Of a stretch of 64,000 nt of DNA, positions 1 to 64,000 are shown piece after piece (within the stretch, counting starts at the first letter, position 1; the number at the start of each line of letters is the position of its first letter). The notes under the pieces were generated by a model. That model was not told the origin of the DNA, did no database searches, and saw nothing but the letters and a program-made list of their open reading frames with translations. Source of the stretch: Escherichia phage FEC14; sequence record MG383452, one strand, 5' to 3'. The translations under genes and the position numbers were made by a program.

Positions 1-615
1 TATAATATTGATTAAACGCTCTATCTTGACATTAAACATTTGTTGAAACATGACTGAGTATAGACACAATTGAATACTATAATCTTCTATCATGCTTCGA
101 GTTTTTAGGGTGTTGGATGTTTTGAAATCGATTATGCTTGGAATTCCTTCGTAAACCCCGATGAGGTCAACACGACCAGCAAGACCCAGGACTTCGCTAT
201 ATAATGGAATCTCTTGTGCATATATCTTGCTCATTTTGTTAAGGTAGGGGAAAACCTGTTTGAACATAAACACGTATTCCCCTGCAGCTTCCAGAACTTC
301 CTTCATTGGTCTGTTTTTGAGATACAACTCACAAGCCAAATGAAGTTTTTCCCCACGGTCTGCGCAACGATGTGTTTCTATATCAGCAGCTTCATGTCCC
401 AACTTGTCCCGCCAGGCTTCTAACCATGTGTGGTCACCAGTACGCCCTAACATGGTCGTCACTGAAGTTAGTTTGACTCCAGTGGGGGAAACATAGTGAC
501 GACCATTTTCGGTAGTTACGCAAGTCAGTTCCTTAAACGGCAAGGAATATTGCTGAAATGTGTGATGACGATTTTCAAAGTCATTAAGTTTGCGCAAAGC
601 CTGTAGAGAAACCAT
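1..615 (-). CDS. PD-(D/E)XK-type nuclease-like protein, partial (C-terminus beyond window start)
   Basis: Minus-strand frame open from ATG at 615 to the window edge. My translation contains GRVDLIG...IIDFKTS, a D...(D/E)xK nuclease-like motif. Start overlaps the stop of the upstream gene (TAATG). Confidence 0.45.
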   Translation of the reverse strand, partial: MVSLQALRKLNDFENRHHTFQQYSLPFKELTCVTTENGRHYVSPTGVKLTSVTTMLGRTGDHTWLEAWRDKLGHEAADIETHRCADRGEKLHLACELYLKNRPMKEVLEAAGEYVFMFKQVFPYLNKMSKIYAQEIPLYSEVLGLAGRVDLIGVYEGIPSIIDFKTSNTLKTRSMIEDYSIQLCLYSVMFQQMFNVKIERLINII

Positions 616-1070
616 TACATCCCATCCAAATATTTTCGCCAATCAATAGCATTCTTCACTTCATATCCGAGTTTGTTCAAACGATCTAAGCAACTTTCGA
701 TGAACTTGACTTTGGCTTTCTGCTCTTGAAGCATGCTAGACAATTCGATATAATCATCATCTGCTTTTACCCATACGTCTATATCAGATTTCAGGGGGCG
801 AACTTTTAATGGACGTTCAACATAAACGTTGGGTGGCAATTCCCCTGCATAAAATCGGCGTAAATAGAGATCTATTTGGCGGAATTTGCCAGTTAGATAC
901 TCCAGATATCTTCCTTCACGAATATAATGGCGTTGCACAGTCATCCACGAACGACCAATTTTCAATGACATTTGGTCTAAGTTCATGTCTTCAGGATTTA
1001 CCGAAATAAGAGGCTCCAATTCTGCCATTATATCTTCGGTTTTCATCGTTTCAAGTTTTGTTTCGCTCAT
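615..1070 (-). CDS. hypothetical protein
   Basis: 151-aa ORF with ATG start and upstream AGGGAA; 1-nt stop/start overlap with the downstream gene. Confidence 0.5.
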   Translation of the reverse strand: MSETKLETMKTEDIMAELEPLISVNPEDMNLDQMSLKIGRSWMTVQRHYIREGRYLEYLTGKFRQIDLYLRRFYAGELPPNVYVERPLKVRPLKSDIDVWVKADDDYIELSSMLQEQKAKVKFIESCLDRLNKLGYEVKNAIDWRKYLDGM

Positions 1071-1123
1071 GATTTATTCCCTGCTGTTTCAACTCTCTGT
1101 ATTATAACTCTCTGTATTATAAC

Positions 1124-1621
1124 TTATTGTTTATCAATTTCGCGGGTGACGCGAGTCGGAGTCAGTTTCAAATATTTGAACGTGACAGTCGTGACCAGTT
1201 GGGGAACCGCAGCATCCACATCCACCAATACGTTGTCCAAAGCTGTGGGACGGGCTTCTTCCAACAACAATTGTAGACCAACAGGGCGATTCATGTTATT
1301 AAGAAGGTCGATGGTGATGTCACGGCTAACAGCTAAATCAGATCCAGCATTGGACGCAATCCAATTGTAAATCTGTTCCCAGTTGTACCAACTCTCATCG
1401 ATAACGAACGTAAATACGATGGGGTCATACGTGAGACGTTCTGAAGGTATGGAGTTGAGCACATCGCCAGGGGATGGACCCTCGATACCTTCAGAATACA
1501 CTCCAGGAATACTGAAGTCATGTATTGAACGAGTAAGCAATATCAGGTCTCCGATAGTTAAGCGCCATTTATCGGAAGCCGCGAAATTAGGATTTTCGTT
1601 TTTGAATTGTACACCTGTCAT
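1124..1621 (-). CDS. hypothetical protein
   Basis: 165-aa ORF, ATG with AAAGGTG RBS. Confidence 0.5.
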   Translation of the reverse strand: MTGVQFKNENPNFAASDKWRLTIGDLILLTRSIHDFSIPGVYSEGIEGPSPGDVLNSIPSERLTYDPIVFTFVIDESWYNWEQIYNWIASNAGSDLAVSRDITIDLLNNMNRPVGLQLLLEEARPTALDNVLVDVDAAVPQLVTTVTFKYLKLTPTRVTREIDKQ

Positions 1622-1684
1622 GTTAGCACCTTTGCTGTGGAGAACGTTTTAGTGTTCCTGACACGCGGATTCAGAAAATGGATC

Positions 1685-2305
1685 ATGACGATGATAATGG
1701 TGCTTGCACTCACAAGTTGCCGTATCTTTGTCACGTCCGTCATTTCTGTAACCGACCTCTGGGATCCTGAAATCAGAACCATACCTGTTAACATCTCAGC
1801 CGACATTGATAAATGCAATAAAAATATTCTGAATCAAGTAGTATCTGATTTTCAGAACTTTCAGACTCTTCAAGCTGTTGGTTGTTTTGATGATAACAAC
1901 CAGTCACTGAGACCATACTGGAAAACCACGATTCCCCTATTGAGGAAAGGTGACGAAGGAAAGATCCCATATCTATCCGCAAGTATTTATTACTCTCAGA
2001 ATAATAGCATCATAGCGACTTTCAACCCTTCTTTCTTTGACAAACTCAGAAGGAATACTCAAGCAAGGGACGTAGAAATCACCAGAGACGTTGCAATATC
2101 ATTTCAGATAGTTAATAACACCAAATCTCCGATCCGAATTGCCACTCAGGGTGTTTTCGTTAATGGATCTGCTGTAGGTAATGAAATGAACATCTATGAA
2201 ATAAGACCAGGCGGTAAAGTATGGATTCGAATGAGTGATGTTGGGGTGAACTCCCTGGTGATGGAAGGTATCGAACCAGTGGGAGTTCTCCCCGCTAGAC
2301 ATTGA
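1685..2305 (+). CDS. putative lipoprotein, encoded antisense to the surrounding late genes
   Basis: Only long ORF in 1622-2305. Internal ATG at 1685 gives MTMIMVLALTSC, a signal peptide ending in a lipobox-like LTSC. Track ORF starts earlier at 1607. Confidence 0.4.
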   Translation: MTMIMVLALTSCRIFVTSVISVTDLWDPEIRTIPVNISADIDKCNKNILNQVVSDFQNFQTLQAVGCFDDNNQSLRPYWKTTIPLLRKGDEGKIPYLSASIYYSQNNSIIATFNPSFFDKLRRNTQARDVEITRDVAISFQIVNNTKSPIRIATQGVFVNGSAVGNEMNIYEIRPGGKVWIRMSDVGVNSLVMEGIEPVGVLPARH

Positions 2306-3034
2306 TTATTTCAGGGACTCTTTTAATTCTGGAGTCCCTATTTTATCAATAACGCCTCCAGCACAGAGATCTTTGGCCCATTCTTCAAGAACATTCGCAA
2401 AAGAGAAGTTTAGACATTCTTTGATCATACTTTCAATATGAGCAAGTTCTGCAGCTATCCCATCGGTGATATCGTTTATAACTCCATTGACGGCGGTTAT
2501 TGCCTCATTGATATGTCCTGTTACTTCAGCAGCCAATTGCTGTAGTTTTGCCATCTCTTCTGAGGCACCTTCCATAATCATGTCATACAATTCCGATATC
2601 TTGTTTGTTACGGTCTGTAGAGCACCTTCCATAGCATTCAGCCATTGGCGTCCTAAATCCTGAACAACACCAAAAGCCTTGTTGATCAAATCACAATTGT
2701 TTGGCTCTCGTGATATACCCTTCAGACCTGATTTGTATGACACGGAAGTACCGATGCGAGAATACGCGTCATTGATACTTTGGTCGCCATATGTGTTCAG
2801 TGTCGTTATCCCCGTGTTGGCGGTGCTATACATGGTGGTGGCTGCTGTGAGTTTTTCTGGTGTTAGTCCACCAGCCGCCATAGCCGCCTGCATCTCCGGA
2901 GTCGCGTTGGCAGTTATCAATGGTATATTGGTACTACCACTGGTGATTAAATCCTGTGAGGGTCCGGAGAGGGACGGAAGCGGGTTGCTAAATGCATTAC
3001 CAGAGGAAAGGACATCGTAGATTTGTGCGTTCAT
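2306..3034 (-). CDS. hypothetical virion-associated protein
   Basis: 242-aa ORF with ATG start, preceded by a late-promoter-like box and hairpin. Confidence 0.5.
   Translation of the reverse strand: MNAQIYDVLSSGNAFSNPLPSLSGPSQDLITSGSTNIPLITANATPEMQAAMAAGGLTPEKLTAATTMYSTANTGITTLNTYGDQSINDAYSRIGTSVSYKSGLKGISREPNNCDLINKAFGVVQDLGRQWLNAMEGALQTVTNKISELYDMIMEGASEEMAKLQQLAAEVTGHINEAITAVNGVINDITDGIAAELAHIESMIKECLNFSFANVLEEWAKDLCAGGVIDKIGTPELKESLK
2313..2339. terminator. bidirectional hairpin between convergent genes
   Basis: Inverted repeat agggactc / gagtccct flanked by T-rich tracts, between the 1685..2305 (+) and 2306..3034 (-) gene ends. Confidence 0.4.
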
Positions 3035-3062
3035 AAAATACCCCCAATTTTGGGGGTATTTA
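3033..3062 (-). promoter_or_regulatory. late-promoter-like box (TATAAATAcccc) plus 5' hairpin ending in GGGGGTATTTT before ATG
   Basis: Minus strand reads ccgtgatTATAAATAcccccaaaattgggggtatttt-ATG; inverted repeat aaataccccc / gggggtattt. Confidence 0.45.
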
Positions 3063-3270
3063 TAATCACGGAAGATGATAGATAAAATTCTCGCAGAACT
3101 TTTTGGTGTATTTCTTTAGAAATATAAATTTAGGTTCGCGTGGTGTATCTTTCAGATCATTTAGTGTGATATAACTGATTCGCGCCAGAAAGTACATGGT
3201 AAAAGCGACACAAAGAATCAAAATTAATTGCAGCATAGCTAACTCCATATGGGTGTGAAGGCAAACATAT

Positions 3271-3693
3271 TTATAACAATCGTTTGGTTTTGGGTTTGCC
3301 CATGAGAGTGATATTGACATTGACACCTGCTTTTTTCATGCGGGTAATCATGTCTTGCGTCCCAGTAGACGAACCATCCCATAATGCAATTCCAAAGACC
3401 TCAAGACCTTTTTGTTTGGCCAGGGTTGTAGCTTTGTCTAACATATCTTTGTTACGTTGGTTTCCTGCGCCTTTCCCATATATCGTGTGATAATTCTTAG
3501 GGATCTCCATTGGTGTAACATGAACATAATTGATTTCACACCAATCACGAGATATCAAGTCCACACCAACCGCTTCACCTTCTATAAAAGTTTCGATCTC
3601 GTGGGGATCTAACAGTTCATCCAGTTTGGCGAAGATTTTATCCCGCTCGGTTATTGAGCGGGAACCTGTAATGAGCACGACATATTTCTTCAT
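3271..3693 (-). CDS. hypothetical protein, possibly SLOG/DUF2493-like nucleotide-binding fold
   Basis: 141 aa from the internal ATG (track ORF starts at 3738). Pattern VVLITGSRS...GIALWDGSSTGT recalls Rossmann-like SLOG proteins. Weak call. Confidence 0.3.
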   Translation of the reverse strand: MKKYVVLITGSRSITERDKIFAKLDELLDPHEIETFIEGEAVGVDLISRDWCEINYVHVTPMEIPKNYHTIYGKGAGNQRNKDMLDKATTLAKQKGLEVFGIALWDGSSTGTQDMITRMKKAGVNVNITLMGKPKTKRLL

Positions 3694-3698
3694 AGAAC

Positions 3699-4016
3699 TC
3701 ACAGCGCCCCAAGATTGCTGATGACGTACAGGCTGCACAAGGGAGTCCCTGATGAACGAGGTTCTATGCTCATTCCCGAGAGGCGGATCAGTTCCAGCAA
3801 ACCGTCGGTGGTCTGATACGCACGAGTCGAACCGTTTGGACGATATAGCTCCAACTCGGTTCGCCCTTCCTTTAATGCGTTACGGATGCGAGTGAACACA
3901 CTGTGGGCTTGATATTTTTGACGTAGAATATCTAAACGGGTGATGAGATTTCGACTGCGGCTGCGACGTCCCGTTGACGAAACAACTAATTTCATTTCTG
4001 GTGTTTTACAAGCCAT
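3699..4016 (-). CDS. hypothetical protein (Arg-rich)
   Basis: 105-aa ORF, ATG with GAGGA RBS. Confidence 0.5.
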   Translation of the reverse strand: MACKTPEMKLVVSSTGRRSRSRNLITRLDILRQKYQAHSVFTRIRNALKEGRTELELYRPNGSTRAYQTTDGLLELIRLSGMSIEPRSSGTPLCSLYVISNLGAL

Positions 4017-4084
4017 GTTATAGTCCTCTATTTGTAGGGGTCGGGTATGATTTTAACATACCCGTTCAAATGGTTTAGAACAAA

Positions 4085-4549
4085 TTACAGATCTTGGCAC
4101 TGATCGCAATATTCGTCGTATGTGAATGTCTCATCACACAGACCGTCACGCATCATATTGGCCTTGGCTTCGCCAAATATTTTCAGGGTGATAACGTTGC
4201 CGCCTAAATCTTTACGAAGTTCGTTCGGCTTGGTTTCTATGAAGTCGAACACCACAAAGAACCCTTCGGTGACATATTTGATGGTTTTGTTGCTCAGCTT
4301 ACGAATGCCACCGTTCTTTTTGAAGATAGAGGTGCGGAGGTTTTCGAATTCAGCCAGGTTGTCATCGTGATTCTTGATAGCGTTCAGCATTGCGTCAAGG
4401 TCGATTTCAGGACGAAGCATTTTGACCTGATCTTCGCGGTCATAAGAAGTGAAAGATTCTATGTTGGTGATGCCCAGAGCGTTCTTAACAAACGCGTCAA
4501 ATTTGGTGAAATTGTTGAATGCCCAGACGGAGATTTTTACGGTTGTCAT
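4085..4549 (-). CDS. hypothetical protein
   Basis: 154-aa ORF, ATG with GAAGGAA RBS. Confidence 0.5.
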   Translation of the reverse strand: MTTVKISVWAFNNFTKFDAFVKNALGITNIESFTSYDREDQVKMLRPEIDLDAMLNAIKNHDDNLAEFENLRTSIFKKNGGIRKLSNKTIKYVTEGFFVVFDFIETKPNELRKDLGGNVITLKIFGEAKANMMRDGLCDETFTYDEYCDQCQDL

Positions 4550-4652
4550 GGTGTAGTTCCTTCATTTCAGAGTCAGTGTTGTGCTGCTTATGGAATGAAG
4601 TATACGGGGTTTATTGAAGAAGTAAACCCCGTTTATTGAATAAATTTTAAAT

Positions 4653-4889
4653 TTATTTGAAGCGATCAGGAAGAGTGTCGTGAACCTCAGCGCTCAGCAC
4701 CAGGAACTTGCCGTCTTTAGTAGGGAAGCAGTAGTCTTTCTTGATGTGGCGCATGTGTTCAGCCGTAGCCGCTACACAGTCGTTAGTCACGTCGGTCTTC
4801 TCACCTACCCACATACTGGTTTTGGTATTCAATGTACCTTGGAAGATAGTGCCCGTCAACGGGCTTGCTCCAATCTTTTTGATTCTCAT
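4653..4889 (-). CDS. hypothetical protein
   Basis: Start moved to the internal ATG with GGGAGA RBS; ATGA overlap with the stop of the upstream gene. Confidence 0.45.
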   Translation of the reverse strand: MRIKKIGASPLTGTIFQGTLNTKTSMWVGEKTDVTNDCVAATAEHMRHIKKDYCFPTKDGKFLVLSAEVHDTLPDRFK

Positions 4890-5260
4890 AATTTCTCCCA
4901 AGTCCATGTTTGCGCCTTGGCTTTTCCGACTACTGGAACGTTACGGTGCATGTTTCTGAAGCTGCCTGTCTGATAAAAACAGATCCTGATGCGTTCATTT
5001 TCGGTATGCTGTGCCCAAACATGATGACCGTCTGGGTATGGGTCGTGACCAGCGCTACCTCCTTGTAGAGCTGTTTTGGTAACGACATAATGCCCTTGCA
5101 TGTAACCGAAGAATCCCTCAGGGGTGATATAACCAGAGTCCGTTTGCCAATCTCCCTTGCAATTAGAATACAAGAAATGCTTAGGCACCTGAGTTTCAAT
5201 GGTCATTTCTTCTGTGAGAACGAACACATCGCCGACTTGAAGCAGTGGTAAATTGCTCAT
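4886..5260 (-). CDS. hypothetical protein
   Basis: 124-aa ORF, ATG start. Confidence 0.5.
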   Translation of the reverse strand: MSNLPLLQVGDVFVLTEEMTIETQVPKHFLYSNCKGDWQTDSGYITPEGFFGYMQGHYVVTKTALQGGSAGHDPYPDGHHVWAQHTENERIRICFYQTGSFRNMHRNVPVVGKAKAQTWTWEKL

Positions 5261-5271
5261 ATATTAATCTC

Positions 5272-5718
5272 TCACATGTTGCTGATTTTAAATAAAGTCG
5301 GAACATAGCACGGGTGTTGTTCACAGGACATGAAGGTATCAAAACGGGAACCTTTAACCAAGCCAGGCAGTTCGCCTTTCTTCAGGAGATCACGCACTAA
5401 CTCTTGCGTGTCATACCAACTTTTTGCTGGATTGGATTGGGCTTCTGAAACTCGGATTTTCAACTCCCCAGTCGAATAATATTTACCGCTTTCCTTCATA
5501 TAATAAAGGTTGACGGTCAGATATTGAGGAGAATCTATTTCTTCCCAACCGTTATCAACCAAGTCTTGGCGGTCATTGTCGTGACTTTGATAATCAATGT
5601 CACCGCTGGCCAATTTATAGCATTTGAAAATGCGAAAACCTTCGATAGGTGTATCGATGTCGCTACGAAAAAACTGGGAACGTCCTGGACTAATAAAGAT
5701 ATAATTTTGTTTAGACAT
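5272..5718 (-). CDS. hypothetical protein
   Basis: 148-aa ORF, ATG start. Confidence 0.5.
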   Translation of the reverse strand: MSKQNYIFISPGRSQFFRSDIDTPIEGFRIFKCYKLASGDIDYQSHDNDRQDLVDNGWEEIDSPQYLTVNLYYMKESGKYYSTGELKIRVSEAQSNPAKSWYDTQELVRDLLKKGELPGLVKGSRFDTFMSCEQHPCYVPTLFKISNM

Positions 5719-5793
5719 GATGTAGTTCTCTCTTCAAAGTGTTATGTTGTGACAGTTGGGTAATGATGGTTCATTACCCATTTATTGAAAACA

Positions 5794-6108
5794 TTAACAA
5801 TTATCTTTAGACTCGTCTTCACAATTTGGGTGATAAAACGTTCCCAGTTTAGTATGGATGACGTCCATGTGAGCATTGATTCTATCGATGAAATCGTCCT
5901 GCTCTCCTTGTATGTTAAGGATAGCACCAACAAGACCTGGATTGTGTGTTGATTTTTCTTCAGAATCAGATTCGGGAAATTCACCATCTAATTGTCGACG
6001 AATATTGATCACATTAGTGAGGATGTCAAAAAGACGTTCTTTTTGGGTGCGGGAATTAATGAGGATTTGTGACACGGATTGTTCAGAGGTAATATTTCGG
6101 GTTGTCAT
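5794..6108 (-). CDS. hypothetical protein
   Basis: 104-aa ORF, ATG with AGGAG RBS. Confidence 0.5.
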   Translation of the reverse strand: MTTRNITSEQSVSQILINSRTQKERLFDILTNVINIRRQLDGEFPESDSEEKSTHNPGLVGAILNIQGEQDDFIDRINAHMDVIHTKLGTFYHPNCEDESKDNC

Positions 6109-6195
6109 GACTGATACTCCTGTTGTAAGAAAGTTATATCGTACAACAGGAATTGTTATTGAACTATTCGCGTATTAAATCGTTACGATAAACAA

Positions 6196-6432
6196 TCACG
6201 TATTTTGAGAAACATATTTCAGATATGCGTATTTGTAACCTTCCTCGGTGAGTACACACAGATGTGTATCTCGACCTTTTGGTACGTTTTTAACATCAAC
6301 TCGTTTACAAAACCCCAGGGAGGCCAATTCGGCTTCTCCAGATTTAGCAGGTATTTCCCCAGCTTCACGAGGTCCAAACCAGAAAAGAACGAATAGAGTA
6401 TCGACTGCACCGCCAGATAATTGATGAGACAT
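6196..6432 (-). CDS. hypothetical protein
   Basis: Track ORF 6196..6516 trimmed to the internal ATG preceded by AAGGAGGT; the longer version would run through the terminator hairpin. Confidence 0.45.
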   Translation of the reverse strand: MSHQLSGGAVDTLFVLFWFGPREAGEIPAKSGEAELASLGFCKRVDVKNVPKGRDTHLCVLTEEGYKYAYLKYVSQNT

Positions 6433-6480
6433 TTTAACCTCCTTTGATAAATGAGGCTTTATTATCTTACATATCCCTAT

Positions 6481-6508
6481 AAAGAAAAACCCCGCCGAAG
6501 CGGGGTTT
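6481..6508 (-). terminator. rho-independent terminator downstream of the capsid gene
   Basis: GC hairpin accccgc-cgaa-gcggggt followed by a T-tract on the minus strand. The same hairpin sequence recurs near 12845 and 33080. Confidence 0.6.
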
Positions 6509-6526
6509 GTTATCAAAACCTGTCGC

Positions 6527-7849
6527 TTAGAACAGAGATTTGATCAGACCTTTGCGGAAATACGGGTTGCTGTCTTGAGCAATACCGTCAGCAGTCACGT
6601 AAACCTGCGGGTCTTGGTTAGCCGGAATCTGTACGAACGGGTTAGCACAGATGCCGTAACGGGTTTTGAACGCCATACGCGGAGCGAAGGTGGTTTCACC
6701 CTGGGTGCGGTACATTTCCAGCGGCACATACGGTGCGAAGAAGATACCGGCATCCAGCGCAGTTGCGCCTTTGTATGCCAGGGTGATATATTCTGCTACA
6801 GCATACGGGTCAACATAGACGCGCATGCCGTTGGACAGAACACCAGCGAAGGTCTGGCCAGTCGGGTCAACAGCCAGTTTAGTGTTTTCCTGCAGAACCG
6901 GAGCATAGTCCAGCATGCCAGACATCGCCAGAGCGGATGCCACGTTCGGAGAACACAGAACACGGTTGCCTTTACCACGACGGGTGTCAACACCGATACC
7001 GTTCGCTTCAACTTCCAGCATGAAAGTCAGGAACTTCCATTTTTCCAGCGCCCAACGACCGGAGATGTCCTGCGCGATATCAACAACACCGTTGGTGCCG
7101 AATTTTTTGAAGCGAACAGCACTGAAGTTCATGGTACGGATGAATTCACGGTTCATTTCCGCCTGAATTTCAGTTACCATCACGTCAGACAGGATATTAT
7201 CCACGTCTTCGCCGTGAATTGCCATCATGTCCTGACGCAGTTCATGGCTGTAATCAGCGTACAGGCCGCGAGACTTGGCAGTAACAGTCGCTTTCTGAAC
7301 AGTGATACCAACACGCGCCCAAGGGTTGGTGGTAGTACCCAGCAGTTCAGCATCACTTGACGGCATACCTTTACCGATAGTGGTCACGCCAGAGCCGGAA
7401 CCTTCGATCTCAGCCTGACTAAAGCCAGACGGGTCGCCAGCCTGTACAGTACCATCACCGGAATAGCCGGAATCGGCTTCCTGCATGAACAGTTCTTTAC
7501 GAGACTGTGCGGTGTTGGAACTGTCACCAACGCCCTGGCGAGCGCGCAGTGCAAAGATCTGACCGTCAGGACCAGACAGCGGCTGAACACCGAAGAAGTC
7601 CATCGCGATGTTGATCGGCGCCAGACGTTTTGCCATGTCGATCAGAACTGGCTGCCATTTACCGACAGTGCTGTTCACAGAACCAGGTGCGTCAGATTCG
7701 CCCAGGTTTTTTGCGTTCCATTCAGCCTGGTTCTGCATCAGACGGATGGTTACGTTTTCGGCAGACAGAGGTTGAATAGCTTCAGATTCTTTTTGGAGAA
7801 CTGGCAGCCACTGTTTGCGCATTTCTTCGGTTACAAGTTTCTTAGTCAT
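6527..7849 (-). CDS. major capsid protein (T4 gp23-like)
   Basis: 440-aa ORF immediately downstream of the scaffold/protease/portal block, in T4 gene order; GGAACGAG RBS; followed by a strong terminator. Confidence 0.7.
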   Translation of the reverse strand: MTKKLVTEEMRKQWLPVLQKESEAIQPLSAENVTIRLMQNQAEWNAKNLGESDAPGSVNSTVGKWQPVLIDMAKRLAPINIAMDFFGVQPLSGPDGQIFALRARQGVGDSSNTAQSRKELFMQEADSGYSGDGTVQAGDPSGFSQAEIEGSGSGVTTIGKGMPSSDAELLGTTTNPWARVGITVQKATVTAKSRGLYADYSHELRQDMMAIHGEDVDNILSDVMVTEIQAEMNREFIRTMNFSAVRFKKFGTNGVVDIAQDISGRWALEKWKFLTFMLEVEANGIGVDTRRGKGNRVLCSPNVASALAMSGMLDYAPVLQENTKLAVDPTGQTFAGVLSNGMRVYVDPYAVAEYITLAYKGATALDAGIFFAPYVPLEMYRTQGETTFAPRMAFKTRYGICANPFVQIPANQDPQVYVTADGIAQDSNPYFRKGLIKSLF

Positions 7850-7940
7850 GATGCTCGTTCCTTACATTGATATTCAGTTAAGTTGAAATTACTTAGTAGT
7901 TCAAAATCAAGCCCCCTTTCGAGGGCTGTGGCTGCTAAAA

Positions 7941-8780
7941 TTAGCCGTTCAGCAAAGCACTGATCTGGCGACGGACGGCTTCGTTGACTTCTTTGCCAAC
8001 TTCGTCTTTGTCGTCATCGTCATCGTCATCATCGTCGGCTTCACCTTCTTTCTTCGGTTTTTTACCTTCTTTGATGTCTTTTTCAGACTTGTCGCCATCC
8101 GGCTTGCCTTTTTCATTGTCTTTGCCGACTTTATCAGAGAAGTCATCTTTGCCTTCTACCAGGTTACGGAAGGTGCGCACACGGGATTCAAATTCAGACT
8201 CGGTCTGGAATTCAATACCTTCCAGCAGGTTGACAACAGTGTCTTTCTTGGTGTCAACCATGCCTTCACAAATGCGATCAATTACGTCGGTGCGCTGGCG
8301 TTTAGTCTCGCTTTCTTTGAGCTGAGCCAACTCTGTATTAGCCATATTGGCGCGTTGTTCTGCTTCAGCAAGGCGACTGGTGAGGGCGGCAATCTGACCG
8401 TCTGGGTCAGTAGCGAAACTCACACCTGCTTCTTTCAGCACGTTGGAGAAACCAGTGAGGAAGCGTTCAGCAGCTTCAGTTTTGATCTGAGCGTCAATAG
8501 CTGGGGCATTTTTGTTAGCCCATTCTTCAACCACCGCGTTGAGGAATGAGTCAACTTTCCCAGCCAATTGCAGAATGAAATTTTCTTTCAGGTCGGCGAT
8601 TTCTTTCTGGTGAGATTCTACCAAATTCAGGCGCTCGACGTTGCCAGCTGCTTCGGTTTCTTGGATAGCTTTCAGACGAGCCGCTTCAACTTTCGATTCC
8701 AGCAAATTGGATACTTTATCCAGGAAATCTGGGCTGATGCCGTTAACGCCTTCAAACAGATTTTGCAATTCAGGTTTCAT
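7941..8780 (-). CDS. prohead scaffold/core protein (T4 gp22-like)
   Basis: 279 aa, highly charged, with a poly-Asp tract (ADDDDDDDDKDE), located between protease and capsid genes. Confidence 0.6.
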   Translation of the reverse strand: MKPELQNLFEGVNGISPDFLDKVSNLLESKVEAARLKAIQETEAAGNVERLNLVESHQKEIADLKENFILQLAGKVDSFLNAVVEEWANKNAPAIDAQIKTEAAERFLTGFSNVLKEAGVSFATDPDGQIAALTSRLAEAEQRANMANTELAQLKESETKRQRTDVIDRICEGMVDTKKDTVVNLLEGIEFQTESEFESRVRTFRNLVEGKDDFSDKVGKDNEKGKPDGDKSEKDIKEGKKPKKEGEADDDDDDDDDKDEVGKEVNEAVRRQISALLNG

Positions 8781-8808
8781 GATAGTTTCCTTCTGAACGA
8801 TTTTTCAG

Positions 8809-8815
8809 TATTTAG
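8809..8815 (-). promoter_or_regulatory. late-promoter-like CTAAATA box
   Basis: Minus strand reads ctcaCTAAATActg about 30 nt upstream of the scaffold ATG. Confidence 0.4.
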
Positions 8816-8826
8816 TGAGCTGAAAT

Positions 8827-9495
8827 TCAGCCCAGATGATTCAATGCTGCATCAAGGCGGCGCAGGAAATCGTCTTCAACCTGGATATTGGTTTTCACCA
8901 ACTGGTCTACAACTTTCCCTTTAACATCACGAGGCATCCAAATACCCGAAGCCTCATCAAGCTGCCATTCAACAGATTCACTCACAGCCTTAACATAACA
9001 AACTTGTCCAGAAGGACGGTCGACTGCATCAACAGCGGTGAGCATAAAGCCAGGCTGAACGTCATCATAACCGTTTACTGACTTGGTCTCACCCAGGCCA
9101 CGTGTAGACACGGCCAGATTGAAGTCTGCTTCGGCCAATGCACGTATGATTTGGCCTTTTGGTGTATTTAAAATTCGCGCCCGACCGATGGCATTAGTGC
9201 CTTCCCAGCGAAGGGATTCGGTTTTGAGCGCTGCTTCCACCAGATTAGGGAAAGGATAGTCAGGATGTGTGACTTCACCGATTGCGCGACGATCTTGGAT
9301 ATACTCTTTGTCGTATGCTTCGACAGCAGGAATACCCACTTTCTGCAGATCATAGTTACGCCCGTTACGGTTGACTTGGTTACACATCACAAACGGACCT
9401 TCGATGAACATGGCCTTCCCACCAGTTGAGGTTGTGGCCTCACCGATTTGAAGATCCTTCCCTATCGCTGTGATCTCACGCAACAGTTTCATCAT
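8827..9495 (-). CDS. prohead protease (T4 gp21-like)
   Basis: 222 aa, position between portal/core and scaffold genes as in T4; AAGGAG RBS. Confidence 0.6.
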   Translation of the reverse strand: MMKLLREITAIGKDLQIGEATTSTGGKAMFIEGPFVMCNQVNRNGRNYDLQKVGIPAVEAYDKEYIQDRRAIGEVTHPDYPFPNLVEAALKTESLRWEGTNAIGRARILNTPKGQIIRALAEADFNLAVSTRGLGETKSVNGYDDVQPGFMLTAVDAVDRPSGQVCYVKAVSESVEWQLDEASGIWMPRDVKGKVVDQLVKTNIQVEDDFLRRLDAALNHLG

Positions 9496-9502
9496 AAACT
9501 CC

Positions 9503-9820
9503 TTACTTGTTCTTACTCAGTCCCATCATTTTGCGGAACTTCATAGCCTTTTTCTTGCGGCGCTCGATTTTACGTTGATAGCCCATTCCCATACGCTTTT
9601 TAGAGCGGAGAGCTTTGCGGTTGCCGATCTTGCGAACACGACGTTCGCTGGCGTCCATAACTTCACAACGTGAACCATCAGCCGACAATTTGAACCCAGG
9701 GGCACATTTCAAGCGGCGGCGGCGTTTACCACGAGCGTTCACTTTATCGATGACTCGCTGCTCGTCCATACGAGAGGCCAGGAAATCAGCGAACGTGGCG
9801 ATCTCTGTGATTTCCATCAT
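9503..9820 (-). CDS. small basic prohead core/internal protein (gp67/68-like position)
   Basis: 105 aa, Lys/Arg-rich, between portal and protease; AAGGAGA RBS. Confidence 0.4.
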   Translation of the reverse strand: MMEITEIATFADFLASRMDEQRVIDKVNARGKRRRRLKCAPGFKLSADGSRCEVMDASERRVRKIGNRKALRSKKRMGMGYQRKIERRKKKAMKFRKMMGLSKNK

Positions 9821-9828
9821 GCATCTCC

Positions 9829-9999
9829 TTACTGGCCGTTGTTGTTTGAATTCATATCAGCTGCGATAGAATCCAGAACATATGCTGTGCCTTGGTTTAA
9901 TAGTTCTTGACTACGTGCATCAAGTTCCATGTTGCATTCTGCAACAGCAGTTTCAGTGTCACCGTCAATTACTGCACGAACGATATCAATTGCGCTCAT
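9829..9999 (-). CDS. small hypothetical protein (about 56 aa, below ORF-track cutoff)
   Basis: My own translation of the minus strand gives an ATG ORF preceded by GGAGA; coordinates approximate. Confidence 0.3.
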   Translation of the reverse strand: MSAIDIVRAVIDGDTETAVAECNMELDARSQELLNQGTAYVLDSIAADMNSNNNGQ

Positions 10000-10040
10000 G
10001 ATTTTGATCTCCGAATTAATTTTCTATATTTAGTTGAACT

Positions 10041-11723
10041 TTAAATACTATCGTCTGTTGAACCGGAGAATGGGATAGTCTCAGGTTTAAACTTCAACGG
10101 ACTAACATCTGAACCGCTATAATTGCCAGTTTCATCTGCTTGAACCTTCGGATAGAGACCTTTCTTCTTCTCTTCCGCGATCTTCGTTTGTTGTTCTTTA
10201 ACTTCTTCATCAGACATACGCAATACATTTCTCATGACGTAGTCTATGGAGAAAATGGAACCAACAAATGGCTCAACAGTGTTCAATGAAGCCAGACGAT
10301 CATTCAAGATAGCGTTTTCTTGTTGTTCACGAATGTAACTATCGGATGTGAATTCAAACTTTATAAACGGTTTGATCTTCTCATTCCAATCCTTTTCATC
10401 CGTAACGCCTTTCAAAATTAACTGGCGGCGCAAGAATTCCATGAAGAAATGGGAGTAACGGCGTCGTAACCCAGCACAGAACTTGCTGAAGCGCAGCTCT
10501 TCCTGTGTAATCTCCGCAAGGTTAGAACCCCCAATGTTAATAGATCCTTCCTCTTGGAGGCGGCTCTTAGGGATCATTAGAGCATCATAGAGTTTTTCAC
10601 GGAAATAGTTCACGTGATCCATTTCGCCCAATTGATTCCCACCCCCAACAGTCGCAATCTCTGTAGCATTCTGACCTTCGCGGCGCGGCAACCAATAATC
10701 CTCTGCAATACCCATAAGATGGGCATTACCTGTTATCTTACCAGTGGTGCGGTCATATGCGTTGCGGTTTTTGAATTTACCCATCATCATGGTCATGTAT
10801 TCTTCAGCAGATTTCTTACCGAGAGTACCGACGTCAAGATAGAATGCGCGTTTCTCAGGGGCGCGAGTGATGGCATAAATTACAGTCGCATCTTCAGTCG
10901 TAACCAGGTTGTTCAACGGACGGATAGCAGGATTTAAAAGGCCTGGGACAATACCATTGGCCAATGGCTCTTCACCACTATCGATGTAAACAATGCTTTC
11001 GTCATCGAATACGAGTTCTTGCTGTGAAGGCTGGAAGTTCTGGGAAGTACCAGATTGGCCAGTGAATTGGTTTCGATTATAATTCGGGTTGTAATAATAC
11101 TTCAATGTTACAGATTCTATTGCTTCAATACCGCCTTCACGCATCGCCTTCTCAACGATATAGACAGGACGAATGCAACGAGAATCAAGCATAACCAATT
11201 TCTTGATCCCGCCTTTTTTATTCGTGGGATCAACGATGACATGATATGCTTGTCGACCGTCAACATACCATTTCCGGATCTTCTGATATGCTGTATTGTC
11301 AAAGTCCATCAAGTGCATAACTTCTTTGAAGCATTCGGTGATAGATTCTTTAACAGTATCAGATATCCCTTCAACTTTGTCAAGGTTTACTGTCACTGGA
11401 GTTTCATCTTCCTCACAGGTGACAACGTCATTAACAATGATGTCCACAGCTTTGCGGATTTCTGGCTGCTGGGCCATGGACTGATATTCTTCCACAACTG
11501 TTTTAACGCTGAGAAGTTCACTCTCAACGCCAACATAGTTGTAGGTGTTTGCACCGCCCTGAAGGATTATAGAACCGTCTTGAGCATCGTCCAGAGCAAC
11601 AACTGTCGCCTTGGTGAGCAACAATTCATCTTGTTTTTGGGCTAACTTATCGGTGTCGACTTTGGCATTGACTAAACCGCCGCCGCCAAACAAACCGAAG
11701 AACCCTGTGCCGTATCCAGCCAT
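10041..11723 (-). CDS. portal protein (T4 gp20-like)
   Basis: 560-aa ORF between tail tube and prohead genes in T4 order; GAGGA RBS. Confidence 0.7.
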   Translation of the reverse strand: MAGYGTGFFGLFGGGGLVNAKVDTDKLAQKQDELLLTKATVVALDDAQDGSIILQGGANTYNYVGVESELLSVKTVVEEYQSMAQQPEIRKAVDIIVNDVVTCEEDETPVTVNLDKVEGISDTVKESITECFKEVMHLMDFDNTAYQKIRKWYVDGRQAYHVIVDPTNKKGGIKKLVMLDSRCIRPVYIVEKAMREGGIEAIESVTLKYYYNPNYNRNQFTGQSGTSQNFQPSQQELVFDDESIVYIDSGEEPLANGIVPGLLNPAIRPLNNLVTTEDATVIYAITRAPEKRAFYLDVGTLGKKSAEEYMTMMMGKFKNRNAYDRTTGKITGNAHLMGIAEDYWLPRREGQNATEIATVGGGNQLGEMDHVNYFREKLYDALMIPKSRLQEEGSINIGGSNLAEITQEELRFSKFCAGLRRRYSHFFMEFLRRQLILKGVTDEKDWNEKIKPFIKFEFTSDSYIREQQENAILNDRLASLNTVEPFVGSIFSIDYVMRNVLRMSDEEVKEQQTKIAEEKKKGLYPKVQADETGNYSGSDVSPLKFKPETIPFSGSTDDSI

Positions 11724-11745
11724 GATCTAAGTCCTCAACATTTTC

Positions 11746-11770
11746 TTGTAATTAGTGAGGGGGAATAACA
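11746..11770 (-). other. intergenic GC hairpin between tail tube and portal genes
   Basis: Inverted repeat gggggaat-gtta-ttccccc; possible attenuator or RNA-stability element. Confidence 0.35.
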
Positions 11771-11790
11771 TTCCCCCAGCACCGAGGACA

Positions 11791-12324
11791 TTACAATGAC
11801 TTGTCAGAAACGGCTTGGAAATAACGCAAGTCGACAGTGAACTGTGTGTAAGAGTCCATTGCCGACATATCGAGTTCCAATTGGCCGAGGTTTTGAGGCC
11901 AGCCACCCTGCAAAGTCCATGTCTTAGTCACGTTGTCATTCGCGTCCAGAAGTTCCATGATGATATCACGGAAATAATCATCTGGATTCGCGCTGGCGCG
12001 GTTGTTTTCACTACCGTTGATGAATTGCTGCCACACTTCAAAAGCATTGTATGGAGCGTTGTTCACCACGTTAATGAACGTCACAGGAAGCGCTTCGAAA
12101 CGACGATCCCCTGGGAACGGAAGTTCACGACCACCCCAGGGCACCAGAATTTCGCCCAGCTGACCTGTTGGGGTGTTGGTGGTTACAGCCAGCAAGGACA
12201 CGTCACGAATTGTGTCGGAACCAGCAACAAAAGAAGGAAAGTTTACAGTCACACGCCAGCGGTGTTGGCGTTGTACGCCGCCCCCTCGTGACATGGCTGC
12301 GCGAAACTCATTGACTGTCGCCAT
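11791..12324 (-). CDS. tail tube protein (T4 gp19-like)
   Basis: 177 aa, adjacent to the sheath gene (separated only by the endonuclease insertion). Confidence 0.6.
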   Translation of the reverse strand: MATVNEFRAAMSRGGGVQRQHRWRVTVNFPSFVAGSDTIRDVSLLAVTTNTPTGQLGEILVPWGGRELPFPGDRRFEALPVTFINVVNNAPYNAFEVWQQFINGSENNRASANPDDYFRDIIMELLDANDNVTKTWTLQGGWPQNLGQLELDMSAMDSYTQFTVDLRYFQAVSDKSL

Positions 12325-12354
12325 TTTTATATCTCCAAATAAGAGTACACAATT

Positions 12355-12813
12355 CTAATTAGTCGTCAATCTTTTAATCTTCATGGAAGAAAGATCGAAA
12401 CCATGATGAACATTACTTGAAACAGGTTCGATTTCACACAATTCCCAACGGGGATCTATGAGAGAAACAAGACCAATGTGTTCACCTGTGGATGTCAATT
12501 TTGCTGCAGTTTTACCCAGCATATGACTTCCATCATTACCGCCTTTATTCATGTTGTAACCCATCTCATAAGAATTATATTGAGCGATGAGTTGCTTCTC
12601 TAATTCCCATTTATGGACTTCATCGGTCTGAGCAATTACAACGAAAGTAAATCCAGATGTTCCATACTTACGCATAGCATCATACAATTCACTTTGGACT
12701 CCATGATGAAAAGCATTCGCAAAATGCTGATCATATCTTCGTTGTGGGTCATTGGTCACACCGATGTAGACCTTTCCATTAGTTATCGTTTCAATTTTGT
12801 ATGCGTATATCAT
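12355..12813 (-). CDS. GIY-YIG homing endonuclease (free-standing)
   Basis: N-terminal YAYKIETITNGKVYIGVT...RRYDQH matches the GIY-YIG motif with conserved Arg and His; inserted between tail tube and sheath genes. Confidence 0.7.
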   Translation of the reverse strand: MIYAYKIETITNGKVYIGVTNDPQRRYDQHFANAFHHGVQSELYDAMRKYGTSGFTFVVIAQTDEVHKWELEKQLIAQYNSYEMGYNMNKGGNDGSHMLGKTAAKLTSTGEHIGLVSLIDPRWELCEIEPVSSNVHHGFDLSSMKIKRLTTN

Positions 12814-12837
12814 TCAATAACTCAAATCAATAAGACA

Positions 12838-12866
12838 AAGGAAAACCCCGCCGAAGCGGGGTTGGT
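12838..12866 (-). terminator. rho-independent terminator downstream of the sheath gene
   Basis: aaccccgccgaagcggggtt hairpin followed by a T-tract on the minus strand. Confidence 0.55.
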
Positions 12867-12871
12867 CATTT

Positions 12872-14767
12872 TTATGAAGCAGCAACGATGCCGCCACCGG
12901 ATTCGATTTCGCTGAACTCCATATCTGGTCGAACTGCAGCAAAATCCAAATAAATCCAGTTAATGCTGTACTCAGGCTTCAACCAAATACCAGCAACCAT
13001 TTGGTTTGCCGCAATGATATCAGCAGTGTTGTTGTCTTCATCACATTTGACTTTACCATCGTAAATCGCGCCCATATTTGCCAGCTGGCGAATATATGGA
13101 CGAACCGCATTGCTGAACAGACCACGTGTAAACGCGTCATTGTTCTCACCAAGATAGTATTTGGCGATTGCGGCGATGTTCTGCTCAGCCATGATGAACA
13201 GGCCACGAACGTTGATACGGTCAAACGCCGACGGGCGGGTCAGGCCAGTTTTGTCACCATACAGGACGATGCCTTCATTGGAGAAGGTTACGATGCTGTT
13301 GATCTGGTTGCGGTACAACACAGCACGTTCATCAGAAGATGCAGACCACGCCATTCGATTATAGTTGTTGTATTTACCACGGTTGTGGAACGCCGGAGAT
13401 TTGTAGATACCCGCGATTTCAATGCTTCGCGCCCAAACACCTGCGGTGCCACCACAAGCCGGAATCCAACGCATTTTGTCGTTGTACTTGTCGTACACAT
13501 ATGCCCAGTTATCATCCATGAAGAAATAAGAAGAGTCGCGAACAAGGCTTTCACGCCAAGCAACGACATCATCCATTTCACGACCACGGTTGCCAACAAC
13601 CGTATCACGGAGCGGGGATACGAAAGATACCGTATCTTTTCGCTCAGTAGATAAGTCGATCAATGCTTGTTGCTCAATCAGTTCTTCACAGTACGCAAAT
13701 ACTGGCTTCGCATCATATGCTTCAGCATTGTTCAAGACTTGGATAGCTGCCACGCGGTTGATGTTATAATCGTCTACGCCGCCTTCTAATTCAACAACAC
13801 CTGCGGCCAGAGCGGTAGCGAAGGTGTACACCCAATTTGATGTATCATTGATGACATCTTTGAAGTACGCATTCGCGCCATCGGACTTTTTGGAACCCTG
13901 TGTGTTCTGCATGAGTTCGTATTTTTCGATAATAGAACCAGATGCGCCAACAGTGGTAATCACGGCGGTTGCAGTCAGCCCCTTATCATCTGGAACAATA
14001 GCAGTAACTGTCTGGGGACCAATAGCTTTATGGGTCACGATGACAGTGTTGGACTTCACGACAACAGAAGAATAAACACTTGTCAGGGAAGTTAGTGCTG
14101 TACCGATTTTGGTTGCCAAATCGGCTGGAGTATCAGTATCCAGATATGCGATATCTTCACCTGCCACACTGATGGTGCCAGCAGCAGTAGCCGTACCAGA
14201 AACGGAGATACGGTCAACCTGACCGACCGCGCCAGCAGAGTCGGTAATGCGACCAACTTTGTCTACGACAACTACATGGAATTCACCAGACTGAGGTGCG
14301 TATGCAAAGTTATTACGGAATTCCCAAGTTGAGAATCCAGCAGCATCACAAACATTGATAGCAATATCATTACCCAGGGAACCTGGATAACGACCAGTCC
14401 AAGTGATGGACGCCGAAGGACTTGCTGTTTCAAAATCCAGTTTGTTTTTGATCGCAATCGCTGTCTGACCTTTGGTAACAGAGTTCTTGGCCAGAGGACC
14501 AACAACACGGGTCACCCATGCCATAGAGCTGTAAGACAAAAAGTCCGCGATTACGAGAAAATCGGTCGCAGTACTGTCGTTGGGTTTGAAGAATTTCTTC
14601 ACCAAACCTGTCTCACCACCAGTCACCAGCACTGGAAGTTCAACTTCACCCCATTGAAATTTTCCGACGGTCGCGCCCTGAACAACAACGGACGGGGACG
14701 TCTGAAGCGTGGCATCACGCTCAGTCCACTGAACGGACGGCGCAACGCTGAAGCTTTGAGTTGCCAT
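12872..14767 (-). CDS. tail sheath protein (T4 gp18-like)
   Basis: 631 aa from the ATG with GAAGGA RBS (track ORF starts at 14800); directly downstream of the terminase genes as in T4. Confidence 0.7.
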   Translation of the reverse strand: MATQSFSVAPSVQWTERDATLQTSPSVVVQGATVGKFQWGEVELPVLVTGGETGLVKKFFKPNDSTATDFLVIADFLSYSSMAWVTRVVGPLAKNSVTKGQTAIAIKNKLDFETASPSASITWTGRYPGSLGNDIAINVCDAAGFSTWEFRNNFAYAPQSGEFHVVVVDKVGRITDSAGAVGQVDRISVSGTATAAGTISVAGEDIAYLDTDTPADLATKIGTALTSLTSVYSSVVVKSNTVIVTHKAIGPQTVTAIVPDDKGLTATAVITTVGASGSIIEKYELMQNTQGSKKSDGANAYFKDVINDTSNWVYTFATALAAGVVELEGGVDDYNINRVAAIQVLNNAEAYDAKPVFAYCEELIEQQALIDLSTERKDTVSFVSPLRDTVVGNRGREMDDVVAWRESLVRDSSYFFMDDNWAYVYDKYNDKMRWIPACGGTAGVWARSIEIAGIYKSPAFHNRGKYNNYNRMAWSASSDERAVLYRNQINSIVTFSNEGIVLYGDKTGLTRPSAFDRINVRGLFIMAEQNIAAIAKYYLGENNDAFTRGLFSNAVRPYIRQLANMGAIYDGKVKCDEDNNTADIIAANQMVAGIWLKPEYSINWIYLDFAAVRPDMEFSEIESGGGIVAAS

Positions 14768-14810
14768 AATATCATTCCTTCTCGGTAGAGTTTCGCTCAA
14801 TTTGAAAGAT

Positions 14811-14817
14811 ATTTAGT
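14811..14817 (-). promoter_or_regulatory. late-promoter-like CTAAATA box
   Basis: Minus strand reads atcaCTAAATAtct about 45 nt upstream of the sheath ATG, between terminase stop and sheath start. Confidence 0.4.
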
Positions 14818-14819
14818 GA

Positions 14820-17030
14820 TCAATTCTTAAACCACTCATCCATGGTCATCCCTGACATTTCGTTGAAAACTTGAATACCCCCGAAACCAGGCAAATGCTC
14901 AGTTTCGGATGGGGTGTCTCCAACGACTAAACCACCAAATGGGAATACCTGCTGAGATTCAGTTGAAGACATTCGGTTTCTCATGTCCTGAGAAATACTT
15001 GTAGATGTCAAATCACTGAACCATTCTTGTTTAACTGCCCAAGAATATAAGACCAACGGCATGACACAGTCATCGTGACAACCGTCATCGGCTTCATACC
15101 GAGCGCCTTTGAACACAAATGTACTGAGTTCATCTATCGTGTCCTGGTCTTCTATCACCAACATTTCTTTCTCAATGAGCGCTTTCAGGTTAGCACAACC
15201 GATAGATCGGACTTTTCTGTTGGTATTGATACCAGGTTCCGGTTTACGTCCACCAATCCGTTTCCCCGTCCCTTTGTTATCTGTTGATGTGAATATGATT
15301 TCTGGATATTCTATCTCTTGATAAAGAATTGTAATAACCTGACCGCCGACGTCGTTGTTTGTTTCAACAAGGACAGGGCATTCCCCGTATTCGGTGCACA
15401 TATCAGCTATCGTGTATGCATACATCATAGGAGGTATCGTGTTATTCCTGTACTTGGCTGCTATAACATGCGGATATTCAGTTATATCCAGAATTGTTAA
15501 GACGGAATAATCTCCTTCCACCCCCTTCCCAGTGTCCGCAATCCCAAAGTAGAGACGTTGTGGGTCGTATTCCTTATAAATCTTGGTGAATTCATTAGGT
15601 TCCCGATACAACTTGGACGTCATTTTATCTAAGCATTTGGCCGGAATCAATGAACCCACGGAACCACGGAACTTAATGCCAAATTCTTGATCGAAACGAG
15701 CATCCCCCAGACGGGCACGTTGTTTGGTTTCCCAATCTGGATCTTTGGTATATGCCGGAACCTTATACCATGGGACTTCAGTTAGGTGGAAGTCGTTGTA
15801 TTGTGGATGGCGCGGATCTGCTTTGGTGACAATATCATAGAACAACCCTCGCTGGCCTTTCGGAGTACTTGTCAAAATACAGCGTGATGTATCGGCAGAT
15901 GCAATGGCTGGGAAAGTTGATTCCCAAAATTCAAAGTCGTTTTCGATAAACGCGACTTCGTCAACGTACAAGAGCGATACAGAACGACCACGGATGGAGT
16001 CCGAAGACGTGGCATAAGCGTATATCTTAGAACCATTCTCAAACTCTATCAGGGTAGAACCAAACTTCTCACAACCCTGCTGAAGGAAGAATGGGAGGTC
16101 CTGATACGCCTTCCTGATACGGTCAAGAATTTCAATCGCTTGTTTCTCTTTGTTTGCCAGTACCGCGATTTCTTTGTCTGAGTGGAACATCGCATACCAA
16201 AGAAGAAACGCAGCCACGACCGTGGTATTATGGCTGAGGAACCCATTCGTGTAATAACGTTGATCGCTGGACTTGACTTGCAAGTCATACATGTGGTGGT
16301 ACTCACCAGTCTCCCAGATCTCAGAGATGAATTCTATTCCCTCCTGGGTCATTATGGCATCTCCGGCCTCCATGTCTTTAGCAAATACTTCGCGCCCATA
16401 TTCATTGAAGAACATGTGCTCATCTGCGACATGAATTGTGCGTCCGGTTTCAGTCCTGACAACGTATTCAGCGTATTCTTTCGTTTTATGAGCGGCAATA
16501 ACCGGAACCCAGCCAGTGTCGGACTCAACAAAATATCGTTTCCCGAAACGGCTGTCTACAAACTTATTGTGGTTGCCAATGGTATTCAGTGGCACAGCAT
16601 GGTTCGGTCCTTCGAAGCGCTTGTGAAGCTCTTCTATGGTGAGATGCAACTCTTGTTGACTGATTGTATCATAGACATAAACAAGAGTATCACCACGGAC
16701 GCATTTACCGGACTGACGAGCCTGGACGACCGCATTGAATCGATAGTCCTGAAAGTCGTGGAACAACTGCTTCTGATAATCATGCATATCGAAAAGGATA
16801 AAGCCCTTATCGATCGTGGTTATCTTGTAATAGTTGGCGGCGAAGTAGTGTGCATCCATAGAACATTCAACGAATTCGTCTTCTTGTTCATCTGTCAGCA
16901 TTAACTCGACTCGAGGAGCACGCACAGAAGGTTTGCGCATGAACGTTTGGTCCATACGCAATTTCACATCGTCTATTTTGAACCCCGTTTTAATTGGGGC
17001 ATATTCTATATCACGCTTCTGATACGCCAT
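14820..17030 (-). CDS. terminase large subunit (T4 gp17-like) containing a mini-intein
   Basis: Walker A is split: ...VVQARQSGK | C...intein...HN | TTVVAAFLLW. After excision it reads QSGKTTVVA, which from memory matches T4 gp17. Walker B LLYVDE is present downstream. Confidence 0.85.
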   Translation of the reverse strand: MAYQKRDIEYAPIKTGFKIDDVKLRMDQTFMRKPSVRAPRVELMLTDEQEDEFVECSMDAHYFAANYYKITTIDKGFILFDMHDYQKQLFHDFQDYRFNAVVQARQSGKCVRGDTLVYVYDTISQQELHLTIEELHKRFEGPNHAVPLNTIGNHNKFVDSRFGKRYFVESDTGWVPVIAAHKTKEYAEYVVRTETGRTIHVADEHMFFNEYGREVFAKDMEAGDAIMTQEGIEFISEIWETGEYHHMYDLQVKSSDQRYYTNGFLSHNTTVVAAFLLWYAMFHSDKEIAVLANKEKQAIEILDRIRKAYQDLPFFLQQGCEKFGSTLIEFENGSKIYAYATSSDSIRGRSVSLLYVDEVAFIENDFEFWESTFPAIASADTSRCILTSTPKGQRGLFYDIVTKADPRHPQYNDFHLTEVPWYKVPAYTKDPDWETKQRARLGDARFDQEFGIKFRGSVGSLIPAKCLDKMTSKLYREPNEFTKIYKEYDPQRLYFGIADTGKGVEGDYSVLTILDITEYPHVIAAKYRNNTIPPMMYAYTIADMCTEYGECPVLVETNNDVGGQVITILYQEIEYPEIIFTSTDNKGTGKRIGGRKPEPGINTNRKVRSIGCANLKALIEKEMLVIEDQDTIDELSTFVFKGARYEADDGCHDDCVMPLVLYSWAVKQEWFSDLTSTSISQDMRNRMSSTESQQVFPFGGLVVGDTPSETEHLPGFGGIQVFNEMSGMTMDEWFKN
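16227..16703 (-). mobile_element. mini-intein (159 aa) inserted in the terminase P-loop
   Basis: Residues 110-268: starts with Cys (CVRGDTLV), has a T..H block (TGRTIHVADEH), ends in SHN followed by +1 Thr. Too short to carry a homing endonuclease domain. Confidence 0.8.
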
Positions 17031-17691
17031 CGTCTTCTTCCTTCACATCAACTGTTTCACCATCAATGATTTCATCTTCTGGTTGTTGTGCGGCCTTTGC
17101 TTGTGCTCTTTCTTCAGCGCGGCGGCGTGCATCTTCGATCGTCTTCAATAAATCGCGAGAAGATCGCGCCTTTTTCCCAACCGATACTGTTGTTGTTCCG
17201 TCTGGTGAAGTTGTAACATCCACTGTCGTGTCATCAACAGGTGGTTCTTTATCACCTGTTACTGCCTTGATGGTTTTCTGGTTTTCCATCAAGTCTTTAT
17301 TCAGACCTCGCATGAGTTCACCCAATTCACGGAAAACAGAAAATGCTCGCGGAGCTTCTGTGGATGCAGCCAATTTAGCGGCTTGTCCCATCATGAACAT
17401 TGTGGCTTCTTGCATGGCATATGTTGTGTCGCGTATCCGTTTGTAATCCGTTGTAGCATCAGTGTCCGCAAACTCAGGTACTTTGGATTCCTTGGAAGCA
17501 ATATCCTCCAATGAAGGCGGTTCAGGAATCGGCTGATACCCTTCCGGACGTTCACCAAACCATTCACCTGTATTTTCATCGAAGTCAATACCTGGACGAG
17601 GGGCGACAGCCTCCATTGCCTCCTTCCCAACTTCGTCTCGGGCAGTCACCGCATCAAGTGTGGCGAGTAACCTTTCTGACATATTGCTCAT
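17011..17691 (-). CDS. terminase small subunit (gp16 position)
   Basis: 226 aa from the ATG with GGAGGA RBS; overlaps the large terminase start; sits between gp15-like and gp17-like genes. Confidence 0.5.
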   Translation of the reverse strand: MSNMSERLLATLDAVTARDEVGKEAMEAVAPRPGIDFDENTGEWFGERPEGYQPIPEPPSLEDIASKESKVPEFADTDATTDYKRIRDTTYAMQEATMFMMGQAAKLAASTEAPRAFSVFRELGELMRGLNKDLMENQKTIKAVTGDKEPPVDDTTVDVTTSPDGTTTVSVGKKARSSRDLLKTIEDARRRAEERAQAKAAQQPEDEIIDGETVDVKEEDDGVSEA

Positions 17692-17693
17692 GA

Positions 17694-18392
17694 TCAATCC
17701 TCCGGATGATGTATGCCGTCTTTATCAACTCGGAACCATTCAGGAAGTTCCGACCATGGCATGTTCAAATCATTAGACATTTCAATAATTATCTCTTTGA
17801 TGACGTTTGGATCCCCACCGCCCGAACCATCATCAACCCAATAATCTTCTCCATAGATGTGACCATGTAATTGAAAATTGAATGAACAATCTATGTGTGG
17901 TGATTCTGTTGCGTCTCCTTCCCAGTTGTCAGAAATCGTGTGATTTACCAACATTATCTTCACGTTCTGATCTTGAGATAAAGTGTCGTTGTCCTTTATC
18001 TGACAGTCAACAGAAGGAGTGAACACAGAATAAATTTGTTCCAACACCTGTAGCATTTCGACCAGTTTCTTCGTTCTGATGTTATATTCAAAATCTATAA
18101 TGATCGGAATTCGTTGTTTGGACCGCGCAGTTGCAGTCGATATCTGATTATGATACGACTTGGTCACCTGTTTATTGATTTCGAACTGACCAAAGGACAT
18201 TGTTGCAAATGGCAGCATATTGGCTGGCACGTTCCTGTTGAGGTCATTACGGCGGCCAATGGCCATATGCAGCGGGATTTCCATCAAGCCACGTTCGGTT
18301 TTGACTTTTAAATCCGACATGATAGCGTTGAAAACATGGATATATTTCAACAACGATTCATGGTAGAAATATTTTTCAAATGGTCTGGCCAT
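17694..18392 (-). CDS. tail/neck completion protein (gp15 position)
   Basis: 232 aa; called from T4 synteny only. Confidence 0.45.
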   Translation of the reverse strand: MARPFEKYFYHESLLKYIHVFNAIMSDLKVKTERGLMEIPLHMAIGRRNDLNRNVPANMLPFATMSFGQFEINKQVTKSYHNQISTATARSKQRIPIIIDFEYNIRTKKLVEMLQVLEQIYSVFTPSVDCQIKDNDTLSQDQNVKIMLVNHTISDNWEGDATESPHIDCSFNFQLHGHIYGEDYWVDDGSGGGDPNVIKEIIIEMSNDLNMPWSELPEWFRVDKDGIHHPED

Positions 18393-18394
18393 GA

Positions 18395-19036
18395 TTATTC
18401 CCCGAAGTCTATCTTCATTTTATTGGGCGAAAGATCTTTCTCTATTTCGTCCGCAAATTGGTTATCCGTTTGCAGGCTGGCGTCTTTGTACACACCGTCT
18501 CCTTCCAGATCCTGCAATCGTTTATCGATATCGTCTATTTCAGATACACCTGTATCGAAATCTTCGTTACCGTATTGGAACAACGTACATGGTAGGGAAT
18601 ATGTGTACCATTTCCCAAATTGCATGAATTCTTCATCGTTGTTCGGGTTATTCACTTTAAATATTTTGTTAGCCATAGGCAGATATATCAAATCACCTTC
18701 TTGAGGCATTTGTTCAAGGCCTGGACCATTACCAATAACTTCTGAAAAACGACGACGAGCAATAGTGAAGGTCACTTCATCTTGTAATTGGATACCGCCG
18801 AACTTTTCCCACATCTGTGTGTTGAAGCCTTGATAATCCTGCATATACACTTCGATGTCAAACGCTTGGTCGAATTTGTGTTCGGCCTCGTTTAAAATTG
18901 GGTATTTTTCAACAATAGAACGTGGGATATACTTGACGTCAATCCCACGCAATTGTATCATCTCGACCACCAAGTCATCAATTAATTTTTGAGTACCTTG
19001 ATGTGCTGTATAGTTGAAATATTTTGAAGTAGCCAT
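18395..19036 (-). CDS. neck protein (gp14 position)
   Basis: 213 aa; called from T4 synteny only. Confidence 0.45.
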   Translation of the reverse strand: MATSKYFNYTAHQGTQKLIDDLVVEMIQLRGIDVKYIPRSIVEKYPILNEAEHKFDQAFDIEVYMQDYQGFNTQMWEKFGGIQLQDEVTFTIARRRFSEVIGNGPGLEQMPQEGDLIYLPMANKIFKVNNPNNDEEFMQFGKWYTYSLPCTLFQYGNEDFDTGVSEIDDIDKRLQDLEGDGVYKDASLQTDNQFADEIEKDLSPNKMKIDFGE

Positions 19037-19059
19037 GACTTTACCCTCAATTTTGAAGG

Positions 19060-19066
19060 TATTTAG
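19060..19066 (-). promoter_or_regulatory. late-promoter-like CTAAATA box
   Basis: Minus strand reads tgaCTAAATAcct about 25 nt upstream of the gp14-like ATG. Confidence 0.4.
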
Positions 19067-19097
19067 TCAATCATTAATTCTTTTGAGGAATTGATAA

Positions 19098-19310
19098 ATG
19101 AAGGTTGAAGATATTAAAGAAACTCGTGACGGAAGGCGTGTGAGAATTATCTGTGTAGATGCTAAAATCGCCGATGGTTCATATAACATTGTGGGTCTTA
19201 TCAAAGGCGAAAAGGATAATGATTTTATTGAATGGTGGGACGAAAAGAACGTGGTTGATGGTTATATTCTAGCAAATTCAGATCCTTCCGGACGCGACAT
19301 CAAGTTATAA
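19098..19310 (+). CDS. small hypothetical protein on the opposite strand
   Basis: 70-aa ORF with GAGGAA RBS and ATG, followed by a hairpin; embedded between minus-strand neck genes. Confidence 0.45.
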   Translation: MKVEDIKETRDGRRVRIICVDAKIADGSYNIVGLIKGEKDNDFIEWWDEKNVVDGYILANSDPSGRDIKL

Positions 19311-19314
19311 AAAG

Positions 19315-19336
19315 AAAGGCGGGATAACCCGCCTTC
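19315..19336. terminator. bidirectional terminator hairpin
   Basis: aaggcggg-ataa-cccgcctt between convergent gene ends. Confidence 0.5.
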
Positions 19337-19338
19337 TC

Positions 19339-20091
19339 TTATCCCATCATAAAATCGATAGGGTATTGCTGACCAGTACGCAATTCTTCCTCCAGCCGCT
19401 CTATCTCGGTCTCGGCCTCACTGAACATACTATCACCATCCAGTTCGATACCACCAGGGAGACGGATGCCTCTTGCCTTCTTAAGCACCTCTGCCCAACG
19501 GCGCTTGACCAATGCAGTCGCATACGCTTTCAACCACATATCATTCCATGCTTCAGCGTTTTCTTCCGATTCGGGGTCGATATTTTGATAACAACGAAAA
19601 GCCAGAGTTTCATCAACAATGGCAGCAAACTGCGGGTAAAGGCGTCGCTGGAACTTCTTGTACACAAAATTACGGCGAACATTTAAGACGCTTGTGATAT
19701 CCGACAGGCGTTGTTGCATGGAAACATAATCAATGAGACGAATAGAAACCAGCGCTGCTTTGGGGACAAGCATTGCTTGAGCCATTTGCCATTGAGGAGT
19801 TGCCCAGTTTCCGATTGACTCAATAGGAGGTCCAGGGATAACTTCAATCACATCGTCAATATCATCGGGAAATTCTATATATCCCTTGTCGATATCTTCT
19901 TGTTTAACTTGGTACAGGAAGAACGCATCTTGGCTACCATCACGATGATATTCCCAAAATTTCTGCAGAGCATCATCGACTGCATCTTCGACTTGTGAAC
20001 TGTCAAGGTTAATTTGGATCACAGGAGCGCCCAATTTACGCAAGACATAATTCATAAAAGATTTTTTGTCTCGAATCTTATTGACGGCCAT
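19339..20091 (-). CDS. neck protein (gp13 position)
   Basis: 250 aa from the internal ATG with AAGGGGAA RBS (track ORF starts at 20148). Confidence 0.45.
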   Translation of the reverse strand: MAVNKIRDKKSFMNYVLRKLGAPVIQINLDSSQVEDAVDDALQKFWEYHRDGSQDAFFLYQVKQEDIDKGYIEFPDDIDDVIEVIPGPPIESIGNWATPQWQMAQAMLVPKAALVSIRLIDYVSMQQRLSDITSVLNVRRNFVYKKFQRRLYPQFAAIVDETLAFRCYQNIDPESEENAEAWNDMWLKAYATALVKRRWAEVLKKARGIRLPGGIELDGDSMFSEAETEIERLEEELRTGQQYPIDFMMG

Positions 20092-20419
20092 TGTTATTCC
20101 CCTTTTGCTGCAAATCAGATACAGTAATCCGCAGTGTGCGAACATCATCTGAAAGACTGCTGCTATTGAGTTTTAACTCAGCCATGTTTTGTTTGACATA
20201 TGCGAGGTCAGTATTCATGATCGCCATACGTTCACTCATGTCATTCACTTTCTGAAGAACTTGATCCATCTTGTTGGAATCTCGTTCCAATACATTCACG
20301 CGCGTTTCCATCCCGCCCATGAACCAAAGGAACGATGCTGCCGAGACCAATGCAGAAGCCACGACGGCAGTTAAGATACCACGGATGTCAAGCCCCGTTC
20401 TTTCAGCTTGCGTCGCCAT
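20078..20419 (-). CDS. hypothetical membrane-anchored coiled-coil protein
   Basis: 113 aa with a hydrophobic N-terminal segment (ILTAVVASALVSAASFLWF); strong AAGGAGGT RBS. Confidence 0.45.
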   Translation of the reverse strand: MATQAERTGLDIRGILTAVVASALVSAASFLWFMGGMETRVNVLERDSNKMDQVLQKVNDMSERMAIMNTDLAYVKQNMAELKLNSSSLSDDVRTLRITVSDLQQKGNNNGRQ

Positions 20420-20651
20420 TCTGACCTCCTTCGGGGATTTCGATCCCCAACTTTTCGGCCATCATTTTGATTGTCGCCTCCAGATTAGATATCTGGTTTG
20501 ATTGTTCAACAATGGTGGCTTCACGAGTTTCATTGCGTTGACGGGCTTGCAATGCAGCCATGCCAGCGGCGTGATCGGTGCAAATAATCGCGCCAGGGCA
20601 AGAACTGCTTCTCAACATGGATGCGTGCCCCTGTACTTTCACTCCACGCAT
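20403..20651 (-). CDS. hypothetical protein
   Basis: Internal ATG with GAGGA RBS; the track ORF starts at 20690. Confidence 0.4.
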   Translation of the reverse strand: MRGVKVQGHASMLRSSSCPGAIICTDHAAGMAALQARQRNETREATIVEQSNQISNLEATIKMMAEKLGIEIPEGGQNGDAS

Positions 20652-20703
20652 ATCTTTATCCTCTATTGGTTTGGTGGGCTTTACGCCCACCTTTCAACAT
20701 TAT

Positions 20704-23700
20704 TTATGCCAGAGCAATAAGACGGAAGTCTTTAAATGAAGGAGGAGCAACGCGGTTCCCCCGTACAAGCGCTCGGACTTTCAGGCCAACAAACGGGTTA
20801 TTGCTCGCCACAGTCTTGTCATACTCATATTCAAAGAATGTGGAACCGTCGTTAACCAGAGGCGAAGTTGGGGTGACGTCTTCCCAAGCCACACTATCCA
20901 TCTCTTGCCCTGCTCGTAGAAGTTTCACCTGCACCTTCATCGAAGACTGAGATGGGAGCATTGCACCAAAGAACAACTTCACAGTAGAACACGGATTATC
21001 AAATCCGATGTCCTTTGTCACGTATTTGAAGACATCTTCAAATGGATCCACACCGTATGAGTTGAAGATTACGCTCAGGTCATCGCCATCAATCATTGGA
21101 GCAGTGTACACGTTGTTTTCACTACGCGTCATGGTGGCTCGGATTTGGAAATCCCCGACCTGACGATAGATACCTTCAGTCGGCAATGCCACGTCAGTGT
21201 CAGTTTCAAACTCAGCCCAATCAGACATAGAATTTGAAGTGGCATCGCGATAACGGTATTCCAATTTCAGAATTGAACCTTCCAGAGCCGAATTGGTAAC
21301 GCTGGCATAGAACATATCAACCAGATAATTGCCCAAGAAAGAAGCATTATCTCCACCGATTTGTCCATTGCTGTCTGCTGCCGTACCGACGTCAATCTTG
21401 AATGAAGTATAGCTCGCATCTGTCACAGTAAACGTTTTGTTAAGTTGTTCAGGAGTAAAGCCACAACCGCCTGTCAATTCAGAAAGAGTGACATTGTTCC
21501 CAGCAACCAAACCATGACCAGGTGCAAACACAGTCACAACAGAAGACCCGCTTACGCAGTTCAGAGTGTTCAATCCCAACGGACGTTGTTTTGGCCCGAG
21601 CTTCGGATCAAATGTTACAACGTTCTGTCCAGCCGCAAAGTTGCAACGATATATGCGGAATTTCATATCGGCCATTTGGTTCGGAGACCATGTAGAACCG
21701 TTTGAAGAAGTGAAGAACACCCCTGTATACGGTTGTTTGGCGATATATTCGTTGGACAGAAGGTTTTTCTTGCCCATTTCCGCGATATACGCGTTGTAAT
21801 CCTGAGTATTCGCCAACAAAACGATAGCAAACTCAGTCGATGCTTGCAGATACACCGGATAATCAAAGGTGAACTTCGTACCGCCGGAAGAGTCTGTAGA
21901 GATCGTCACTTCAGACGGGTTCAAAGTTTTACGAGTAATGACTGTATGAGAAGGTAAGCCATTCTCCATCTCGCGAATTTCCAGAGTGATCGGAACATCA
22001 CGTGACTTGGTAGAGAAGAATACTTCCACGCCTTCGATATACTCGCCGCCATTCTTAGTCGCCACCATAAACGATTGGGCAATCGGATCACGCCATTGAT
22101 CAACAACCACTTCAGAAGTAGAAGTTTCGGTGCGAGTACTAGCAGTGTAACCCAGGACACGAGTGTTGACAAAGGTCTTTTGAATACCTTGTTTCTTACC
22201 GAAAGATTTATGAACAATTTCTGCATTGGTCAGTGTATCATCCGCAGATTTACTGTCAACAGGGCTATCCGTTAAGCGGAACACGTTGTCACCTGTGTTG
22301 AACTTGATTGTATCGTTCTGTGGAACGCGGAATACACCTTTAACAGCACCATTGGCATCAGTGGTGATTGGGTCACCGAAATTACCACCATTCGGTTTGC
22401 AATACAGATTGACGTCACGACCAGAGAAGAACGCATACATACGAGTGAAAGGTCGCAGTCCAGATGCGTCGAAAGAAATATCGATCTCGCGCATGTATGG
22501 GATAACTTGCGTCTCCACAATCTGTTCGCCAGTCATGGTCGTGGTTGTTTTGTCCGTGTATGTATATGTGGTGACATCACGGGCAGAAACAGTCGTGCGG
22601 TAACGATATCCCCACCACACACCACCAGCACCATGCGGCTCCCAAACACGATCAGAAACAGAAACAGTCCGCCATGTTCCGTACACTGAACCTTCTTGTA
22701 CAGTACCACGGGTGTTGATCGTTTCATTGATAATACGCGGTGCAACATAATAGTTTTCGAACCAGTAGTCTGTGGTCGGGTTAATCTTCAAGAAACCTTC
22801 CCAATTGAATACTGCATACGGGTTAACGTTGATCGTCGTCGTCGCATATTCTTGGTTCACTGAGATTTCAGGCGTGTAATTGCAAACCACCATCCCATCC
22901 ATCACTTTGTTCCAGCCAACAGGAGTCATGTCAACAACGTTCTGTTGTACAAACGGGCGTAGACGTCCGTTTTCGGTATCGATAGAACCCATCCAATCTT
23001 CAGACAAGTCATCAATCAACCGGAAGTCTTTGAACGGATCAGCTGCAATACCATTTTTGAAACGAGGATTACCCGTGATGGGGTCAAACACTTGCTGTGT
23101 CATCGCTGAAGATTCCAGCTGTGACAGAGAGGTATAGTATTCAACATTGGAAATACGGGTTTCCAGTTTACCGATATCGCGCATTGTATAACGACGATTA
23201 TCAATAGTTCGAATTTGGATATCATCAATATTCGGTGTATACGGCGGGATCAACAATTCATACAAACGCATGGCGTTCGCTGGGATTGCTGGAGAAGCCA
23301 GATTATTAGAACTGATGCCTCGAGCCACACCAAACACGCCGTTGTCTGCCAGATAAATCGCGTCGATACGCGGCAGATAATATTCTGTGTCCAGAATAAC
23401 TGCAGTGTTTGGACGTACCATATCTGTGTCAGAAGTTCCGTTGGTGATTTTCGGACGGAAATCTAAACTATCTGCCAGGCCGTACACCGCGCCTGATGTA
23501 GAAGATGTATAATTCGGGATATCTTTATAATCCATCGAAGTATACGAATCAGCAGAGAAGAAATCACCGGAACTGTGGGCGAAGTATTGATACACCACTG
23601 TATACGTCCCTGAGATTGCTCCAGCGCTGGATAACAAGTTAGACTTGTAATACCCTGCATCACGCTGTCCGCCATCTAGGACGAAGCTGGAGGTCACGTC

Positions 23701-25542
23701 TGCGCCAGTATCGTTTTTGACCGATACCAATTTCCAACCATCGTGATTCGCCAAAGGACGGCTGGTCTGCGATGTGAACGTCACTGTTTCAGTTGTTTCA
23801 GTGATGGTCTTCGTTTTAATTGTGGCCGTGGTACGAATCATCAGCGCCAGCAAATTGATTGACTGGTTAGCATTACCACTACCCAGAGAAATCTGCAGCG
23901 CCGAACCGACCGGAGAACCAGTCAAAGACAAAGAGCCAGAGATATCGAACTGCGCTTCCGAACCATCTGATTTCGCTGCAGAGTACAACGAAAATTCTGG
24001 GGAAAAACTATATCCCAGCGGGGCTGAAATAGAACCAGAACCGCTGCTGTCTAGCGTCACCTTATAAGTTCTGAGGACTGTGTAGTTGATATCCACGGAA
24101 CCTGTTGGCGCTAATGTTTTAACACCGAAGACCGGAAGAGAGAAGATCAGGTCTACCATAGAACTCTGGTTAAACTGGTTGGATTCCAGTTCAGCAGAAA
24201 ACATGGTGATCCCACTTTCTTCATAAGACACTTTGGTGATAGTGGACGCGTCCCCAGTCACAACTAAATCACGCATATACAGGCGGAATTCAGTTGAATT
24301 GCGTTCAGCGGATATACACAACGCCGTGGCTTGAGTAGCGCCGGATGCGTTCAATAACTTGTATCGCACAGTGCGAGATATTACTGGAACACCTTTGGAG
24401 TTCTTGGTGACCAGATAATTCCCTGTAGCAACTGCGACAGGCGTGTTATTCAGGACATCGGTATCCCGTGCCTTGTCAACGATCACCAACTCTTCCCCGA
24501 CGTTTTCGATACGACGACCGCGAACATAGGAAATACCTGGTTTCATTACAGACACGAATTTACTTTCGTCGCCGCCATCAGCAGCATTGAATACACCACC
24601 GTTGTTATTGACTTTCAGGTGTTCGCGGATGTCGATCTGATGCGTTGAAACGTTGTAATCGCCGTTGGTTTCATACGTCCGTTGAGCCAACGTGTCTTCC
24701 AGAATATTATAGGTGGACTGAGTCACCATAGACTGGATTTTACCATCACGAACTTTGGCCAGTTCAACAAAGTCTTCAACCACAGCATCATAATCAAATC
24801 GAGATAAGACCAGATCTATTCGAAGACGATGAGCGCCTGGGGCTTTGGAGTTAATCGTTCCCTGAGCATTTGAATAAAGGGATTCGTCTTCAGATTCAGT
24901 CACGATGGTTTCAGTGACTTTAAATCCGACGCGGTGGGAAGACGTGTTCGAAGTTTTATCAACGATAAGAGTCGCGTCATCAACGTCTAGGAACATCCCA
25001 CGAATGAAGTAAACGCCTTTCGTCATACGAGCAACGATAGAACCAGTTACAGCAGCCGCGATCCCATAACCAATACGAATGAAATTATCATTCACGTCGT
25101 AAGTCTGGAAATACAGATTATCGTTAACATGGAATCCGTCAGCATTACCCGCTTCAGTCATCTCAAGGATGGCCAACATCGTATCAGGAGCAGACAGATC
25201 ACGTTCAAGAGACAACACACGCGCTTTGGCGTTATTGTCTTTCCCCAAAACGTAGAGTTCAGAAATACCTTCCAGATCGGTGAATTCAGTACCACCCGCC
25301 AAAGTGAATTTCAAAGAGACTGCGGCATTGGTGATCGTCAGACCGCCAGGGATAACCATAGAACCATCTTTGAACAGATGGTTGCCCAGTTTTTCAATTT
25401 GATCCTGAAGAATAGTCTGCATCTGGTTCAGTTCGCGAGTCTGAACCTTGATAGGCATCGGACGAAAAAGAATCCGTGAAAAACGTTTCCCAGGATTCCA
25501 GTCATCCCAATACGGGCGACGGTTTAAATTTGTAGATTGCAT
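20704..25542 (-). CDS. large virion structural protein (1612 aa), putative baseplate/tail-fibre-associated
   Basis: Single uninterrupted 4.8-kb ORF with GGAG RBS and a late-promoter box, immediately downstream of four tailspike genes. Confidence 0.55.
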   Translation of the reverse strand: MQSTNLNRRPYWDDWNPGKRFSRILFRPMPIKVQTRELNQMQTILQDQIEKLGNHLFKDGSMVIPGGLTITNAAVSLKFTLAGGTEFTDLEGISELYVLGKDNNAKARVLSLERDLSAPDTMLAILEMTEAGNADGFHVNDNLYFQTYDVNDNFIRIGYGIAAAVTGSIVARMTKGVYFIRGMFLDVDDATLIVDKTSNTSSHRVGFKVTETIVTESEDESLYSNAQGTINSKAPGAHRLRIDLVLSRFDYDAVVEDFVELAKVRDGKIQSMVTQSTYNILEDTLAQRTYETNGDYNVSTHQIDIREHLKVNNNGGVFNAADGGDESKFVSVMKPGISYVRGRRIENVGEELVIVDKARDTDVLNNTPVAVATGNYLVTKNSKGVPVISRTVRYKLLNASGATQATALCISAERNSTEFRLYMRDLVVTGDASTITKVSYEESGITMFSAELESNQFNQSSMVDLIFSLPVFGVKTLAPTGSVDINYTVLRTYKVTLDSSGSGSISAPLGYSFSPEFSLYSAAKSDGSEAQFDISGSLSLTGSPVGSALQISLGSGNANQSINLLALMIRTTATIKTKTITETTETVTFTSQTSRPLANHDGWKLVSVKNDTGADVTSSFVLDGGQRDAGYYKSNLLSSAGAISGTYTVVYQYFAHSSGDFFSADSYTSMDYKDIPNYTSSTSGAVYGLADSLDFRPKITNGTSDTDMVRPNTAVILDTEYYLPRIDAIYLADNGVFGVARGISSNNLASPAIPANAMRLYELLIPPYTPNIDDIQIRTIDNRRYTMRDIGKLETRISNVEYYTSLSQLESSAMTQQVFDPITGNPRFKNGIAADPFKDFRLIDDLSEDWMGSIDTENGRLRPFVQQNVVDMTPVGWNKVMDGMVVCNYTPEISVNQEYATTTINVNPYAVFNWEGFLKINPTTDYWFENYYVAPRIINETINTRGTVQEGSVYGTWRTVSVSDRVWEPHGAGGVWWGYRYRTTVSARDVTTYTYTDKTTTTMTGEQIVETQVIPYMREIDISFDASGLRPFTRMYAFFSGRDVNLYCKPNGGNFGDPITTDANGAVKGVFRVPQNDTIKFNTGDNVFRLTDSPVDSKSADDTLTNAEIVHKSFGKKQGIQKTFVNTRVLGYTASTRTETSTSEVVVDQWRDPIAQSFMVATKNGGEYIEGVEVFFSTKSRDVPITLEIREMENGLPSHTVITRKTLNPSEVTISTDSSGGTKFTFDYPVYLQASTEFAIVLLANTQDYNAYIAEMGKKNLLSNEYIAKQPYTGVFFTSSNGSTWSPNQMADMKFRIYRCNFAAGQNVVTFDPKLGPKQRPLGLNTLNCVSGSSVVTVFAPGHGLVAGNNVTLSELTGGCGFTPEQLNKTFTVTDASYTSFKIDVGTAADSNGQIGGDNASFLGNYLVDMFYASVTNSALEGSILKLEYRYRDATSNSMSDWAEFETDTDVALPTEGIYRQVGDFQIRATMTRSENNVYTAPMIDGDDLSVIFNSYGVDPFEDVFKYVTKDIGFDNPCSTVKLFFGAMLPSQSSMKVQVKLLRAGQEMDSVAWEDVTPTSPLVNDGSTFFEYEYDKTVASNNPFVGLKVRALVRGNRVAPPSFKDFRLIALA

Positions 25543-25575
25543 TTTGATGCTCCATCTAGTGCCATTTTATAGAGA

Positions 25576-25582
25576 TATTTAG
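25576..25582 (-). promoter_or_regulatory. late-promoter-like CTAAATA box
   Basis: Minus strand reads gtataCTAAATAtctc about 35 nt upstream of the 1612-aa gene ATG. Confidence 0.4.
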
Positions 25583-25681
25583 TATACAGCCAACAAACAG
25601 ATAGAAATAAAAACCCAGTTCCTCCACCTGATAGTTTTGAACTTCCAGTTCCTGTCAGGTTAACGAGACATAGCAAAAGAA

Positions 25682-25700
25682 AGCCCCCTTATTGGGGGCT
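25682..25700 (-). terminator. terminator hairpin downstream of tailspike 1
   Basis: agccccc-ttatt-gggggct with flanking T-tracts. Confidence 0.5.
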
Positions 25701-25706
25701 TGTATT

Positions 25707-27941
25707 TTAGATTGTTACGTTAGCAATACTTTCCGTGAACCAACCAGATGGAGTCTTAACTAAAGTAACCATCATCTTAGTTGCATAGTCTACCCTCAAA
25801 GCAGTAAAGGCTCCTGCCACATTAAAGTGGAATCTGTCCGTTACAGTAGGCAATGTTGTATCAGCACGTTTAAGCACTACCCCACCACCAGATGAATCAG
25901 AGATAACTGTCACACGCTGGCCCATATATCCACCGCTAAACCCACTAAGGGTAAGAGTAATACCGGAACCAGTGACTAATACAATATCAACACCATCTAC
26001 AGGAATAGATGCTAGGGTCTGAGTTGTAGTGTACTTATCAACAGCATTCTGACTAACCCCCAATTGCTGAATCTTAACTGGAGTACCGTTGCGGTTGAAG
26101 TTAATTAGGTTGGAGTCTTTGTTTACGTAAAAAGAGTAGTTAGGAATAGCGCCGGATGCGAGCATTGCTGTTTCATCTACTGACTCTAATTCTCGCAACT
26201 CTTTGTGATAGCGGTTGTAGTTTCTGTTCTGGATATACTTAGCATTCCATTGAGTAAACCAAATACCACCAAAACCACCTGATTCAGATGTAGAGATTAC
26301 ATAACCATCATCACCACCAGGCATTGATGCGATGTACCCAACAGAATCACTTGTGTTGATATCCCCAGTAGGAGCTAACCCCCAAGTAACTAGGTCACGA
26401 CTAATCCATACTCGGTAGTTAGTACGACCAATAGAATTATCACCTACACCATTAGCACAAGTAAACGCCCAAGTAAGAACACCATTAACCCCATCAAAAA
26501 TAGGAACCAGGTCACCCTTACTATCCGATGTAACTAAATCAGATAAGTGCTGCCAGTTCTTAAACTGATGATCACTGATATAGAATTTCTGAAGCCCTTT
26601 AAGGTCTGTGGTGTGGTAAGCACGAGAGTTCATCACCATACGACCATCCGGCAAAAGGTTCAGTCCGACTTCCCCACCAGATTCTTCGGAACTAAGTACG
26701 TAGTCCATGCTGTACTTAATGTCATACTTCATGATGGTAAGGAAAGAATCAACCCGTGAACCAGTGACGGTAGACACAATCATTGCCATCTTACCATCCG
26801 GTAAAACAACTGGTTTAGTTGGTGAAGTCCAGATAAAATCTGCCGTTGCTGGCTTAAGGGTAGCAGTAATGTTAGCTGGTGTACGCCATATAGTAGGAGC
26901 TTCCGCATCACAGTAGGTAACATATATCTGGGATGATGTATTAGGGTCATTGCCTGGCTGTGAGTATCCCCAACCCAACTGGCCTTTGCAGGAAGTAAAG
27001 TAACAGTATACCCGACCATCTACTGGGTTATACACAGCAGCAATCTCACCGTTCTGATACGTAGCCCCAAAGTTAGCTACCACTACCTTAGCCGACCAAG
27101 ACCACCCATTATCAATGGAGTATTTCATAACGATATTACATTGCTGATCTGGAGTAGCACCAATATCTGTATTGTTACCATGCAACTCATTACAGAAAAT
27201 CATCAGAGTACCATCACCAGTTTTAACAATCTGGGGCATACGGTAGAAGACGGTATCCGTAGGGTTAAGTTTATCAATAGCAACGTCTGGAGCAGACCAT
27301 GCTAAGTTTTTACCAGAGTGACGCTGAACGCCACGGATATGGTGATAAACATTAGGAATAACGGTTCTCACCATATTCTCTTGGTTCTGCCATGCAGCTT
27401 CTTCGGCAAATTCTTCTTCAATGGTTTTGCCATTAGCCAGTACTACCATGGATGCACCACTGGTACTGTTAAGCTGTTCCTTCAGATAAGAAGCACCCAA
27501 GCCAATCCAATTATCATCACTGGATGGTAAAGAGTTCTGAGGTACAACTTTAGGTAATGAACCATTCCAACGATACTGGATACCATTGTGGGTAAGTACA
27601 TCATTCTTTGTGGATACTATTGCACCAGTAGTAAAAGAACCAGGTAATACATTATATTCATTGCGTTGGGAAGCTAGTTCGCCCAGGTCTACAGAACCCC
27701 CAGAGTGTACAAGCAGAGCACTGGCGCTAAGGCTAATAGCCGTGGTTCCTGCTGGAATATCTACAGGCAAGGAATACGCTCTCTGTGTTTCCTTGTCATA
27801 AATAACCTTATATCCAGACAAGGACTGTCCTGATTTCGCATAAACGACTTCCGACTTTTTACACCCAAATTTACGAGCAATACTGTCTTTGTTCGATTCT
27901 TTTGAAGTAGAACCTTTTGGTTGAGCAAATTGCGGATTCAT
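25707..27941 (-). CDS. tailspike protein 1, with sialidase-like (BNR/Asp-box) domain
   Basis: N-terminus MNPQFAQPKGSTSKESNKDSIARKFG... is a module shared with the other tailspikes. Asp-box-like motifs YSIDNGWSW and SRDLVTW are present. Confidence 0.7.
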   Translation of the reverse strand: MNPQFAQPKGSTSKESNKDSIARKFGCKKSEVVYAKSGQSLSGYKVIYDKETQRAYSLPVDIPAGTTAISLSASALLVHSGGSVDLGELASQRNEYNVLPGSFTTGAIVSTKNDVLTHNGIQYRWNGSLPKVVPQNSLPSSDDNWIGLGASYLKEQLNSTSGASMVVLANGKTIEEEFAEEAAWQNQENMVRTVIPNVYHHIRGVQRHSGKNLAWSAPDVAIDKLNPTDTVFYRMPQIVKTGDGTLMIFCNELHGNNTDIGATPDQQCNIVMKYSIDNGWSWSAKVVVANFGATYQNGEIAAVYNPVDGRVYCYFTSCKGQLGWGYSQPGNDPNTSSQIYVTYCDAEAPTIWRTPANITATLKPATADFIWTSPTKPVVLPDGKMAMIVSTVTGSRVDSFLTIMKYDIKYSMDYVLSSEESGGEVGLNLLPDGRMVMNSRAYHTTDLKGLQKFYISDHQFKNWQHLSDLVTSDSKGDLVPIFDGVNGVLTWAFTCANGVGDNSIGRTNYRVWISRDLVTWGLAPTGDINTSDSVGYIASMPGGDDGYVISTSESGGFGGIWFTQWNAKYIQNRNYNRYHKELRELESVDETAMLASGAIPNYSFYVNKDSNLINFNRNGTPVKIQQLGVSQNAVDKYTTTQTLASIPVDGVDIVLVTGSGITLTLSGFSGGYMGQRVTVISDSSGGGVVLKRADTTLPTVTDRFHFNVAGAFTALRVDYATKMMVTLVKTPSGWFTESIANVTI

Positions 27942-27960
27942 AATAAGAATCTCCTGTTTT

Positions 27961-28000
27961 TCTCTAGTAAATACCCTCCGAAGAGGGGTATATTTTTAAA
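27961..28000 (-). promoter_or_regulatory. intergenic hairpin upstream of tailspike 1 (variant of the tailspike promoter-hairpin element)
   Basis: taccctc-cgaa-gaggggta hairpin, then AGGAG RBS and ATG on the minus strand. Confidence 0.35.
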
Positions 28001-30761
28001 TAGAAGAATCCAATATACGGTAACTAATTAACTTAGTAGGGTCTACAGGATTAATCAGGTTGTAGTACCGTGAAGCTACATAATCATTCTCAGAAGAGAA
28101 CATACCAACATACACTTTAGCACCTACACCAGAACAGGCATCCCCACCAGCATTGCTATCCGAGAAGAATGTTAATGAAGAAGTTAATCCGAATATAGAA
28201 TTAAATGGTACAGCTAAATAAGCGCCTCGGAATGACCGTCTGATTCTCTTACCCGTCTGAATATTAAGAATACTCCACCAGAAATATCCAGGTTTAGCAC
28301 CAATAGCTATATGATATGGCACACCACTTTGTAGTTTAAGGTCGTTAGGTAAATCCCCAGATAAAATTTGGGTTGTACCATCGCCCCCCAATAGCAAAGC
28401 AATTGTTTGTTTTCCAGAAGCGTCTATAACTAATTGAAGATGAAGACTGTTGGATGTATCACTAAACCCTGAACCAATGGCCATGAAGTTAAATACTTCA
28501 GCTCCAGATATGGTGGGTACTACAACAGCAGCCATGGTAATACCTTCTGGACCTGCTGTTCTTGAATACAGTAATTTATCTTTGTTGGCTTGTGATAGTC
28601 TCAGACCATTTACTTGCCCTACAGAAGATGGGACACTTACATAAACAGGTGTAGTGCTAACACCATCAAATGTAGGGGTCTCGTTCATGGTTTGCAAACC
28701 AGTCTTGGAATAATTAACCAATCCGTTAATGCTCAGGTCGGAATTGGTGGGGTTGATAATATTGTTATCACCAATAAAGTTAATGCCCATATAACCAGTC
28801 TCAACCACACCATTAATGGTGACACTACAATCATTAGACAGGAACTGAAAATTGCCTGCACTAGAGTTAGCACCTGAACCACTATTCGCGGCATAATTGA
28901 GTCCTACGAATCCGTTGATAACTGCATCACTTTTGTTAAATACGATGTTGTAGAAAGTGTTGTTAGCATTGATGCCGTTACGATTGGTGTTCAATCCGTT
29001 CATGGAAATTGAATATGACTCGCTAATCTCAATACCATTCCCGCCACAATCTTGTACCTCAATACCATTAATAACCATATTCTGGCTGTTATTAATAGTA
29101 ATGCCTGGAAACTGTCCTACTGTACCATAAGGTTGCCAGTTAGCCCAAATGAATTTACCGCCAATAATACGACCATTACCACAACCATCAAGAACTAGAC
29201 ATTGTTTACCGCAGGTATTAACCTGGATATTTGTCCAAGTCCAATCAGTAGTAGCACAACGGACACCCACCTGATTGATGTGGTTGACTAAAAGAGAATC
29301 TGTAGTAACACTAAAGTTACCACTATCAATATTTAACCCATATTCATCAAAACCTGCTATATGGACCTTAGAAATACACAAGTCCCGTCTTGGGTCTGCG
29401 GTAGTGTGGAACGGATAATCGGCTGAGAGACCTGAAGGAGTTTCTACATAGATACCTGTTGTGCCCGCAGTAAATGACGTGCCTTGTTGTGCACCTGTGC
29501 CATATACCCCAAAGGCGTCTAATACAATAAGGGAGCATGTATCTTTTATGGTAATACAATTCCCAGTAGCAGAAGGCAACTGATGCAACCTTGAGTAATG
29601 TAATCCAGACCCATAAATAGACGACGTATTATATTTTAACTGGATATTGCTAACGTAATGTACACCAGTTAATTGTGTGGCCTTACCACTATCCACACAA
29701 GATTGTACTGGAATAGTATCATCATTAGAACCACCCAAAGCACCAAACATGAATGGGTTAACTCTATCAGCATTAACACGTAACCATGCTGCGCCGCCAA
29801 CAGTTTTGATCACAGTACCGTTATTATCAGTCTTTCCTGTACCATCAATTAACGCACGGAATACCCCTCCACCAAGAAGAGTACCCGCAGTGTGTTGCTT
29901 AAGAATAATGCGTTGTCCATCCATAGTGGGTTCAGTATTCCTGAGATCAGCAACAGAATGGCATTCTCCAATATACTTGGCACCATCATTGCGCCCCAGA
30001 GTGTTTATCACATTAATAAATGAATCTTCTAAAGGCAACAAATCAACCTGCACATCACCTGGGTTGTAATTCAATTTCCCAGCAGATACAGAAGAAATGA
30101 CAGAACCATCAGGAATGGTTGGTAAACCATAACTGGTTTGCGTCGCTATATCATAAACAACTTTCTTCCCATCCAACAAAGATATGGTGTCCGTACTAAC
30201 GATGACTTCAGAGTCTTTTACATTAGCAGAACGGGCGATTTCTTGAATACTTCGGTCAAACGCCGGACTGATATTCGGTTGTTTAACAGACATTTCAGCG
30301 ACTACCCAAACGCCTGCAGTCAGTGCAGTTTGCAAAGACACTTTCCCTGTCGTGCTGTTATAGGAATATTCAATTTCGGGTGTTTTGTACTCGCCACCGA
30401 TATAAAGAGATTGGACACCATAGGATGTGAAATCAGGAGTGAACTCGGTTTCACCCCCTACGGCTTGAAATTTGTATATGCGGATACCTTTGGCTGTATC
30501 TTCTGGCGAAAGAATTTTATCGAATAAGCAATACACAACATCGCCTTTGGACAATGCGCGCCCGAGATTCAACGTATTTCCTTCGATTTCAAAGTTGTCT
30601 AACGGAACTTGCATACCACCGTTGATTGTGACTACGCCAGTGACAGGATAGAACGGCAAGGAAAGGAAAGTTTCTCCACCAACATTTGATTTATACGTGA
30701 AAGGAATCTGGTGGGGAGCTGTGATTACGCCGCCGAATAATTCTTCTACATTTCTGGTCAT
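27996..30761 (-). CDS. tailspike protein 2 (right-handed beta-helix-like)
   Basis: 921 aa from the ATG preceded by GGGGTATTTTCAA, matching the start context of the other tailspikes. Gly/Asn-rich repeats (GGKFIWANW...NGIEVQDCGGNGIEI) typical of beta-helix fibres. Confidence 0.7.
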   Translation of the reverse strand: MTRNVEELFGGVITAPHQIPFTYKSNVGGETFLSLPFYPVTGVVTINGGMQVPLDNFEIEGNTLNLGRALSKGDVVYCLFDKILSPEDTAKGIRIYKFQAVGGETEFTPDFTSYGVQSLYIGGEYKTPEIEYSYNSTTGKVSLQTALTAGVWVVAEMSVKQPNISPAFDRSIQEIARSANVKDSEVIVSTDTISLLDGKKVVYDIATQTSYGLPTIPDGSVISSVSAGKLNYNPGDVQVDLLPLEDSFINVINTLGRNDGAKYIGECHSVADLRNTEPTMDGQRIILKQHTAGTLLGGGVFRALIDGTGKTDNNGTVIKTVGGAAWLRVNADRVNPFMFGALGGSNDDTIPVQSCVDSGKATQLTGVHYVSNIQLKYNTSSIYGSGLHYSRLHQLPSATGNCITIKDTCSLIVLDAFGVYGTGAQQGTSFTAGTTGIYVETPSGLSADYPFHTTADPRRDLCISKVHIAGFDEYGLNIDSGNFSVTTDSLLVNHINQVGVRCATTDWTWTNIQVNTCGKQCLVLDGCGNGRIIGGKFIWANWQPYGTVGQFPGITINNSQNMVINGIEVQDCGGNGIEISESYSISMNGLNTNRNGINANNTFYNIVFNKSDAVINGFVGLNYAANSGSGANSSAGNFQFLSNDCSVTINGVVETGYMGINFIGDNNIINPTNSDLSINGLVNYSKTGLQTMNETPTFDGVSTTPVYVSVPSSVGQVNGLRLSQANKDKLLYSRTAGPEGITMAAVVVPTISGAEVFNFMAIGSGFSDTSNSLHLQLVIDASGKQTIALLLGGDGTTQILSGDLPNDLKLQSGVPYHIAIGAKPGYFWWSILNIQTGKRIRRSFRGAYLAVPFNSIFGLTSSLTFFSDSNAGGDACSGVGAKVYVGMFSSENDYVASRYYNLINPVDPTKLISYRILDSSI

Positions 30762-30770
30762 TTGAAAATA

Positions 30771-30810
30771 CCCCATAAAGGATTTGCCAATATGGGGTAT
30801 TTAGGCTGAA
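30771..30810 (-). promoter_or_regulatory. late promoter CTAAATAcccc fused to a 5' hairpin whose 3' arm GGGGTATTT precedes the ATG
   Basis: Minus strand reads cagcCTAAATAccccatattggcaaatcctttatggggtattttcaaATG; inverted repeat taccccata / tatggggta. Confidence 0.5.
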
Positions 30811-30866
30811 CTAATAAAATTTATAATAAGATCCCCCCGCTTTTGGCGAGGAGGGATGGTTGTTAA

Positions 30867-32999
30867 TCATATCAATCCGTAAATGACATTGTGTATTGCG
30901 ATACCACCAACAATAGAGGAAACATTGAAATTAATTTCAGCTTTGTAAGCTCCTGGCGGAACGCAATCCACCAAAGCATAAAAGTTGAACGTGTTTCCTA
31001 CTGGGATGTTATATCCTATGGAATCCGCGACAGCATTTCCTTGCTGGTCCAGGAATCTAATTGATGCCAGGGTGGTGGTTGTATTTTTAGCCCAAAAACC
31101 AAGTTGAAAATAACGCCCAGGCTCACAGTCAATGATTGTCTGGGTGAAATTAGCCGCTGCACCCACTGATGGTACGGATAAGACAAAAGAAGTTGAAAAC
31201 ATTAAATCATTAGGGACATCATTTCCTACAGTAGCGGTGACAACGCCGGATCCAGTTTGTGACAGCGCCCAGTTAGATATATTATTAAACTGTCCTGAAC
31301 CGTTACTAATACTGTTTATATGAGGGCTTACAATGCATCCTAAATCCCAGTTACTTGTGATAAATCCTGCGCGTGGATAGCAACCTCTAGACATTACTTT
31401 TTTACTTAATCCGCCTATCAACTGCCTTGTGGCAAATCCAGTAGCAATCGTTGTATTCCCATAGAGTGGTAGCGAACAATTATTTAGAATAACAACCCCA
31501 TCCCCGTTGTTTACAATAGGTACTGTAGAATAATCATTTGGCAACAGTATCGTCGAATCACTGATGCTTAATCGTGAACTACCATCCACAGTAAACCCAA
31601 CGAAACTCTGACCTGGTTGATACTCAATGTTACCGTTTGTGAAAACCATAGTTGCGTTATCAGATAACGCGACAACAGGGTCAAAATATCCTGATTTTTT
31701 ACCTGCTGGCAGAGAGCAGCTATCGAATATAAATTGACCATTAACAAACGTGAAAGGTCCACCGTTGTCAACCATCCAACAATGATTAAATTTTATAACC
31801 TCACCGGAATTCGCTGGTGAATTGAAAATAACAGAATTTGTAAAACTTCTGGACAACGTACATTTATCAAAAAGAATACGATATGCATTATCAAGAAACT
31901 CAATTCCGGCAGTTGAGATAAACCCGCAATTAGATATTCTTAACTCTGAGACTTCTCCACTGGTAGAACCACCGATCGCCAATTTCCTGGTCCCTTTTCC
32001 AACAAATGACACTCCAGTCATTAACGCAGTTGCGTTAATTACATCTCTATTGGTGTAATCCGTGTCTGTATTAACAATGGTTAGATAGTAGCCGCCCGTT
32101 GCAGATGCAGATTCTATTAGAGTACATTTATTTTTTCCAATAAGTGCACCTTTTGCTATATCAAAAATAATCGGTGTTGTTATCTCACCAGAAACAGGGA
32201 CTACACAGTCAAATCCGACGGCATTTATTTTATTGATGAATATAGCCAAATCTCCGGTTCCTGTATAACCAGCTTCGTACACATCCACCACACCGTTGAA
32301 TAATTTCCTTTTCCAAACGACACCATTGCCTTGGAAAGTAACGATATTATCTACCACAGTATCTGAGTTAACAGCCACCATAACACCGCCACCAAGATTA
32401 AACCCGTCAACATACGAATCAAGAATTATAGAATCACCAATTAATCCTGCTATTGATGATAATTCAGAAACTGATGATACGGTTCCTATATAAGATAAGC
32501 CATTCGGTTTATTTAAATTACTTTTCAGAGATGCAACACCAACACTCAACCATGCACCTAAACCAACGCCACCAGATGTTTCAGGTGTTGAGCCAGCATC
32601 GACAGTTTTAGGAAGTGAACCATCCCATCGATATTTTTTATCATCGTGAACAAGAAGTTCATTTTTCACATTAATGATATGGCCGAAATTAAAAGAACCA
32701 GGTAAAGTCACATATTCTTCGCGGCTTACTGCTAATTCCCCAAGGTCAACAGAGCCAGCGGAATGAGTGAGGATGGCTTGTTCGTTCAGGCTTATCGCAG
32801 TCGTTCCTGAAACAATACCCGAAGGAAGAGAATAAGCCCGTTGGGTAGACTCATCATAAATTACTTTAAATCCACCGAGATCAATACCGACAGTGAAATA
32901 AATGACTTCGTCTTCTTTGACACCGAAATTTCGAGCGATAGATTGTTTGTTAACTTCTATGGAAGTGGAGCCGCGTGGTTGATTGAATTGAGAAATCAT
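30867..32999 (-). CDS. tailspike protein 3
   Basis: N-terminus MISQFNQPRGSTSIEVNKQSIARNFG... is paralogous to the tailspike 1 N-terminal module; beta-helix-like body. Confidence 0.7.
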   Translation of the reverse strand: MISQFNQPRGSTSIEVNKQSIARNFGVKEDEVIYFTVGIDLGGFKVIYDESTQRAYSLPSGIVSGTTAISLNEQAILTHSAGSVDLGELAVSREEYVTLPGSFNFGHIINVKNELLVHDDKKYRWDGSLPKTVDAGSTPETSGGVGLGAWLSVGVASLKSNLNKPNGLSYIGTVSSVSELSSIAGLIGDSIILDSYVDGFNLGGGVMVAVNSDTVVDNIVTFQGNGVVWKRKLFNGVVDVYEAGYTGTGDLAIFINKINAVGFDCVVPVSGEITTPIIFDIAKGALIGKNKCTLIESASATGGYYLTIVNTDTDYTNRDVINATALMTGVSFVGKGTRKLAIGGSTSGEVSELRISNCGFISTAGIEFLDNAYRILFDKCTLSRSFTNSVIFNSPANSGEVIKFNHCWMVDNGGPFTFVNGQFIFDSCSLPAGKKSGYFDPVVALSDNATMVFTNGNIEYQPGQSFVGFTVDGSSRLSISDSTILLPNDYSTVPIVNNGDGVVILNNCSLPLYGNTTIATGFATRQLIGGLSKKVMSRGCYPRAGFITSNWDLGCIVSPHINSISNGSGQFNNISNWALSQTGSGVVTATVGNDVPNDLMFSTSFVLSVPSVGAAANFTQTIIDCEPGRYFQLGFWAKNTTTTLASIRFLDQQGNAVADSIGYNIPVGNTFNFYALVDCVPPGAYKAEINFNVSSIVGGIAIHNVIYGLI

Positions 33000-33005
33000 G
33001 ATAAT

Positions 33006-33045
33006 ACCCCATAAAGGATGACCAATATGGGGTATTTAGTCTGAA
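33006..33045 (-). promoter_or_regulatory. late promoter CTAAATAcccc plus hairpin plus GGGGTATTATC-ATG
   Basis: Minus strand reads cagaCTAAATAccccatattggtcatcctttatggggtattatcATG. Confidence 0.5.
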
Positions 33046-33069
33046 CTAATCAAATTTATGAACAAAGGT

Positions 33070-33100
33070 ATAATAAGAACCCCGCCGAAGCGGGGTTCTT
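33070..33100 (-). terminator. terminator hairpin downstream of tailspike 4
   Basis: gaaccccgccgaagcggggttc followed by a T-rich tract. Confidence 0.55.
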
Positions 33101-33101
33101 A

Positions 33102-36100
33102 TTATGATTCTATAATTTTATAGGATAGAGAAACATTACCATCAACTGGAGCAGCATCGATTCCTGTCGGTCTTGTTGCGGTCTTAACCATGACACCAGC
33201 GATAGTTTGTCCAGCAGTTGCACCAATATACTTAGAGCAATTTACTGAATAAAATAATTGCCTGTATTCAATATTACCTTGAACCTCACTTAGAACAACA
33301 TAGGCCGCACCAGCATTAACTGAACAGTTTGTGTGTATGTTTACCTTCTCCCCTGTGGACACTCTGAACATATGACCACCATCTGTAGATATTCCAGAAA
33401 GGCCGATTAGTGATAATGTGCCACCTGCTTTAATAAGGAAACTACTACCAGAATTTGCTTTTAAGCTCCCAGGACCTTCAAACACCACCATCGGCAGTTC
33501 TGTGTTAGATGTAATAACTGATTCTCCAGCATTAAGGTAAACACTTTTACACCTAAAAAGCTGGCATATTTTCGCAATATTAGTTAATTCACGTATAGGT
33601 TTAGTTCCATTGGTCCCCCAGTTATAATTATTACCATTCACTGGGTCTATATAAAGAGTATCTGCTTTTACACCAACAACATCTTTGATATAGAAAATGT
33701 CACCAACTTCCCCAAATTGGAATTGACTTCCCATGTTTGTACAGTCCAGTACCAATGTGGGGTAATTACCAGTACCCCTAACGAGTTTTACGCCACTTAC
33801 TGGCATTTGTCCTCTAACAACATTTCTGGCAGTTTCTGGGCAGTTTTTAAGGAAGTACATACTATCTAGATCAGGGTCTTGTCCTGAAAGACCCACTCCT
33901 GACAACGTAACATCCGAACTGGTATTGATAAGATAGAAACTATGTTTTTTCTTCCCGCCAGATGACTCAATATGGGGTTTATCAACCATAAATAAACCAT
34001 AGGAATCAGTATCTCGACCAGCGTGAACAAAGTCGAAGGATGCTTGTTCGATGATTGGGCTATTAAACTTAACCTCTGAACCTGCAAACTGAGTGACGGC
34101 AACATCACCTACCTCAGTAAATCCTGCTGGTTTATACACCGCTTGTTCCAACTCACCATTAGTATTACCAAGGCGAGAAATGTAAGCATTGTTTACAGCA
34201 GCACCGCCATTAGAGTCAATGAACACTGCGCCCTGAGTTTTATACAGGATACGTAGATTTTCATGAACAGAACCCCATGATGCTGACTGCAACAATCCTA
34301 CTCTTGGCAGTCTTGCTGTTGTAATATCGCTCCCTGTATTCTCCCCAATGGATAACCCTTTTGTAGTGCAACCTGCCCCACCTATCCATTTAACACCAAC
34401 CTTTACACCTGGTGCTGTAATCAGGTTAAGGTTACTAATATCAATTTTTCTGGCACATGTTACAGCGTCCCCATTATCAATATCTAACCCAGTAGGATAA
34501 TAATCTACATCTTTATTGAGTTTGTATGAACCATCAGGCTGTTTACGGTACACCATTAAGCTGATTGCTGCTGTATTCTTATCTACTGGGTCATAAAACA
34601 ATCCTTGCTTACACTCACGAGTAAAAAAGTTTGGTGCAGGCATTTCAATTGAAACACCTGGAGGTATGTATAGCGTCTCTGTGAAACGGTATAACTTGGT
34701 CAGGTTAATTTTTACTGCTACTTTCTCCATGTACGAGTTTACAGCCGCAGCATCAGGAAGTGTTTCAGGAACGTTGTTTATGTCTGAAAGCATTTCTTTT
34801 AATTTTGAAGTATCGTCAGCTATTCCGTCGCCTACCGCATTGTACTGTTCAGGTGTGCGTACAGTTAATACATTATTTAGCGTCCCGTGCGGATGAACTC
34901 CAATCAACGATCCATTACCGTTTGCCAGTTGTGTTCTCAATGAGGCATCACCAACACTAATCCATGCGCCAACACCAACGCCGCCTGTTGTCGCAGGAGT
35001 TGAGCCAGGAGCAACGGTTTTAGGAAGTGTACCATCCCAACGATACTTTCCATCCGTGTGAGTGAGTAATTCATTTTTAACATTGATGACAGCACCAGAA
35101 TCAAATGTCCCAGACAATGTTACGTATTCTTCACGAGATACAGCTAATGCGCCCAGATCAACACTACCAGCAGAATGCACAAGTACAGCCGAAGAACTAA
35201 GGCTGACTGCCGTGGTTCCAGTCGGTAGCTCTGGAATAAAATATGATCTCTGTGTTACTTTATCATAGATAACTTTATATCCACTTAACACAGCACCAAC
35301 ACTAAAATAAATGACCTCTGTATCTTTAACATTGGTTACACGAGCCACTTCCCGCAAAGTATAATCAATTTGATTATAGATGTTTGGCGTTCCATTGATA
35401 ATTACAACAACTTCATCCTCCGCATCCAGTTCTTGCGCAAGAGTGATTTTACTGGTTAATGGATCGAATGTGAACCCCAGATTTTTATACTGGCGACTTC
35501 CGTTTATATCAATGGCCGGAACATCATCAACAACGATGTCTAGCGTTATTTCGGTTTCGCCACCGATAGCGGATCCGCCATTGTAAATCCAGGTGATTGC
35601 AGAAGCGCCCGAACCCCCGCCGCCAGTGCCCAATTGAATAGGAGTATATTCAATCACCTGAAGTTCTGTGTTGGCTGGCAAAGAAGGACTGAAAGTGATT
35701 ACATTCCCATCTAGTGAATATTTGGATTCCGCAAGACGTTTTCCGTCAGTATACACGTCCACGATTGTTGGTGGAGTATTGAGAGTGACAGCACTTGTTT
35801 CAGACGCCAAAATTTGTGTAAAGATTTCACGACTGTAGACACGGCCTTGGCCAAGACCGACGCCGGATGTGATAACCCAACCTTGTTCAGGTCCAGACCA
35901 AGTGAACGTTGCTGATACGTTATCAGTTGTTATAGCCATGTCTTCAGTGGAGCCATACAAATTATTTCCAGAAGGAGACACGGTCAATGGGTAAGTGGCA
36001 AATTTCCCATAAGCATCACAAATAGTAACGGAATCCCCAATACGCGTAGGGGAAGGGAGAACCACTGTAGATGTCCCTGTGGTATTATTAATGAGATATC

Positions 36101-36392
36101 CACGACCTTCTAACAAATTGCTAGAGGGAGCGTGAGGGAGCGTTTCCCAGCGTATTCCACCACCCCCCAAAGACAACCAACCACCGTTTTCGTAATAACC
36201 TTCAAATTCATCACTATCAGGATTGTAACGCACAGAAGATGGAAGACCTGTAACTTCAGTATCTTCAGGAAATGTCATTACGGCACCAGGGGAATGCTCA
36301 ATAGTGCCGGAGTTGTTGAAGCCTTTTATGTTCGAAGACTCAGAAGTTTCTAAACCCAAAGGGAAAAGAGGCTGTGTTGGTTTGTTGGCCAT
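33102..36392 (-). CDS. tailspike protein 4 (1096 aa) carrying an internal copy of the shared tailspike module
   Basis: Residues about 335-480 (VKDTEVIYFSVGAVLSGYKVIYDKVTQRSYFIP...) repeat the N-terminal module of tailspikes 1 and 3. Confidence 0.7.
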   Translation of the reverse strand: MANKPTQPLFPLGLETSESSNIKGFNNSGTIEHSPGAVMTFPEDTEVTGLPSSVRYNPDSDEFEGYYENGGWLSLGGGGIRWETLPHAPSSNLLEGRGYLINNTTGTSTVVLPSPTRIGDSVTICDAYGKFATYPLTVSPSGNNLYGSTEDMAITTDNVSATFTWSGPEQGWVITSGVGLGQGRVYSREIFTQILASETSAVTLNTPPTIVDVYTDGKRLAESKYSLDGNVITFSPSLPANTELQVIEYTPIQLGTGGGGSGASAITWIYNGGSAIGGETEITLDIVVDDVPAIDINGSRQYKNLGFTFDPLTSKITLAQELDAEDEVVVIINGTPNIYNQIDYTLREVARVTNVKDTEVIYFSVGAVLSGYKVIYDKVTQRSYFIPELPTGTTAVSLSSSAVLVHSAGSVDLGALAVSREEYVTLSGTFDSGAVINVKNELLTHTDGKYRWDGTLPKTVAPGSTPATTGGVGVGAWISVGDASLRTQLANGNGSLIGVHPHGTLNNVLTVRTPEQYNAVGDGIADDTSKLKEMLSDINNVPETLPDAAAVNSYMEKVAVKINLTKLYRFTETLYIPPGVSIEMPAPNFFTRECKQGLFYDPVDKNTAAISLMVYRKQPDGSYKLNKDVDYYPTGLDIDNGDAVTCARKIDISNLNLITAPGVKVGVKWIGGAGCTTKGLSIGENTGSDITTARLPRVGLLQSASWGSVHENLRILYKTQGAVFIDSNGGAAVNNAYISRLGNTNGELEQAVYKPAGFTEVGDVAVTQFAGSEVKFNSPIIEQASFDFVHAGRDTDSYGLFMVDKPHIESSGGKKKHSFYLINTSSDVTLSGVGLSGQDPDLDSMYFLKNCPETARNVVRGQMPVSGVKLVRGTGNYPTLVLDCTNMGSQFQFGEVGDIFYIKDVVGVKADTLYIDPVNGNNYNWGTNGTKPIRELTNIAKICQLFRCKSVYLNAGESVITSNTELPMVVFEGPGSLKANSGSSFLIKAGGTLSLIGLSGISTDGGHMFRVSTGEKVNIHTNCSVNAGAAYVVLSEVQGNIEYRQLFYSVNCSKYIGATAGQTIAGVMVKTATRPTGIDAAPVDGNVSLSYKIIES

Positions 36393-36397
36393 TTGTA

Positions 36398-36436
36398 ATA
36401 CCCCTAAATGTATTCATGTCATCTAGGGGTATTTAG
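36398..36436 (-). promoter_or_regulatory. late promoter CTAAATAcccc plus hairpin plus GGGGTATTACAA-ATG
   Basis: Minus strand reads aaaaCTAAATAcccctagatgacatgaatacatttaggggtattacaaATG. Confidence 0.5.
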
Positions 36437-36438
36437 TT

Positions 36439-37629
36439 TTAGAAAGAAGCTGCAATAGAATAGTCGACAGAACAAGCAGTTGTCGTGTTTGCATTAACAA
36501 CGGAAATTCTCAATTTACCACCCACCACAGCCCCTGTGAACGTCACTGTACCGCTCGTACTTTTCTGAACCAACAACTCTGTTTTGATCGTTCCGTCACG
36601 AGTTATGGTTACTCGATATGTGTCAACAACGTTACCTGTCCCCCATTGCGCAGTTACCAGTATTTGACAAAGGTTCACCAAATCAAAATCTGGAAGAGCC
36701 GTCGTTCCAGAAGCCGAAACCGTGTATGACGACAAATTCGTTTTGGTACGATAAACGGCGTTCCCCAAACTATTGTCGATAGAGGTCATCTTGGCATTAT
36801 ACGTTGATACACTAACTTTATCACTGGAAAGAGAACTGATGCTGTTATCCAGAGATGTCATCTTCGTGTTGTACGTGCTAACCTCGACTTTATTACCCAG
36901 AGACGTATTGATATTGGAGATACTCAAATCCAATGACGCCATCTTAGTGTTGTAAGTCGAGGTGTTGACTTTCCCGTTCAACGACGTGTTGATGTTATTA
37001 ATCTGGGACTCTAAACTCAGCATATCTGCATCATACGCTGTCGTTGTCACATATCCATTAAATCGGTTATCTGCAAACAACGCATCAAAAAATGCAGTCA
37101 TTGTCCAATAACGCGCTCCAGAATCTGTTTGCACTGGAACTGAAGTCGGCAACGTTGGTCCGGTATACGCAGACAATCTGGTGAAATCCAAATTGAATTT
37201 GTAATATCCGGATGTCAACAACTCCCCAGCCAAACCAGAACCAGGCGGGGTAGTGTCTTCACTGACGCCATGCTTTCTCAACATGCTCAGGTTAACACCA
37301 TCTGTCGAGTTCGTTGGTTCATCTGTGATTGAAACGGATTTTCCAGCAGGGACTTGTATACCCCCATTGGTCACCAACAAAGCATTGAAAGTCTTTTTGC
37401 CATTGATTGTTTGTTCACCACTATCTGTCCGAATAACTTTGTTGGCCAAAGTATCATTGATTGTGTCAACAGATCTTTTCAACTCGTATGTCAGGCGAGC
37501 AGACGGTGGAAACAATGGGTCGCTGACTTCAAAATCATCAATGACGTCGTTTTTACTTACTTTGTCGTCAACAGAACCCAATATCTGATCTATCTGCTGA
37601 CCTGTATATTGACTCAGGAAATCGGCCAT
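36439..37629 (-). CDS. tail fibre-like protein with internal tandem repeats
   Basis: 396 aa with repeated ...STYNTKM(A/T)SLD.SISN... units and an AAGGAG RBS. Confidence 0.55.
   Translation of the reverse strand: MADFLSQYTGQQIDQILGSVDDKVSKNDVIDDFEVSDPLFPPSARLTYELKRSVDTINDTLANKVIRTDSGEQTINGKKTFNALLVTNGGIQVPAGKSVSITDEPTNSTDGVNLSMLRKHGVSEDTTPPGSGLAGELLTSGYYKFNLDFTRLSAYTGPTLPTSVPVQTDSGARYWTMTAFFDALFADNRFNGYVTTTAYDADMLSLESQINNINTSLNGKVNTSTYNTKMASLDLSISNINTSLGNKVEVSTYNTKMTSLDNSISSLSSDKVSVSTYNAKMTSIDNSLGNAVYRTKTNLSSYTVSASGTTALPDFDLVNLCQILVTAQWGTGNVVDTYRVTITRDGTIKTELLVQKSTSGTVTFTGAVVGGKLRISVVNANTTTACSVDYSIAASF
36785..37010 (-). repeat. about 57-bp tandem repeats (3-4 copies) inside the tail-fibre gene
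   Basis: Repeated DNA units ...catcttggcattatacgttgatac... / ...catcttcgtgttgtacgtgctaac... / ...catcttagtgttgtaagtcgaggt... corresponding to 19-aa protein repeats. Confidence 0.5.
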
Positions 37630-37631
37630 TT

Positions 37632-38486
37632 TTAGCTCCTTGTGCTTTCTAGGAATACAGTAAATCCAGCAGGATGAAAATGCTGACGGAAGACGCGCTC
37701 AAACACACCTTCAAAATCAGATACGTCGCCTGGGACTCCTATAACATAAGTGTATTCATCATAATAGTAATCATCACGCATCCCTGTCGTGCCGTCACAT
37801 TCAAAATTTCCGTCCAGACCGCCTATGTCTTCTTTCGTAAAATAGACGCTGACTGGACAACCGAAATATATCCAAAAGAACAATTCAATCGCTTTCTTTG
37901 TTCCACGTATTTTATAGATGTGTTTCAACAATTTCAGCCAACGCGGATGATCCAGAGTTCTCCGTTTCGTTCCTTCGATATAAACAGAGAACGTATCGCC
38001 CGTGGCCGTCAATAAAGAATCCGAACCGACTGGGATAAAATGTCCAAATTCTTGAAATGATTTATCAACAGTTCGTTGGAAACCAAAATCATTATACCAG
38101 TCATCTATCTGTTTGTTCTTATCTTCTATTGACAATAGCGGCCTTCCGTCGGCATCTAAAAGTTCTTCGGCATCCAGAGCCATCATGTTCTCAAAGGTAC
38201 GAACCAAGAATTTATCAGACAAATAATCCTTGGCCTCTGAGCCTGGAGTCTTGTCAGCCTTTAAATCAATCAGCTGTTTAACCGGAGAATCTTCACTCTC
38301 GGGATTCATCCAACTAGACGTATCTGCCAGATATGCCAAGATCTCTTCTTGAGTGAACCCCTGCTGTCTATACAGCCAATTGAAGAACGTGTCCATAAAT
38401 TCTATGAACAGAGGGAAATCATTCTGGTAGAACAACGGGGTTTCATACTTAACCCCGTTGTGTCCATTATTAAGATCTTTGGACAT
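37632..38486 (-). CDS. putative baseplate component
   Basis: Internal ATG (MSKDLNNG...) chosen; sits between the baseplate wedge-like and tail-fibre genes. Confidence 0.4.
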   Translation of the reverse strand: MSKDLNNGHNGVKYETPLFYQNDFPLFIEFMDTFFNWLYRQQGFTQEEILAYLADTSSWMNPESEDSPVKQLIDLKADKTPGSEAKDYLSDKFLVRTFENMMALDAEELLDADGRPLLSIEDKNKQIDDWYNDFGFQRTVDKSFQEFGHFIPVGSDSLLTATGDTFSVYIEGTKRRTLDHPRWLKLLKHIYKIRGTKKAIELFFWIYFGCPVSVYFTKEDIGGLDGNFECDGTTGMRDDYYYDEYTYVIGVPGDVSDFEGVFERVFRQHFHPAGFTVFLESTRS

Positions 38487-40251
38487 AGCGCACCTCTGGC
38501 GTAACAACCACATCACCAATCTTGAATACTTGGTTTTGTGTAGCCTGTATGTTCTGGTTCAGTCCATCCGGTAACACGACTATGGTCACCCCTTCAGGGT
38601 TATAGTTAGAGACCGTGATCTGCTGAAGGTCTACAACCCCATTTGCATAATCCACAACCCCTGTTTTTTGAACTAAAAACTCTTTTGTCGTGTCATTGTT
38701 ATTCACTTTATACATGTTCAAATCGCCATTATTGTCGCGCATGTAGTAAGTGAAATCCACCTCGGCAGGAAGCGGTTTGAACCCCGTTATTTTCACAGAA
38801 CCAGGTTTGATACTTCGTCCATAACTGAATGTGAAACTGTCTAAGACTCCATAATCAGGTTTGAAATGGCGTTTATAACCAACCGAAGTAATATTCGAGT
38901 TAATAGAACGCTCCATTTTTGTAATTGCTTCCTGCAATATTTCTTTGTCAAACAATTGATCAAATCCGCCGAGATTATTTTCACCCCATTTAACGATACT
39001 GTTTCCAACAACAACTTTCATCTGTTCTTCAACGTAGACTGTAGAAGTAGGATCCCAAAATATAGTCGTTGAGACTTGGATATATGTGATCTCGGAGTCT
39101 ACTACTTTGGGGGTAATAGATCCCACATTATACTTGTCCAGAGCAGCAACGATATCGGCCTTCTCAGCGTCCGAAAGTGTCTCACCAACAGAAGGTATAA
39201 CAGCGATGTAAACATAGCCAGAATCAGGAGGAGACAGCGTGTCACCACCATATGATTTAGCTCGGGAGACGTTGGAGAATAACCTTTCAGTCAATACACC
39301 ATAATCTGTTTCTGTAACCGCCGCACCATCAGCCTGATAAGCTAAAGGAGCCAACCGTTTAGTGTCCTCAATAGATTCTGGATCGTCTCCACCTGCGCTA
39401 CGTTCGGAAACCAATTCTACGTCGACCTGGTTAAACCCGCCTATGGATGACGCTGATGACAGGCTTGTAATATCATTCCCATCAGCACCAGAAGTTTCTA
39501 AGTATTGAAGGAATATGACGTTCCCATCTTCTACTCGACGCGAAAGATAACCATCTCCGAATTCAAACACATACAGACCATCAATACCCAATTCTACGAA
39601 ATACAGGTAGGCATATTGGCTCAGATCAAATGGACTGTTGTAACGTTGATATGTCGTCGAAACGTCGGAAGACTCTGATTCTTGTACTTGCACGACCATA
39701 TGATTGATATCGACATTCCCAGAAGGAATCGTATATGTTGAAATCGCGCTTCCTTCAACATCATATGTCTTGTACAACCAATTCCCCTGTACCAACTTTA
39801 CATTGTTGAACATGTAATAACCGTCTGCAGTCAACGTTGCCGACACTGGTTTCTCAACAGTAAAGTTGTAGGAACTGCCGTCTTTTGCCCCAACGAACAT
39901 TACGCGCCGATCCATGATGATCTCATTGGGGGCTGTGCTGGCGTCATAAGGCGTAACTTTGATGTTGACATACATGTATGCTGCCCGATAGTTGTCAGGC
40001 GTGTAGGAAAGAAATGCAGCAGATAAACCGACGTTTGAACGTTGATTTGCTGTCTTCAAATGGCCTTCACCATTAAGCATGTTTTGCATAAAGGCTATGG
40101 CGTTCGCGTCAGATGCCAACAAACGAATAATCGCACTAAGACCAGAACCTTCAAAGTCATAATCTTTAAAGGTGGGATCAGCTTTCATTCGCTGTTTAAT
40201 AATGTATTCAAATGCTCTGACGTCGAGTGAAGGAACTGTTTGCGTGGCCAT
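38470..40251 (-). CDS. baseplate wedge-like protein (gp6 position)
   Basis: 593 aa from the ATG with GGAGA RBS; the track ORF start at 40302 is a non-ATG codon that overlaps the promoter box. Confidence 0.45.
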   Translation of the reverse strand: MATQTVPSLDVRAFEYIIKQRMKADPTFKDYDFEGSGLSAIIRLLASDANAIAFMQNMLNGEGHLKTANQRSNVGLSAAFLSYTPDNYRAAYMYVNIKVTPYDASTAPNEIIMDRRVMFVGAKDGSSYNFTVEKPVSATLTADGYYMFNNVKLVQGNWLYKTYDVEGSAISTYTIPSGNVDINHMVVQVQESESSDVSTTYQRYNSPFDLSQYAYLYFVELGIDGLYVFEFGDGYLSRRVEDGNVIFLQYLETSGADGNDITSLSSASSIGGFNQVDVELVSERSAGGDDPESIEDTKRLAPLAYQADGAAVTETDYGVLTERLFSNVSRAKSYGGDTLSPPDSGYVYIAVIPSVGETLSDAEKADIVAALDKYNVGSITPKVVDSEITYIQVSTTIFWDPTSTVYVEEQMKVVVGNSIVKWGENNLGGFDQLFDKEILQEAITKMERSINSNITSVGYKRHFKPDYGVLDSFTFSYGRSIKPGSVKITGFKPLPAEVDFTYYMRDNNGDLNMYKVNNNDTTKEFLVQKTGVVDYANGVVDLQQITVSNYNPEGVTIVVLPDGLNQNIQATQNQVFKIGDVVVTPEVRYVQRS

Positions 40252-40291
40252 GATAATCTCCATCACCTGAGTTTGAATATGGTGTTGAAGA

Positions 40292-40298
40292 TATTTAG
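40292..40298 (-). promoter_or_regulatory. late-promoter-like CTAAATA box
   Basis: Minus strand reads ttggCTAAATAtcttc about 45 nt upstream of the ATG at 40251. Confidence 0.4.
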
Positions 40299-40368
40299 CC
40301 AACGGGAATCAAAACGCTCGCGCGCGTTTAATTTATTCGAATATACTCGCGAGGGGGCTGACGCCCTC

Positions 40369-40618
40369 GCTCGTAACACCGCCTTGACAGGCAGTCCCAT
40401 TCCACAGCCATGGAGGCTGCTTCTCGTTGTTCGTTAACACTCACAACTCGAAGGGCACCGCGTTAAGATACAGTTTCTTGATGTTGTAGAAAAGCTCGTA
40501 ACACCGCCTTGACAGGCAGTCCCATTCCACAGCCATGGAGGCTGCTTCTCGTTGTTCGTTAACACTCACAACTCGAAGGGCACCGCGTTAAGATACAGTT
40601 TCTTGATGTTGTAGAAAA
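40369..40618. repeat. 125-bp direct tandem repeat, two near-identical copies
   Basis: gctcgtaacaccgccttgacaggcag...gatgttgtagaaaag occurs twice head-to-tail, preceded by hairpin gcgaggg-ggctgacg-ccctcgc; lies in the divergent intergenic region 40303-40728. Confidence 0.8.
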
Positions 40619-40728
40619 GTAGTTTTTACCTATTAATAAATCACGCTCCTATTTTGTTGGCCTTTAATTCAATAACACTTGTACGAATATAATAGTTTGG
40701 ACAAACAACCGTTATCAAGGAACCTCTC

Positions 40729-41301
40729 ATGCATATCAACACTGCTGTATTAAAACATATCATCCCTTTGTTAGAAAAATATGAAGGGAAAGTAATGTCT
40801 GAAGTGCCATTTGAGAAAATTCGCACCGAAATAAAGCGTCTGACAAATAAAGATGTCAATTACCGTCGTGTCCTTTCTTCTGGGGTAGAACTTGCAAAGT
40901 CTGACTTCAAAACATCTTCGACATTCTCTTTTAATATCGATGCCACTGCGACACTAATGGGTGAATTAATGCAGTCAACACAATCTCGCCGTGACCGCTT
41001 TCGTCATTTATGTGTTGCTAATGATTTACCGATCACCCGCGTTGGAATCAAATTGGAGGCAATCCGTTCTGACACTTGCTTCACGATAAATTATATTGTC
41101 GAGCCAGGCTCTCAACACATTTATTTTGCCGCCGTGATCGGTTTCTACGGCACCTCCATCAATGGGTGGGCTGAGCGCGTTGAATTAAAAGAGACACTGA
41201 ATAAACACAGCACTCCTTCCACTCATTATATGTCACAGGCCGCCGCCCGTGAATATGTGTATCTGATTGAGCGCGATGTGAAGTTAAAAGTGGTAAAATA
41301 A
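40729..41301 (+). CDS. hypothetical protein
   Basis: 190-aa ORF, AAGGAA RBS and ATG; first gene of the rightward cluster. Confidence 0.5.
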   Translation: MHINTAVLKHIIPLLEKYEGKVMSEVPFEKIRTEIKRLTNKDVNYRRVLSSGVELAKSDFKTSSTFSFNIDATATLMGELMQSTQSRRDRFRHLCVANDLPITRVGIKLEAIRSDTCFTINYIVEPGSQHIYFAAVIGFYGTSINGWAERVELKETLNKHSTPSTHYMSQAAAREYVYLIERDVKLKVVK

Positions 41302-41358
41302 CGCTTTATTCAATAAATAATTGTAGTAAAGTTAGTTGCATGGAAGGGAGGGAACACT

Positions 41359-41505
41359 ATGTTTTACATGATGTTACTCCTCATCCTCCTGATCGGGATT
41401 ACCTGCTCTCTCCTGGGTCTACCTGATCAGTCCGGTAAACAGTTGCCCACTTCGGCGCATCCGGTTTTGAGTGAAGGTTCGTCCGCACTGCTGTGGGCAG
41501 TGTAG
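41359..41505 (+). CDS. small hydrophobic peptide (about 48 aa)
   Basis: Strong GGAAGGGAGGG RBS then ATG; my translation gives MFYMMLLLILLIGITCSLLG... Below ORF-track cutoff. Confidence 0.3.
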   Translation: MFYMMLLLILLIGITCSLLGLPDQSGKQLPTSAHPVLSEGSSALLWAV

Positions 41506-43775
41506 CTCAAAGGGGAGAGGACTTTTCAAATTAGCTGGGCTGCGGTAAAGTATTAAACATGAGGGAAATAACACAGTGGGAGTCGGGTTTGCAGCCCAAA
41601 ACCAGTTAACCCCTAGTCTCAGGGGCTTGTGTGAATAGAGGCGTAATAGCCACCTCGCTGGTGTCAGTGGACGCACTTGACCGTCGGAGAACGAAACTCC
41701 CTGTTGTAGCGTGATTAGCTCAGAAAAACGAGAGCACCCCGTTGGCAAGTCGACACCAACATATAAGGGGAGGTCGGGGGCGCTAATCTCCATCACGCCG
41801 ACAACATTATGAATCTTCATAGAGGGTTCATAATGTTGCGTCAAAGGGCAACAAGAGGATTCCTGTTGGTTGAATTAACTTGATTCATAGTTCCTGCTGA
41901 TCTTCCCGGATTCAGAAGAACACCGACAGGACGAGGCCGGATGCGTAAGTTCCGGCAAATCGATGGTGAGGTGGTGAGGTGGTGCATTGGTGACACGGGG
42001 TAGCGCTCAGAAGTTTGGTTCGATTCCGCACCCTCTCCAACAAAAATAAAAGGTTTTATCAATAACGGGTTACAAAGTATAGTTAACTCACTGAACGGCA
42101 AGCTGTTTGAGTCCTGGCCACTCATAGCGATGTGAGACCAAGACAGGTAGGTTTAGGACTCAAACAGGTTTTCGTTCTCGTTGCTTGCGACTTTGCGGGT
42201 TTTTAGAAACTGACCACAAAGATAAATGCAAACGATAACACGTTCCTGGCAGTAGCTTAACAGCCATACACCAGTGAGGTCTTCCGATTCCTCATCACCA
42301 AATTCGGCGCACTAAAATAGACGGGAGGGTGTGATTAATAATCTCCCGTCGACAATGAGCGGAGCGTGTACTTAATAGGTCGATGGGAGCAGACTACTTC
42401 TGAGAAATCAGGAGCGTACATGAGAAGGTTCGAGTCCTTCCTCCAATCCCAACGCCGTTATATCTGACTGTCCAAAGGGGATAAGCTCCTGAGTAGGCAG
42501 AGGTGGGTTGCCTAAGTCAGATGGGATGTAAGGTCAGCGCTGGCCAAGCATTTGGGTTCGACTCCCTAAAACGGCTCCATATCTTTGAGGGCATTCCGCG
42601 TCAGACGCGAGACTGTATGGAGTTTCAGGAGAAAGGCAACTTAAATCCGAGGCAGTAATGCCCTATGAAATATCGGAGCCTGTTGTACACTGAGTGCCCT
42701 CAAAGATGTGTCTCACAGCGCATCAGTTTGCAGTTATGCAAGCTTCAATAAGTTAAAACGCGCCTCGGGCGTTATGGGATAAAGCCTTAAACAGTGGAAT
42801 CCCCAGGGCTAGCAATCCCTGTCAAAGAAGTAGCCGTGTGGGGGGGTTTGCCCCCACAACGCAAATCGAAGTTCTCTGGGTATATCTTTTAACCCTCAAG
42901 GTCTGTACACAGAAGTGGCCGTCCCATGAGTAAGTTAGGCGATATACAACATGTTGGGTCGAACCTGTTAAGCCCAGAGAACTTCGATTTGCGTACTTGA
43001 GAGAGCGTTGTATGAAATAGGGCAATGCCTTGCAGACCTCGACGCCTACACATTCTAGACACTGGTGGGCGCTGGCGAAGATCTCAATATAAGCTGGTCA
43101 TCAAGGGTAGCTCCCTGACTAGACGAACAATGAGAGGCCGAACTAAGGGGAAACCCGAGACAGGCGCAGTATTCTCGAGTTCGCAAAACAGTGATCATCT
43201 GACAAGTGTGATCACTCTTCGATAGAGACATTACATCGTGGCCATCAACCACATCCTCGCTCTAGTGATGAGTGGTGTTATGTTTCTGTCGGCCAGCCTC
43301 GTTTGGTCCGAGCGATAGAGGACAAGTATTCGGTGTGACGAAGACATTGAATGCGAGTTGTGACATTTGGTTGCAACTTTGATGGCTCTGGATTTCATAA
43401 ACCATGTCTATGGGTGACGCGGGATCTTTAGTACCAGAGCCATCAAAGTTGTGTCCAACCCGATCTTGCAAGCCCGTATCCCTGTATGGTCAAGACTTGC
43501 AAGTGGAAAGCCCTGGAAAAATAAACGCCTGTGGTGAGGCTACGGTGCAAGCCAAAGACCCACAGAAGCGCGTTGCCGTGAGGCGCACAAACAGGCATGC
43601 ATGAACTGATCATGTACAAACGGGATAAAGGGTTGAGAGACCTTGGTTGGTCACACAATAAATTATGGGGCGATAGTTTAAGGGACAGCTGTCCGGACAG
43701 CGAGTCCCCAGAGAGAACAGGCTGGCGGCCAAACCAGCAAGGAGAGGTGAAAATCCTCAGACCCCGCCAAATTTT

Positions 43776-43851
43776 GGCCCCGTAGCTCAGTGGTTAGAGC
43801 AGTCGACTCATAATCGATTGGTCGCTGGTTCAAGTCCAGCCAGGGTCACCA
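43776..43851 (+). tRNA. tRNA-Met (anticodon CAT)
   Basis: Folds by hand into a cloverleaf: acceptor ggccccg/cagggtc, D-arm gctc-agtggtt-agagc, anticodon loop ctCATaa, T-arm gctgg-ttcaagt-ccagc, 3' CCA encoded. Confidence 0.8.
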
Positions 43852-43858
43852 CTAAATA
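43852..43858 (+). promoter_or_regulatory. CTAAATA late-promoter-like box on the plus strand
   Basis: ctaaataaacc immediately 3' of the tRNA-Met CCA end, about 35 nt upstream of the small ORF ATG at 43889. Confidence 0.35.
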
Positions 43859-43888
43859 AACCAGTTGTTCAATAAACAATTGGTGAGT

Positions 43889-44089
43889 ATGATGAAAACG
43901 TTCGGTGATTTTCTTACTGAGTGGGATGGTCTCGCTACCGACAACAAAGAGATTGTTGAGTTTGTTGAAAAGCGAGGCGATAAGTGGGTTGTCCTTGACC
44001 ACACCAAGACTAAAGTTCTTGGGACACATGACACCAAAGCTGACGCGGACGCCCAATTAAGGGCGATCGAAGCGAATAAACATAGTTGA
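43889..44089 (+). CDS. small hypothetical protein
   Basis: ATGATG start with GGTGAG upstream; lies between two tRNA genes. Confidence 0.4.
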   Translation: MMKTFGDFLTEWDGLATDNKEIVEFVEKRGDKWVVLDHTKTKVLGTHDTKADADAQLRAIEANKHS

Positions 44090-44102
44090 AGGGTTCTATA
44101 TT

Positions 44103-44237
44103 ATGAAGAATATTTGGGTGGTAATTTCCAACAGAATTCGCGCTAGTTGGGAAGGTCGGATGGTGAGCATCAAGAACGGGTCTCATCCAAAAACTTACGA
44201 TCGTTATGATCCTGCCCTGGGTCTTCATGCAGAATAA
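44103..44237 (+). CDS. small hypothetical protein (about 44 aa)
   Basis: Short ATG ORF from my own reading of the plus strand; below ORF-track cutoff. Confidence 0.2.
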   Translation: MKNIWVVISNRIRASWEGRMVSIKNGSHPKTYDRYDPALGLHAE

Positions 44238-44263
44238 AGAGTGTTTACGAAAGTAAGAATAGA

Positions 44264-44339
44264 GACGATGTAGTTCAGTCGGTAGAACGGCGGTCTGTTA
44301 AATCGTATGTCGCAGGTTCAAGTCCTGCCATCGTCGCCA
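44264..44339 (+). tRNA. tRNA-Asn (anticodon GTT)
   Basis: Acceptor gacgatg/catcgtc pairs perfectly; D-arm gttc-agtcggta-gaac; anticodon loop ctGTTaa; T-arm gcagg-ttcaagt-cctgc; CCA encoded. Confidence 0.8.
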
Positions 44340-45006
44340 GGATTATGTCGGGCCTTGCAGGATGGAATAGAGATCCTGTTTTGATGTCCAGGGGAGTCTA
44401 GTATTCAAAGTGAACATATGATAGCTTTGAAGAAACACAAACTAAAGATTGGGGTTTGAATCCCCCGCCCGACGACAAACAATGGGTGTGAAACGAAAGC
44501 AAGTAAGCACGAAGTACGCGAACGACAAGTTCTCTCGAGCGACGTCTAATAGCCGAACGGAATCTGAACCCGACGAAAGTAACGCCCACCAAATTCAGAG
44601 TGTAGAGGCTACAGTAGTGCGCACCTCACGGAAAGCTACACCGGACACTCTGATACAAATCTATCACTGCGTGGATTAGCTGAGGAAGGATGGCCGATGT
44701 CCTCAAGCGTGGCCCAGCACGTGGTGGTAGACCAAACACAGTAAGCGTTGCAGCCAGCTGTGTATAAAATGGGGTGACTCCACATCGAAAACGATGCCCC
44801 AACTTCCAGAAATGGTCGGGCGCGAAGCCTGTAAAGTTCCAGGAGATCGAACCAGAAGGCACTGGTGCCAGTTAACCAATCGGCGCTGATAAGCGCGGGG
44901 AGTTGGGCTACGGCAGATCAAATGCACAATCGGGTGTGAAGCCCGTCCTAATTTCGCGGGAGCCATAGGGGTTGGCCAGTAGCTGACTGCTCTCCCGCTC
45001 CAAATT

Positions 45007-45095
45007 GGAAGGTTGCCCGAGAGGTTTAAGGGACTCGACTGCTAATCGAGTGGGGCTTTTAGCCCCCGAAGGTTCGAATCCTTCACCTTCCGCCA
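45007..45095 (+). tRNA. tRNA-Ser (anticodon GCT), long variable arm
   Basis: Acceptor ggaaggt/accttcc; anticodon stem ctcga/tcgag with loop ctGCTaa; 17-nt variable arm tggggcttttagccccc; T-arm gaagg-ttcgaat-ccttc; CCA encoded. Confidence 0.8.
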
Positions 45096-45098
45096 AAT

Positions 45099-45184
45099 TG
45101 CTTCATAGCTCGAGTGGTAGAGCGCAGGAAAGTTTCGAGAGAACAAGGTGCCTGAGGTCACTGGTTCGAATCCAGTTGAAGCAA
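45099..45184 (+). ncRNA. tRNA-like element with non-canonical anticodon region
   Basis: Acceptor tgcttca/tgaagca (7/7 pairs), canonical D-arm and T-arm actgg-ttcgaat-ccagt, but the 35 nt between them do not fold into a standard anticodon arm by hand. Confidence 0.3.
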
Positions 45185-45479
45185 TCAGAATAATGAGTGT
45201 GACTTCCTGAAGATGAAGAAGGTGTGCATGCCGACTTCATAACAATCTGGGGTTAAGGAAGTTAAGAAAGTCGCAGGATATGCAAGTGAAATGCAAATAG
45301 CTTTCAACGTCCTGACGATTTCGGGTTCGATTCCCGACGCACTCTCCCAAACGCCTAATACTAGAAATTGCTGTGAGTAGTCTTTCCATCCCCACGATGG
45401 TTTAACCATAGCCCGATCAGGAAGATCGGGCTTCTTTTTGTCTATAATAAATAGATCTGGCTTGTAAAGGAGGTCTATT

Positions 45480-45713
45480 ATGGCAACTGCTAAGATCACA
45501 CCAAACGCAAGTACATGGACGCAAGTCTCAGACGGCACATCTTTGAAAACTCTTCAAGTGACTCACGGTTCTGTGTATCTGTGTGATAGCCCCAGCGCTC
45601 CAACGGGTAATAACGCGCATATCATATATCAAGGAAATATGGTCGTTTTAACCCCGCCGACGGTGGGATGGGTTAAGGCAATTAATTCTGATGCGACAGT
45701 TATCGTTTCTTAA
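45480..45713 (+). CDS. hypothetical protein
   Basis: 77-aa ORF, AAGGAGG RBS. Confidence 0.5.
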   Translation: MATAKITPNASTWTQVSDGTSLKTLQVTHGSVYLCDSPSAPTGNNAHIIYQGNMVVLTPPTVGWVKAINSDATVIVS

Positions 45714-45722
45714 GGAGGGAGT

Positions 45723-46241
45723 ATGGCTATTTTGACATCTCCCTATTTGGGGAATATGCTTCAGACCCACCGCATTAAAACAGAAGTCAGATTTTCTGGA
45801 TTGTCACAACTGCTAACTTCTGGGGCAACTGGAATAGATTTGTTAACTGTGTTGGATGGAAAGACACCAAACCTTTCTTCTCCTACTGGTTTGGCTCCGT
45901 TCTTTAAATTATCAGATCACAAATTTCATGCGTTTCCCTATGATTCTATTCTTCCTGTGAAGGTTAATATTGTCGGATCATGGTCTGGGTCTACTTCTAA
46001 TAGAACCATGATATTAGATTTTGTGGGTTCTGTGGGGAACCAGTTATCAAGAAGTCGTGATGCTAGCGTACCGCCGCCGGACACTTTGTCTTTCATTACG
46101 TTCTTCAGTGTTGACAAGGATGGGAACCTGGCGACCAACGGGGCGCAAATGAAACTGTACTCTTATGGTGGTGACTTTACCATTACCGAGGTCGTGTTGA
46201 TCGCTGAGCAGGTTGTCCCACTCTATATGACTAGTATTTGA
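45723..46241 (+). CDS. hypothetical protein
   Basis: 172-aa ORF, AAGGAGGGAG RBS. Confidence 0.5.
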   Translation: MAILTSPYLGNMLQTHRIKTEVRFSGLSQLLTSGATGIDLLTVLDGKTPNLSSPTGLAPFFKLSDHKFHAFPYDSILPVKVNIVGSWSGSTSNRTMILDFVGSVGNQLSRSRDASVPPPDTLSFITFFSVDKDGNLATNGAQMKLYSYGGDFTITEVVLIAEQVVPLYMTSI

Positions 46242-46312
46242 TTTGTTCAATGAGGAAGAGGGGTTTAAAATTTAACCGTTTATAAACCCCTTCATTGATT
46301 TGAGGAAACAAC

Positions 46313-47014
46313 ATGCGTAATGTTACGATTTGGGATTACAACGATGTCGTTTGTGACCTGCCTCCATTTGCTCGCCTGTACACATACAAAGGGAACAAAC
46401 GTACTCTGAATGAGTTCTTGTATCCGGCATATATCTATCGGGACGGGCATCTTGCTCCGCGATCACTTGAAGAAACTGGTGTGTGCACTCCTTTTGATAT
46501 CAACAAGAAAGGGCAAGCGGTATTCATTGGTTATTCCAGCGAAGACGACATGGTAAATGGTCGACGCGGTCTGTATATGGTGTTCAATACATTTGAGCAA
46601 GCCGTGAATTGGTTATTCAAAAATGGTTATGATTTCTATGGTGAAGAGAGTTCTACTGCTCGCCGCCGTAAAGTAAAGAATGTTGATTTCTACGCAGAGC
46701 GCAAGAAATATCTGGATATCGCTCATCAATATGAGCAATCTAAGAAATCCGTTCTAATCAAACCATGCGTTACGGTCGGTGAAGAAGTGAGTGTCGTGGA
46801 CAATTCCTATTTGGATCAGGCAATTAAATCTTTGAAGCCAACTCCTCTGGCCAGTGGTGCTCCGGTTGTTAAACATGACAGTTCAATCCCGACACCGCCT
46901 ACTCCTCCGGCCAGTCGTGTTCTGAATGATCAGGGCGCTCCGGTAAAACAAAAGGTCGAGAAGCCGACTTTCATGGATAACATGATGAAGTTCCTTCGTC
47001 TGTTCAAGAAGTAA
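46313..47014 (+). CDS. hypothetical protein
   Basis: 233-aa ORF, GAGGAAA RBS. Confidence 0.5.
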   Translation: MRNVTIWDYNDVVCDLPPFARLYTYKGNKRTLNEFLYPAYIYRDGHLAPRSLEETGVCTPFDINKKGQAVFIGYSSEDDMVNGRRGLYMVFNTFEQAVNWLFKNGYDFYGEESSTARRRKVKNVDFYAERKKYLDIAHQYEQSKKSVLIKPCVTVGEEVSVVDNSYLDQAIKSLKPTPLASGAPVVKHDSSIPTPPTPPASRVLNDQGAPVKQKVEKPTFMDNMMKFLRLFKK

Positions 47015-47083
47015 TCCGAGATTCTCCTTTTCTATACTCCTGTAGATACGCTATGATAAGCCAATGCCTACAGGAGAAATAGA

Positions 47084-48277
47084 ATGAACAAAACCATCTT
47101 CGATACCCTTTCCCTCGACCGTAATCTGGTTCACTGGGAAGATTATCTCTACAAACACACCCCTTGCGAACTCATTGCCAATCCAGAAACCAATCAGCAG
47201 GTTTGGTTCAAACGTGAAGATTACTTCGCGCCTTTGTCATGCTATATGAATGGCAAGCAGGGGATCAATGGCAGCAAACTCCGTCAGGCCATCTGGCTCA
47301 TGATGGAGCATCTGAAAGCGGGAGGATCCCCAGATCTTATCCATGGTACTGTCGTTGGTAGTCCGCAGTCCCCTATGGCGACGGCAGTCTCACGGCATTT
47401 CGGCGGCAAGACAACCACTGTGCTGGGTGCCACTAAACCAACCACATGCATGAATCATGATATGGTTTCAATGTCAGCATGGTTTGGTAGTGAGTTCAAC
47501 TTTGTTGGATCTGGTTACAATAGCACCATTCAGCCGCGCTGTAAGAAACTCATTGAACAATTAAATCCAAAGGCGTATTATCTGGAATATGGCATTACAT
47601 TGGATCATACCGTTCATTCACCAGAACGCATTGCTGGATTCCATATGCTGGGCGGGGAGCAGGTTGCCAACATCCCTGACCATATTACCGATCTAATTAT
47701 CCCTGCTGGTTCTTGTAACTCATGTACAAGCATCCTGACCGGACTGGCAATGCATCCGAAACCAAATCTGAAGAATGTCTATCTGATCGGGATTGGACCA
47801 AACCGATTAGATTTCATTGAAAGTCGTTTGCGCATTATCGGTAAGCAAGCAAACCTCCCTCACATAACTGATTTCACTCGTCGCTATCACGACAACCCAG
47901 ACTATGTGTATGGTAAGAAGGATCTCCAGCATGCCTCTAAGAGCGTTTCGCTGGCTGGCCTCCTAAGTGGTATCAGGCCAAAGAACGAGCCGGATATCGT
48001 GCTTCCTCGTTTTGAGGTACACCATTGGGATCTTCATACCACTAATTGGGTTCGTTACAACGACCTCATGGATTACCAGTGGGGAGATATTGAGTTGCAT
48101 CCTCGTTATGAAGGGAAGGTGATGACATGGATACAGGAACACAAACCAGAATTGCTTAATGAGAACTCATTGTTTTGGATCGTGGGTAGCAAGCCATATC
48201 TGGAAGCGATGAAAGCTGCTTGTCCTGAATTATCAATACCTGAACATGTCCCTGTGAATGAGTTTGTCCCCAGCTAA
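47084..48277 (+). CDS. putative PLP-dependent enzyme (ACC-deaminase / D-cysteine-desulfhydrase-like fold)
   Basis: N-terminal WFKREDYFAPLSCYMNGKQGINGSKLRQ resembles, from memory, the conserved region of that family that carries the PLP-binding Lys. AGGAGA RBS. Confidence 0.45.
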   Translation: MNKTIFDTLSLDRNLVHWEDYLYKHTPCELIANPETNQQVWFKREDYFAPLSCYMNGKQGINGSKLRQAIWLMMEHLKAGGSPDLIHGTVVGSPQSPMATAVSRHFGGKTTTVLGATKPTTCMNHDMVSMSAWFGSEFNFVGSGYNSTIQPRCKKLIEQLNPKAYYLEYGITLDHTVHSPERIAGFHMLGGEQVANIPDHITDLIIPAGSCNSCTSILTGLAMHPKPNLKNVYLIGIGPNRLDFIESRLRIIGKQANLPHITDFTRRYHDNPDYVYGKKDLQHASKSVSLAGLLSGIRPKNEPDIVLPRFEVHHWDLHTTNWVRYNDLMDYQWGDIELHPRYEGKVMTWIQEHKPELLNENSLFWIVGSKPYLEAMKAACPELSIPEHVPVNEFVPS

Positions 48278-48283
48278 TCCATC

Positions 48284-48316
48284 CTAAATACCCCATACGA
48301 CCAGTGTGGGGTATCT
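48284..48316 (+). promoter_or_regulatory. late promoter CTAAATAcccc plus hairpin plus GGGGTATCT-ATG (plus-strand copy of the tailspike element)
   Basis: atcCTAAATAccccatacgaccagtgtggggtatctATG. Confidence 0.45.
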
Positions 48317-48766
48317 ATGAAAACCTTTCTAGAATTTTATCGCGAATCAACGTTACCTGATTTTACGAATATCGTTTTGTATCATGGGTCTAATGTTGAA
48401 TTCGATATCTTTGATTTTGAAAAATTTGGCCAGACTGACTCTGGTACGATGGGTGCTGGGTTTTACCTGACGGGGGATCCAGAAAAGGCACAGATCTACG
48501 CAGAAAATGCCGTGCGCTATCGTCAATCTGGTGAACCTATTGTCATGGCATTTCGTGTCAAGGCCAAGAAGACTCTTGTAATAGATTCCAACAATGTTTC
48601 GGTGTGGGAAAATAAAATGCGTGAGTTGGGGATAAAGCCTGGTAAGATACATGATAATGTGAAAGAACTTATCAACAAAGGGTTCGATTCCATAGCCTCT
48701 ATGAGTGCCAATAACGTTGAGGAAATGGTGGTGTTTAAGCCAGGGCTGGCGACCAGAGAAGCCTAA
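48317..48766 (+). CDS. hypothetical protein
   Basis: 149-aa ORF directly after the promoter-hairpin element. Confidence 0.5.
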   Translation: MKTFLEFYRESTLPDFTNIVLYHGSNVEFDIFDFEKFGQTDSGTMGAGFYLTGDPEKAQIYAENAVRYRQSGEPIVMAFRVKAKKTLVIDSNNVSVWENKMRELGIKPGKIHDNVKELINKGFDSIASMSANNVEEMVVFKPGLATREA

Positions 48767-48801
48767 ATAGTCCAAAGCAGTTTATTCAAGAGGACATTAC
48801 C

Positions 48802-49260
48802 ATGCCAATTTCGAAATTATTTGAAGCGGATTCCCCAGCAGACATGCCTATTTGGACTGGTGTTCAAGACGGGACTACGATTGAATTCTTTGAGCGCGGG
48901 GAAACAGGTGCTGAAGAGATTTATGCTTCCGTGCAAGGGACAGACGTCGTCCGCGCCGCCGTAGCTCTTGCTACATTTTTAGAGGACGCCCCGATTGACG
49001 GTATCCCGTTTGAAGCCCATGTGGACCCAGAAGACCCGACGTCTATCATCATTACAGTCCAGGGTGCTGAATATACATCTTACAGTATTGAGCACGATGA
49101 AGAAACAGGAGCGCTGTTTATAGCCACGGATCTTCAATTGGAAGATGACGAAATTGAATATCTGAAACAGAATGGTCGTCTCCCTGAATATTCTGATGAA
49201 GAATTGGATTCAGCGTTTGACAACGTAGACGATGATGACGATTTCTGGGACGGGAAATAA
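48802..49260 (+). CDS. highly acidic hypothetical protein
   Basis: 152 aa, very rich in Asp/Glu with a C-terminal DNVDDDDDFWDGK; AAGAGGA RBS. Confidence 0.5.
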   Translation: MPISKLFEADSPADMPIWTGVQDGTTIEFFERGETGAEEIYASVQGTDVVRAAVALATFLEDAPIDGIPFEAHVDPEDPTSIIITVQGAEYTSYSIEHDEETGALFIATDLQLEDDEIEYLKQNGRLPEYSDEELDSAFDNVDDDDDFWDGK

Positions 49261-49287
49261 ACAAGGGGGGCTATTGCCCCCTTGTTT
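49261..49287. terminator. bidirectional terminator (perfect palindromic hairpin)
   Basis: caagggggg-ctatt-gcccccttg between convergent genes. Confidence 0.6.
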
Positions 49288-49831
49288 ATGCTTTGACCTT
49301 TCTTGTTGGATATTGGTTAAAAATTTTGCCGAGTTTCGACACGTTGATGATCGTGTGTGTCTTCCAATATTCAATTCCCTCTGGTGTAGTCACTTCCAGA
49401 ATCGAATAATCCCAGATATGGGAACCCTTTAAGATTGCATCACTGTGCCCACCGATTTTATTTTCTAGTTTAATGATGAATGCTTCATATTGAAATGCAG
49501 CGTTACGACGAGCTTCATCAATAAATCGTTTTTGACGGTCTGGGTCGCGCTTAACAATTTCTGGTTTACCAGGCTGATATGTTGAAGAAACGAGTTGAAC
49601 CAATGAATGATACAATGTGTGTTTAGATTTCATGCTCACGTAATCTGGATGACCAAGTCTTATCCCTACGCTGGACGGCCATGGAGCACAAGCATTAATA
49701 TCCCAGCCGTGAGATTCTAAATCTTCCATGACTTTGTTAATAATATTCGTTGCCGACATGACTGCGGCGTCTTCAGCCTGGGACAACAGAGGCTCAACTG
49801 CGATACGGACAGGAGTTTTTGGCATATTCAT
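49286..49831 (-). CDS. hypothetical protein
   Basis: 181-aa ORF, ATG start. Confidence 0.5.
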   Translation of the reverse strand: MNMPKTPVRIAVEPLLSQAEDAAVMSATNIINKVMEDLESHGWDINACAPWPSSVGIRLGHPDYVSMKSKHTLYHSLVQLVSSTYQPGKPEIVKRDPDRQKRFIDEARRNAAFQYEAFIIKLENKIGGHSDAILKGSHIWDYSILEVTTPEGIEYWKTHTIINVSKLGKIFNQYPTRKVKA

Positions 49832-49881
49832 GATATAGTCCTTCAGTTTTCAAGGTAAGCCCCCGAAGGGGCTTTGTCATA

Positions 49882-50439
49882 TTAGAGGCGGGAATCCAAC
49901 CATGCGTTCTTTTCATTCTGCCATTCCCAAGCGGCCTGACCACCTGCCATGATAACTTCCAGAGAAGGAGTATTGTCATCCTCGCCGCCGTGAAGATCTG
50001 GATCAAATCCATCATCTTCCGGATCATCTTCACATTCGTTCTGATATGCGGAATATTCAATATAATGCGCTTCGGCTTCGCAATCCATGTCTCCCAGAGC
50101 AGTCTCAAGAGTCATTTTACCTTCGGCAATCAGCTCAGCCGTTGCGTCGTCCAGACCTGCGTCTTTCGCTTCAACAAAGAGTTCATGACGTTTCTGGAAG
50201 AGAAAGAATTGCATGGCGGCAGAACGTGAATCAAAGAATTCTTGACGAGGAGCGGTGATATCACGCCCATCAATTTTACTTACCATCACGACACGAGAAC
50301 CGTACTCAACCAGGAAGCGACCGCCTTTTACGGGGTTGCTGCCGTCAACTGTGCCCAAAGTGGTGATTACACGGCCTTCTTCGGTGCCGAACAATACAGT
50401 TTTGCCGGATTTGGATTGAGCGATAATTTCGATTGCCAT
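49882..50439 (-). CDS. hypothetical protein with acidic C-terminus
   Basis: 185 aa from the internal ATG with AAGGA RBS; the track ORF extends upstream to 50619. Confidence 0.45.
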   Translation of the reverse strand: MAIEIIAQSKSGKTVLFGTEEGRVITTLGTVDGSNPVKGGRFLVEYGSRVVMVSKIDGRDITAPRQEFFDSRSAAMQFFLFQKRHELFVEAKDAGLDDATAELIAEGKMTLETALGDMDCEAEAHYIEYSAYQNECEDDPEDDGFDPDLHGGEDDNTPSLEVIMAGGQAAWEWQNEKNAWLDSRL

Positions 50440-50534
50440 GATGTATTTCCTTCTCTTCAGATTGTTGTTTGTTCGTACTACAATTAGAAGTATACGCCAG
50501 TTATTGAAGAAGTAAACTTTATTCAATAAATATT

Positions 50535-50747
50535 TTAATAAATTTTGAATTCTGCTCCTTTGTACACTGCTTTCCCTCGTTCTATGAGGCCGTCGGGGAC
50601 AACCACCTTTGTGGGCCATCCGCCGTCCGGTGCTTTGACAGTCAGGCGTGTCTTATGATCACCCAGCTGAATCTGTTCGTAAATCCTTCCTCTCACTATC
50701 GTCGCCCCGCCTTGGGTAACGAGCAATCTCTTGTTTACCACTTTCAT
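50535..50747 (-). CDS. hypothetical protein
   Basis: 70-aa ORF. Confidence 0.4.
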   Translation of the reverse strand: MKVVNKRLLVTQGGATIVRGRIYEQIQLGDHKTRLTVKAPDGGWPTKVVVPDGLIERGKAVYKGAEFKIY

Positions 50748-50788
50748 TCCTTAACACCAAAAGAAAGGGGAGTTTCCTCCCCTCTAAC

Positions 50789-51361
50789 TTATTTCTTCAG
50801 ATCAGGCCACGCACCAGAGGTCGCAGTAGACCCAGCTGGGGGAGCAGACTCAAGATCGGGAGAACCCGACTGAGTAACAACAGTGGGATCTTTGTTAACC
50901 ACTTTGACCCCAAACTGCTTGAGAGCATCCACAGCTTGCGCCTTCCGGCTGTTGCTTTTGTAATGGTTATACCCCTTGATACCGAATGATGCACTAATTG
51001 CTGTCAATAACGAATAGGTATACCATTCAGGTGCGGTATCGAGCGCCTGGAGGCCGCCGATTACTGCTTTGATGAAATCCCCTTTATGATACTCATCAGG
51101 GAACAGAATTAGTTCCACAACCGGAGCAGTCATGACGAGGATAGCGGGTACGGCCAACACGATAGTCCAGAATTCGTCTTTCCAAGACCCGCCGACTTCG
51201 GTGATCTTAGACAGCTCCCAATCTGAGGAGGACTTGATAGCCTCTAGCTTGACATCGTGTTTTGCCTGAACAACTTCCCGCTTGTATTGGATCAAATCAG
51301 TCCCGAGGTTCCAGAGTTGCTTTAGCGCCCCTGGGATAATACTCACAAAGGGGATTGCCAT
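50789..51361 (-). CDS. hypothetical membrane protein
   Basis: 190 aa from the ATG with perfect AAGGAG RBS; hydrophobic segment FWTIVLAVPAILVMTAPVV; divergent from the DNA polymerase gene. Confidence 0.45.
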   Translation of the reverse strand: MAIPFVSIIPGALKQLWNLGTDLIQYKREVVQAKHDVKLEAIKSSSDWELSKITEVGGSWKDEFWTIVLAVPAILVMTAPVVELILFPDEYHKGDFIKAVIGGLQALDTAPEWYTYSLLTAISASFGIKGYNHYKSNSRKAQAVDALKQFGVKVVNKDPTVVTQSGSPDLESAPPAGSTATSGAWPDLKK

Positions 51362-51440
51362 AATAAACTCCTTGGTCATTGAACGTTCCTCGGCTAAATT
51401 ACGGGGACGTGCTAACGGCACGGTTAACCGGAGACAAACA

Positions 51441-54437
51441 ATGACTGTTTTCTATACGAACGTTGCCCGACAGGGTAACGACCTTCTGATTCGTATTGCA
51501 GACGACAACGGCAATCGCCGTATGTTGCGTAAGAAATTCGAACCCACCTTGTATTTACCCACAGCCGATTATTCCAAAGTTGAAAAGATTGGCCTCCTCA
51601 ATGAACCGTTGGTGTCTAAAAAATTTGCGTCAATGCGTGACGCCGACAACTATCTGGAGGAATATAAGGAGGTCGAAGGCGCTGCCGTTTACGGACAAAC
51701 GGATTATGCATATCAATTCATAGCGCATAGTTTTCCTGGGATGATTACCCCCGATTACTCAAATATTCACATCGCCAACGTGGATATCGAAGTTTTCTCG
51801 GCTGGGTGGCGCGATGGAGAAATGACTAAAGGCCCATTTCCTCACGCGACGATTGAATCCCACACGTTTAAGGGGAGCGAGGCGCGTGTTCGCCGATTCC
51901 ATAAGCAAGTGTTGGCCAACCATGATTTCGTTCGAGAGCATTTCCCAGGTTCCTTTATTTCCAACAACGTGACTGACCAGTTCCCTATCATTGATAGTAA
52001 TGGTAAGATCACACAGAACATGAATGCAGCCTTCCCTATTACGCTCATCCAGCTTCAAGACATGAACACCAACAAGTTCTATGTCTGGGGTATGCCGTGC
52101 TCTAAGGATCGCCATAAATTCAAATATGATCCAAATGATGAAGAGATAGGTGGTCTTGAGGTTGAATACAAAGAATACACTACTGAACAAGAACTTCTTC
52201 GCGCTTTCTTAGATTATTGGTCTGAACGTCAATTTGATGGTTGGACTGGCTGGAACATCGAAACGTTTGATAGCCCGTACTTGGTTGAACGTATTACGCA
52301 GGTTCTCGGCGAAACCCAGGCAGAGCGCCTCAGTCCTTGGGGCAAACTCAAGAAACGTTTCATCAAAGACCGTAAAGGCGACGTGACTTCTTATCAATTC
52401 GTGGGTTGTCCTATGATGGACTACATGCAAGTTTACAAGAAACACACGTACACAACCCGCGAAAAATACTCACTGGATTGGATCGCTTATTGTGAACTCG
52501 GTGAGAAGAAGTTGGATTATAGTGAAAGCAAGTCATTGTATGATCTATATTTTAATGATTATTGCAAACACACCCGATATGGTATCAAAGACGTCAAACT
52601 CGTGTGGCGTTTAGAACAAAAGCTGCGTTTGATACAGCTGATGTTCGTATTGGCGTATCGCACCAAATCTAACTATGAAGACGGTCTTGGGACTGTAGCA
52701 CCATGGCTGGCGATGTGTTACTATCGTCTTTATGAAAAGGGGATTGTCCCTAAAATACAGCGTGTGTATGATGGTCCAACGGACTTTGAAGGCGCATATG
52801 TCATGGAGGTTGCACCAGGGATATATTTCTGGGTATTCTCTGAGGACTTAAACTCCCTGTATCCCCACATCATACAGCAATACAACCTTGGTCCTGAGAC
52901 TATCGTATCTGACAAGCACACACGTCGCGATATCATTGAGTCCATGTGTGAGGAATTAACCAAAGCGATGAATGATATGACAACGCCTATGAACAAGCGC
53001 CGTCATCTCAAAAATCTTCACGACAAGCTGCAGCGTGCTATTGATGAACGCATACAAGTTGTTGATGAATTGGTCGCGCTGGGTGAATTCCATTTTGAAA
53101 CATTACGTCGATATAACGTTTCGTTTACCCCGAACGTTCAGTTCTTCAGTAATGAGAAGATGTCCTTCCTTTCCGAAATTATGCGAGGCATATACGCTGA
53201 CCGTAAAGGAGAGAAAGCAACTGGCCTGAAGTATGAGCAATGGGCTGGTTGGTGTAAGGAAATGTCTAAAGGTGATTTCCACCTTGAATCCGCCATGAAG
53301 TCTCGTTTCTACGATCCTGAATGGTATGAAGAACACAAGCATATCGACCTTGATCACCTGACTGAAGTCATGCACAAGTGGGAAGATTTGGGAGTTGCCC
53401 AAGATACGTTACAACAAGGTCTGAAGATCTTGATGAACGCAGGATATGGTGCAATTTCTAACGTCTGGTTTAAAGAATACTTCAACATCAACATCGCTGA
53501 AGCAATTACCACTTCCGGCCAGCTGATCAACAAATGGAATAAACGACACACCGACGATTACCTCAACAAACTCTGTGGCACCACTGGTCAGGATTTTGTT
53601 ATCGCGGGTGATACTGACTCCAACTACATTTGCATTGAACGCCTGGTCAAGCAATTGTGGCCTGAAGAAAAGGACCATCACAAACTCGTTGATAACATTG
53701 ACCAATGGATCAAAGAGAATTACCAGCCAAAAACCAGTGAATGGGCGCAGTTGTTGTGTAATACCATGAACGGGTTTGAGCAGCGCATGGTCTGGGAACG
53801 TGAGGTCATCGCATCGTCTGCTGTATGGCGAGCCAAGAAGATGTATTGTATGGCAGTATACGATAGCGAAGGCATCAAGTATGAGAAACCAAAGATCAAA
53901 TTCAAAGGTCTGGAAGCGCGTAAATCAACCACTCCTGAGTGGTGTCGTGAGCGTCTGGTTAAATGTTATGAGAAAGTCCTGCTCGGTACTGAGGCAGAGG
54001 TTCAGGAATTAATCGCTGGATACAAAAAGGAATATATGGAACTCACCGTGGATGATATCGCTCAGGCATCTGGTGTGAGCGATATTGAGAAGTGGTTAGA
54101 CGCGAACGGGAATTACATCAGCGGTACGCACTTTGCTGCCAAGGCTTGTATTATGTACAACAAGTTGATCGATAAGCACGAAGATCTCGGTCTTCCCCCT
54201 ATCGAATCCGGTGATAAGGTTAAAATCATCAACCTGAAACCTGGCAATCCTGTGGGGAATGATCGCATAGCCTTCCCTGACTTCCTTCCTCCAGAATTGG
54301 GATTGGATAAATGGGTGGATTACCACACCACGTTTGAAAAGACCTTTATAGAGCCAATTCAGTCTATCTTGGATGTGGTTGGTTGGTCTCATAAACGTCG
54401 AGTTAACCTGTTGTCCATGATGGGCAAGAAAGGTTGA
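51441..54437 (+). CDS. DNA polymerase, family B (T4 gp43-like)
   Basis: Exo I DIEV, motif A DLNSLYPHII, motif B KILMNAGYG, motif C IAGDTDS. Start set at the ATG with GGAG RBS (track ORF begins upstream at 51282). Confidence 0.85.
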   Translation: MTVFYTNVARQGNDLLIRIADDNGNRRMLRKKFEPTLYLPTADYSKVEKIGLLNEPLVSKKFASMRDADNYLEEYKEVEGAAVYGQTDYAYQFIAHSFPGMITPDYSNIHIANVDIEVFSAGWRDGEMTKGPFPHATIESHTFKGSEARVRRFHKQVLANHDFVREHFPGSFISNNVTDQFPIIDSNGKITQNMNAAFPITLIQLQDMNTNKFYVWGMPCSKDRHKFKYDPNDEEIGGLEVEYKEYTTEQELLRAFLDYWSERQFDGWTGWNIETFDSPYLVERITQVLGETQAERLSPWGKLKKRFIKDRKGDVTSYQFVGCPMMDYMQVYKKHTYTTREKYSLDWIAYCELGEKKLDYSESKSLYDLYFNDYCKHTRYGIKDVKLVWRLEQKLRLIQLMFVLAYRTKSNYEDGLGTVAPWLAMCYYRLYEKGIVPKIQRVYDGPTDFEGAYVMEVAPGIYFWVFSEDLNSLYPHIIQQYNLGPETIVSDKHTRRDIIESMCEELTKAMNDMTTPMNKRRHLKNLHDKLQRAIDERIQVVDELVALGEFHFETLRRYNVSFTPNVQFFSNEKMSFLSEIMRGIYADRKGEKATGLKYEQWAGWCKEMSKGDFHLESAMKSRFYDPEWYEEHKHIDLDHLTEVMHKWEDLGVAQDTLQQGLKILMNAGYGAISNVWFKEYFNINIAEAITTSGQLINKWNKRHTDDYLNKLCGTTGQDFVIAGDTDSNYICIERLVKQLWPEEKDHHKLVDNIDQWIKENYQPKTSEWAQLLCNTMNGFEQRMVWEREVIASSAVWRAKKMYCMAVYDSEGIKYEKPKIKFKGLEARKSTTPEWCRERLVKCYEKVLLGTEAEVQELIAGYKKEYMELTVDDIAQASGVSDIEKWLDANGNYISGTHFAAKACIMYNKLIDKHEDLGLPPIESGDKVKIINLKPGNPVGNDRIAFPDFLPPELGLDKWVDYHTTFEKTFIEPIQSILDVVGWSHKRRVNLLSMMGKKG

Positions 54438-54469
54438 TTCAATAAACCAAAGGGGGATATAATTCCCCC
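54434..54469 (+). promoter_or_regulatory. sigma70-like promoter overlapping a hairpin (-35 TTGATT, 17-nt spacer, -10 TATAAT)
   Basis: ggTTGATTcaataaaccaaagggggaTATAATtccccc; the -10 sits in the loop of the gggggatataattccccc hairpin, directly after the polymerase stop. Confidence 0.4.
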
Positions 54470-54497
54470 TGTTATCCCTTTGACAACAGGTATTGTT

Positions 54498-54842
54498 ATG
54501 AAACTCAATAAGATTCTTCTGGTGTGTGCTCTGGCTTTCTCTACCACTGCATGCTCTACCCTTCTGGACGTTGCGTCTACTGTTGACCTCGATGCGCCGA
54601 CGTTCACCAATCAGCAAGCGGTGAATAAGATGGAAGACACCATCAAGGCACATGCGGCTTTGGACAACACCGCTCCTGGTCCGTTGCAAACTGTTTGCAA
54701 TTATGATGATTCCATCCAGGAAGATGAAACCTATCACTGCACCACTTACGTGAAGGAATCTTCTGTGGTTCTGTATGCAGATTGCACAGAAGAGCAATGC
54801 ACCGCAACTGGTTATGATCAAGTGGAGAAGTCTGATGAATAA
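54498..54842 (+). CDS. putative lipoprotein
   Basis: MKLNKILLVCALAFSTTAC: signal peptide ending in Cys with a lipobox-like context. Confidence 0.45.
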   Translation: MKLNKILLVCALAFSTTACSTLLDVASTVDLDAPTFTNQQAVNKMEDTIKAHAALDNTAPGPLQTVCNYDDSIQEDETYHCTTYVKESSVVLYADCTEEQCTATGYDQVEKSDE

Positions 54843-55617
54843 TCATGTTGGTCTGTATGATGCCAATTCTAAAATCGGTGGAATGTATCGTATCCTGGTA
54901 GACGTAGACTTGACTTTGGTTGATAGCCTCTCCCCTTGGGTGGATTGGTTTAATATTTCCAATTCAAAAGCTGCTGCGGAAAACATGGGTTGCCATGATT
55001 ATCCCAATGATTTCCAGCGTATCACCAAAGAGTGCTATATGGCTCATGCTGGTGATTTGGCGATCCTCATGCGGGAACGCGCTCACCCAGCATGGTTGAC
55101 ACGCCGTGTGTTTGTTGCTGGTCAATGGATGGATTCACCTACAGGACGTGATCCTATGGATTGGTGGCGCATGCCGGACCTGTATGCCAAGATGAACCCG
55201 CTTCCAGGCGCTTACGAGTTCCTGGTGAATCTGAAGAAGATCCTTCTCGAAGACTTTGAAAATGTTGAATTGATCGCAGTATCTAAGTGTGAGCCAGAAC
55301 ACGAGCGCAGCAAGCGCCAGTTTGTCTATGACAAGTTCCCTGGCATCTTCAACGGGTTCGTCAGCACCGACGAAAAGCATCTTTTGGCAGGTGATGTTTT
55401 AATTGATGATAACCCGAAATACGTTGAACCCTGTGCGATGAACAATATTTTTGTCATCTTTGTTCCCCAGGGAAATTATGAAAAACTGGATCTTTCGAAC
55501 TCGGAAGATATGCTTTATATTAAACCAGTCGAAGGCCAGAACCACTTCGACTTCCTGAACCGCAATATTGTCGAAGTGGTGAACCGCCTGATTGGCCATT
55601 ATCAATACGTCCATTGA
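54835..55617 (+). CDS. HAD-superfamily hydrolase-like protein (possible nucleotidase)
   Basis: ILVDVDLTLVD matches HAD motif I (DxDxT). ATG overlaps the upstream stop (ATGAATAA). Confidence 0.4.
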   Translation: MNNHVGLYDANSKIGGMYRILVDVDLTLVDSLSPWVDWFNISNSKAAAENMGCHDYPNDFQRITKECYMAHAGDLAILMRERAHPAWLTRRVFVAGQWMDSPTGRDPMDWWRMPDLYAKMNPLPGAYEFLVNLKKILLEDFENVELIAVSKCEPEHERSKRQFVYDKFPGIFNGFVSTDEKHLLAGDVLIDDNPKYVEPCAMNNIFVIFVPQGNYEKLDLSNSEDMLYIKPVEGQNHFDFLNRNIVEVVNRLIGHYQYVH

Positions 55618-55627
55618 GGAGGACATC

Positions 55628-55933
55628 GTGCAAGAACAATCCAAGTTTGGGGAAACCCCAGACAAGCGTTCCGGTGATAGCGATATGGATGGCGTTATTA
55701 TCCATGTGAACAACTTCATTCGTAAACAAACCACACCCACTTCCGTTGGTGCGGCGCTGGAGTTAAAGCGTGTTCTGATAGAAAACGGTATGGCACCAGA
55801 TGACGATGAAATTTTCTATAACTTCGACGACCAGTATAAAGTGAAGTTTGTAGAAAACGATCGCCCACAGGTTGCTGTTTTCTGGTCTCCCTGGTTGGGC
55901 GGTGTGAGCTGGCGTATTGAGGAAGATGCATAA
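55628..55933 (+). CDS. hypothetical protein (GTG start)
   Basis: GAGGAGGA RBS 6 nt upstream of GTG; the track ORF begins at a non-ATG codon at 55592. Confidence 0.4.
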   Translation: MQEQSKFGETPDKRSGDSDMDGVIIHVNNFIRKQTTPTSVGAALELKRVLIENGMAPDDDEIFYNFDDQYKVKFVENDRPQVAVFWSPWLGGVSWRIEEDA

Positions 55934-56838
55934 TGGCTAAAATAATTGTAGTGAAAGGAACAAGTGGCGTGGGCAAGGGTACGAGAGTAGTCCAGTTCAT
56001 CGAATGGCTCCGCACTAAGCTGGAGCCTACTGAACTCACCTACACCATTGGTGACAAGACGCGCCCATTCGGCCTGAAATTCGAAGAGCTGAAGTTAATC
56101 TTCGTCGGCCAGTATACTGTGTCCAACAAATCCGGTCTGGCTTCCTGGACTTCCATGGATGCTATTCATGCTGCCACAGGCTCGGGTGATATCGCCCGTG
56201 ATCTGGTCAAAGGCTGGCTGGCTCAGGGTTACACTTTGGTGTGCGAGGGTGAACCCCTCATGCTATCGGATAAATGGCGTCCTGAATGGATGTTCAAGAA
56301 CTATCCGATTGAATCTCTGGCGTTGCTTTATTTTGCATACCCAGACCGCTATCAGTATGATGCGCGCATCCGTGGTCGCTCTGGTAAGGAAGCGGGGGAC
56401 TCCGGCTGGTCACGCAACGAATCTTACTCCAAGGAGTTTGAGAAGTCGAAGACTGAAATGCTGGCGCTGGGTTGGGAAGTGGTGGTCAATGATTACAGCG
56501 GTCAAGACGTGTTGTATCGCCAATCGTCTACAAACACTCAAGAATTCAAAACAGGAAATGATAGCGAATTAGCCATGATGCCGTTTGATGCACCTTTGTG
56601 GGTGATTGGCAACGCTATTCATCATCAAATGCGTGGTGAGTTTCACGCCATGGGTCTGGACATCAAAGATTTCTACGGATTCTGTGAAACTGACCCAATG
56701 ACGCGTGAAGTCGGTGGGGATGATCCTCTAGCGCATCGAGTCCCTGAGAAGGCGACCAAATCTAAAACCAAGGCGAGCGCCAAGGGAGAGGTAACAAAGT
56801 CCTCTGTATCCCTTCTCGGCCTGTTGAGTAAGGGTTAG
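55933..56838 (+). CDS. P-loop kinase-like protein (candidate DNA/nucleotide kinase)
   Basis: Walker A VKGTSGVGKGT near the N-terminus; 301 aa; GAGGAAGA RBS. Confidence 0.55.
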   Translation: MAKIIVVKGTSGVGKGTRVVQFIEWLRTKLEPTELTYTIGDKTRPFGLKFEELKLIFVGQYTVSNKSGLASWTSMDAIHAATGSGDIARDLVKGWLAQGYTLVCEGEPLMLSDKWRPEWMFKNYPIESLALLYFAYPDRYQYDARIRGRSGKEAGDSGWSRNESYSKEFEKSKTEMLALGWEVVVNDYSGQDVLYRQSSTNTQEFKTGNDSELAMMPFDAPLWVIGNAIHHQMRGEFHAMGLDIKDFYGFCETDPMTREVGGDDPLAHRVPEKATKSKTKASAKGEVTKSSVSLLGLLSKG

Positions 56839-56840
56839 AA

Positions 56841-57044
56841 ATGAAACAGATGTCTAAATATTTTGTGTTCGTCGGATTGGTGATGTGTATCACAGCTGTG
56901 CTTGTCGGTGTCATGAAATATTTGGGCATCGTTGAGTTGGATTCAACCGAAATATTGAACGTTTACGCGTTATATTATTTGGGGGGTGCTATCTTATTAA
57001 CGCCTTTCGTCTATAACATAATTCAGAGTTTCAAAAGGAATTAA
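56841..57044 (+). CDS. small membrane protein
   Basis: 67 aa, mostly hydrophobic (two predicted helices). Confidence 0.45.
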   Translation: MKQMSKYFVFVGLVMCITAVLVGVMKYLGIVELDSTEILNVYALYYLGGAILLTPFVYNIIQSFKRN

Positions 57045-57045
57045 A

Positions 57046-57432
57046 ATGAAAATCCTCATTCCACGCAACGTTGTCGCTGTTGCTATTGATTACCGTGGTG
57101 ATGCGAAGATGATTAACGCTGTCCGTTATTATCCGGAACAGAATAAAATCGTCCCACAATTTCAACTGAATACCAATCCTTCTTCTAAGGATTTCGGTTC
57201 TTGGCGTCAGGTGGGTTTGGCTCGTACCCAAGTCAATGCCCAGCATTTTATTTCCGAAAAGACGAAAACCGCCAAGCAAATTTGGTTGGTGACGAATGAT
57301 CGTCGTTTCCTGCCTATCTGGTCTCTGGGACAGCCCGTAGTAAGCCCCGAAGAAATTCAGCTGGCTCCCGAAGCTGAGCCTGAAGTTGTTTCTCCTGTAG
57401 AGGAAGCGAAAGATGAAAATCAAGCAGGTTGA
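57046..57432 (+). CDS. hypothetical protein
   Basis: 128-aa ORF, AAAGGAA RBS. Confidence 0.5.
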   Translation: MKILIPRNVVAVAIDYRGDAKMINAVRYYPEQNKIVPQFQLNTNPSSKDFGSWRQVGLARTQVNAQHFISEKTKTAKQIWLVTNDRRFLPIWSLGQPVVSPEEIQLAPEAEPEVVSPVEEAKDENQAG

Positions 57433-57598
57433 TTTTATCTTCATGATGTTGATGTTCGTTATCTTTACGGTTTCGCTGGTCGGCGTCATGGTCACAGAAG
57501 GGGTGCAACAGCGCCCATTCTTGGTGATATGTCCTGTATCGATCGCCACTTTCTTCTATCTGGCGTTCCGTGTTGAACTCGGGAGTAAAATCGGATGA
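57413..57598 (+). CDS. small membrane protein
   Basis: 61 aa, hydrophobic; GAGGAAG RBS. Confidence 0.45.
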   Translation: MKIKQVDFIFMMLMFVIFTVSLVGVMVTEGVQQRPFLVICPVSIATFFYLAFRVELGSKIG

Positions 57599-58830
57599 TA
57601 CACATTTCTAAAATGCCGCAGGGATATAAAGCCCCTGAAAAATGGAAATACCCGATTGATCTGGCAGTAGATTATCGTAAGCCAGAAAATCGCATGTACC
57701 TGCTCAAGGCATGGGTGGAGGCGCTATCCTACACTGAAGAGCATAACCAGCAAGTCCGTCTGATGGATTATGCCATAGAGGTTACAGAAGGCATCACACA
57801 GCTCGAGAAGATCGAGCGCAAGATTTGGATGGCCTTTTTGTGGGGTTGTTGCTATAATGGGATTGGACCATGGACAATTTACAGTGAATTTCCTGTACCC
57901 CCACAATCTCCGAAAGAGTTTCAGCGATTTTCTGATTGGTATAACCTGAACTTTGATCGTATGCGCTTCGATACAGATTGTCGTTATCGTAAGTCGAAGA
58001 TGATTCCGTGCGTTCAGTCCTATATCGATTGGTTGGGTGGTAAAACCCAAATGGATTCTTTTCGTTGGATGTTGGAATGCACTACCAAGGAAGACCAGTT
58101 CACTGAACTGTGGAATACGGCGATGTCATGGAAATACTTCGGTCGCCTGAGCGCATGGAACTTCCTGGAAGCCCTGAACATGGTCTTCGGTAACATATGG
58201 GATATAGACGTCCCTGGTTTCATGTTGCGTGACCGTGATGGTAGCGAATCCAATCGTAACGGCGCGGCATTCTTATCCAACCGTGATGATTGGGTGACCA
58301 AGCACGGGAAGAAAAAGATCAACGGTTGTCCTATTACAGACGAAGAATGTGATATACTCGAAACCGACCTTGAGAAAGCGTTTCAGGAATGCGTTGAAGA
58401 GTTTGGCCACATCACGTTTATCAATCGTCTGAACTTTGAGACCTCCGGTGCTTGTTGGCTGAAGAAATTCTTCCGACTGAAGAATACCCGTTACATCGGG
58501 TGGGACGCCGAGCGTACATGGGACGAGATCGATTATATGGAACGTATTTGGCCTGAATACTCCTGTAAGGCATTATGGGAAGCCCGTTCACTCTGGCTAC
58601 CAGATACCCTGTTGTGCGAAAAAGCTCCTGCAGGGCACGTTCCTGGCGTCCAGAAGTGGAAGATGCCTGTGTTCTTTGAGACGGGTGTTCCTCTACATAT
58701 ATGGCATTTACAGCAGGGTACGCGTTGGGAACCATCTGAGGTTTACACTAATCTGAAAATGCCCGTCCGAAAGATAGAGGACAATCCGAAGTCGACCAGT
58801 GTAAACCTCATGTCTTTGTTGAAGCGCTGA
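57595..58830 (+). CDS. hypothetical protein (411 aa), candidate DNA-modification enzyme
   Basis: Large Trp/Cys-rich ORF two genes downstream of the P-loop kinase. I see no motif; the function is a guess from context only. Confidence 0.45.
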   Translation: MIHISKMPQGYKAPEKWKYPIDLAVDYRKPENRMYLLKAWVEALSYTEEHNQQVRLMDYAIEVTEGITQLEKIERKIWMAFLWGCCYNGIGPWTIYSEFPVPPQSPKEFQRFSDWYNLNFDRMRFDTDCRYRKSKMIPCVQSYIDWLGGKTQMDSFRWMLECTTKEDQFTELWNTAMSWKYFGRLSAWNFLEALNMVFGNIWDIDVPGFMLRDRDGSESNRNGAAFLSNRDDWVTKHGKKKINGCPITDEECDILETDLEKAFQECVEEFGHITFINRLNFETSGACWLKKFFRLKNTRYIGWDAERTWDEIDYMERIWPEYSCKALWEARSLWLPDTLLCEKAPAGHVPGVQKWKMPVFFETGVPLHIWHLQQGTRWEPSEVYTNLKMPVRKIEDNPKSTSVNLMSLLKR

Positions 58831-58866
58831 TATAAATATCCTCACCTATAAAGTGAGGATATTATC

Positions 58867-59034
58867 ATGTTACAAGATCTGTTGGTGTACGCGCTTCCTG
58901 GCGTTGTTGTCGGCTTCGTAGCTGGCGCTCTGGTCTTCCGTAAACACGCGCAAGACGGTGAAGTGATTGTTCAGAAGGGTAAAGACATCCTGGAACAAAT
59001 CGAAGCCAAACTGGACGAGCTGAAGAAAAAGTAA
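58867..59034 (+). CDS. small membrane protein (about 55 aa)
   Basis: My translation gives MLQDLLVYALPGVVVGFVAGALVF... followed by a charged tail; below ORF-track cutoff. Confidence 0.35.
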   Translation: MLQDLLVYALPGVVVGFVAGALVFRKHAQDGEVIVQKGKDILEQIEAKLDELKKK

Positions 59035-59050
59035 TCTGATTGCGATTGCG

Positions 59051-59100
59051 TTCTTCAATAAAGGGGAATGGGTTATTATTAGCCCGTTCCCCTTTCTTTT
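59051..59100 (+). promoter_or_regulatory. composite terminator-promoter (TTCTTCAATAAA box, hairpin with -10 TATTAT in the loop, T-tract)
   Basis: cgTTCTTCaataaaggggaatgggtTATTATtagcccgttcccctttcttttt; 17-nt spacing between TTCTTC and TATTAT. Confidence 0.4.
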
Positions 59101-59115
59101 TGCAAGGATTGATTT

Positions 59116-59307
59116 ATGACACCTCAATACAAAATATTGGTCACCAGCCGTTGTTATGCTTATGGACAGGGTGAAGCAATATCAGTACACACAGTTGTAG
59201 TTGATTTTGAAAACAAAGAACAAGCAGATTTGGCATTCTATAATATGCAGCAGAGCACGGCTCCTGCCGATATTGGCGTTAAACAAGTTTATACGAAATT
59301 ATACTGA
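59116..59307 (+). CDS. hypothetical protein
   Basis: 63-aa ORF, AAGGA RBS. Confidence 0.45.
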   Translation: MTPQYKILVTSRCYAYGQGEAISVHTVVVDFENKEQADLAFYNMQQSTAPADIGVKQVYTKLY

Positions 59308-59318
59308 GGTCCTATATC

Positions 59319-59540
59319 ATGGCAATGCAACGAATTGAAGACATGTCTGTGCTCGATATGGAAGCGACATTTGGCGACTATTTTGAATCTACCCCGAAAC
59401 AAGAAAAGGGTCATCTGGTAGTGTCGGAAGAGTTCGCACAAAAAGTTCAAGATACGCTTCCGACTAAATTGAACGGTGGGCAAGGCGGTTTCCGTCGCGG
59501 TGAACTGAATATCATCTGTGCCGGAGGGATTACGAGATGA
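59319..59540 (+). CDS. hypothetical protein
   Basis: 73-aa ORF. Confidence 0.45.
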   Translation: MAMQRIEDMSVLDMEATFGDYFESTPKQEKGHLVVSEEFAQKVQDTLPTKLNGGQGGFRRGELNIICAGGITR

Positions 59541-59923
59541 AGCGCCCCGAATACAAACAATATTTGTACGATCTGTTCATGAAAGAAACAGACGGCGTGT
59601 TACATCCTAAGAAAGCGACTATTGTTAAATTGCATTCTGAAGGTGATTTGTCTATAGCATATATCCGAAAAGAACTCGATTTGATGGGAATCGAATACGA
59701 AGACCACATCACGGATACACGTGCTTTAAAAAGAGAAACAGCAATCGTTCTTCATACCGTTGCAACAATTATGCATCGCCACCATGTTTCTTTTGACGAT
59801 GCAATAACTCCACAGTACCACGAAGAGCGCTGGGGACTGTTGTTGCAAAACGGTGCCAATCCCGAGCACAAAGATCAACTCCTTGGAATGACCAAGGCTC
59901 AACTTGTGGATGGTGTGTTATGA
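59537..59923 (+). CDS. hypothetical protein
   Basis: 128-aa ORF, GGAGGG RBS; ATGA overlap with the upstream stop. Confidence 0.5.
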   Translation: MKRPEYKQYLYDLFMKETDGVLHPKKATIVKLHSEGDLSIAYIRKELDLMGIEYEDHITDTRALKRETAIVLHTVATIMHRHHVSFDDAITPQYHEERWGLLLQNGANPEHKDQLLGMTKAQLVDGVL

Positions 59924-61029
59924 TCTACCTCCTGTTTGGTGTGCCACTGATACTAGCCATCCTGTTTGTGGTCTACCACCGCAAGACCCATGAGCCGAAA
60001 GAGACTCTGATGGCGACCGCGATTGTAGTGGTGCTGTCCTGTCTTATCCAGGCGGGAGCATACGCTGCATTTTCCCTGGGTAGTTCGGGAGATGTTGAAA
60101 TTTTGAATGGGTACGTTACTGACAAGCAACGAAATAAGGTGGGTTGTAGCCATTCTTATGAATGTATGTGCTATTACACAACTTCTTGCTCTGGTTCAGG
60201 AAATAACCGATCTTGTACACAAACGCGTCATTGCAGCACATGCTATGAGCACTCTTATGACGTTGATTGGGACGTATTAACAACCGTCGGTGATCTGAGC
60301 ATTGACCGTATTGATCGTCAGGGTACTACAGAGCCTCCGCGTTGGGCACAAGTTAAAATCGGGGAACCTGCGGCACGTGAACATTCATATATGAATTATG
60401 TGCTGGGCAACAAAGATTCATTATTCTCTAAATCTGACCAGCAATTCGCCGAGAAGTTCAAAGAGCATATCCCTTCATATCCGAGGGTGTATGATTATTA
60501 CCGAGTAACTCGTGTTCTGAATATGTCAGGGATGGACATTCCTGTTGATTACTGGAATGATTATCTGAACAATACTCTGAAAACATTAGGTGCTTCACGT
60601 CAAGTTAATATCGTTTGGGTTGTGACTTCTGGCCAGCCTGTTGAATATTTTCAGGGACTTCTATATGCATGGTCTGGCGGTAAAAAGAACGATGTTATTG
60701 TAGTCACCGATATTTCAAAGGATATGAAAATTAATTGGGGTAAGTCTACGTCATTTGCCGACGGCATGAACAACATGGAACTCCATTCTCGTAACGGACT
60801 TTCATTGACTGGGAAACCAATGGGCATATCAGTATTCCAAGAAGTTGCAGTCAATATAAGCAAAGGCTATAACCGCGTTGAAATGAAGGAAATGGATTAT
60901 CTGAAATGGCGTGACCTCAAGACATGGGAAGTGATTATCGTCGTTTTATTAGGTTGTGTTCCGTTTACCGCAATTTTCATATTAGGCCATATGCAGTACA
61001 ATGGTCGCACTTACAAACGTTTGTTTTAA
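59920..61029 (+). CDS. membrane protein with Cys-rich extracytoplasmic domain
   Basis: Hydrophobic segments at both ends (LLFGVPLILAILFVV... and ...VIIVVLLGCVPFTAIFILG) and a Cys-rich stretch CSHSYECMCYYTTSCSGSGNNRSCTQTRHCSTCYEH. Confidence 0.5.
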   Translation: MIYLLFGVPLILAILFVVYHRKTHEPKETLMATAIVVVLSCLIQAGAYAAFSLGSSGDVEILNGYVTDKQRNKVGCSHSYECMCYYTTSCSGSGNNRSCTQTRHCSTCYEHSYDVDWDVLTTVGDLSIDRIDRQGTTEPPRWAQVKIGEPAAREHSYMNYVLGNKDSLFSKSDQQFAEKFKEHIPSYPRVYDYYRVTRVLNMSGMDIPVDYWNDYLNNTLKTLGASRQVNIVWVVTSGQPVEYFQGLLYAWSGGKKNDVIVVTDISKDMKINWGKSTSFADGMNNMELHSRNGLSLTGKPMGISVFQEVAVNISKGYNRVEMKEMDYLKWRDLKTWEVIIVVLLGCVPFTAIFILGHMQYNGRTYKRLF

Positions 61030-61044
61030 CAAGAGGAAGTAAAG

Positions 61045-61614
61045 ATGTCGCAGCGTAAAGGTATTTCAATTGGTTGGATCATCGGTTTGGCGATTCTGGC
61101 TTTTGTTGTAATCTGTGTTGGTAGTTCCGTCAGTTATTTCAACGACTTCAACCGCACTGAGCAGCAGGTCAAGAAGTTCAACAAAGACTCCGAGAACTAC
61201 CTGAGCAACTACACGCTCAAAGTTCAGGAAACGGCGCAGATTCCTGACATGTACAAAGACGGCCTGAAGGAAGTGATCAAAGGTACATTCGAAGGGCGTT
61301 ATGGCGCTGATGGTTCCAAGGCTGTGATGCAGTGGATCCAGGAACAGAACATTCAGTTCGATTCCAGCCTGTACAAAGAGATCCAGGTTGTCATCAGCTC
61401 AGGCCGCGATGAGTTCCGTATCAGCCAGACCAAGAAGCTGGATATCTGTGCGATGTACGAGACCAAGCTGGCTCAGTTCCCTGGTTCGTTGATTGCTGGC
61501 GTGTTTGGATACCCGCGCATCGATCTTGACAAGACCTGCCAGGTGGTGAGCGATACCCGTACCCAGGCTGCGTTCGACGCCGGAATTCAGAAACCGATCA
61601 GCTTTAAAGGCTAA
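61045..61614 (+). CDS. LemA-like membrane protein
   Basis: N-terminal TM helix; C-terminal YETKLAQFPGSLIAGVFGYP resembles, from memory, the conserved C-terminal motif of the LemA family. Confidence 0.45.
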   Translation: MSQRKGISIGWIIGLAILAFVVICVGSSVSYFNDFNRTEQQVKKFNKDSENYLSNYTLKVQETAQIPDMYKDGLKEVIKGTFEGRYGADGSKAVMQWIQEQNIQFDSSLYKEIQVVISSGRDEFRISQTKKLDICAMYETKLAQFPGSLIAGVFGYPRIDLDKTCQVVSDTRTQAAFDAGIQKPISFKG

Positions 61615-61663
61615 TTCACAGTTAGCTCCAGGTGGAGCTAACCAAACCGAGTAAGGTGCTGTT

Positions 61664-61861
61664 ATGCCCACTGATAAATTTAGCTCTGTGTACACGACGC
61701 CTGCCAAGGAAACTTTGGTGAGCTTAGACCCCAGGGGAGTGGTGATAAAGCAGGTTGGGAGTGACGACAACGGGCGTCTTTATGACACCATTCTGTTGGA
61801 CATTGAATCTGCAAAGCATTTGCATGCTGTCCTTGGTGAAATTCTTAACTTAAAAGGCTGA
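61664..61861 (+). CDS. hypothetical protein
   Basis: 65-aa ORF. Confidence 0.45.
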   Translation: MPTDKFSSVYTTPAKETLVSLDPRGVVIKQVGSDDNGRLYDTILLDIESAKHLHAVLGEILNLKG

Positions 61862-61865
61862 TATC

Positions 61866-62294
61866 ATGAGCGTGAAACTGACTGAAGAAACTGCGTTGAC
61901 TTTGGTCCAACAGCAGATGTTCCTCGACGAAGTGGTTATCTCTGCGATCAAGCAGGGGATCATCCGTGACGACACACTGATCAACCGCCCGGAGATGATC
62001 CATCACCTGGTGGTGTGCCTGGGTGAAGCCAATCACCCTCGCAAGAAGATCGTGTTGTTCACTGATGGTGTGATTCATCCGAGCGGGAACTGCGCGTTCT
62101 TGGATGTGGTTGAACATCCGAACACGAAGGGTAAAGAGATCAAGACCTCTGTTCCGGTGACCCCATACACTGAGGGTGTTGACCAGCTGTCTTGGTTTGA
62201 GACGATCAACACCATCTATGTGATGGCGGTGGGTGGTCGACCTGTCCAAGACCTGCGCGGCGCTATTAAACCAGAGCCGAAAACTGAAGTCTAA
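61866..62294 (+). CDS. hypothetical protein
   Basis: 142-aa ORF. Confidence 0.5.
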   Translation: MSVKLTEETALTLVQQQMFLDEVVISAIKQGIIRDDTLINRPEMIHHLVVCLGEANHPRKKIVLFTDGVIHPSGNCAFLDVVEHPNTKGKEIKTSVPVTPYTEGVDQLSWFETINTIYVMAVGGRPVQDLRGAIKPEPKTEV

Positions 62295-62297
62295 TCG

Positions 62298-62343
62298 TTC
62301 TTCAATAAAAGGGGATAGGGTATTATTGCTCTATCCCCTTTTT
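62298..62343 (+). promoter_or_regulatory. composite terminator-promoter (TTCTTCAATAAA box, hairpin with -10 TATTAT, T-tract)
   Basis: cgTTCTTCaataaaaggggatagggTATTATtgctctatcccctttttc; same architecture as at 59051. Confidence 0.4.
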
Positions 62344-62344
62344 C

Positions 62345-62728
62345 ATGGACAGGAACATGACAGACAAGCCAAGAAAGATTGCGATTGTTGGAGCCGGACT
62401 GGGCTCTCGTACTATGGCCATTATCCTTCAAGAAAAGTTGAAAGGTGTTGAAGTAGAATGTATCAGTGTAGACGATATTCCTAAACGTCGTTGTGAACCA
62501 GGTGAACGCATGATAATTTGTGATGATCTGGTAGAAAGTGAACGCAAAACATTGGTATCTCAAGCGGTGGCTCAGTTACGGAAGGCAGATATTTCGTATT
62601 GTGAAGCAGAAGCCGATTACAGGGACATAATTGCGTCACAACGTTATCAAAAGCCGCCGCGCCTATATGGAGCCGCCCAACATAAACGTCAGGCTAAGAA
62701 ATATAAAAATCGGAGTAAACGAAAATGA
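62345..62728 (+). CDS. hypothetical protein with N-terminal GxGxxG-like motif
   Basis: KIAIVGAGLGS near the N-terminus, but the protein is too short for a full Rossmann domain. Start could be the second ATG at 62357. Confidence 0.4.
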   Translation: MDRNMTDKPRKIAIVGAGLGSRTMAIILQEKLKGVEVECISVDDIPKRRCEPGERMIICDDLVESERKTLVSQAVAQLRKADISYCEAEADYRDIIASQRYQKPPRLYGAAQHKRQAKKYKNRSKRK

Positions 62729-63171
62729 CTACTCAAAAACCAACTTATGAGGAATTGGCCACTGCGTTGATCCACATGGATGATGCCTTCCAAGATCTCT
62801 TTGGCCAAGTATGCTCTAATCCAGTGATGAATGCTTGGGGCAAGCCCGTTAACTTTGCTGTTATGAACAAACACCGCGAACAGGCAAGTTCAACTATTAG
62901 CAATTTGCGTCAAACGATGGATGTAAAACAACCAAGCATCCAACGGTATCTTGAAAACTTCGATGAGTATTCTTTCAAAGACCTTCTGTTCAAAGATCTA
63001 GTCGAGCAAGAGCAACGCAGACAGAGTAAGAACTGCTCTGAAGTACAATCTTCTGATGAAATTCGCCAGAACATAGAACAAGAATTCGACAATGCATACG
63101 ATCCTATCGGTTTGGCTGTTATGATCGTAAAAGCTCTGTCGTATGCATCAAAAGGAGAAACAAATGTCTAA
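62725..63171 (+). CDS. hypothetical protein
   Basis: 148-aa ORF, GGAG RBS; ATGA overlap. Confidence 0.5.
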   Translation: MTTQKPTYEELATALIHMDDAFQDLFGQVCSNPVMNAWGKPVNFAVMNKHREQASSTISNLRQTMDVKQPSIQRYLENFDEYSFKDLLFKDLVEQEQRRQSKNCSEVQSSDEIRQNIEQEFDNAYDPIGLAVMIVKALSYASKGETNV

Positions 63172-63370
63172 ACCATTATCTGCTGCGGCTGTAGCAACCC
63201 TTGCTTTGTCCGCCATGGCTGAAGATATGACGCATAATGGTCGTCTCTGGGATGATCATCGTTATGCACAAGGGTGTACCCCTGGGGAACCTGGGCATGC
63301 TCGTCCTTCCGTCAGTCGTCCTAAAAAGGCCAAGACCCATGGAAAGAACAAAAAGAAACGCCGTAAATGA
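63164..63370 (+). CDS. small hypothetical protein with basic C-terminus
   Basis: AAGGAGA RBS before the internal ATG; ends KKAKTHGKNKKKRRK. Confidence 0.4.
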   Translation: MSKPLSAAAVATLALSAMAEDMTHNGRLWDDHRYAQGCTPGEPGHARPSVSRPKKAKTHGKNKKKRRK

Positions 63371-63539
63371 TGTCATCCCCGAATATCGCCTTCACGCATT
63401 ATCGGAAGGTGAACCCAGATCATCACGATGTCATGTTATGTTTCAAGAAGGTAAAATGATGGCCGATGAAATCCTCTTCCTTCGAGCAGAGGTGATCCGT
63501 TTAAGTAACAATAAACCCCCAAAGAAATGAGGATATGTC

Positions 63540-63893
63540 ATGAGTTCTATTGAACAGCTGATCACACCACAATATGTTTACAGCAATATTGTAGAGCACC
63601 TCCGCTCTCAATTGAATGTGAAGCAGTTGAACAGCTCTGAATTGAGTGGTTTAGAAATAACAGAAGTTGAAGTTGCGGCCTTCGGTAGTCGTTATCATTT
63701 TGTTGTCAATCACACTCAGGTTGAACAAGTCACTTCGAGCATTATTGACCTCGGCGCAACGAAGCCTTCCCGCGCAGAGCCGAAATCTGTGACACGCAAT
63801 ATTGTGGGTTATCTGGAAGAGACGTTAGAGCCAGGTGCCACCCACCCGATATTCAATTTCAACGCCACCGTTGTAAACGTTCAGGGAAGTTAA
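63540..63893 (+). CDS. hypothetical protein
   Basis: 117-aa ORF, GAGGA RBS. Confidence 0.5.
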   Translation: MSSIEQLITPQYVYSNIVEHLRSQLNVKQLNSSELSGLEITEVEVAAFGSRYHFVVNHTQVEQVTSSIIDLGATKPSRAEPKSVTRNIVGYLEETLEPGATHPIFNFNATVVNVQGS

Positions 63894-63902
63894 TCCTGAT
63901 TA

Positions 63903-63930
63903 AAGCCTCCGATTGGAGGCTTTTCTATTG
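63903..63930 (+). terminator. rho-independent terminator
   Basis: aagcctcc-gatt-ggaggctt hairpin followed by ttctatt. Confidence 0.45.
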
Positions 63931-64000
63931 AACCACCCGCCAGTATCATAACCTTACCCAATAATGTGTTCTTCTTTGATCTGAACAGGAATTCTATACT

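Follow-up and report, generated by a model that had tools for sequence, protein, structure and literature searches.

Gene organization at the locus

The window analyzed here (64,000 nt of Escherichia phage FEC14, MG383452) is about 99% identical to the Salmonella phages Se-E and SFP10, and it belongs to a ViI/CBA120-like phage of the genus Kuttervirus (Ackermannviridae). Close to its start, a gene encoding a protein of the DUF7424 family lies on the plus strand between two minus-strand genes (Table 1), where it is the sole long plus-strand open reading frame (ORF), as stated in the first-pass annotation of this DNA. Its counterparts are orf170/gp131 in CBA120 and ORF128 in LIMEstone1, and in a 9.4-kb stretch of the CBA120 annotation orf170 is the sole plus-strand gene among 18 annotated features. 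The product matches Pfam DUF7424 (PF24199) over profile positions 2-195 of 196 (E=9.5e-61, 205 bits, with a gathering threshold of 27 bits) as well as phrog_3832 (E=2e-109), and we consider it virtually certain that 1652-2305 is a real gene and not a chance ORF.

The gp3-like gene and the lipoprotein gene are divergent, with both Shine-Dalgarno sequences in the 30 nt between them, and this pairing was kept in every genus examined. The DUF7217 gene is convergent with the lipoprotein gene, and the stop codons of the two touch (TGA/TTA at 2305/2306). The neighbor other than gp3 varies among relatives, e.g., BX-1 has its major capsid gene and K474 a homing endonuclease gene at this place. The earlier description of both flanking genes as late structural ones is supported via homologues, as LIMEstone1 ORF127 and ORF129 are virion proteins confirmed by mass spectrometry, the latter (25 kDa) being listed as a 'confirmed structural protein'. 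At the distance of phiMAM1 and Bue1, identity was 35-38% for the DUF7424 protein vs. 62-64% for gp3, and such faster divergence is expected of a protein at a host or phage interface; a codon-position comparison among close Kutterviruses gave 2 substitutions only, too few for use.

Table 1. Features of the lipoprotein gene, its surroundings and the second lipoprotein-like gene, in window coordinates
Feature	Position	Strand	Details
gp3-like tail completion/sheath stabiliser gene	1124..1621	-	phrog_45 tail protein; LIMEstone1 homologue ORF127
Shine-Dalgarno GGAGA	1639..1643	+	8 nt 5' of the GTG start of the lipoprotein gene
DUF7424 lipoprotein gene	1652..2305	+	GTG start, TGA stop (2303-2305), 217-aa precursor
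Signal peptide coding region, 22 aa	1652..1717	+	n-region MFLTRGFRK, h-region WIMTMIMVLA, lipobox L-T-S before Cys23
Cys23 codon	1718..1720	+	predicted lipidated N-terminus of the mature protein; +2 residue = Arg
Mature protein, 195 aa	1718..2302	+	mixed alpha/beta to about residue 137, then strand-rich C-terminal part
DUF7217 gene	2306..3034	-	Pfam PF23854, E=1.7e-101; virion protein; LIMEstone1 homologue ORF129
Intrinsic-terminator-like hairpin	2313..2345	+	AGGGACUCU, 9-nt loop, GGAGUCCCU, then AUUUUA
T4-type late promoter motif TATAAATA	3057..3064	-	upstream of the DUF7217 gene
Second, unrelated lipoprotein-like gene, DUF7292, 114 aa	54498..54842	+	Pfam PF23964, E=8.6e-53; phrog_3748

Start codon and lipoprotein signal

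The internal ATG at 1685, from which the gene had initially been read, did not hold up as the start. GGAGA followed by GTG was found at the position of 1652 in the window, phiD3, Menlow, phiMAM1, and Bue1, while BX-1 has GGAG followed by TTG at the equivalent position. The n-region translated from this upstream start (MxLMRGIxR) is conserved at the protein level, and the same start is used in the CBA120 annotation. In the public records of Mutine, Bue1, and phiMAM1 the gene start is mis-called or shortened, which hides the signal peptide. Lipoprotein signals were assessed with PROSITE PS51257, i.e., with the pattern {DERK}(6)-[LIVMFWSTAG](2)-[LIVMFYSTAGCQ]-[AGS]-C and two extra rules (Cys at residues 15-35, and at least one K/R within the first seven residues). 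Read from 1652, the signal is MFLTRGFRKWIMTMIMVLALTS, followed by Cys23, with three basic residues, and it passes PS51257: TMIMVL-AL-T-S-C23 matches the pattern, Cys23 falls within the permitted range, and R5 supplies the charge. With the 1685 start the Cys becomes residue 12 and the basic n-region is absent, so that both the position and the charge rule fail.

The signal peptide ending in a lipobox Cys, already proposed from the internal start, was confirmed from the GTG at 1652: ...LALTSC is present, and the Cys is the sole invariant column in an alignment of 61 homologues with identities down to about 15%. The n-region and the lipobox are conserved across relatives, while the h-region is variable. 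The strict PS51257 rule was passed by 105 of 133 family members, most failures in this set being due to mis-called starts, and the 26 IMG/VR homologues with a readable N-terminus carry signals that are M-K/R-rich, then hydrophobic, and end in L-x-G-C. The authors of the LIMEstone1 study detected a signal peptide in ORF128, and the label 'putative lipoprotein' is already attached to a DUF7424 protein in three phage records. Judged by these N-terminal features, the product of 1652-2305 is very probably a lipoprotein and a predicted Lgt-LspA-Lnt substrate. Two further cysteines, Cys55 and Cys78, are nearly invariant in the DUF7424 alignment, which would fit an oxidising compartment. With Arg in this position, the E. 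coli +2 rule predicts that Lol would deliver the protein to the outer membrane, a destination that is uncertain because an ordered strand begins right after the Cys; within the family, the +2 residue is Arg in 48 members, Lys in 37, and Asp in 12.

The second lipoprotein-like ORF that the first-pass annotation had pointed out also stood up to closer analysis: besides the DUF7292 match, its product has a canonical lipobox (MKLNKILLVCALAFSTTAC), with the signal MKLNKILLVCALAFSTTA preceding Cys19, and it passes PS51257. The DUF7292 gene was found in 276 phage records.

Terminator and promoters

The arms of the hairpin behind the lipoprotein gene (5' arm 2313-2321, 3' arm 2331-2339, then AUUUUAU; RNA fold -14.7 kcal/mol) lie within the final ~12 codons of the DUF7217 gene, given that its stop codon directly adjoins that of the lipoprotein gene. 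A simple consensus terminator scan missed this hairpin, as its loop limit was 8 nt and the loop here has 9 nt. The structure had been taken for a bidirectional terminator; the stem-loop after the stop codon was recovered, but its U-tract is present on the plus strand only, the minus strand reading GAAAUAAUCAAU past the stem. A stem-loop with a U-tract occurs at the same position in most genera sampled, with different sequences, namely in phiMAM1, K474, Bue1, BX-1, and Menlow, and a terminator was marked at this position by the annotators of Menlow. By its sequence layout, the lipoprotein gene is a monocistronic unit of its own on the strand opposite to the surrounding virion genes.

A sigma-70 promoter scan of the window and of the 200 nt upstream in seven genera returned nothing convincing, and neither a sigma-70 nor a T4-late promoter was recognised for the lipoprotein gene. 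The T4-type late motif TATAAATA has 3 occurrences in the 64 kb, which is no enrichment, and none of them is on the plus strand near this gene. Of the promoters that can be recognised, the copy upstream of the DUF7217 gene is the closest one that might also serve gp3, by putative read-through in antisense across the lipoprotein gene. In the LIMEstone1 record, late promoters are annotated upstream of ORF129/130 and none for ORF127 or ORF128. A literature search found no Ackermannviridae transcriptome. Speculatively, late minus-strand transcripts running from the DUF7217 promoter toward gp3 would be antisense to the lipoprotein mRNA and could switch the lipoprotein gene off late in infection.

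Predicted fold of the mature protein

The AlphaFold2 model, generated from the 61-sequence alignment, has 15 strands and 5 helices (pLDDT 91.9, pTM 0.85). A fold search of the PDB and BFVD found no neighbor outside the DUF7424 family, and Pfam searches with 61 family members returned DUF7424 only, bar single chance-level matches to unrelated families. The defence models of PADLOC-DB 2.0 had no match at E<=0.01 among 9 family members. We likewise found no sequence or fold likeness of DUF7424 to Llp, Cor, Ltp, Sp, or Imm.

Distribution and genomic context of homologues

The homologues of the 1652-2305 product comprise 53 close and 87 distant ones (cluster representatives), with a homologue present in 348 phage records and a spread that covers Kuttervirus, Limestonevirus, Taipeivirus, Miltonvirus, Nezavisimistyvirus, and Vibrio Ackermannviridae; later rounds of word-indexed protein searches added few further distant members. 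The gene at 1652-2305 thus belongs to the core set of Ackermannviridae, and its product is a prolipoprotein of 217 aa.

The genomic contexts of distant homologues were inspected at 26 loci, a sample drawn from IMG/VR with a single peptide pattern, so that the proportions given here are biased, and consisting of viral loci; chromosomal (non-viral) contexts are under-sampled. Half of the loci (13) are prophage immunity regions: in five of them the gene takes the place of X in a single-strand arrangement CI(186-type)-X-integrase, in four a HTH-S24 repressor lies upstream on the same strand, and in the other four a repressor is found within 3-4 genes. Another 8 loci are myovirus tail modules in which the gene lies beside the tape measure or the hub (three TMP-X-Mu gp43 and five hub-X-spike), and the remaining 5 were unclassifiable by context. 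The Pasteurellaceae prophages have the order TMP-X-Dit. All these context homologues were confirmed as PF24199 (E 1e-29 to 1e-41), and all typeable carriers are contractile-tail phages, i.e., Ackermannviridae, Mu-like, P2/186-like, or E217-like. A distant paralogue in Vibrio phage 1.244.A is the only one that abuts a tailspike gene. The prophage copies in tail modules lie on the strand of the tail genes with short gaps, and their expression may be late, together with these genes, instead of in the lysogen.

Virion proteomes

In the LIMEstone1 virion proteome (39 proteins), ORF128 was undetected although both ORF127 and ORF129 were detected; this proteome also missed gp4 and gp53, and absence from one proteome is weak negative evidence. 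The DUF7424 protein is also absent from the Sajous1 lists consulted. We consider the DUF7424 protein probably not to be a virion component. The Sajous1 genes described as 'gp214 tail completion, gp215-217 hypothetical' were considered as the equivalent locus and rejected, since in MW021757 gp214-217 are located near the primase and gp214 has 795 aa.

Proposed function and alternatives

From the contexts and comparisons gathered here, the DUF7424 protein is a plausible, still tentative, candidate for an envelope lipoprotein that is made in the infected cell or lysogen and keeps superinfecting phages out, one of the roles suggested in the first-pass annotation. Superinfection exclusion gains indirect support from the immunity-module and tape-measure/hub contexts of the distant homologues, and the absence of the protein from the virion proteome of a relative fits it; the literature yielded no experiment on any DUF7424 member. 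The precursor would be exported via Sec, then lipidated at Cys23 and relieved of its 22-aa signal peptide by Lgt, LspA, and Lnt, which would result in a compact 195-aa domain held at the membrane on its periplasmic side. Made inside the infected cell and not assembled into virions, the protein would then act at the envelope and stop further contractile-tail phages from completing penetration or DNA delivery, and it may also keep progeny phages from ejecting abortively into debris. In this reading, it would probably target the tip of the arriving tail (tape measure, hub, or spike) or the periplasmic partner that this tip engages. A more far-reaching proposal is distinctly more doubtful, namely that DUF7424 would be a widespread, structurally new family of exclusion lipoproteins specific to contractile-tailed phages of Gram-negatives, which would catch the tip of an arriving tail (tape measure, hub, or spike) at the periplasmic membrane face, would have its place in the immunity or tail modules of temperate Mu-like, P2-like, and E217-like phages, and would have become a fixed core gene in lytic Ackermannviridae, with convergent late transcription as an antisense off-switch.

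The same localisation evidence (Cys conservation, PS51257, and the IMG/VR signals) also applies to an envelope lipoprotein that has another role in the infected cell or lysogen and does not block phage entry. Such a conversion or 'moron' protein might stabilise the envelope, confer resistance to serum or stress (like lambda Bor), control vesiculation, or inhibit a periplasmic/outer-membrane defence or protease of the host. Lysogenic-conversion genes that serve other purposes are just as typically found in immunity regions, and also in moron-like positions, and DUF7424 has no likeness to any known exclusion protein. Still, a function that mainly benefits the bacterium is unexpected for a core gene of 348 strictly lytic Ackermannviridae genomes, and in three unrelated myovirus lineages the gene is repeatedly found next to a tape-measure, hub, or spike gene, which indicates a connection to tail function. 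We regard such a conversion role as unlikely, albeit credible.

Adjacency to tail genes may also be read as a sign of a protein of tail assembly or of the virion, with a hydrophobic N-terminus that stays unprocessed, which is kept in tail modules for its work with the tape measure and baseplate: the gene has a same-strand tail-module position in 8 of the 26 viral loci and in the Pasteurellaceae prophages, and in Ackermannviridae it adjoins gp3 and a virion-protein gene. This explanation is very unlikely, as the invariant lipobox Cys and the canonical signal predict that the protein leaves the cytoplasm, where tails are assembled, ORF128 was undetected in LIMEstone1 virions although both neighbors were detected, half of the homologues reside in immunity modules distant from tail genes, and the lytic phages have the gene on the opposite strand with its own terminator.

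Least probable of all, indeed scarcely credible, is a component of lysis, i.e., an o-spanin-like or other lysis-related outer-membrane lipoprotein that has a partner and acts when infection ends: the outer-membrane lipoprotein signature with a non-Asp +2 residue would suit it, but the spanin role named in the first-pass annotation was not borne out, since the confidently folded mature protein is unlike Rz1-class o-spanins, no i-spanin gene is embedded, overlapping, or adjacent (both neighbors being opposite-strand virion genes), the gene is monocistronic with a terminator, homologues adjoin repressors, integrases, or tail genes with a lysis cassette in 0 of 29 loci examined, 12 family members have Asp at +2, and separate genes of the Rz-like and i-spanin types are annotated in Vi01-like phages (PMC10892097). 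As a separate observation, the overlapping pair gp155/gp154 beside the helicase of Mutine was considered as spanins and rejected, the two products being a zinc-finger protein and a soluble protein.

Ackermannviridae (ViI, CBA120, LIMEstone, and relatives) are used or proposed for biocontrol and therapy, and cocktails often mix related phages. If the DUF7424 protein is a core exclusion factor, it would bear on co-infection, on cocktail design, and on recombination between Ackermannviridae. Exclusion mechanisms against contractile-tailed phages in Gram-negatives are few and known mostly from T4, and a conserved lipoprotein family whose genes adjoin those of repressors and tape measures in several lineages of myoviruses is a concrete, cheaply testable candidate for exclusion. 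Should DUF7424 bind a tail-tip protein, it could possibly serve as a probe of how myovirus tails cross the periplasm. In addition, the start of the lipoprotein gene in several public records is corrected here.

Comparison with known systems

Rz1-class o-spanins are short, Pro-rich, and largely unstructured. The predicted DUF7424 lipoprotein resembles them in being a phage-encoded outer-membrane lipoprotein, and it differs from them in size, fold, i-spanin partner, and genomic context. Llp of T5 and Cor of phi80/N15/HK022 are small outer-membrane lipoproteins that are made by the phage in the cell and inactivate its own receptor FhuA, which prevents both superinfection and the loss of progeny on debris. 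Llp is also cited in PMC9409062. As with Llp, the DUF7424 gene is found in a lytic phage as a separate unit among late genes; however, Llp and Cor have about 60-80 aa and are unrelated in sequence to DUF7424, and the window gene adjoins gp3 and no receptor-binding gene. A receptor-masking target for DUF7424 is not obvious, because Ackermannviridae recognise polysaccharides via their tailspikes.

Other exclusion proteins are HK97 gp15, a moron within the tail operon beside the tape measure gene, and T4 Sp, which is periplasmic and neutralises the incoming tail-tip lysozyme. The role considered for DUF7424 would resemble that of HK97 gp15 and T4 Imm/Sp in that exclusion takes place after adsorption, at penetration or DNA entry (for the general picture, see PMC3952083), whereas these proteins are inner-membrane or soluble periplasmic ones, are not lipoproteins, and have no sequence or fold relation to DUF7424. 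Vibrio phage K139 (P2/186-like) has a periplasmic exclusion protein, Glo, whose gene lies in the prophage control region (PMC3952083, PMC4870250), and Glo differs in being described as soluble and not lipidated. Glo was also considered as a homologue in the CI-X-Int slot and not retained, as a tblastn search with a DUF7424 protein from such a slot had no match in a phage collection in which the inclusion of K139 is unconfirmed.

Ltp of Streptococcus thermophilus phage TP-J34 (Pfam Lipoprotein_Ltp) has its gene in the lysogeny module, and its target is the tape measure (PMC3952083). It resides in a Gram-positive cytoplasmic membrane and has helix-turn-helix-like repeats, whereas DUF7424 has no sequence match to Lipoprotein_Ltp and its carriers are myoviruses of Gram-negatives, some of them strictly lytic. 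The window phage is itself lytic, while a lysogeny-module position next to a repressor or integrase is found for 13 of the 26 distant homologues. The likeness is that Ltp, too, is a phage-encoded lipoprotein, expressed by the prophage from the lysogeny module, and that DUF7424 relatives take the CI-X-Int slot or adjoin tape-measure genes. As the slots occupied by DUF7424 relatives are those of known exclusion genes (Ltp, K139 Glo, and HK97 gp15), their genomic context is of the exclusion type.

Phage identity and gene context

By megablast of positions 1-6000, the window was 98.9% identical to the Salmonella phages Se-E and SFP10 (100% query coverage) and 96.8% identical to E. coli phage CBA120, and it was therefore assigned to the genus Kuttervirus of the family Ackermannviridae (ViI/CBA120-like). 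As stated in the first-pass annotation, the sole long ORF between the two minus-strand genes is the plus-strand one ending at 2305. Its product matched Pfam DUF7424 (PF24199; E = 9.5e-61, score 205 bits, cut-off 27) and phrog_3832 (E = 2e-109), with 53 close homologues in a database of 5.8 billion proteins, among them one in phage pertopsoe already named 'putative lipoprotein', and 87 more distant ones when 1.84 billion cluster representatives were searched with a profile. That the ORF is a real gene is practically beyond doubt. Its counterparts are orf170 in CBA120 (gp131, 'hypothetical protein', 217 aa) and gp171 in Mutine (annotated with 204 aa).

Features of the window around the DUF7424 lipoprotein gene and at the second lipoprotein gene
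Feature	Coordinates	Strand	Remarks
Tandem duplication of 16-nt GTTATAATACAGAGAG	1093-1123	-	Perfect, copies share one base; contains TATAAT; between gp3 stop and uvsY start
gp3-like tail completion / sheath stabiliser gene	1124-1621	-	Left neighbour of lipoprotein gene
Lipoprotein gene (DUF7424)	1652-2305	+	217-aa precursor
DUF7217 gene	2306-3034	-	Right neighbour, convergent
Hairpin + AUUUUA	2313-2339 (hairpin)	+	3' of lipoprotein gene; U-tract on plus strand only
GC-rich hairpin CCCCCAAAATTGGGGG + U-tract	3041-3056		Minus strand; U-tract ends at DUF7217 ATG
T4-type late motif TATAAATA	3057-3064	-	Just upstream of DUF7217 gene; abuts GC-rich hairpin
Second lipoprotein gene (DUF7292 / phrog_3748)	54498-54842	+	114 aa; unrelated to the first; just after DNA polymerase gene
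5'-nucleotidase-like gene	54775-55617		Start overlapped by 3' end of second lipoprotein gene

The proposed position between two late structural genes was supported through homologues in the Limestonevirus LIMEstone1, where ORF127 and ORF129 (gp3-like and DUF7217) are virion proteins confirmed by mass spectrometry and ORF128, the lipoprotein homologue, is absent from the 39-protein virion list (PMC3296691). ORF128 is also annotated 'putative signal peptide present'. The lipoprotein probably stays outside the virion.

The 242-aa DUF7217 protein gave weak PHROG matches (E 1e-3 to 1e-2) to several tape-measure families and a baseplate hub / tail lysozyme family, and is possibly an internal tail protein of coiled-coil type; PHROG lumps it with the neighbouring SLOG-like protein as 'GTP-binding domain', a family that looks chimeric. 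For phage Sajous1, a 'ferrojan horse' operon was proposed from gp214, called tail completion protein, to gp217 (PMC10892097). The GenBank record (MW021757) places gp214 close to the primase gene, as a hypothetical protein of 795 aa rather than as the gp3-like tail completion gene, and the labels of paper and record are without obvious agreement.

Start codon and lipidation signal

The internal ATG at 1685, from which the gene had been read, would put the cysteine at position 12, leave the n-region without basic residues and fail PROSITE PS51257; the conserved start is instead a GTG at 1652. GGAGA followed by GTG occurs at this position in the window, CBA120, phiD3, Menlow, phiMAM1 and Bue1, GGAG followed by TTG in Vibrio phage BX-1, and the residues added by this start (MxLMRGIxR) are conserved in the protein alignment. 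The resulting precursor, MFLTRGFRKWIMTMIMVLALTS followed by C, passes PS51257 in full: the lipobox pattern matches, the cysteine is residue 23 and a basic residue lies among the first seven, as the two accessory rules require. The gene is 5'-truncated in the public annotation of several phage records, namely Bue1 (L008, 3001-3672; CDS from 3349), phiMAM1 (L010, 1501-2166; CDS from 1858) and Mutine (L002, 2176-2790; third in-frame ATG), so that the signal peptide is wholly or partly lost and the lipoprotein nature hidden.

In an alignment of 61 members, with identities to the window protein down to ~15%, Cys23 is the sole invariant column, and conservation is 90% or higher at Cys55 and Cys78. 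The strict PROSITE rule was passed by 105 of 133 full-length members, the failures being mostly obvious start mis-calls, and the 26 IMG/VR homologues with a readable N-terminus have a textbook signal (M, K/R, a hydrophobic stretch, L-x-G-C, then K). The lipoprotein reading was thus sound, and the product is predicted with high confidence to be lipidated. The +2 residue is Arg in Ackermannviridae (family-wide R 48, K 37, D 12), for which the E. coli +2 rule predicts outer-membrane sorting; the final membrane is treated as uncertain, since in the AlphaFold model an ordered strand begins right after the cysteine, without a flexible tether.

The second lipoprotein-like ORF also held up, with the canonical signal MKLNKILLVCALAFSTTA followed by C. 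Its mature part has several cysteines, and the gene is conserved in 276 enterobacterial Ackermannviridae records, always annotated as hypothetical.

Transcription unit

A hairpin does follow the lipoprotein gene, within the final codons of the DUF7217 gene, whose stop codon abuts that of the lipoprotein gene; it is not bidirectional as first described. Because of its plus-strand-only U-tract and its location inside the DUF7217 gene, we interpret it as a one-way terminator for the lipoprotein gene. A stem-loop with U-tract of unrelated sequence occupies the same position in phiMAM1, K474, Bue1, BX-1 and Menlow (where annotators marked a terminator) and is weak in phiD3. That the element keeps its position although its sequence differs speaks for a genuine plus-strand transcript with a terminator of its own.

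The start-to-start spacer between the gp3-like and lipoprotein genes is only 30 nt, the two Shine-Dalgarno sequences back to back, so each must be transcribed from a promoter located within its neighbour or on the far side of it. In none of the genera sampled did the region upstream of the lipoprotein gene show a sigma-70-like or T4-late motif, and in the LIMEstone1 annotation late promoters are marked ahead of ORF129/130 only. Given these constraints, it is reasonable but unproven that gp3 is reached by late transcripts starting near 3050 and running antisense through the lipoprotein gene.

The GC-rich hairpin before DUF7217 would stop upstream transcripts, and those starting at the TATAAATA promoter would begin inside its 5' arm and escape; the LIMEstone1 annotators marked the same terminator/late-promoter pair. 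The duplicated GTTATAATACAGAGAG has no further copy in the window (2 matches found, 0.44 expected) and may be a duplicated promoter or regulatory site for uvsY.

Conservation and predicted structure

With the phiMAM1 homologue as tblastn query, the gene was found in 348 phage records, with every Ackermannviridae genus sampled represented. It diverges from the opposite-strand gp3-like gene in every genus inspected (CBA120, Mutine, Menlow, phiD3/LIMEstone1, phiMAM1, Bue1, Vibrio BX-1, K474), even where the other neighbour is a major capsid or homing endonuclease gene rather than DUF7217. At phiMAM1/Bue1 distance the lipoprotein diverges faster (35-38% identity) than gp3 (62-64%).

The AlphaFold2 model from the 61-sequence alignment (pLDDT 91.9, pTM 0.85) is mixed alpha/beta to about residue 137 and strand-rich C-terminally. 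Foldseek gave no meaningful PDB match (best TM ~0.2) and only DUF7424 proteins in BFVD, and a sequence-profile search of the PDB gave no match; the modelled fold thus looks unrepresented in PDB and BFVD and offers no functional lead.

Genomic context of distant relatives

One peptide-pattern scan of IMG/VR gave 28 loci, in which genes were called, representative neighbours Pfam-annotated and labels propagated locally; PF24199 membership was confirmed for representatives of each context class (E 1e-29 to 1e-41). In five loci the homologue lies between a 186-type CI repressor and the integrase, all on one strand; in four an HTH-S24 repressor lies 1-3 genes upstream on the same strand, and in four a repressor lies within 3-4 genes on the opposite strand. 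Exclusion and conversion genes are classically found in the CI-integrase interval on the repressor strand, and co-orientation with the repressor there leads us to expect expression in the lysogen. Eight loci are in tail modules, three between tape measure and Mu gp43 and five between baseplate hub and spike; five were unclassified, and in two no gene was called.

The Pasteurellaceae homologue P0115 likewise lies between tape measure and Dit-like baseplate genes, in E217/Pa193-like myovirus prophages; the moron HK97 gp15 is also located beside the tape measure gene. Another homologue, P0142, is a solitary gene flanked by large intergenic gaps within a prophage-like stretch. Vibrio phage 1.244.A (L007, 3495-4124) has a divergent DUF7424 paralogue (E = 3.6e-13, LPAM_1 lipobox match, annotated 'membrane lipoprotein') immediately upstream, on the same strand, of a pectin-lyase-fold tailspike gene, whereas other Ackermannviridae copies adjoin gp3; this arrangement recalls the pairing of T5 llp with the receptor-binding gene. 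All typeable carriers have a contractile tail.

Possible function

Since a core gene is kept in hundreds of strictly lytic phages, the benefit should be to the phage during infection and not to the bacterium. The most economical reading, which we hold tentatively at somewhat below even chances, is a superinfection-exclusion lipoprotein acting against contractile-tail penetration or DNA delivery. Periplasmic anchoring, absence from virions, an own transcription unit and faster divergence than gp3 would all fit, and the earlier suggestion of exclusion is plausible, now with contextual support from relatives in immunity regions and tail modules. Another envelope or conversion role has a lower but still appreciable probability. 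The invariant lipobox, the LIMEstone1 proteome and the copies in immunity modules all speak against a virion or assembly role. The proposed spanin role should be dropped, as three of four defining features fail (a partner gene is missing, and neither size and fold nor genomic context is right).

The gene is already catalogued as Pfam DUF7424 and occasionally labelled 'putative lipoprotein'; a literature search found no publications on the family, and its family-wide lipidation signal, its context pattern and the idea of an exclusion role seem to be new to the literature. We regard it as a candidate of moderate interest that is easy to test, but not as surprising. PADLOC defence models gave no match to the protein. 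Among characterised systems, Ltp of TP-J34 is a lysogeny-module lipoprotein that targets the tape measure and thereby blocks injection, and exclusion by phage K139 involves the periplasmic protein Glo (PMC3952083, PMC4870250). While belonging to none of them by sequence or fold, the DUF7424 protein would be closest in function to Ltp, T5 Llp / Cor, HK97 gp15, T4 Sp / Imm and K139 Glo.

Follow-up and report, generated by a model that had tools for sequence, protein, structure and literature searches.

The 64-kb window, the whole stretch of Escherichia phage FEC14 DNA analysed here, belongs to a Kuttervirus (ViI-like phage) and is collinear with Salmonella phage SFP10. Two of its intergenic spacers resemble each other. 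The first (copy 1) lies between the minus-strand genes 4653-4907 and 4085-4549 and the second (copy 2) between the minus-strand genes 50535-50747 and 49882-50439, as had been described in an earlier note on this DNA. An exact 17-mer, TTATTGAAGAAGTAAAC, was found at 4611-4627 and 50501-50517 and at no other site in the window; when up to three mismatches were allowed, four matches were obtained against 0.30 expected, and four or more were reached in none of 100 shuffles. The two copies also have CGTATACTTC in common (minus strand), as well as the palindrome TTTATT(G/C)AATAAA at 4632-4644 and 50518-50530. MAFFT alignment of the complete spacers gave a column identity of 79% over 139 columns, and blastn-short of one against the other gave E = 3e-4 in the window. 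On the strength of the shared 17-mer, the palindrome and the alignment, the homology proposed in the note is real, and the motif search that it had suggested returned, besides the two exact 17-mers in the window, further family copies elsewhere in the genome.

The homology extends from an AT-rich tract to the -10 hexamer (4599-4604; 50489-50494) and restarts at the ribosome-binding site and start codon, where both copies read CTGAA..GAAGGAAnTACAyCATG. Since it resumes at this point, each unit comprises about 100 nt, from the tract through the start codon; the length of about 55 bp originally assigned to the element was too short, and the start of copy 2 is corrected from about 50500 to about 50487.

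Anatomy of the cassettes

Read on the minus strand, both copies have the same layout: an AT-rich tract with TTTATT(G/C)AATAAA is followed by GTTTAC (-35), a 17-bp spacer containing TTCTTCAATAA, TATACT (-10), an unstructured leader of about 45 nt, GAAGGAA and ATG. The tract of copy 1 (4628-4655) occupies the position of an UP element and takes in the palindrome TTTATTGAATAAA (4632-4644) and an upstream TTCAATAA box (4633-4640) as well as the stop codon (4653-4655) with which the upstream gene ends. Most family members, like copy 1, have TTTATTGAA(T/A)AAA immediately before the -35. The -35 GTTTAC of copy 1 (4622-4627) is invariant across genera and can alternatively be read in the register TTTACT with a 16-bp spacer. 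The spacer holds a TTCAATAA box (4611-4618) 6 bp upstream of the -10 TATACT (4599-4604), which was located by promoter scan and pattern match. The leader, CA-rich and unstructured (4547-4598 including the ATG; z -0.54), ends in the Shine-Dalgarno sequence GAAGGAA (4557-4563) and the ATG (4547-4549) of a 154-aa gene (4085-4549; family phrog_6516, function unknown).

In copy 2, the AT-rich tract (50518-50548) contains the palindrome TTTATTCAATAAA (50518-50530) and overlaps the stop codon (50535-50537) of the upstream 70-aa gene. Pattern matching placed the -35 GTTTAC at 50512-50517 and the -10 TATACT at 50489-50494, with the TTCAATAA box of the spacer (50501-50508) again 6 bp upstream of the -10. 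This box and TTATTGAA (50522-50529, minus-strand reading) make up an inverted repeat that brackets the -35, and the arms of the repeat are paired in the RNA fold. The leader (50437-50488 including the ATG) is unstructured (z -0.33), and GAAGGAA (50447-50453) and the ATG (50437-50439) belong to a 185-aa gene (49882-50439; family phrog_4823, function unknown).

The hairpin that had been noticed in copy 1 is also real. A perfect 10-bp inverted repeat, ACGGGGTTTA/TAAACCCCGT (4604-4632, minus strand), encloses the -35 and the box; its stem (4604-4613/4623-4632) has a folding energy of -14 kcal/mol (z = -5.3) and is present in the copy-1 orthologues of four genera. No comparable hairpin was found in copy 2 (z -0.9) or in the corresponding element of Serratia phage 3M. 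Such a hairpin is confined to the copy-1 lineage and does not characterise the family. A weak U-tract follows it, the terminator scan passed it over, and copy 2 has no GC-rich hairpin with a U-run of the intrinsic terminator type. In SFP10, a GC hairpin lies directly upstream of the promoter in the family copies at 63.5, 51.2 and 31.9 kb.

Family members, conservation and gene replacement

In SFP10, a third close copy lies at 63.5 kb, and there are about five looser members (57.6, 31.9, 79.6, 39.9 and 51.2 kb). The same layout was observed in Serratia phages phiMAM1 and 3M, with at least three family copies in the 100 kb of phiMAM1. Across four genera, the cassettes are 92-100% identical between genera compared with 72-85% for the adjacent coding sequence. 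Spacers in ViI-like phages are generally well conserved, two control spacers showing 76-93% identity between genera, and the excess conservation of the cassettes is therefore real but moderate.

The gene directly downstream of copy 1 varies between phages, with five PHROG families (at least five unrelated families) represented, and homology between the phages breaks exactly at the ATG. The right border of this variable slot is a conserved intergenic element (4017-4084, minus strand) with 83-87% identity across genera. At copy 2, the downstream gene has been replaced in pSal-SNUABM-02 and the promoter is orphaned in Ds25CZ. Because the cassette shows near-identity in all relatives and stops precisely at the start codon, these comparative data suggest a second role, in which its approximately 100 nt would act as a homology patch for the exchange of accessory genes by recombination, as proposed for the PeSL cassettes discussed below. 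It was also observed that the copy 1 leader of Klebsiella phages carries variant bases of copy 3.

The TTCAATAA box and a second putative promoter class

The TTCAATAA box occurs throughout the genome. In SFP10, 22 of its 41 genomic copies lie in gene-oriented upstream regions, which corresponds to a 20-fold enrichment. It also marks a second putative promoter class (class B), in which it stands exactly 12 bp upstream of the -10 hexamer; a good -10 was found exactly 12 bp downstream of 8 of the 41 SFP10 sites against 0.43 expected and, in the 100 kb of the distant phage phiMAM1, of 7 of 24 sites against 0.12 expected. Class B sites are mostly without a usable -35.

A candidate class B promoter, TTCAATAA-N12-TATAAT, lies on the plus strand right after the DNA polymerase gene (54438-54463), with its -10 in a hairpin loop, and its orthologue is the putative early promoter Porf237 of phage AG3. 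Two further plus-strand candidates of the form TTCAATAA-N12-TATTAT correspond to the TTCTTCAATAAA elements with which the earlier note had proposed a comparison. One of them (59054-59079) is embedded in a terminator-like hairpin (59060-59095) with a 16-pair stem and a T-run, and the other (62301-62326) likewise lies in a hairpin. The comparison revealed that these elements are related to the two copies through TTCAATAA, the box standing 12 bp from the -10 in the former but 6 bp in the latter. Another plus-strand candidate, TTCAATAA-N12-TATAAT (40668-40693), is found at the head of a cluster with tRNA genes, and a class B-like TTCAATAA-N12-TACGAT (6138-6163, minus strand) lies upstream of a small minus-strand gene.

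In the cassettes themselves (class A), TTCTTCAATAA is invariant in 13 of 13 members, and in the close copies the 5-7 nt between box and -10 vary. The invariant TTCAATAA box is a possible protein-binding site.

Interpretation

Both spacers are probably paralogous promoter cassettes, conserved throughout the ViI-like phages (Ackermannviridae). Their architecture fits a sigma-70 promoter of the T4 early type with an UP-like tract and a strong ribosome-binding site. The -10 TATACT matches TATAAT at five of six positions in both copies, and a -35 lies within 16-18 bp upstream of it (TTTACT at 16 bp or GTTTAC at 17 bp). A neutral consensus scanner picked both copies as TTTACT-16-TATACT. Perfect matches to GTTTAC-17-TATACT number three in the 64-kb window, namely the two copies and one site inside a coding region. 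The 30 nt or so upstream of the -35 are almost wholly A/T, and in both copies the ATG of a co-oriented gene, preceded by GAAGGAA, follows the -10 at a distance of about 49-50 nt across a leader with no significant structure. Most likely the cassettes serve the host RNA polymerase as promoters of small accessory genes, probably early in infection. The sigma-70 polymerase of the host would bind the elements much as it does T4 early promoters, transcription would begin a few bases past TATACT, and efficient translation of the small gene downstream would be made possible by the open leader.

Some features count against a plain early promoter. The -35 matches TTGACA at only four of six positions, a TGn extended -10 is absent from both copies, and the cluster that holds copy 1 follows closely on the major capsid gene, where an early promoter would not usually be expected. 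The invariant TTCTTCAATAA in the spacer is unexpected for a plain sigma-70 promoter and suggests an extra factor or constraint. In addition, ViI-type DNA carries hypermodified thymidine, the topic of PMC5889632, which is a caveat for the reading of a T-rich promoter. No promoter-mapping study of a Kuttervirus was found in the literature. The earlier note was partly supported as a whole. A shared regulatory function is well supported by the promoter anatomy, by cross-genus conservation above that of the genes and by the further family copies, and of the "middle promoter" that had been suggested, a promoter fits but the middle type does not, the architecture (GTTTAC-17-TATACT with an AT-rich tract) being of the early sigma-70 type.

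Chance similarity without shared function can be dismissed as an explanation. AT-richness is common to both spacers, and spurious alignment is possible in low-complexity sequence, but the exact 17-mer includes G and C and has just two occurrences, its match count was not equalled by any shuffle, and the cassettes are nearly identical across genera, with the same ordered parts in further copies. The likeness is therefore not that of generic AT-rich sequence, and chance resemblance is refuted. It is also improbable that the elements are mainly terminators or RNA-processing or stability sites of the upstream gene rather than promoters. The stability of the copy 1 hairpin would be in keeping with such a role, as would the GC hairpins that directly abut the T-rich -35 in other family members and the wide overlap of terminator and promoter signals in the genome. 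However, copy 2 has no significant hairpin, the copy 1 hairpin has a poor U-tract and escaped the terminator scan, and no stem is common to the copies, whose conserved shared parts are -35, box, -10 and ribosome-binding site. The suggestion of a processing site found no support, as the leaders are unstructured and the elements have no Rfam match.

A tentative reading, which overlaps the promoter explanation rather than excluding it, is that the cassettes are promoters or operators controlled by a putative phage protein that recognises TTCAATAA. At class B sites, the box, 12 bp ahead of the -10, would substitute for the -35 and activate; in both copies, a box between -35 and -10, in copy 2 with an inverted partner across the -35, would bring about shut-off or modulation. 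The enrichment of TTCAATAA upstream of genes in SFP10 speaks for this, as do the excess of the 12-bp spacing in SFP10 and phiMAM1, the agreement of this spacing with that of the T4 MotA box (PMC2988021) and the general want of a usable -35 in class B. Further points in its favor are that TTCTTCAATAA is invariant in all class A spacers while neighbouring bases vary, and that at several independent loci the -35 is flanked by the two arms of the inverted repeat TTATTGAA-N13-15-TTCAATAA. On the other hand, there is no candidate factor, and homologues of MotA and AsiA are absent; an AT-rich box could work through DNA shape or alpha-CTD contacts; the upstream partner in copy 1 is a direct or imperfect repeat; and the T-rich TTTACTTCTTC could owe its conservation to a second use as U-tract of a terminator upstream, which is seen in the 63.5-kb copy. 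More speculatively still, TTCAATAA might be the site of an Ackermannviridae protein that redirects the sigma-70 polymerase, switching class B on and class A, where the spacer box often has an inverted copy beyond the -35, off. Such a protein would be an analogue of MotA/AsiA of independent origin, since ViI-like phages have no homologue of either.

Significance

In the genome paper on CBA120, early promoters were not identifiable by informatics (PMC3184105), and that on AG3 gave only about eight consensus-like promoter sites (PMC3121705). What is added here is the definition of a conserved cassette of early promoter type, which marks the borders of slots for accessory gene exchange, and its connection with a genome-wide TTCAATAA box having a fixed 12-bp spacing to the -10. 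This provides a testable promoter grammar for a phage family widely used in the biocontrol of Salmonella, E. coli O157, Klebsiella and Dickeya. The cassettes are candidates for strong portable expression signals and for natural insertion points in phage engineering. Taken singly, the element is of an ordinary type, that of a phage promoter, and the interest lies in the family-wide pattern and the factor it possibly implies; if the proposed redirecting protein exists, one motif, TTCAATAA, would drive the early-to-middle switch.

Comparison with known systems

Late promoters of the gp55 type were rejected for both elements, which have no -10 motif resembling TATAAATA or CTAAATA; the latter, a probable late-promoter motif, lies upstream of structural genes. 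In T4 middle promoters, the MotA box (a/t)(a/t)(a/t)TGCTTtA is centred at -30, with 12 +/- 1 bp separating it from the -10 (PMC2988021). The copies contain no TGCTT, their conserved box being TTCAATAA; this box stands 6 bp from the -10 in each copy, both copies have a -35, and a MotA-type promoter was therefore rejected for both. Class B sites are closer to the T4 arrangement, as their box takes the place of the -35 at a distance of 12 bp from the -10, although TTCAATAA is unrelated in sequence to TGCTTtA. ViI-like phages have been reported to be without homologues of the T4 proteins for early and middle gene regulation (PMC3184105). Similarly, tblastn with T4 MotA and AsiA, which found about 1,150 T4-like records, gave no match with E below 0.59 in SFP10, phiMAM1 or the window.

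Early promoters were predicted in Shigella phage phiSboM-AG3 (Anany 2011, PMC3121705, Additional file 2), where sites were chosen only by their likeness to TTGACA-N15-18-TATAAT. One of these putative early promoters, Porf138 (TTttacttcttcaataactcacgTATAAT), is a member of the cassette family. Neither copy 1 nor copy 2 has its counterpart locus in the list, and that study recognised neither the cassette as a repeated unit nor the TTCAATAA box with its spacing (PMC3121705).

The early promoters of T4 are strong and composed of UP, -35, TGn and -10 elements (Hinton 2010, PMC2988021). The cassettes resemble them in their AT-rich upstream tract, TTTAC-type -35, near-consensus -10, spacing of about 17 bp, presumed sigma-70 dependence and association with small genes of unknown function. 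They differ in having no TGn, a -10 of TATACT instead of TATAAT and a conserved box in the spacer.

A close parallel in organization was described in T4-like phages as PeSL (promoter-early stem-loop) cassettes (Arbiol 2010; Comeau, Arbiol and Krisch 2014, PMC4122927). These consist of an AT-rich tract, a TTTACW..TAYWAT promoter, a Shine-Dalgarno sequence and a start codon near variable ORFs (PMC4122927). The phages studied here are Ackermannviridae and not T4-like Straboviridae, and the invariant spacer TTCTTCAATAA does not appear in the description of PeSL. The PeSL stem-loop is located upstream of the promoter, whereas the copy 1 hairpin overlaps the -35 and spacer and copy 2 has none; the 63.5-kb copy does have its stem-loop upstream. 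For recombination between cassettes by mini-circle excision or integration, the Klebsiella copy 1 leader with its copy 3 bases is the sole, indirect hint here. In both systems, an AT-rich tract, a sigma-70-like promoter, a Shine-Dalgarno sequence and a start codon form one conserved unit, which is present in several copies per genome (three close and about five looser ones in SFP10) and adjoins small variable ORFs, with junctions of gene replacement at the cassette.

Anatomy of the two spacers

Megablast assigned the window to the genus Kuttervirus (ViI-like phages, Ackermannviridae), with 99.4% identity to Salmonella phage SFP10 over a 2-kb segment and 96.7% over a 24-kb segment; the window corresponds collinearly to roughly the final 64 kb of that genome. 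The two spacers under study, copy 1 (about 4596-4652) and copy 2 (from about 50487), lie at 98.2 and 144.7 kb in SFP10. Their homology, which an earlier note had proposed, was confirmed. The 17-mer TTATTGAAGAAGTAAAC occurs exactly twice in the window (4611-4627 and 50501-50517), and the complete spacers align with 79% column identity over 139 columns. Both are placed between minus-strand genes, copy 1 between those at 4653-4907 and 4085-4549 and copy 2 between those at 50535-50747 and 49882-50439. When up to three mismatches were allowed, TTATTGAAGAAGTAAAC had four matches in the window against 0.30 expected, a count attained in no shuffle. The length of about 55 bp first given to the element proved too short, as the similarity also takes in a hexamer (4599-4604 and 50489-50494) and, after a break, covers the ribosome-binding site together with the start codon. 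The hairpin reported for copy 1 was recovered as a perfect 10-bp stem (-14 kcal/mol, z -5.3); RNA folding of the copy 2 spacer gave no significant hairpin. The copy 1 hairpin is lineage-specific.

Read on the minus strand, both copies are built from the same ordered parts: an AT-rich tract with TTTATT(G/C)AATAAA; GTTTAC; a 17-bp spacer composed of TTCTTCAATAA and 6 nt; TATACT; a CA-rich leader, about 45 nt long and without significant structure (z -0.3 to -0.5); and CTGAA..GAAGGAAnTACAyC followed by ATG. A neutral consensus scanner called both as TTTACT-16-TATACT. As judged from its sequence, this is the layout of a putative sigma-70 promoter with a UP-like tract. A permissive Rfam search of 4000-5200 returned two sub-threshold chance matches only (a snoRNA and a miRNA), and the genes downstream of the cassettes are listed in PHROGs and Pfam solely as 'unknown function'. 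The initiation region (G)AAGGAACTACAyCATG is common to many small minus-strand genes, about 14 in SFP10, and is found on the minus strand of the window at 4547-4560, 5716-5729, 46981-46994 and 50437-50450. A phage-encoded RegA-type translational repressor (SFP_0123) could be a candidate reader of this region.

The cassette family

The genome-wide motif search suggested by the earlier note covered the whole annotated SFP10 genome and a 100-kb stretch of a distant relative, Serratia phage phiMAM1, and it brought to light further copies in both. A third close copy (copy 3) is located at 63.5 kb in SFP10; it reads CTTTAC-ttcttcaataacccacg-TATAAT and its leader resembles that of copy 1. Looser members are present in SFP10 at 57.6, 31.9, 79.6, 39.9 and 51.2 kb, and the same ordered parts recur at several loci of phiMAM1 and Serratia phage 3M, despite little DNA similarity to the window. 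On aligning 13 members of this cassette type (class A), it was found that the -35 hexamer (G/C)TTTAC and the box TTCAATAA are essentially invariant (TTGAATAA in one member) and that the -10 keeps the form TAnnnT. The bases between box and -10 and the leader are variable in these 13 members; the TTC before the box and the 5-7 nt after it are constant among the close copies only.

IMG/VR viral contigs were scanned with the 16-mer TTTACTTCTTCAATAA, which gave at least 120 loci. Among the matches listed, 12 carry a suitably spaced -10-like hexamer; nine of these are full cassettes like those of the examined Ackermannviridae genomes and three are chance-like, with no evidence in these matches of the cassette outside Ackermannviridae.

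The box genome-wide

In an unbiased k-mer count of gene-oriented upstream regions of SFP10, two motifs were dominant. The box TTCAATAA has 22 of its 41 SFP10 copies in such regions, a 20-fold enrichment, and alignment on it separated two architectures. In class A the order is -35, box, 5-10 bp and -10. Class B is without a usable -35 and has a TAnnnT hexamer exactly 12 bp downstream of the box, a spacing observed eight times among the 41 SFP10 sites, with 0.43 expected, and seven times among 24 in phiMAM1, with 0.12 expected. A further -10 hexamer at this distance downstream of the box was sought in class A; none is consistent across its copies. In the window, class B sites are situated at 40668, 43868, 54438, 59054 and 62301 on the plus strand and at 6163 on the minus strand. 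The plus-strand TTCTTCAATAAA elements, with which the earlier note had proposed an alignment, turned out to be putative class B promoters. The window also carries a cluster of tRNA-Met, tRNA-Asn and tRNA-Ser genes at 43776-45095, in which TTCAATAA-N12-TATGAT (43868-43893) directly follows tRNA-Met.

At several class B sites a terminator-like hairpin holds the -10 in its loop, the one at 59060-59095 having 16 pairs and a T-run. Such sites look like compact overlaps of a putative terminator and promoter, at which an arriving upstream transcript could be terminated and a new one could start inside the 3' arm. GC hairpins of this kind, with TATAAT or TATTAT in the loop and TTCAATAA before the hairpin, were seen at 54451-54470, 59060-59095 and 62309-62340, and the same design occurs at many SFP10 spacers, e.g. 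ggcggTATAATtgccgcc and agaggcTATAATggcctct.

As to ACTAAATA(C), all 10 of its genomic copies in SFP10 are upstream of genes. In the window, (A)CTAAATA(C/T) is present 25-45 nt upstream of start codons, mostly of structural genes, at 8809, 10027, 14810, 19060, 25576, 30798, 33033, 36430 and 40292 on the minus strand and at 48284 and 48763 on the plus strand. The motif resembles the CTAAATA-type late promoters that occur in some T4-like phages, and it is probably the gp55 late promoter. A late-promoter identity of copies 1 and 2 was ruled out, CTAAATA being absent from them.

Conservation and gene exchange

Orthologous copies were collected from Kuttervirus, Agtrevirus, Limestonevirus, Taipeivirus and unclassified Klebsiella phages. 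Those of copy 1 are 89-100% identical to the window, and the coding sequence upstream is 72-81% identical in three non-Kuttervirus genera. Copy 2 orthologues are 93-100% identical; the coding sequence next to them reaches 78-85% on the upstream side and 75-80% on the downstream side. Two control spacers gave 76-93%; spacers are generally conserved in these phages, with both cassettes at the top of the range.

In the copy 1 region, many genomes match up to the start codon only. The first gene after the cassette belongs to five unrelated families across phages (phrog_6516 in the window; 17538, 16902, 10263 and 5704 elsewhere), two of which stand in tandem in some genomes. Beyond this variable slot, all genera examined, except at the Serratia and Klebsiella loci, converge on a conserved spacer (window 4017-4084) and the same next gene. 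This spacer (minus strand; tttgttctaaacc...gggtatgttaaaatcataccc...agaggactataacATG) delimits the slot on its right side, contains a hairpin and is 83-87% identical across genera. At copy 2, the gene is replaced by another (phrog_25715) in phage pSal-SNUABM-02. Klebsiella phage phi1_146041 has a gene of the window's PHROG family after copy 2, yet blastn similarity ends at its ATG, with the cassette being 96% identical. Dickeya phage Ds25CZ (locus L015, 984-1130) has kept the copy 2 promoter, followed by a terminator hairpin and no co-oriented gene, the next annotated gene being on the opposite strand; the promoter appears to have been orphaned by gene loss. The copy 1 leader of Klebsiella phages (orthologues L009 and L076) carries the four variant bases typical of the copy 3 leader (cataagcagTacGacacCAact), a hint that suggests sequence exchange between cassette copies.

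Interpretation

The best-supported reading of these comparisons is that copies 1 and 2 are predicted sigma-70-dependent, early-type promoter cassettes for small accessory genes, which would double as conserved junctions for gene exchange. A plain sigma-70 promoter does not account for the invariant spacer TTCTTCAATAA. This may be the binding site of a phage factor; at several independent class A loci, an inverted repeat TTATTGAA-N13-15-TTCAATAA flanks the -35 hexamer (window 50501-50529; SFP10 57.6 kb; phiMAM1 14.58, 82.17 and 83.13 kb), an arrangement that would fit the operator of a dimeric protein. Alternatively, TTCTTCAATAA may be under constraint from an abutting terminator, for which its T-rich TTTACTTCTTC would provide the U-tract, as it does at 63.5 kb in SFP10.

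In the AG3 genome paper, nine 'early promoters' were selected for their similarity to the E. coli consensus (PMC3121705). Of these, Porf138 belongs to the cassette family and Porf237 is orthologous to the class B site at 54438. For CBA120, early promoters were reported as not identifiable by informatics and the late promoter was not identified (PMC3184105). The LIMEstone paper gave 5 early, 5 middle and 33 late promoters by T4 similarity, with no sequences in the text. Neither the repeated cassette nor the TTCAATAA box or its spacing was found described in the literature covered, which did not include the 2012 'Viunalikevirus' genus paper, and searches on TTCAATAA and on Kuttervirus transcriptomes gave nothing relevant. 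The abstract of that genus paper (Arch Virol) reportedly mentions conserved regulatory sequences, and the motif work may be partly in print. The main value of the present results lies in a family-wide promoter grammar and a possible factor reading the TTCAATAA box.

Comparison with known systems

The box of T4 middle promoters, recognized as the MotA box, lies 12 +/- 1 bp from the -10 (PMC2988021). Class B promoters have their box at the same distance, with an unrelated sequence. The T4 MotA and AsiA tblastn searches detected about 1,150 T4-like genomes; SFP10, the window and phiMAM1 gave no homologue, the best E being 0.59. When 148 SFP10 proteins were compared with Pfam, such domains were sought among the 25 strongest families, where weak matches could escape. 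Kutter et al. likewise described ViI-like phages as being without MotA and AsiA (PMC3184105). Hence, membership in the MotA class fails and geometry alone is shared, because the box sequence is unrelated and no MotA or AsiA homologue was detected in these genomes. Copies 1 and 2 differ from T4 middle promoters and are not of the middle type, because they have a -35 and their box and -10 are 6 bp apart. The reading of the earlier note is supported in part: a regulatory function stands, most likely that of promoters, and of the early type in place of the middle one that the note gave as an example.

The -35/-10 type of copies 1 and 2 is shared with T4/PST early promoters, TTTACW...TAYWAT (PMC4122927). 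In T4-like phages, PeSL are conserved promoter units that end at the start codon beside variable ORFs, and these cassettes were proposed as mediators of exchange via homologous recombination (PMC4122927). The gene swapping at copies 1 and 2 follows the PeSL pattern, and the two most likely belong to a known kind, the early-promoter or PeSL-like cassettes of phages.

Follow-up and report, generated by a model that had tools for sequence, protein, structure and literature searches.

The structural genes in the analysed segment of Escherichia phage FEC14 (sequence record MG383452; the whole stretch of 64,000 nucleotides is hereafter called the window, and all coordinates refer to it) are repeatedly preceded by the heptamer CTAAATA, which raises the question of whether this box directs transcription late in infection and, if so, which polymerase would read it. 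The window is a segment of a Kuttervirus genome (Ackermannviridae, ViI-like), sharing 97–98% identity over 19.6 kb with phages JN03, SFP10 and Se-G. The extended form CTAAATAcCcc reportedly originated with Adriaenssens et al. (2012, Arch Virol) as a 'unique regulatory motif' of Viunalikevirus/Ackermannviridae. It is quoted for the Ackermannviridae (PMC7283392), in agreement with the consensus that an earlier sequence-only reading of this DNA had given for ViI-like phages; the term used in that source is regulatory motif, and late transcription is not assigned to CTAAATAcCcc there. The analyses described here document that the CTAAATA boxes are genuine, non-random and conserved throughout the Ackermannviridae, and their sequence context indicates, with a probability of about 85%, that they are −10-type late promoters of this Kuttervirus phage, read by the phage's T4-like late sigma factor.

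Results

The heptamer CTAAATA occurs 16 times in the window against 7.2 ± 2.5 expected, a number reached by none of 100 shuffles. Eleven of the 16 matches sit 21–42 nt upstream of a start codon on the same strand (binomial p = 2.7e-18), and no other 7-mer is more strongly enriched in such upstream windows (hypergeometric p = 3e-14). In the 8.1 kb of non-coding DNA there are 11 copies where a Markov model predicts 1.3, and in the 56 kb of coding DNA only four, a density 19 times lower, so that the similar abundance inside genes by which the sequence-only reading would have judged its proposal wrong is not what is found. The position-specific scoring that it proposed pointed the same way: with a weight matrix (PWM) trained solely on the other genera represented by Ag3, RC-2014, Magnus, phiMAM1 and phiEa2809, the 11 upstream boxes ranked as the top 11 in the 128 kb scanned. 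The intergenic copies all lie on the strand of the downstream gene, their spacing to the ATG is narrow, and the TAAATA core is identical in 11 of 11 upstream boxes. The full 11-mer CTAAATACCCC is exact in four of them (30798, 33033, 36430 and 48284), while the other seven share the heptamer only, followed by a pyrimidine-rich tail. Over the 15 nt preceding the box, 12 sites of the window and 59 distinct instances from the family were compared, and neither set shows a −35 element or any other conserved column, except for position −1, which is A in 40 of the 59 and T in none. Positions +5 to +7 are A-rich in 41–42 of the 59, which is compatible with a transcription start about 6 nt after the box. 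Three one-mismatch forms, CTAAGTA, CTAATTA and TATAAATA, also appear in the window.

Most of the boxes belong to the late modules of the minus strand, where they head the units of the wedge, tail spike, VrlC-like, neck-terminase, sheath, tube, portal, head-core, scaffold and capsid genes. The minus-strand late cluster begins with a gp6-like baseplate wedge gene (38470..40251), and the box of this gene (40292..40298; PWM score 18.5), 40 nt before the ATG within a 477-nt divergent gap, is found in 7/7 genomes compared. Three tail spike genes carry CTAAATACCCC followed by a hairpin: at 36430..36436, 37 nt before the ATG of the 1096-aa gene (33102..36392); at 33033..33039, 33 nt before that of the 710-aa gene (30867..32999) and behind an intrinsic terminator (33105-33070); and at 30798..30804, 36 nt before the likely ATG (30761) of the gene 27996..30761 and behind a terminator at 30853-30833. 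The 36430 box and its hairpin occur in 7/7 genomes, the stem being kept while its extension differs in each genus. The box at 25576..25582, 33 nt before the 1612-aa VrlC-like structural gene (20704..25542), follows a terminator at 25701-25681 and is present in 7/7 genomes despite unalignable flanks. The top PWM score (21.1) belongs to the box at 19060..19066, located in a 61-nt divergent gap 23 nt before the gp14-like neck gene (18395..19036) that heads the gp14-gp15-TerS-TerL operon, and retained in 6/7 genomes. The tail sheath gene (12872..14767) has its box 42 nt before the ATG, in 7/7 genomes, at 14810..14816, one nucleotide from the start of 14811 previously given.

Further down the cluster, canonical and mismatched boxes both occur, all on the minus strand. 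CTAATTA variants with one mismatch lie 31 nt before the tail tube gene (12356..12362; gene 11791..12324) and 25 nt before the portal gene (11749..11755; gene 10041..11723), the latter behind a terminator-like hairpin (11788-11773). The tail-tube position is canonical CTAAATA in phiMAM1 and phiEa2809; both phages also have the canonical form just upstream of the portal coding region, as does phiA8-29 in front of its portal gene. A 56-aa gene (9829..9999), heading the head-core and protease operon, has a box 27 nt before its ATG (10027..10033) that is canonical in Magnus and CTAAGTA in Ag3 and RC-2014. The gp22-like prohead core/scaffold gene (7941..8780) has one at 28 nt (8809..8815), conserved in 7/7 genomes at 27–28 nt, also where protein identity drops to 38%. 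The major capsid gene (6527..7849) had been reported to show only a CTAAGTAAT variant. The variant is confirmed, and a box does exist there: CTAAGTA with one mismatch at 7890..7896, 40 nt before the ATG (7849) and behind a terminator (7927-7910), aligns with canonical CTAAATA in phiMAM1 and phiEa2809. The variant boxes of the capsid, portal and tail-tube genes are all aligned with canonical boxes of distant genera in this way. That the most highly expressed gene, that of the capsid, has a mismatched box counts against a late-promoter role. Two exact matches to the T4 consensus TATAAATA are likewise candidate late promoters on the minus strand: 3057..3064, 22 nt before a structural protein gene (2306..3034) and followed by a CCCCC...GGGGG hairpin, and 3268..3275, 31 nt before a 56-aa gene (3066..3236).

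On the plus strand, CTAAATACCCC with its hairpin lies at 48284..48290, 26 nt before the ATG of 48317..48766, and is conserved in Se-G and RC-2014. A second box (48763..48769), found in 7/7 genomes, shares bases with the stop codon of the preceding gene and stands 32 nt ahead of the ATG of 48802..49260; orthologs of this last gene carry the annotation virion structural protein (phiMAM1 note). A further copy directly follows tRNA-Met (43776-43851), at 43852..43858 as had been noted; it is missing in RC-2014, Magnus and phiMAM1, and an early-type promoter, TTCAATAA-N12-TATGAT, follows at 43868-43893. Since it is unconserved outside Kuttervirus and abuts an early-type promoter, this copy is probably not a late promoter. 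Together with four intragenic copies, namely 28214..28220 (plus strand, antisense to a tail spike gene), 31481 and 34874 (minus) and 56854 (plus), it looks like a chance occurrence.

The sequence-only reading had named the boxes at 8809-8815, 14810-14816, 19060-19066, 25576-25582 and 40292-40298 on the minus strand and 43852-43858 on the plus strand, all of which are present; its spacing of 25–45 nt agrees with the 28, 42, 23, 33 and 40 nt measured from the 3′ end of the first five boxes to the ATG, and to its list are now added 10027 (minus) and 48763 (plus). Its description of boxes upstream of most structural genes applies to the starts of structural-gene transcription units and does not extend to the translationally coupled genes inside operons, which have no box. 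The boxes are in fact confined to operon starts, often just after an intrinsic terminator, as is the case for many of them, or in divergent gaps that require a promoter. Every late-module gap of at least 30 nt holds a box or a variant, except those of TSP1 and a homing endonuclease; the lack of a box at TSP1 (25707..27941) counts against the late-promoter reading. Replication genes carry no box either; these and other non-structural genes have instead an early-type motif, TTCAAT-N14-TATAAT or, more loosely, TTCAAT-N13-15-TAnnAT.

Boxes appear at orthologous positions in six further genomes of six genera although the flanks have diverged, and six gene families have a box in all seven genomes. 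Even in the most distant member, phiA8-29, the box precedes seven late genes, and a divergent gap of 49 nt holds two boxes arranged as an inverted repeat. Seven Ackermannviridae genera in all share the box, with its seven positions exact. In the whole Se-G genome CTAAATA occurs 24 times; about 17 of these copies precede genes, among them RuvC/endoVII-like, UvsW-like and gp48-like genes. The T4 counterparts of these three are expressed late.

The genes for the putative late-transcription factors lie outside the window and were examined in Se-G, which is 97% identical to it. Se-G encodes a gp55-like protein matching phrog_234 (E = 1.6e-53; T4 gp55 hits the same family at 2.9e-69), a gp33-like protein (PF16805, E = 4.6e-19) and a gp45-like sliding clamp (phrog_223, E = 1.5e-65). 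The gp55-like gene adjoins homologs of gp47 and gp46, just as gene 55 of T4 lies a few kb from gene 47. The gp55-like sigma factor has 263 aa against 185 aa in T4 gp55, with only 18% identity, and gave no sequence match in Pfam, NCBIfam or PDB; an identical protein is present in 136 Kuttervirus records.

Beyond the promoter question, the pyrimidine tract following many boxes is predicted to pair with the downstream Shine-Dalgarno (SD) sequence. The cognate duplex was calculated at −7.6 kcal/mol versus −4.0 kcal/mol for non-cognate combinations (permutation p = 1e-4; p = 5e-4 with non-hairpin exact boxes alone). For the 11 exact-box genes, the calculated probability that the SD is unpaired is 0.22 for read-through RNA and increases to 0.48 for the predicted late RNA; in controls with gaps of at least 30 nt it goes from 0.43 to 0.51. 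The predicted hairpins comprise five strong ones (−15 to −18 kcal/mol) and several of lower stability. At the neck box (19060), ACCTTCAA pairs with the SD-containing TTGAGGGT; at the wedge box (40292), the ATCTTCA that follows it pairs with TGGAGAT, the SD, in a helix that may be kept by compensatory change. In this helix 97.5% of cells are paired, two lineages have one pair altered on both sides, and two pairs are altered on one side; covariation support is weak, with only 6 sequences and with 33 of 500 shuffles equally good. The 'cCcc' tail varies (YCYC) and follows the downstream SD rather than being fixed. Pairing with the SD is not present for the capsid, portal, tail-tube and 9829 genes.

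Discussion

Strand, spacing, location at operon starts, lack of a −35 element, conservation in seven genera and the presence of factor genes in close relatives support the interpretation of the boxes as T4-like late promoters, which the sequence-only reading had put forward. The late timing of the box-headed genes would follow from their function. The closest precedent is the late promoter of T4 (TATAAATA, served by gp55, gp33 and the gp45 clamp), which has the same TAAATA core as a single short element devoid of a −35, likewise located 20–45 nt ahead of structural genes of the late class; the 97%-identical relatives encode a homolog of each of the three factors, and the two copies at 3057 and 3268 reproduce the T4 sequence exactly. 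The two systems differ in the two upstream positions, (A)C here and TA in T4, with −1 never T here. A literature search covering any Ackermannviridae phage found no transcript 5′-end, timing or in vitro transcription data. In Aeromonas phage Aeh1 the same heptamer, starting at −12, was predicted as a late promoter by the same route, motif discovery upstream of T4 late-gene orthologs, and the authors (Nolan et al. 2006, PMC1524935) also connect it with a diverged gp55; Aeh1, a T4-like phage, does not belong to the Ackermannviridae, and its promoter likewise appears to be a prediction. The Ackermannviridae CTAAATAcCcc comes from the same family and has the same sequence, although most of the functional-looking copies in the window share the heptamer only. 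As the motif has already been published for the Ackermannviridae, the late-promoter finding is correct but ordinary.

Another function for the box could be at the RNA level, as an AU-rich, single-stranded site for an RNase E-type or phage endonuclease, the hairpin serving as a protective 5′ stem-loop. The AU-rich box, the stable stem-loop directly after it in five copies, which is a typical RNase E setting, and the location of all copies on the transcribed strand would fit such a role, and both T4 and Aeh1 are known to have RNA processed by RNase E (PMC2988022). This explanation nevertheless seems improbable. All seven positions are exact over seven genera, unlike degenerate RNase E sites; the stem takes in the last three bases of the box, and therefore the site would not be single-stranded; boxes occur where no upstream transcript of the same strand is expected, in the divergent gaps of 40292 and 19060 and after strong terminators, and the inverted pair of phiA8-29 sits in a divergent gap as well. 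Moreover, TAAATA is the core of the T4 gp55 promoter, and gp55, gp33 and gp45 homologs are present. A shade less probable still is that the box works as a −10 element for host sigma-70 RNA polymerase, or for an unidentified middle-mode activator, instead of a gp55-like factor. TAAATA is AT-rich and loosely resembles TATAAT, and one sigma-70-like match (TTGGCT-18-TAAAAT) overlaps the 25576 region, but TAAATA ends in A, whereas T is required by sigma-70 at this place, and it is accompanied by neither a conserved −35 nor a TG extension. Sigma-70-like matches between 24 and 41 kb are at chance level (39 versus 41.4), the distinct TTCAAT-N14-TATAAT motif fronts another class of genes, and ViI-like phages are reported to have no MotA or AsiA homologs (Kutter et al., PMC3184105). 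An origin by chance, or as a compositional by-product of AT-rich intergenic DNA, can be dismissed. The intragenic and post-tRNA copies do show that chance copies occur, but non-coding GC equals the window average (0.446), so intergenic DNA is not AT-rich, and the upstream enrichment, the non-coding count far above the Markov expectation, the PWM ranking, the uniform orientation towards the downstream gene and the retention of the box in seven genera despite diverged flanks refute such an origin.

Coming back to late promoters, from the observed sequence pattern, position and conservation of the boxes and the observed presence of the factor genes we infer gp55 recognition, start site, late timing and a translational effect. 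Late in infection, host core RNA polymerase would carry the gp55-like sigma factor, aided by the gp33-like co-activator and the gp45-like clamp, and this holoenzyme would recognise (A)CTAAATA with no need of a −35 element. By T4 geometry, transcription would start about 6 nt downstream of the box, within the A-rich patch, giving leaders of roughly 15–36 nt, and each box would open one structural-gene transcription unit; CTAAGTA, CTAATTA and, at two sites, TATAAATA appear to act likewise.

For some units, the SD of the gene may pair with the pyrimidine tract that follows the box and corresponds to the 'cCcc' of the consensus. T4 genes e, soc, 49 and I-TevI, as well as mobE of Aeh1, have a hairpin that sequesters the ribosome-binding site with a late promoter in its 5′ arm (PMC3014915, PMC2988022). 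A comparable arrangement is predicted here, with the 3′ end of the box and the next bases as 5′ arm and the SD in the 3′ arm; as in the e/49 type, transcription beginning about 6 nt past the box would strip the 5′ arm, and a box-hairpin of this kind is also found at the RuvC/endoVII-like gene of Se-G, which is analogous to T4 gene 49. The predicted arrangement differs from that of T4 e, 49 and I-TevI in preceding bulk structural genes (tail spikes, wedge, neck) rather than lysis or nuclease genes, and in that upstream terminators may already block read-through; because strong terminators lie upstream of many boxes, read-through RNA may be scarce. Translation of any read-through RNA would be poor, whereas transcripts beginning at the box would lack the 5′ arm and be translated, in a putative mode of control that resembles the translational gating of T4 gene e and I-TevI.

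Results

The heptamer CTAAATA occurs 16 times on the two strands of the window, compared with 7.2 ± 2.5 copies in dinucleotide shuffles, none of which got to 16. On a curated 69-gene map, and with distances taken from the 3' end of the box to the ATG, 11 of these copies lie 21–42 nt upstream of a same-strand start codon (binomial p = 2.7e-18), and a scan of all 7-mers ranked CTAAATA as the most enriched one in the windows from −70 to −13, where 11 of its 16 copies are located (p = 3e-14). All the sites that the sequence-only reading had named, upstream of structural genes and after tRNA-Met, were found in the sequence, the single correction being that the sheath box begins at 14810 instead of 14811. 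Non-coding DNA (12.7% of the window), whose GC content of 0.446 is that of the whole, contains 11 copies where a first-order Markov model predicts 1.3; a compositional artefact was rejected on these grounds. Coding regions contain four copies in 56 kb (28214+, 31481−, 34874− and 56854+), in line with chance level, and the motif therefore does not occur there at a density similar to that of non-coding DNA. Position-specific scoring, proposed together with the original observation, pointed the same way: when both strands were scanned with a weight matrix built from 40 distinct instances of other genera only (Ag3, RC-2014, Magnus, phiMAM1 and phiEa2809), the 11 upstream boxes took exactly the top 11 scores, followed at rank 12 by the post-tRNA copy and, lower still, by the coding matches.

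Megablast of the region 6000–26000 matched 289 phage records, the best being Escherichia phage vB_EcoM_JN03 (98.2%), Salmonella phage SFP10 (97.4%) and Se-G (96.8%). Sequence identity falls to about 78% for the Ackermannviridae members Ag3 and those of Dickeya, Klebsiella and Serratia. Gene names were taken from the Se-G annotation of the collinear stretch and comprise the major head, protease, portal, tail tube, sheath, terminase and neck proteins, a VrlC-like protein, four tail spike/fiber genes and the baseplate wedge. The structural genes are encoded on the minus strand between about 40.3 and 2.3 kb; beyond this late cluster lie a tRNA region and then a plus-strand block reaching the DNA polymerase gene.

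Within the late module, all gaps of at least 30 nt hold a box or a one-mismatch variant, with two exceptions located before a homing endonuclease gene (12355..12813) and before a tail spike gene (25707..27941), and genes that overlap or are less than 15 nt apart have no box. Many boxes are preceded, 20–70 nt upstream, by strong intrinsic terminators, and those of the baseplate wedge (40292) and gp14-like (19060) genes are located between divergently oriented genes, which require a promoter there. Exact T4-type TATAAATA sequences, of which the window contains only three, appear at 3057 and 3268, at the low end of the cluster.

Of the structural transcription-unit starts, only that of the tail spike gene 25707..27941 (−) lacks both a box and a one-mismatch variant; the gap ahead of it carries only a terminator-like hairpin (27987–27974) with ATATACCCC before it, and the best-matching tail-spike genes in Ag3 and phiMAM1 have a canonical box ahead. 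The gene 12355..12813 (−) encodes a GIY-YIG homing endonuclease inserted between the sheath and tail-tube genes, and the variant box of the tail tube (12356–12362) overlaps its stop codon, an embedded-promoter arrangement like that described for the T4 seg and mob genes. The 477-nt gap that separates the proposed baseplate-wedge late promoter from the divergent gene 40729..41301 contains two adjoining 125-nt copies of one sequence (40369–40493 and 40494–40618), a perfect tandem duplication with 100% identity.

Collinear regions of Se-G (Kuttervirus), Ag3 (Agtrevirus), RC-2014 (Limestonevirus), Magnus (Taipeivirus), phiMAM1 (Miltonvirus) and phiEa2809 (Nezavisimistyvirus) were compared with the window, seven genomes in all, using tblastn to find orthologous start codons. 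A box at near-constant distance from the ATG was present in all seven genomes ahead of the scaffold (8809), sheath (14810), VrlC-like (25576), 1096-aa tail spike (36430) and baseplate wedge genes and of gene 48802, and in six of seven ahead of the gp14-like gene, despite intergenic flanks that are often unalignable and protein identities down to 38–60%. One-mismatch sites before the capsid (CTAAGTA, 7890), portal (CTAATTA, 11749) and tail-tube (CTAATTA, 12356) genes align with canonical CTAAATA in phiMAM1 and phiEa2809. The earlier view that the major capsid gene has only a variant is correct for this phage, but the alignment with canonical boxes in the two other genomes makes it a derived box and so not an exception. 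In 59 distinct instances, conservation upstream of the box is limited to position −1 (A in 40, never T); downstream, positions +1 to +4 are rich in pyrimidines and +5 to +7, where a T4-type start would fall, in A. Aeromonas phage phiA8-29 (Tedavirus) was the most distant family member examined; seven of its 13 genomic copies lie ahead of late genes (portal, sheath, gp48-like, gp2-like, tail-tube-like and two others), and further late genes have a TTAAATA or ATAAATA variant upstream. In its record, two boxes at ∼69043–69091 are arranged as an inverted repeat (CTAAATAtgtctgtggaTATTTAG); they lie in the 49 nt that separate the divergent gp2-like and tail-tube-like genes and appear to be a back-to-back late promoter pair.

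The genes for late transcription lie outside the window and were looked at in Se-G, whose genome is 97% identical. Adjoining the gp47 and gp46 homologs is the gene of a 263-aa 'late sigma transcription factor', just as T4 gene 55 lies a few kb from gene 47. The protein matches phrog_234 over nearly the full profile (E = 1.6e-53; T4 gp55, 2.9e-69), with a pairwise identity to T4 gp55 of only 18%; searches of Pfam, NCBIfam and PDB sequences returned no match, so that its place in the gp55 family comes from PHROGs and from tblastn to cyanophage gp55. The identical protein is found in 136 Kuttervirus records. Se-G also encodes an 80-aa gp33-like co-activator (Pfam PF16805, E = 4.6e-19) and, beside the clamp-loader genes, a sliding clamp (phrog_223, E = 1.5e-65). 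Of the 24 CTAAATA copies in its whole genome, about 17 precede genes, which beyond the window include structural genes and gp48-like, RuvC/endoVII-like and UvsW-like helicase genes. The T4 counterparts of the latter two are expressed late.

An early-type motif, TTCAAT-N13-15-TAnnAT, has seven matches against 0.8 expected, ahead of non-structural genes: 6138–6163(−), 40668–40693(+), 43868–43893(+), 46246–46271(+), 54438–54463(+), 59054–59079(+) and 62301–62326(+). Its distribution is complementary to that of the boxes and it agrees with the other published motif of the family, TTCAAT[N14]TATAAT; more TTCAATAA copies, some in tandem, precede 4085..4549, 5272..5718 and 49882..50439. The CTAAATA copy directly after tRNA-Met (43852+), previously grouped with the late promoters, is absent in RC-2014, Magnus and phiMAM1 and has an early-type promoter immediately 3' to it; it was rejected as a promoter and is regarded as fortuitous. 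Besides the three intact tRNA genes (Met 43776–43851, Asn 44264–44339 and Ser 45007–45095), this region contains T-arm-like remnants (GGTTCGATTCC...) at 42017–42044 and 45324–45351(+), probably degenerate tRNA genes. Between a CTAAATT site and the Shine-Dalgarno (SD) of the DNA polymerase gene 51441..54437, the segment 51394–51440(+) contains a hairpin, CGTGC-taac-GGCACG, that is kept in Ag3, RC-2014, Magnus and phiEa2809 and looks like a T4 gp43-type translational operator; the CTAAATT site reads TTAAATA in Ag3 and RC-2014. Two TATAAT hexamers are contained in a 15-nt tandem duplication of AGTTATAATACAGAG at 1071–1123(−), just ahead of the UvsY-like gene 615..1070.

At the hairpin-containing boxes (30798, 33033, 36430 and 48284) and the TATAAATA site 3057, a stem ATACCCC...GGGGTAT starts within the box and takes as its 3' arm the GGGG(T) SD located 7–8 nt before the ATG. 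Weaker pairing appears at several 'non-hairpin' boxes: ACCTTCAA/TTGAGGGT at 19060(−), ATCTTCA/TGGAGAT at 40292(−), TCTTTC/GAAGGA at 14810(−) and GTCC/GGAC at 48763(+). Duplexes of the post-box segment averaged −7.6 kcal/mol with the cognate SD versus −4.0 with non-cognate ones (permutation p = 1e-4), the seven non-hairpin exact boxes gave p = 5e-4 by themselves, and each of five other genomes displayed the same preference. For the 11 exact-box genes, SD accessibility was predicted as 0.22 in read-through RNA and as 0.48 in the putative late RNA, a rise with Wilcoxon p = 0.001; in genes lacking a box but having comparable gaps, the values were 0.43 and 0.51. Over six genomes, 97.5% of the wedge-gene helix is paired, and in two lineages one of its pairs differs on both sides; given this small number of sequences, the result is equalled by 33 of 500 shuffles.

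Discussion

The consensus CTAAATAcCcc reportedly originates from Adriaenssens et al. in 2012 (Arch Virol). A later paper lists it among 'two unique regulatory motifs' of Ackermannviridae (PMC7283392). Earlier papers on the family had not recognized the box: Kutter et al. in 2011 noted that the late promoter sequence of ViI-like phages was still to be identified (PMC3184105), and the search of Anany et al. in 2011 was limited to TATAAATA with one mismatch (PMC3121705). The LIMEstone paper counts 33 late promoters, with no sequence in the accessible part of its text, and the late promoter predicted for Aeh1 has the identical heptamer (PMC1524935). A literature search found no transcriptome or 5'-end mapping for Kuttervirus or any Ackermannviridae. 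The CTAAATA observation is confirmed and its interpretation supported, the feature itself being already known.

Sequence, position, conservation and the presence of the factor genes all support the late-promoter reading, and gp55-type late promoters are the best explanation of the boxes. By analogy with T4, host core polymerase carrying the phage sigma, together with the gp33-like and clamp co-factors, would recognize (A)CTAAATA at about −12 to −6, without a −35 element, and transcription would start about 6 nt downstream of the box, late in infection. In the main alternative, the box is a site of RNA processing and a protective hairpin follows it; this is disfavoured because all seven bases are strictly conserved, because the box lies partly within the stem and because boxes occur in divergent gaps and downstream of terminators. 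A sigma-70 or middle promoter is also disfavoured, since a −35 is lacking, the final base does not fit and the early motif is a separate one; furthermore, sigma-70-type matches in 24–41 kb are at chance level, which led us to reject the sigma-70 reading. Chance is excluded. The box hairpins themselves were rejected as intrinsic terminators, as they were not called by the scan and have loops of 7–14 nt and weak T-runs; the true terminators lie further upstream.

As small additions to the known motif, the conserved unit is the heptamer and not the 11-mer, the capsid, portal and tail-tube variants are orthologous to canonical boxes of other genera, and the variable tail tends to pair with the SD. 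If transcription began 6 nt after the box, the late transcript would lack the hairpin 5' arm, the same arrangement of ribosome-binding site (RBS) gating documented for T4 e, soc, 49 and I-TevI and Aeh1 mobE (PMC3014915; PMC2988022). Such gating at Kuttervirus boxes is plausible rather than established, since pairing is absent before the capsid, portal and tail-tube genes and the 56-aa gene at 9829 (box 10027), and the upstream terminators may make read-through rare. A tentative and somewhat doubtful extension is that the 'cCcc' tail serves as an anti-SD arm and not in promoter recognition, many Ackermannviridae structural genes being translationally gated, with their RBS exposed only in RNA from the embedded late promoter, and the pairing being kept family-wide by co-variation of post-box segment and SD. 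T4 gating concerns lysis or nuclease genes, whereas this possibility would include many structural genes too.

Kuttervirus phages are widely used against Salmonella and E. coli O157. The outcome is a clean, testable late-promoter map for one of them, useful for tail-spike cassette engineering because each spike gene forms its own terminator-promoter-RBS unit, and also an aid to start-codon and operon annotation. These results leave the current understanding of phage late transcription unchanged. The box illustrates how a highly diverged gp55-family sigma shifts the upstream end of the consensus from TA to (A)C, and the SD pairing, if confirmed, would extend a classic post-transcriptional device of T4 to bulk structural genes.
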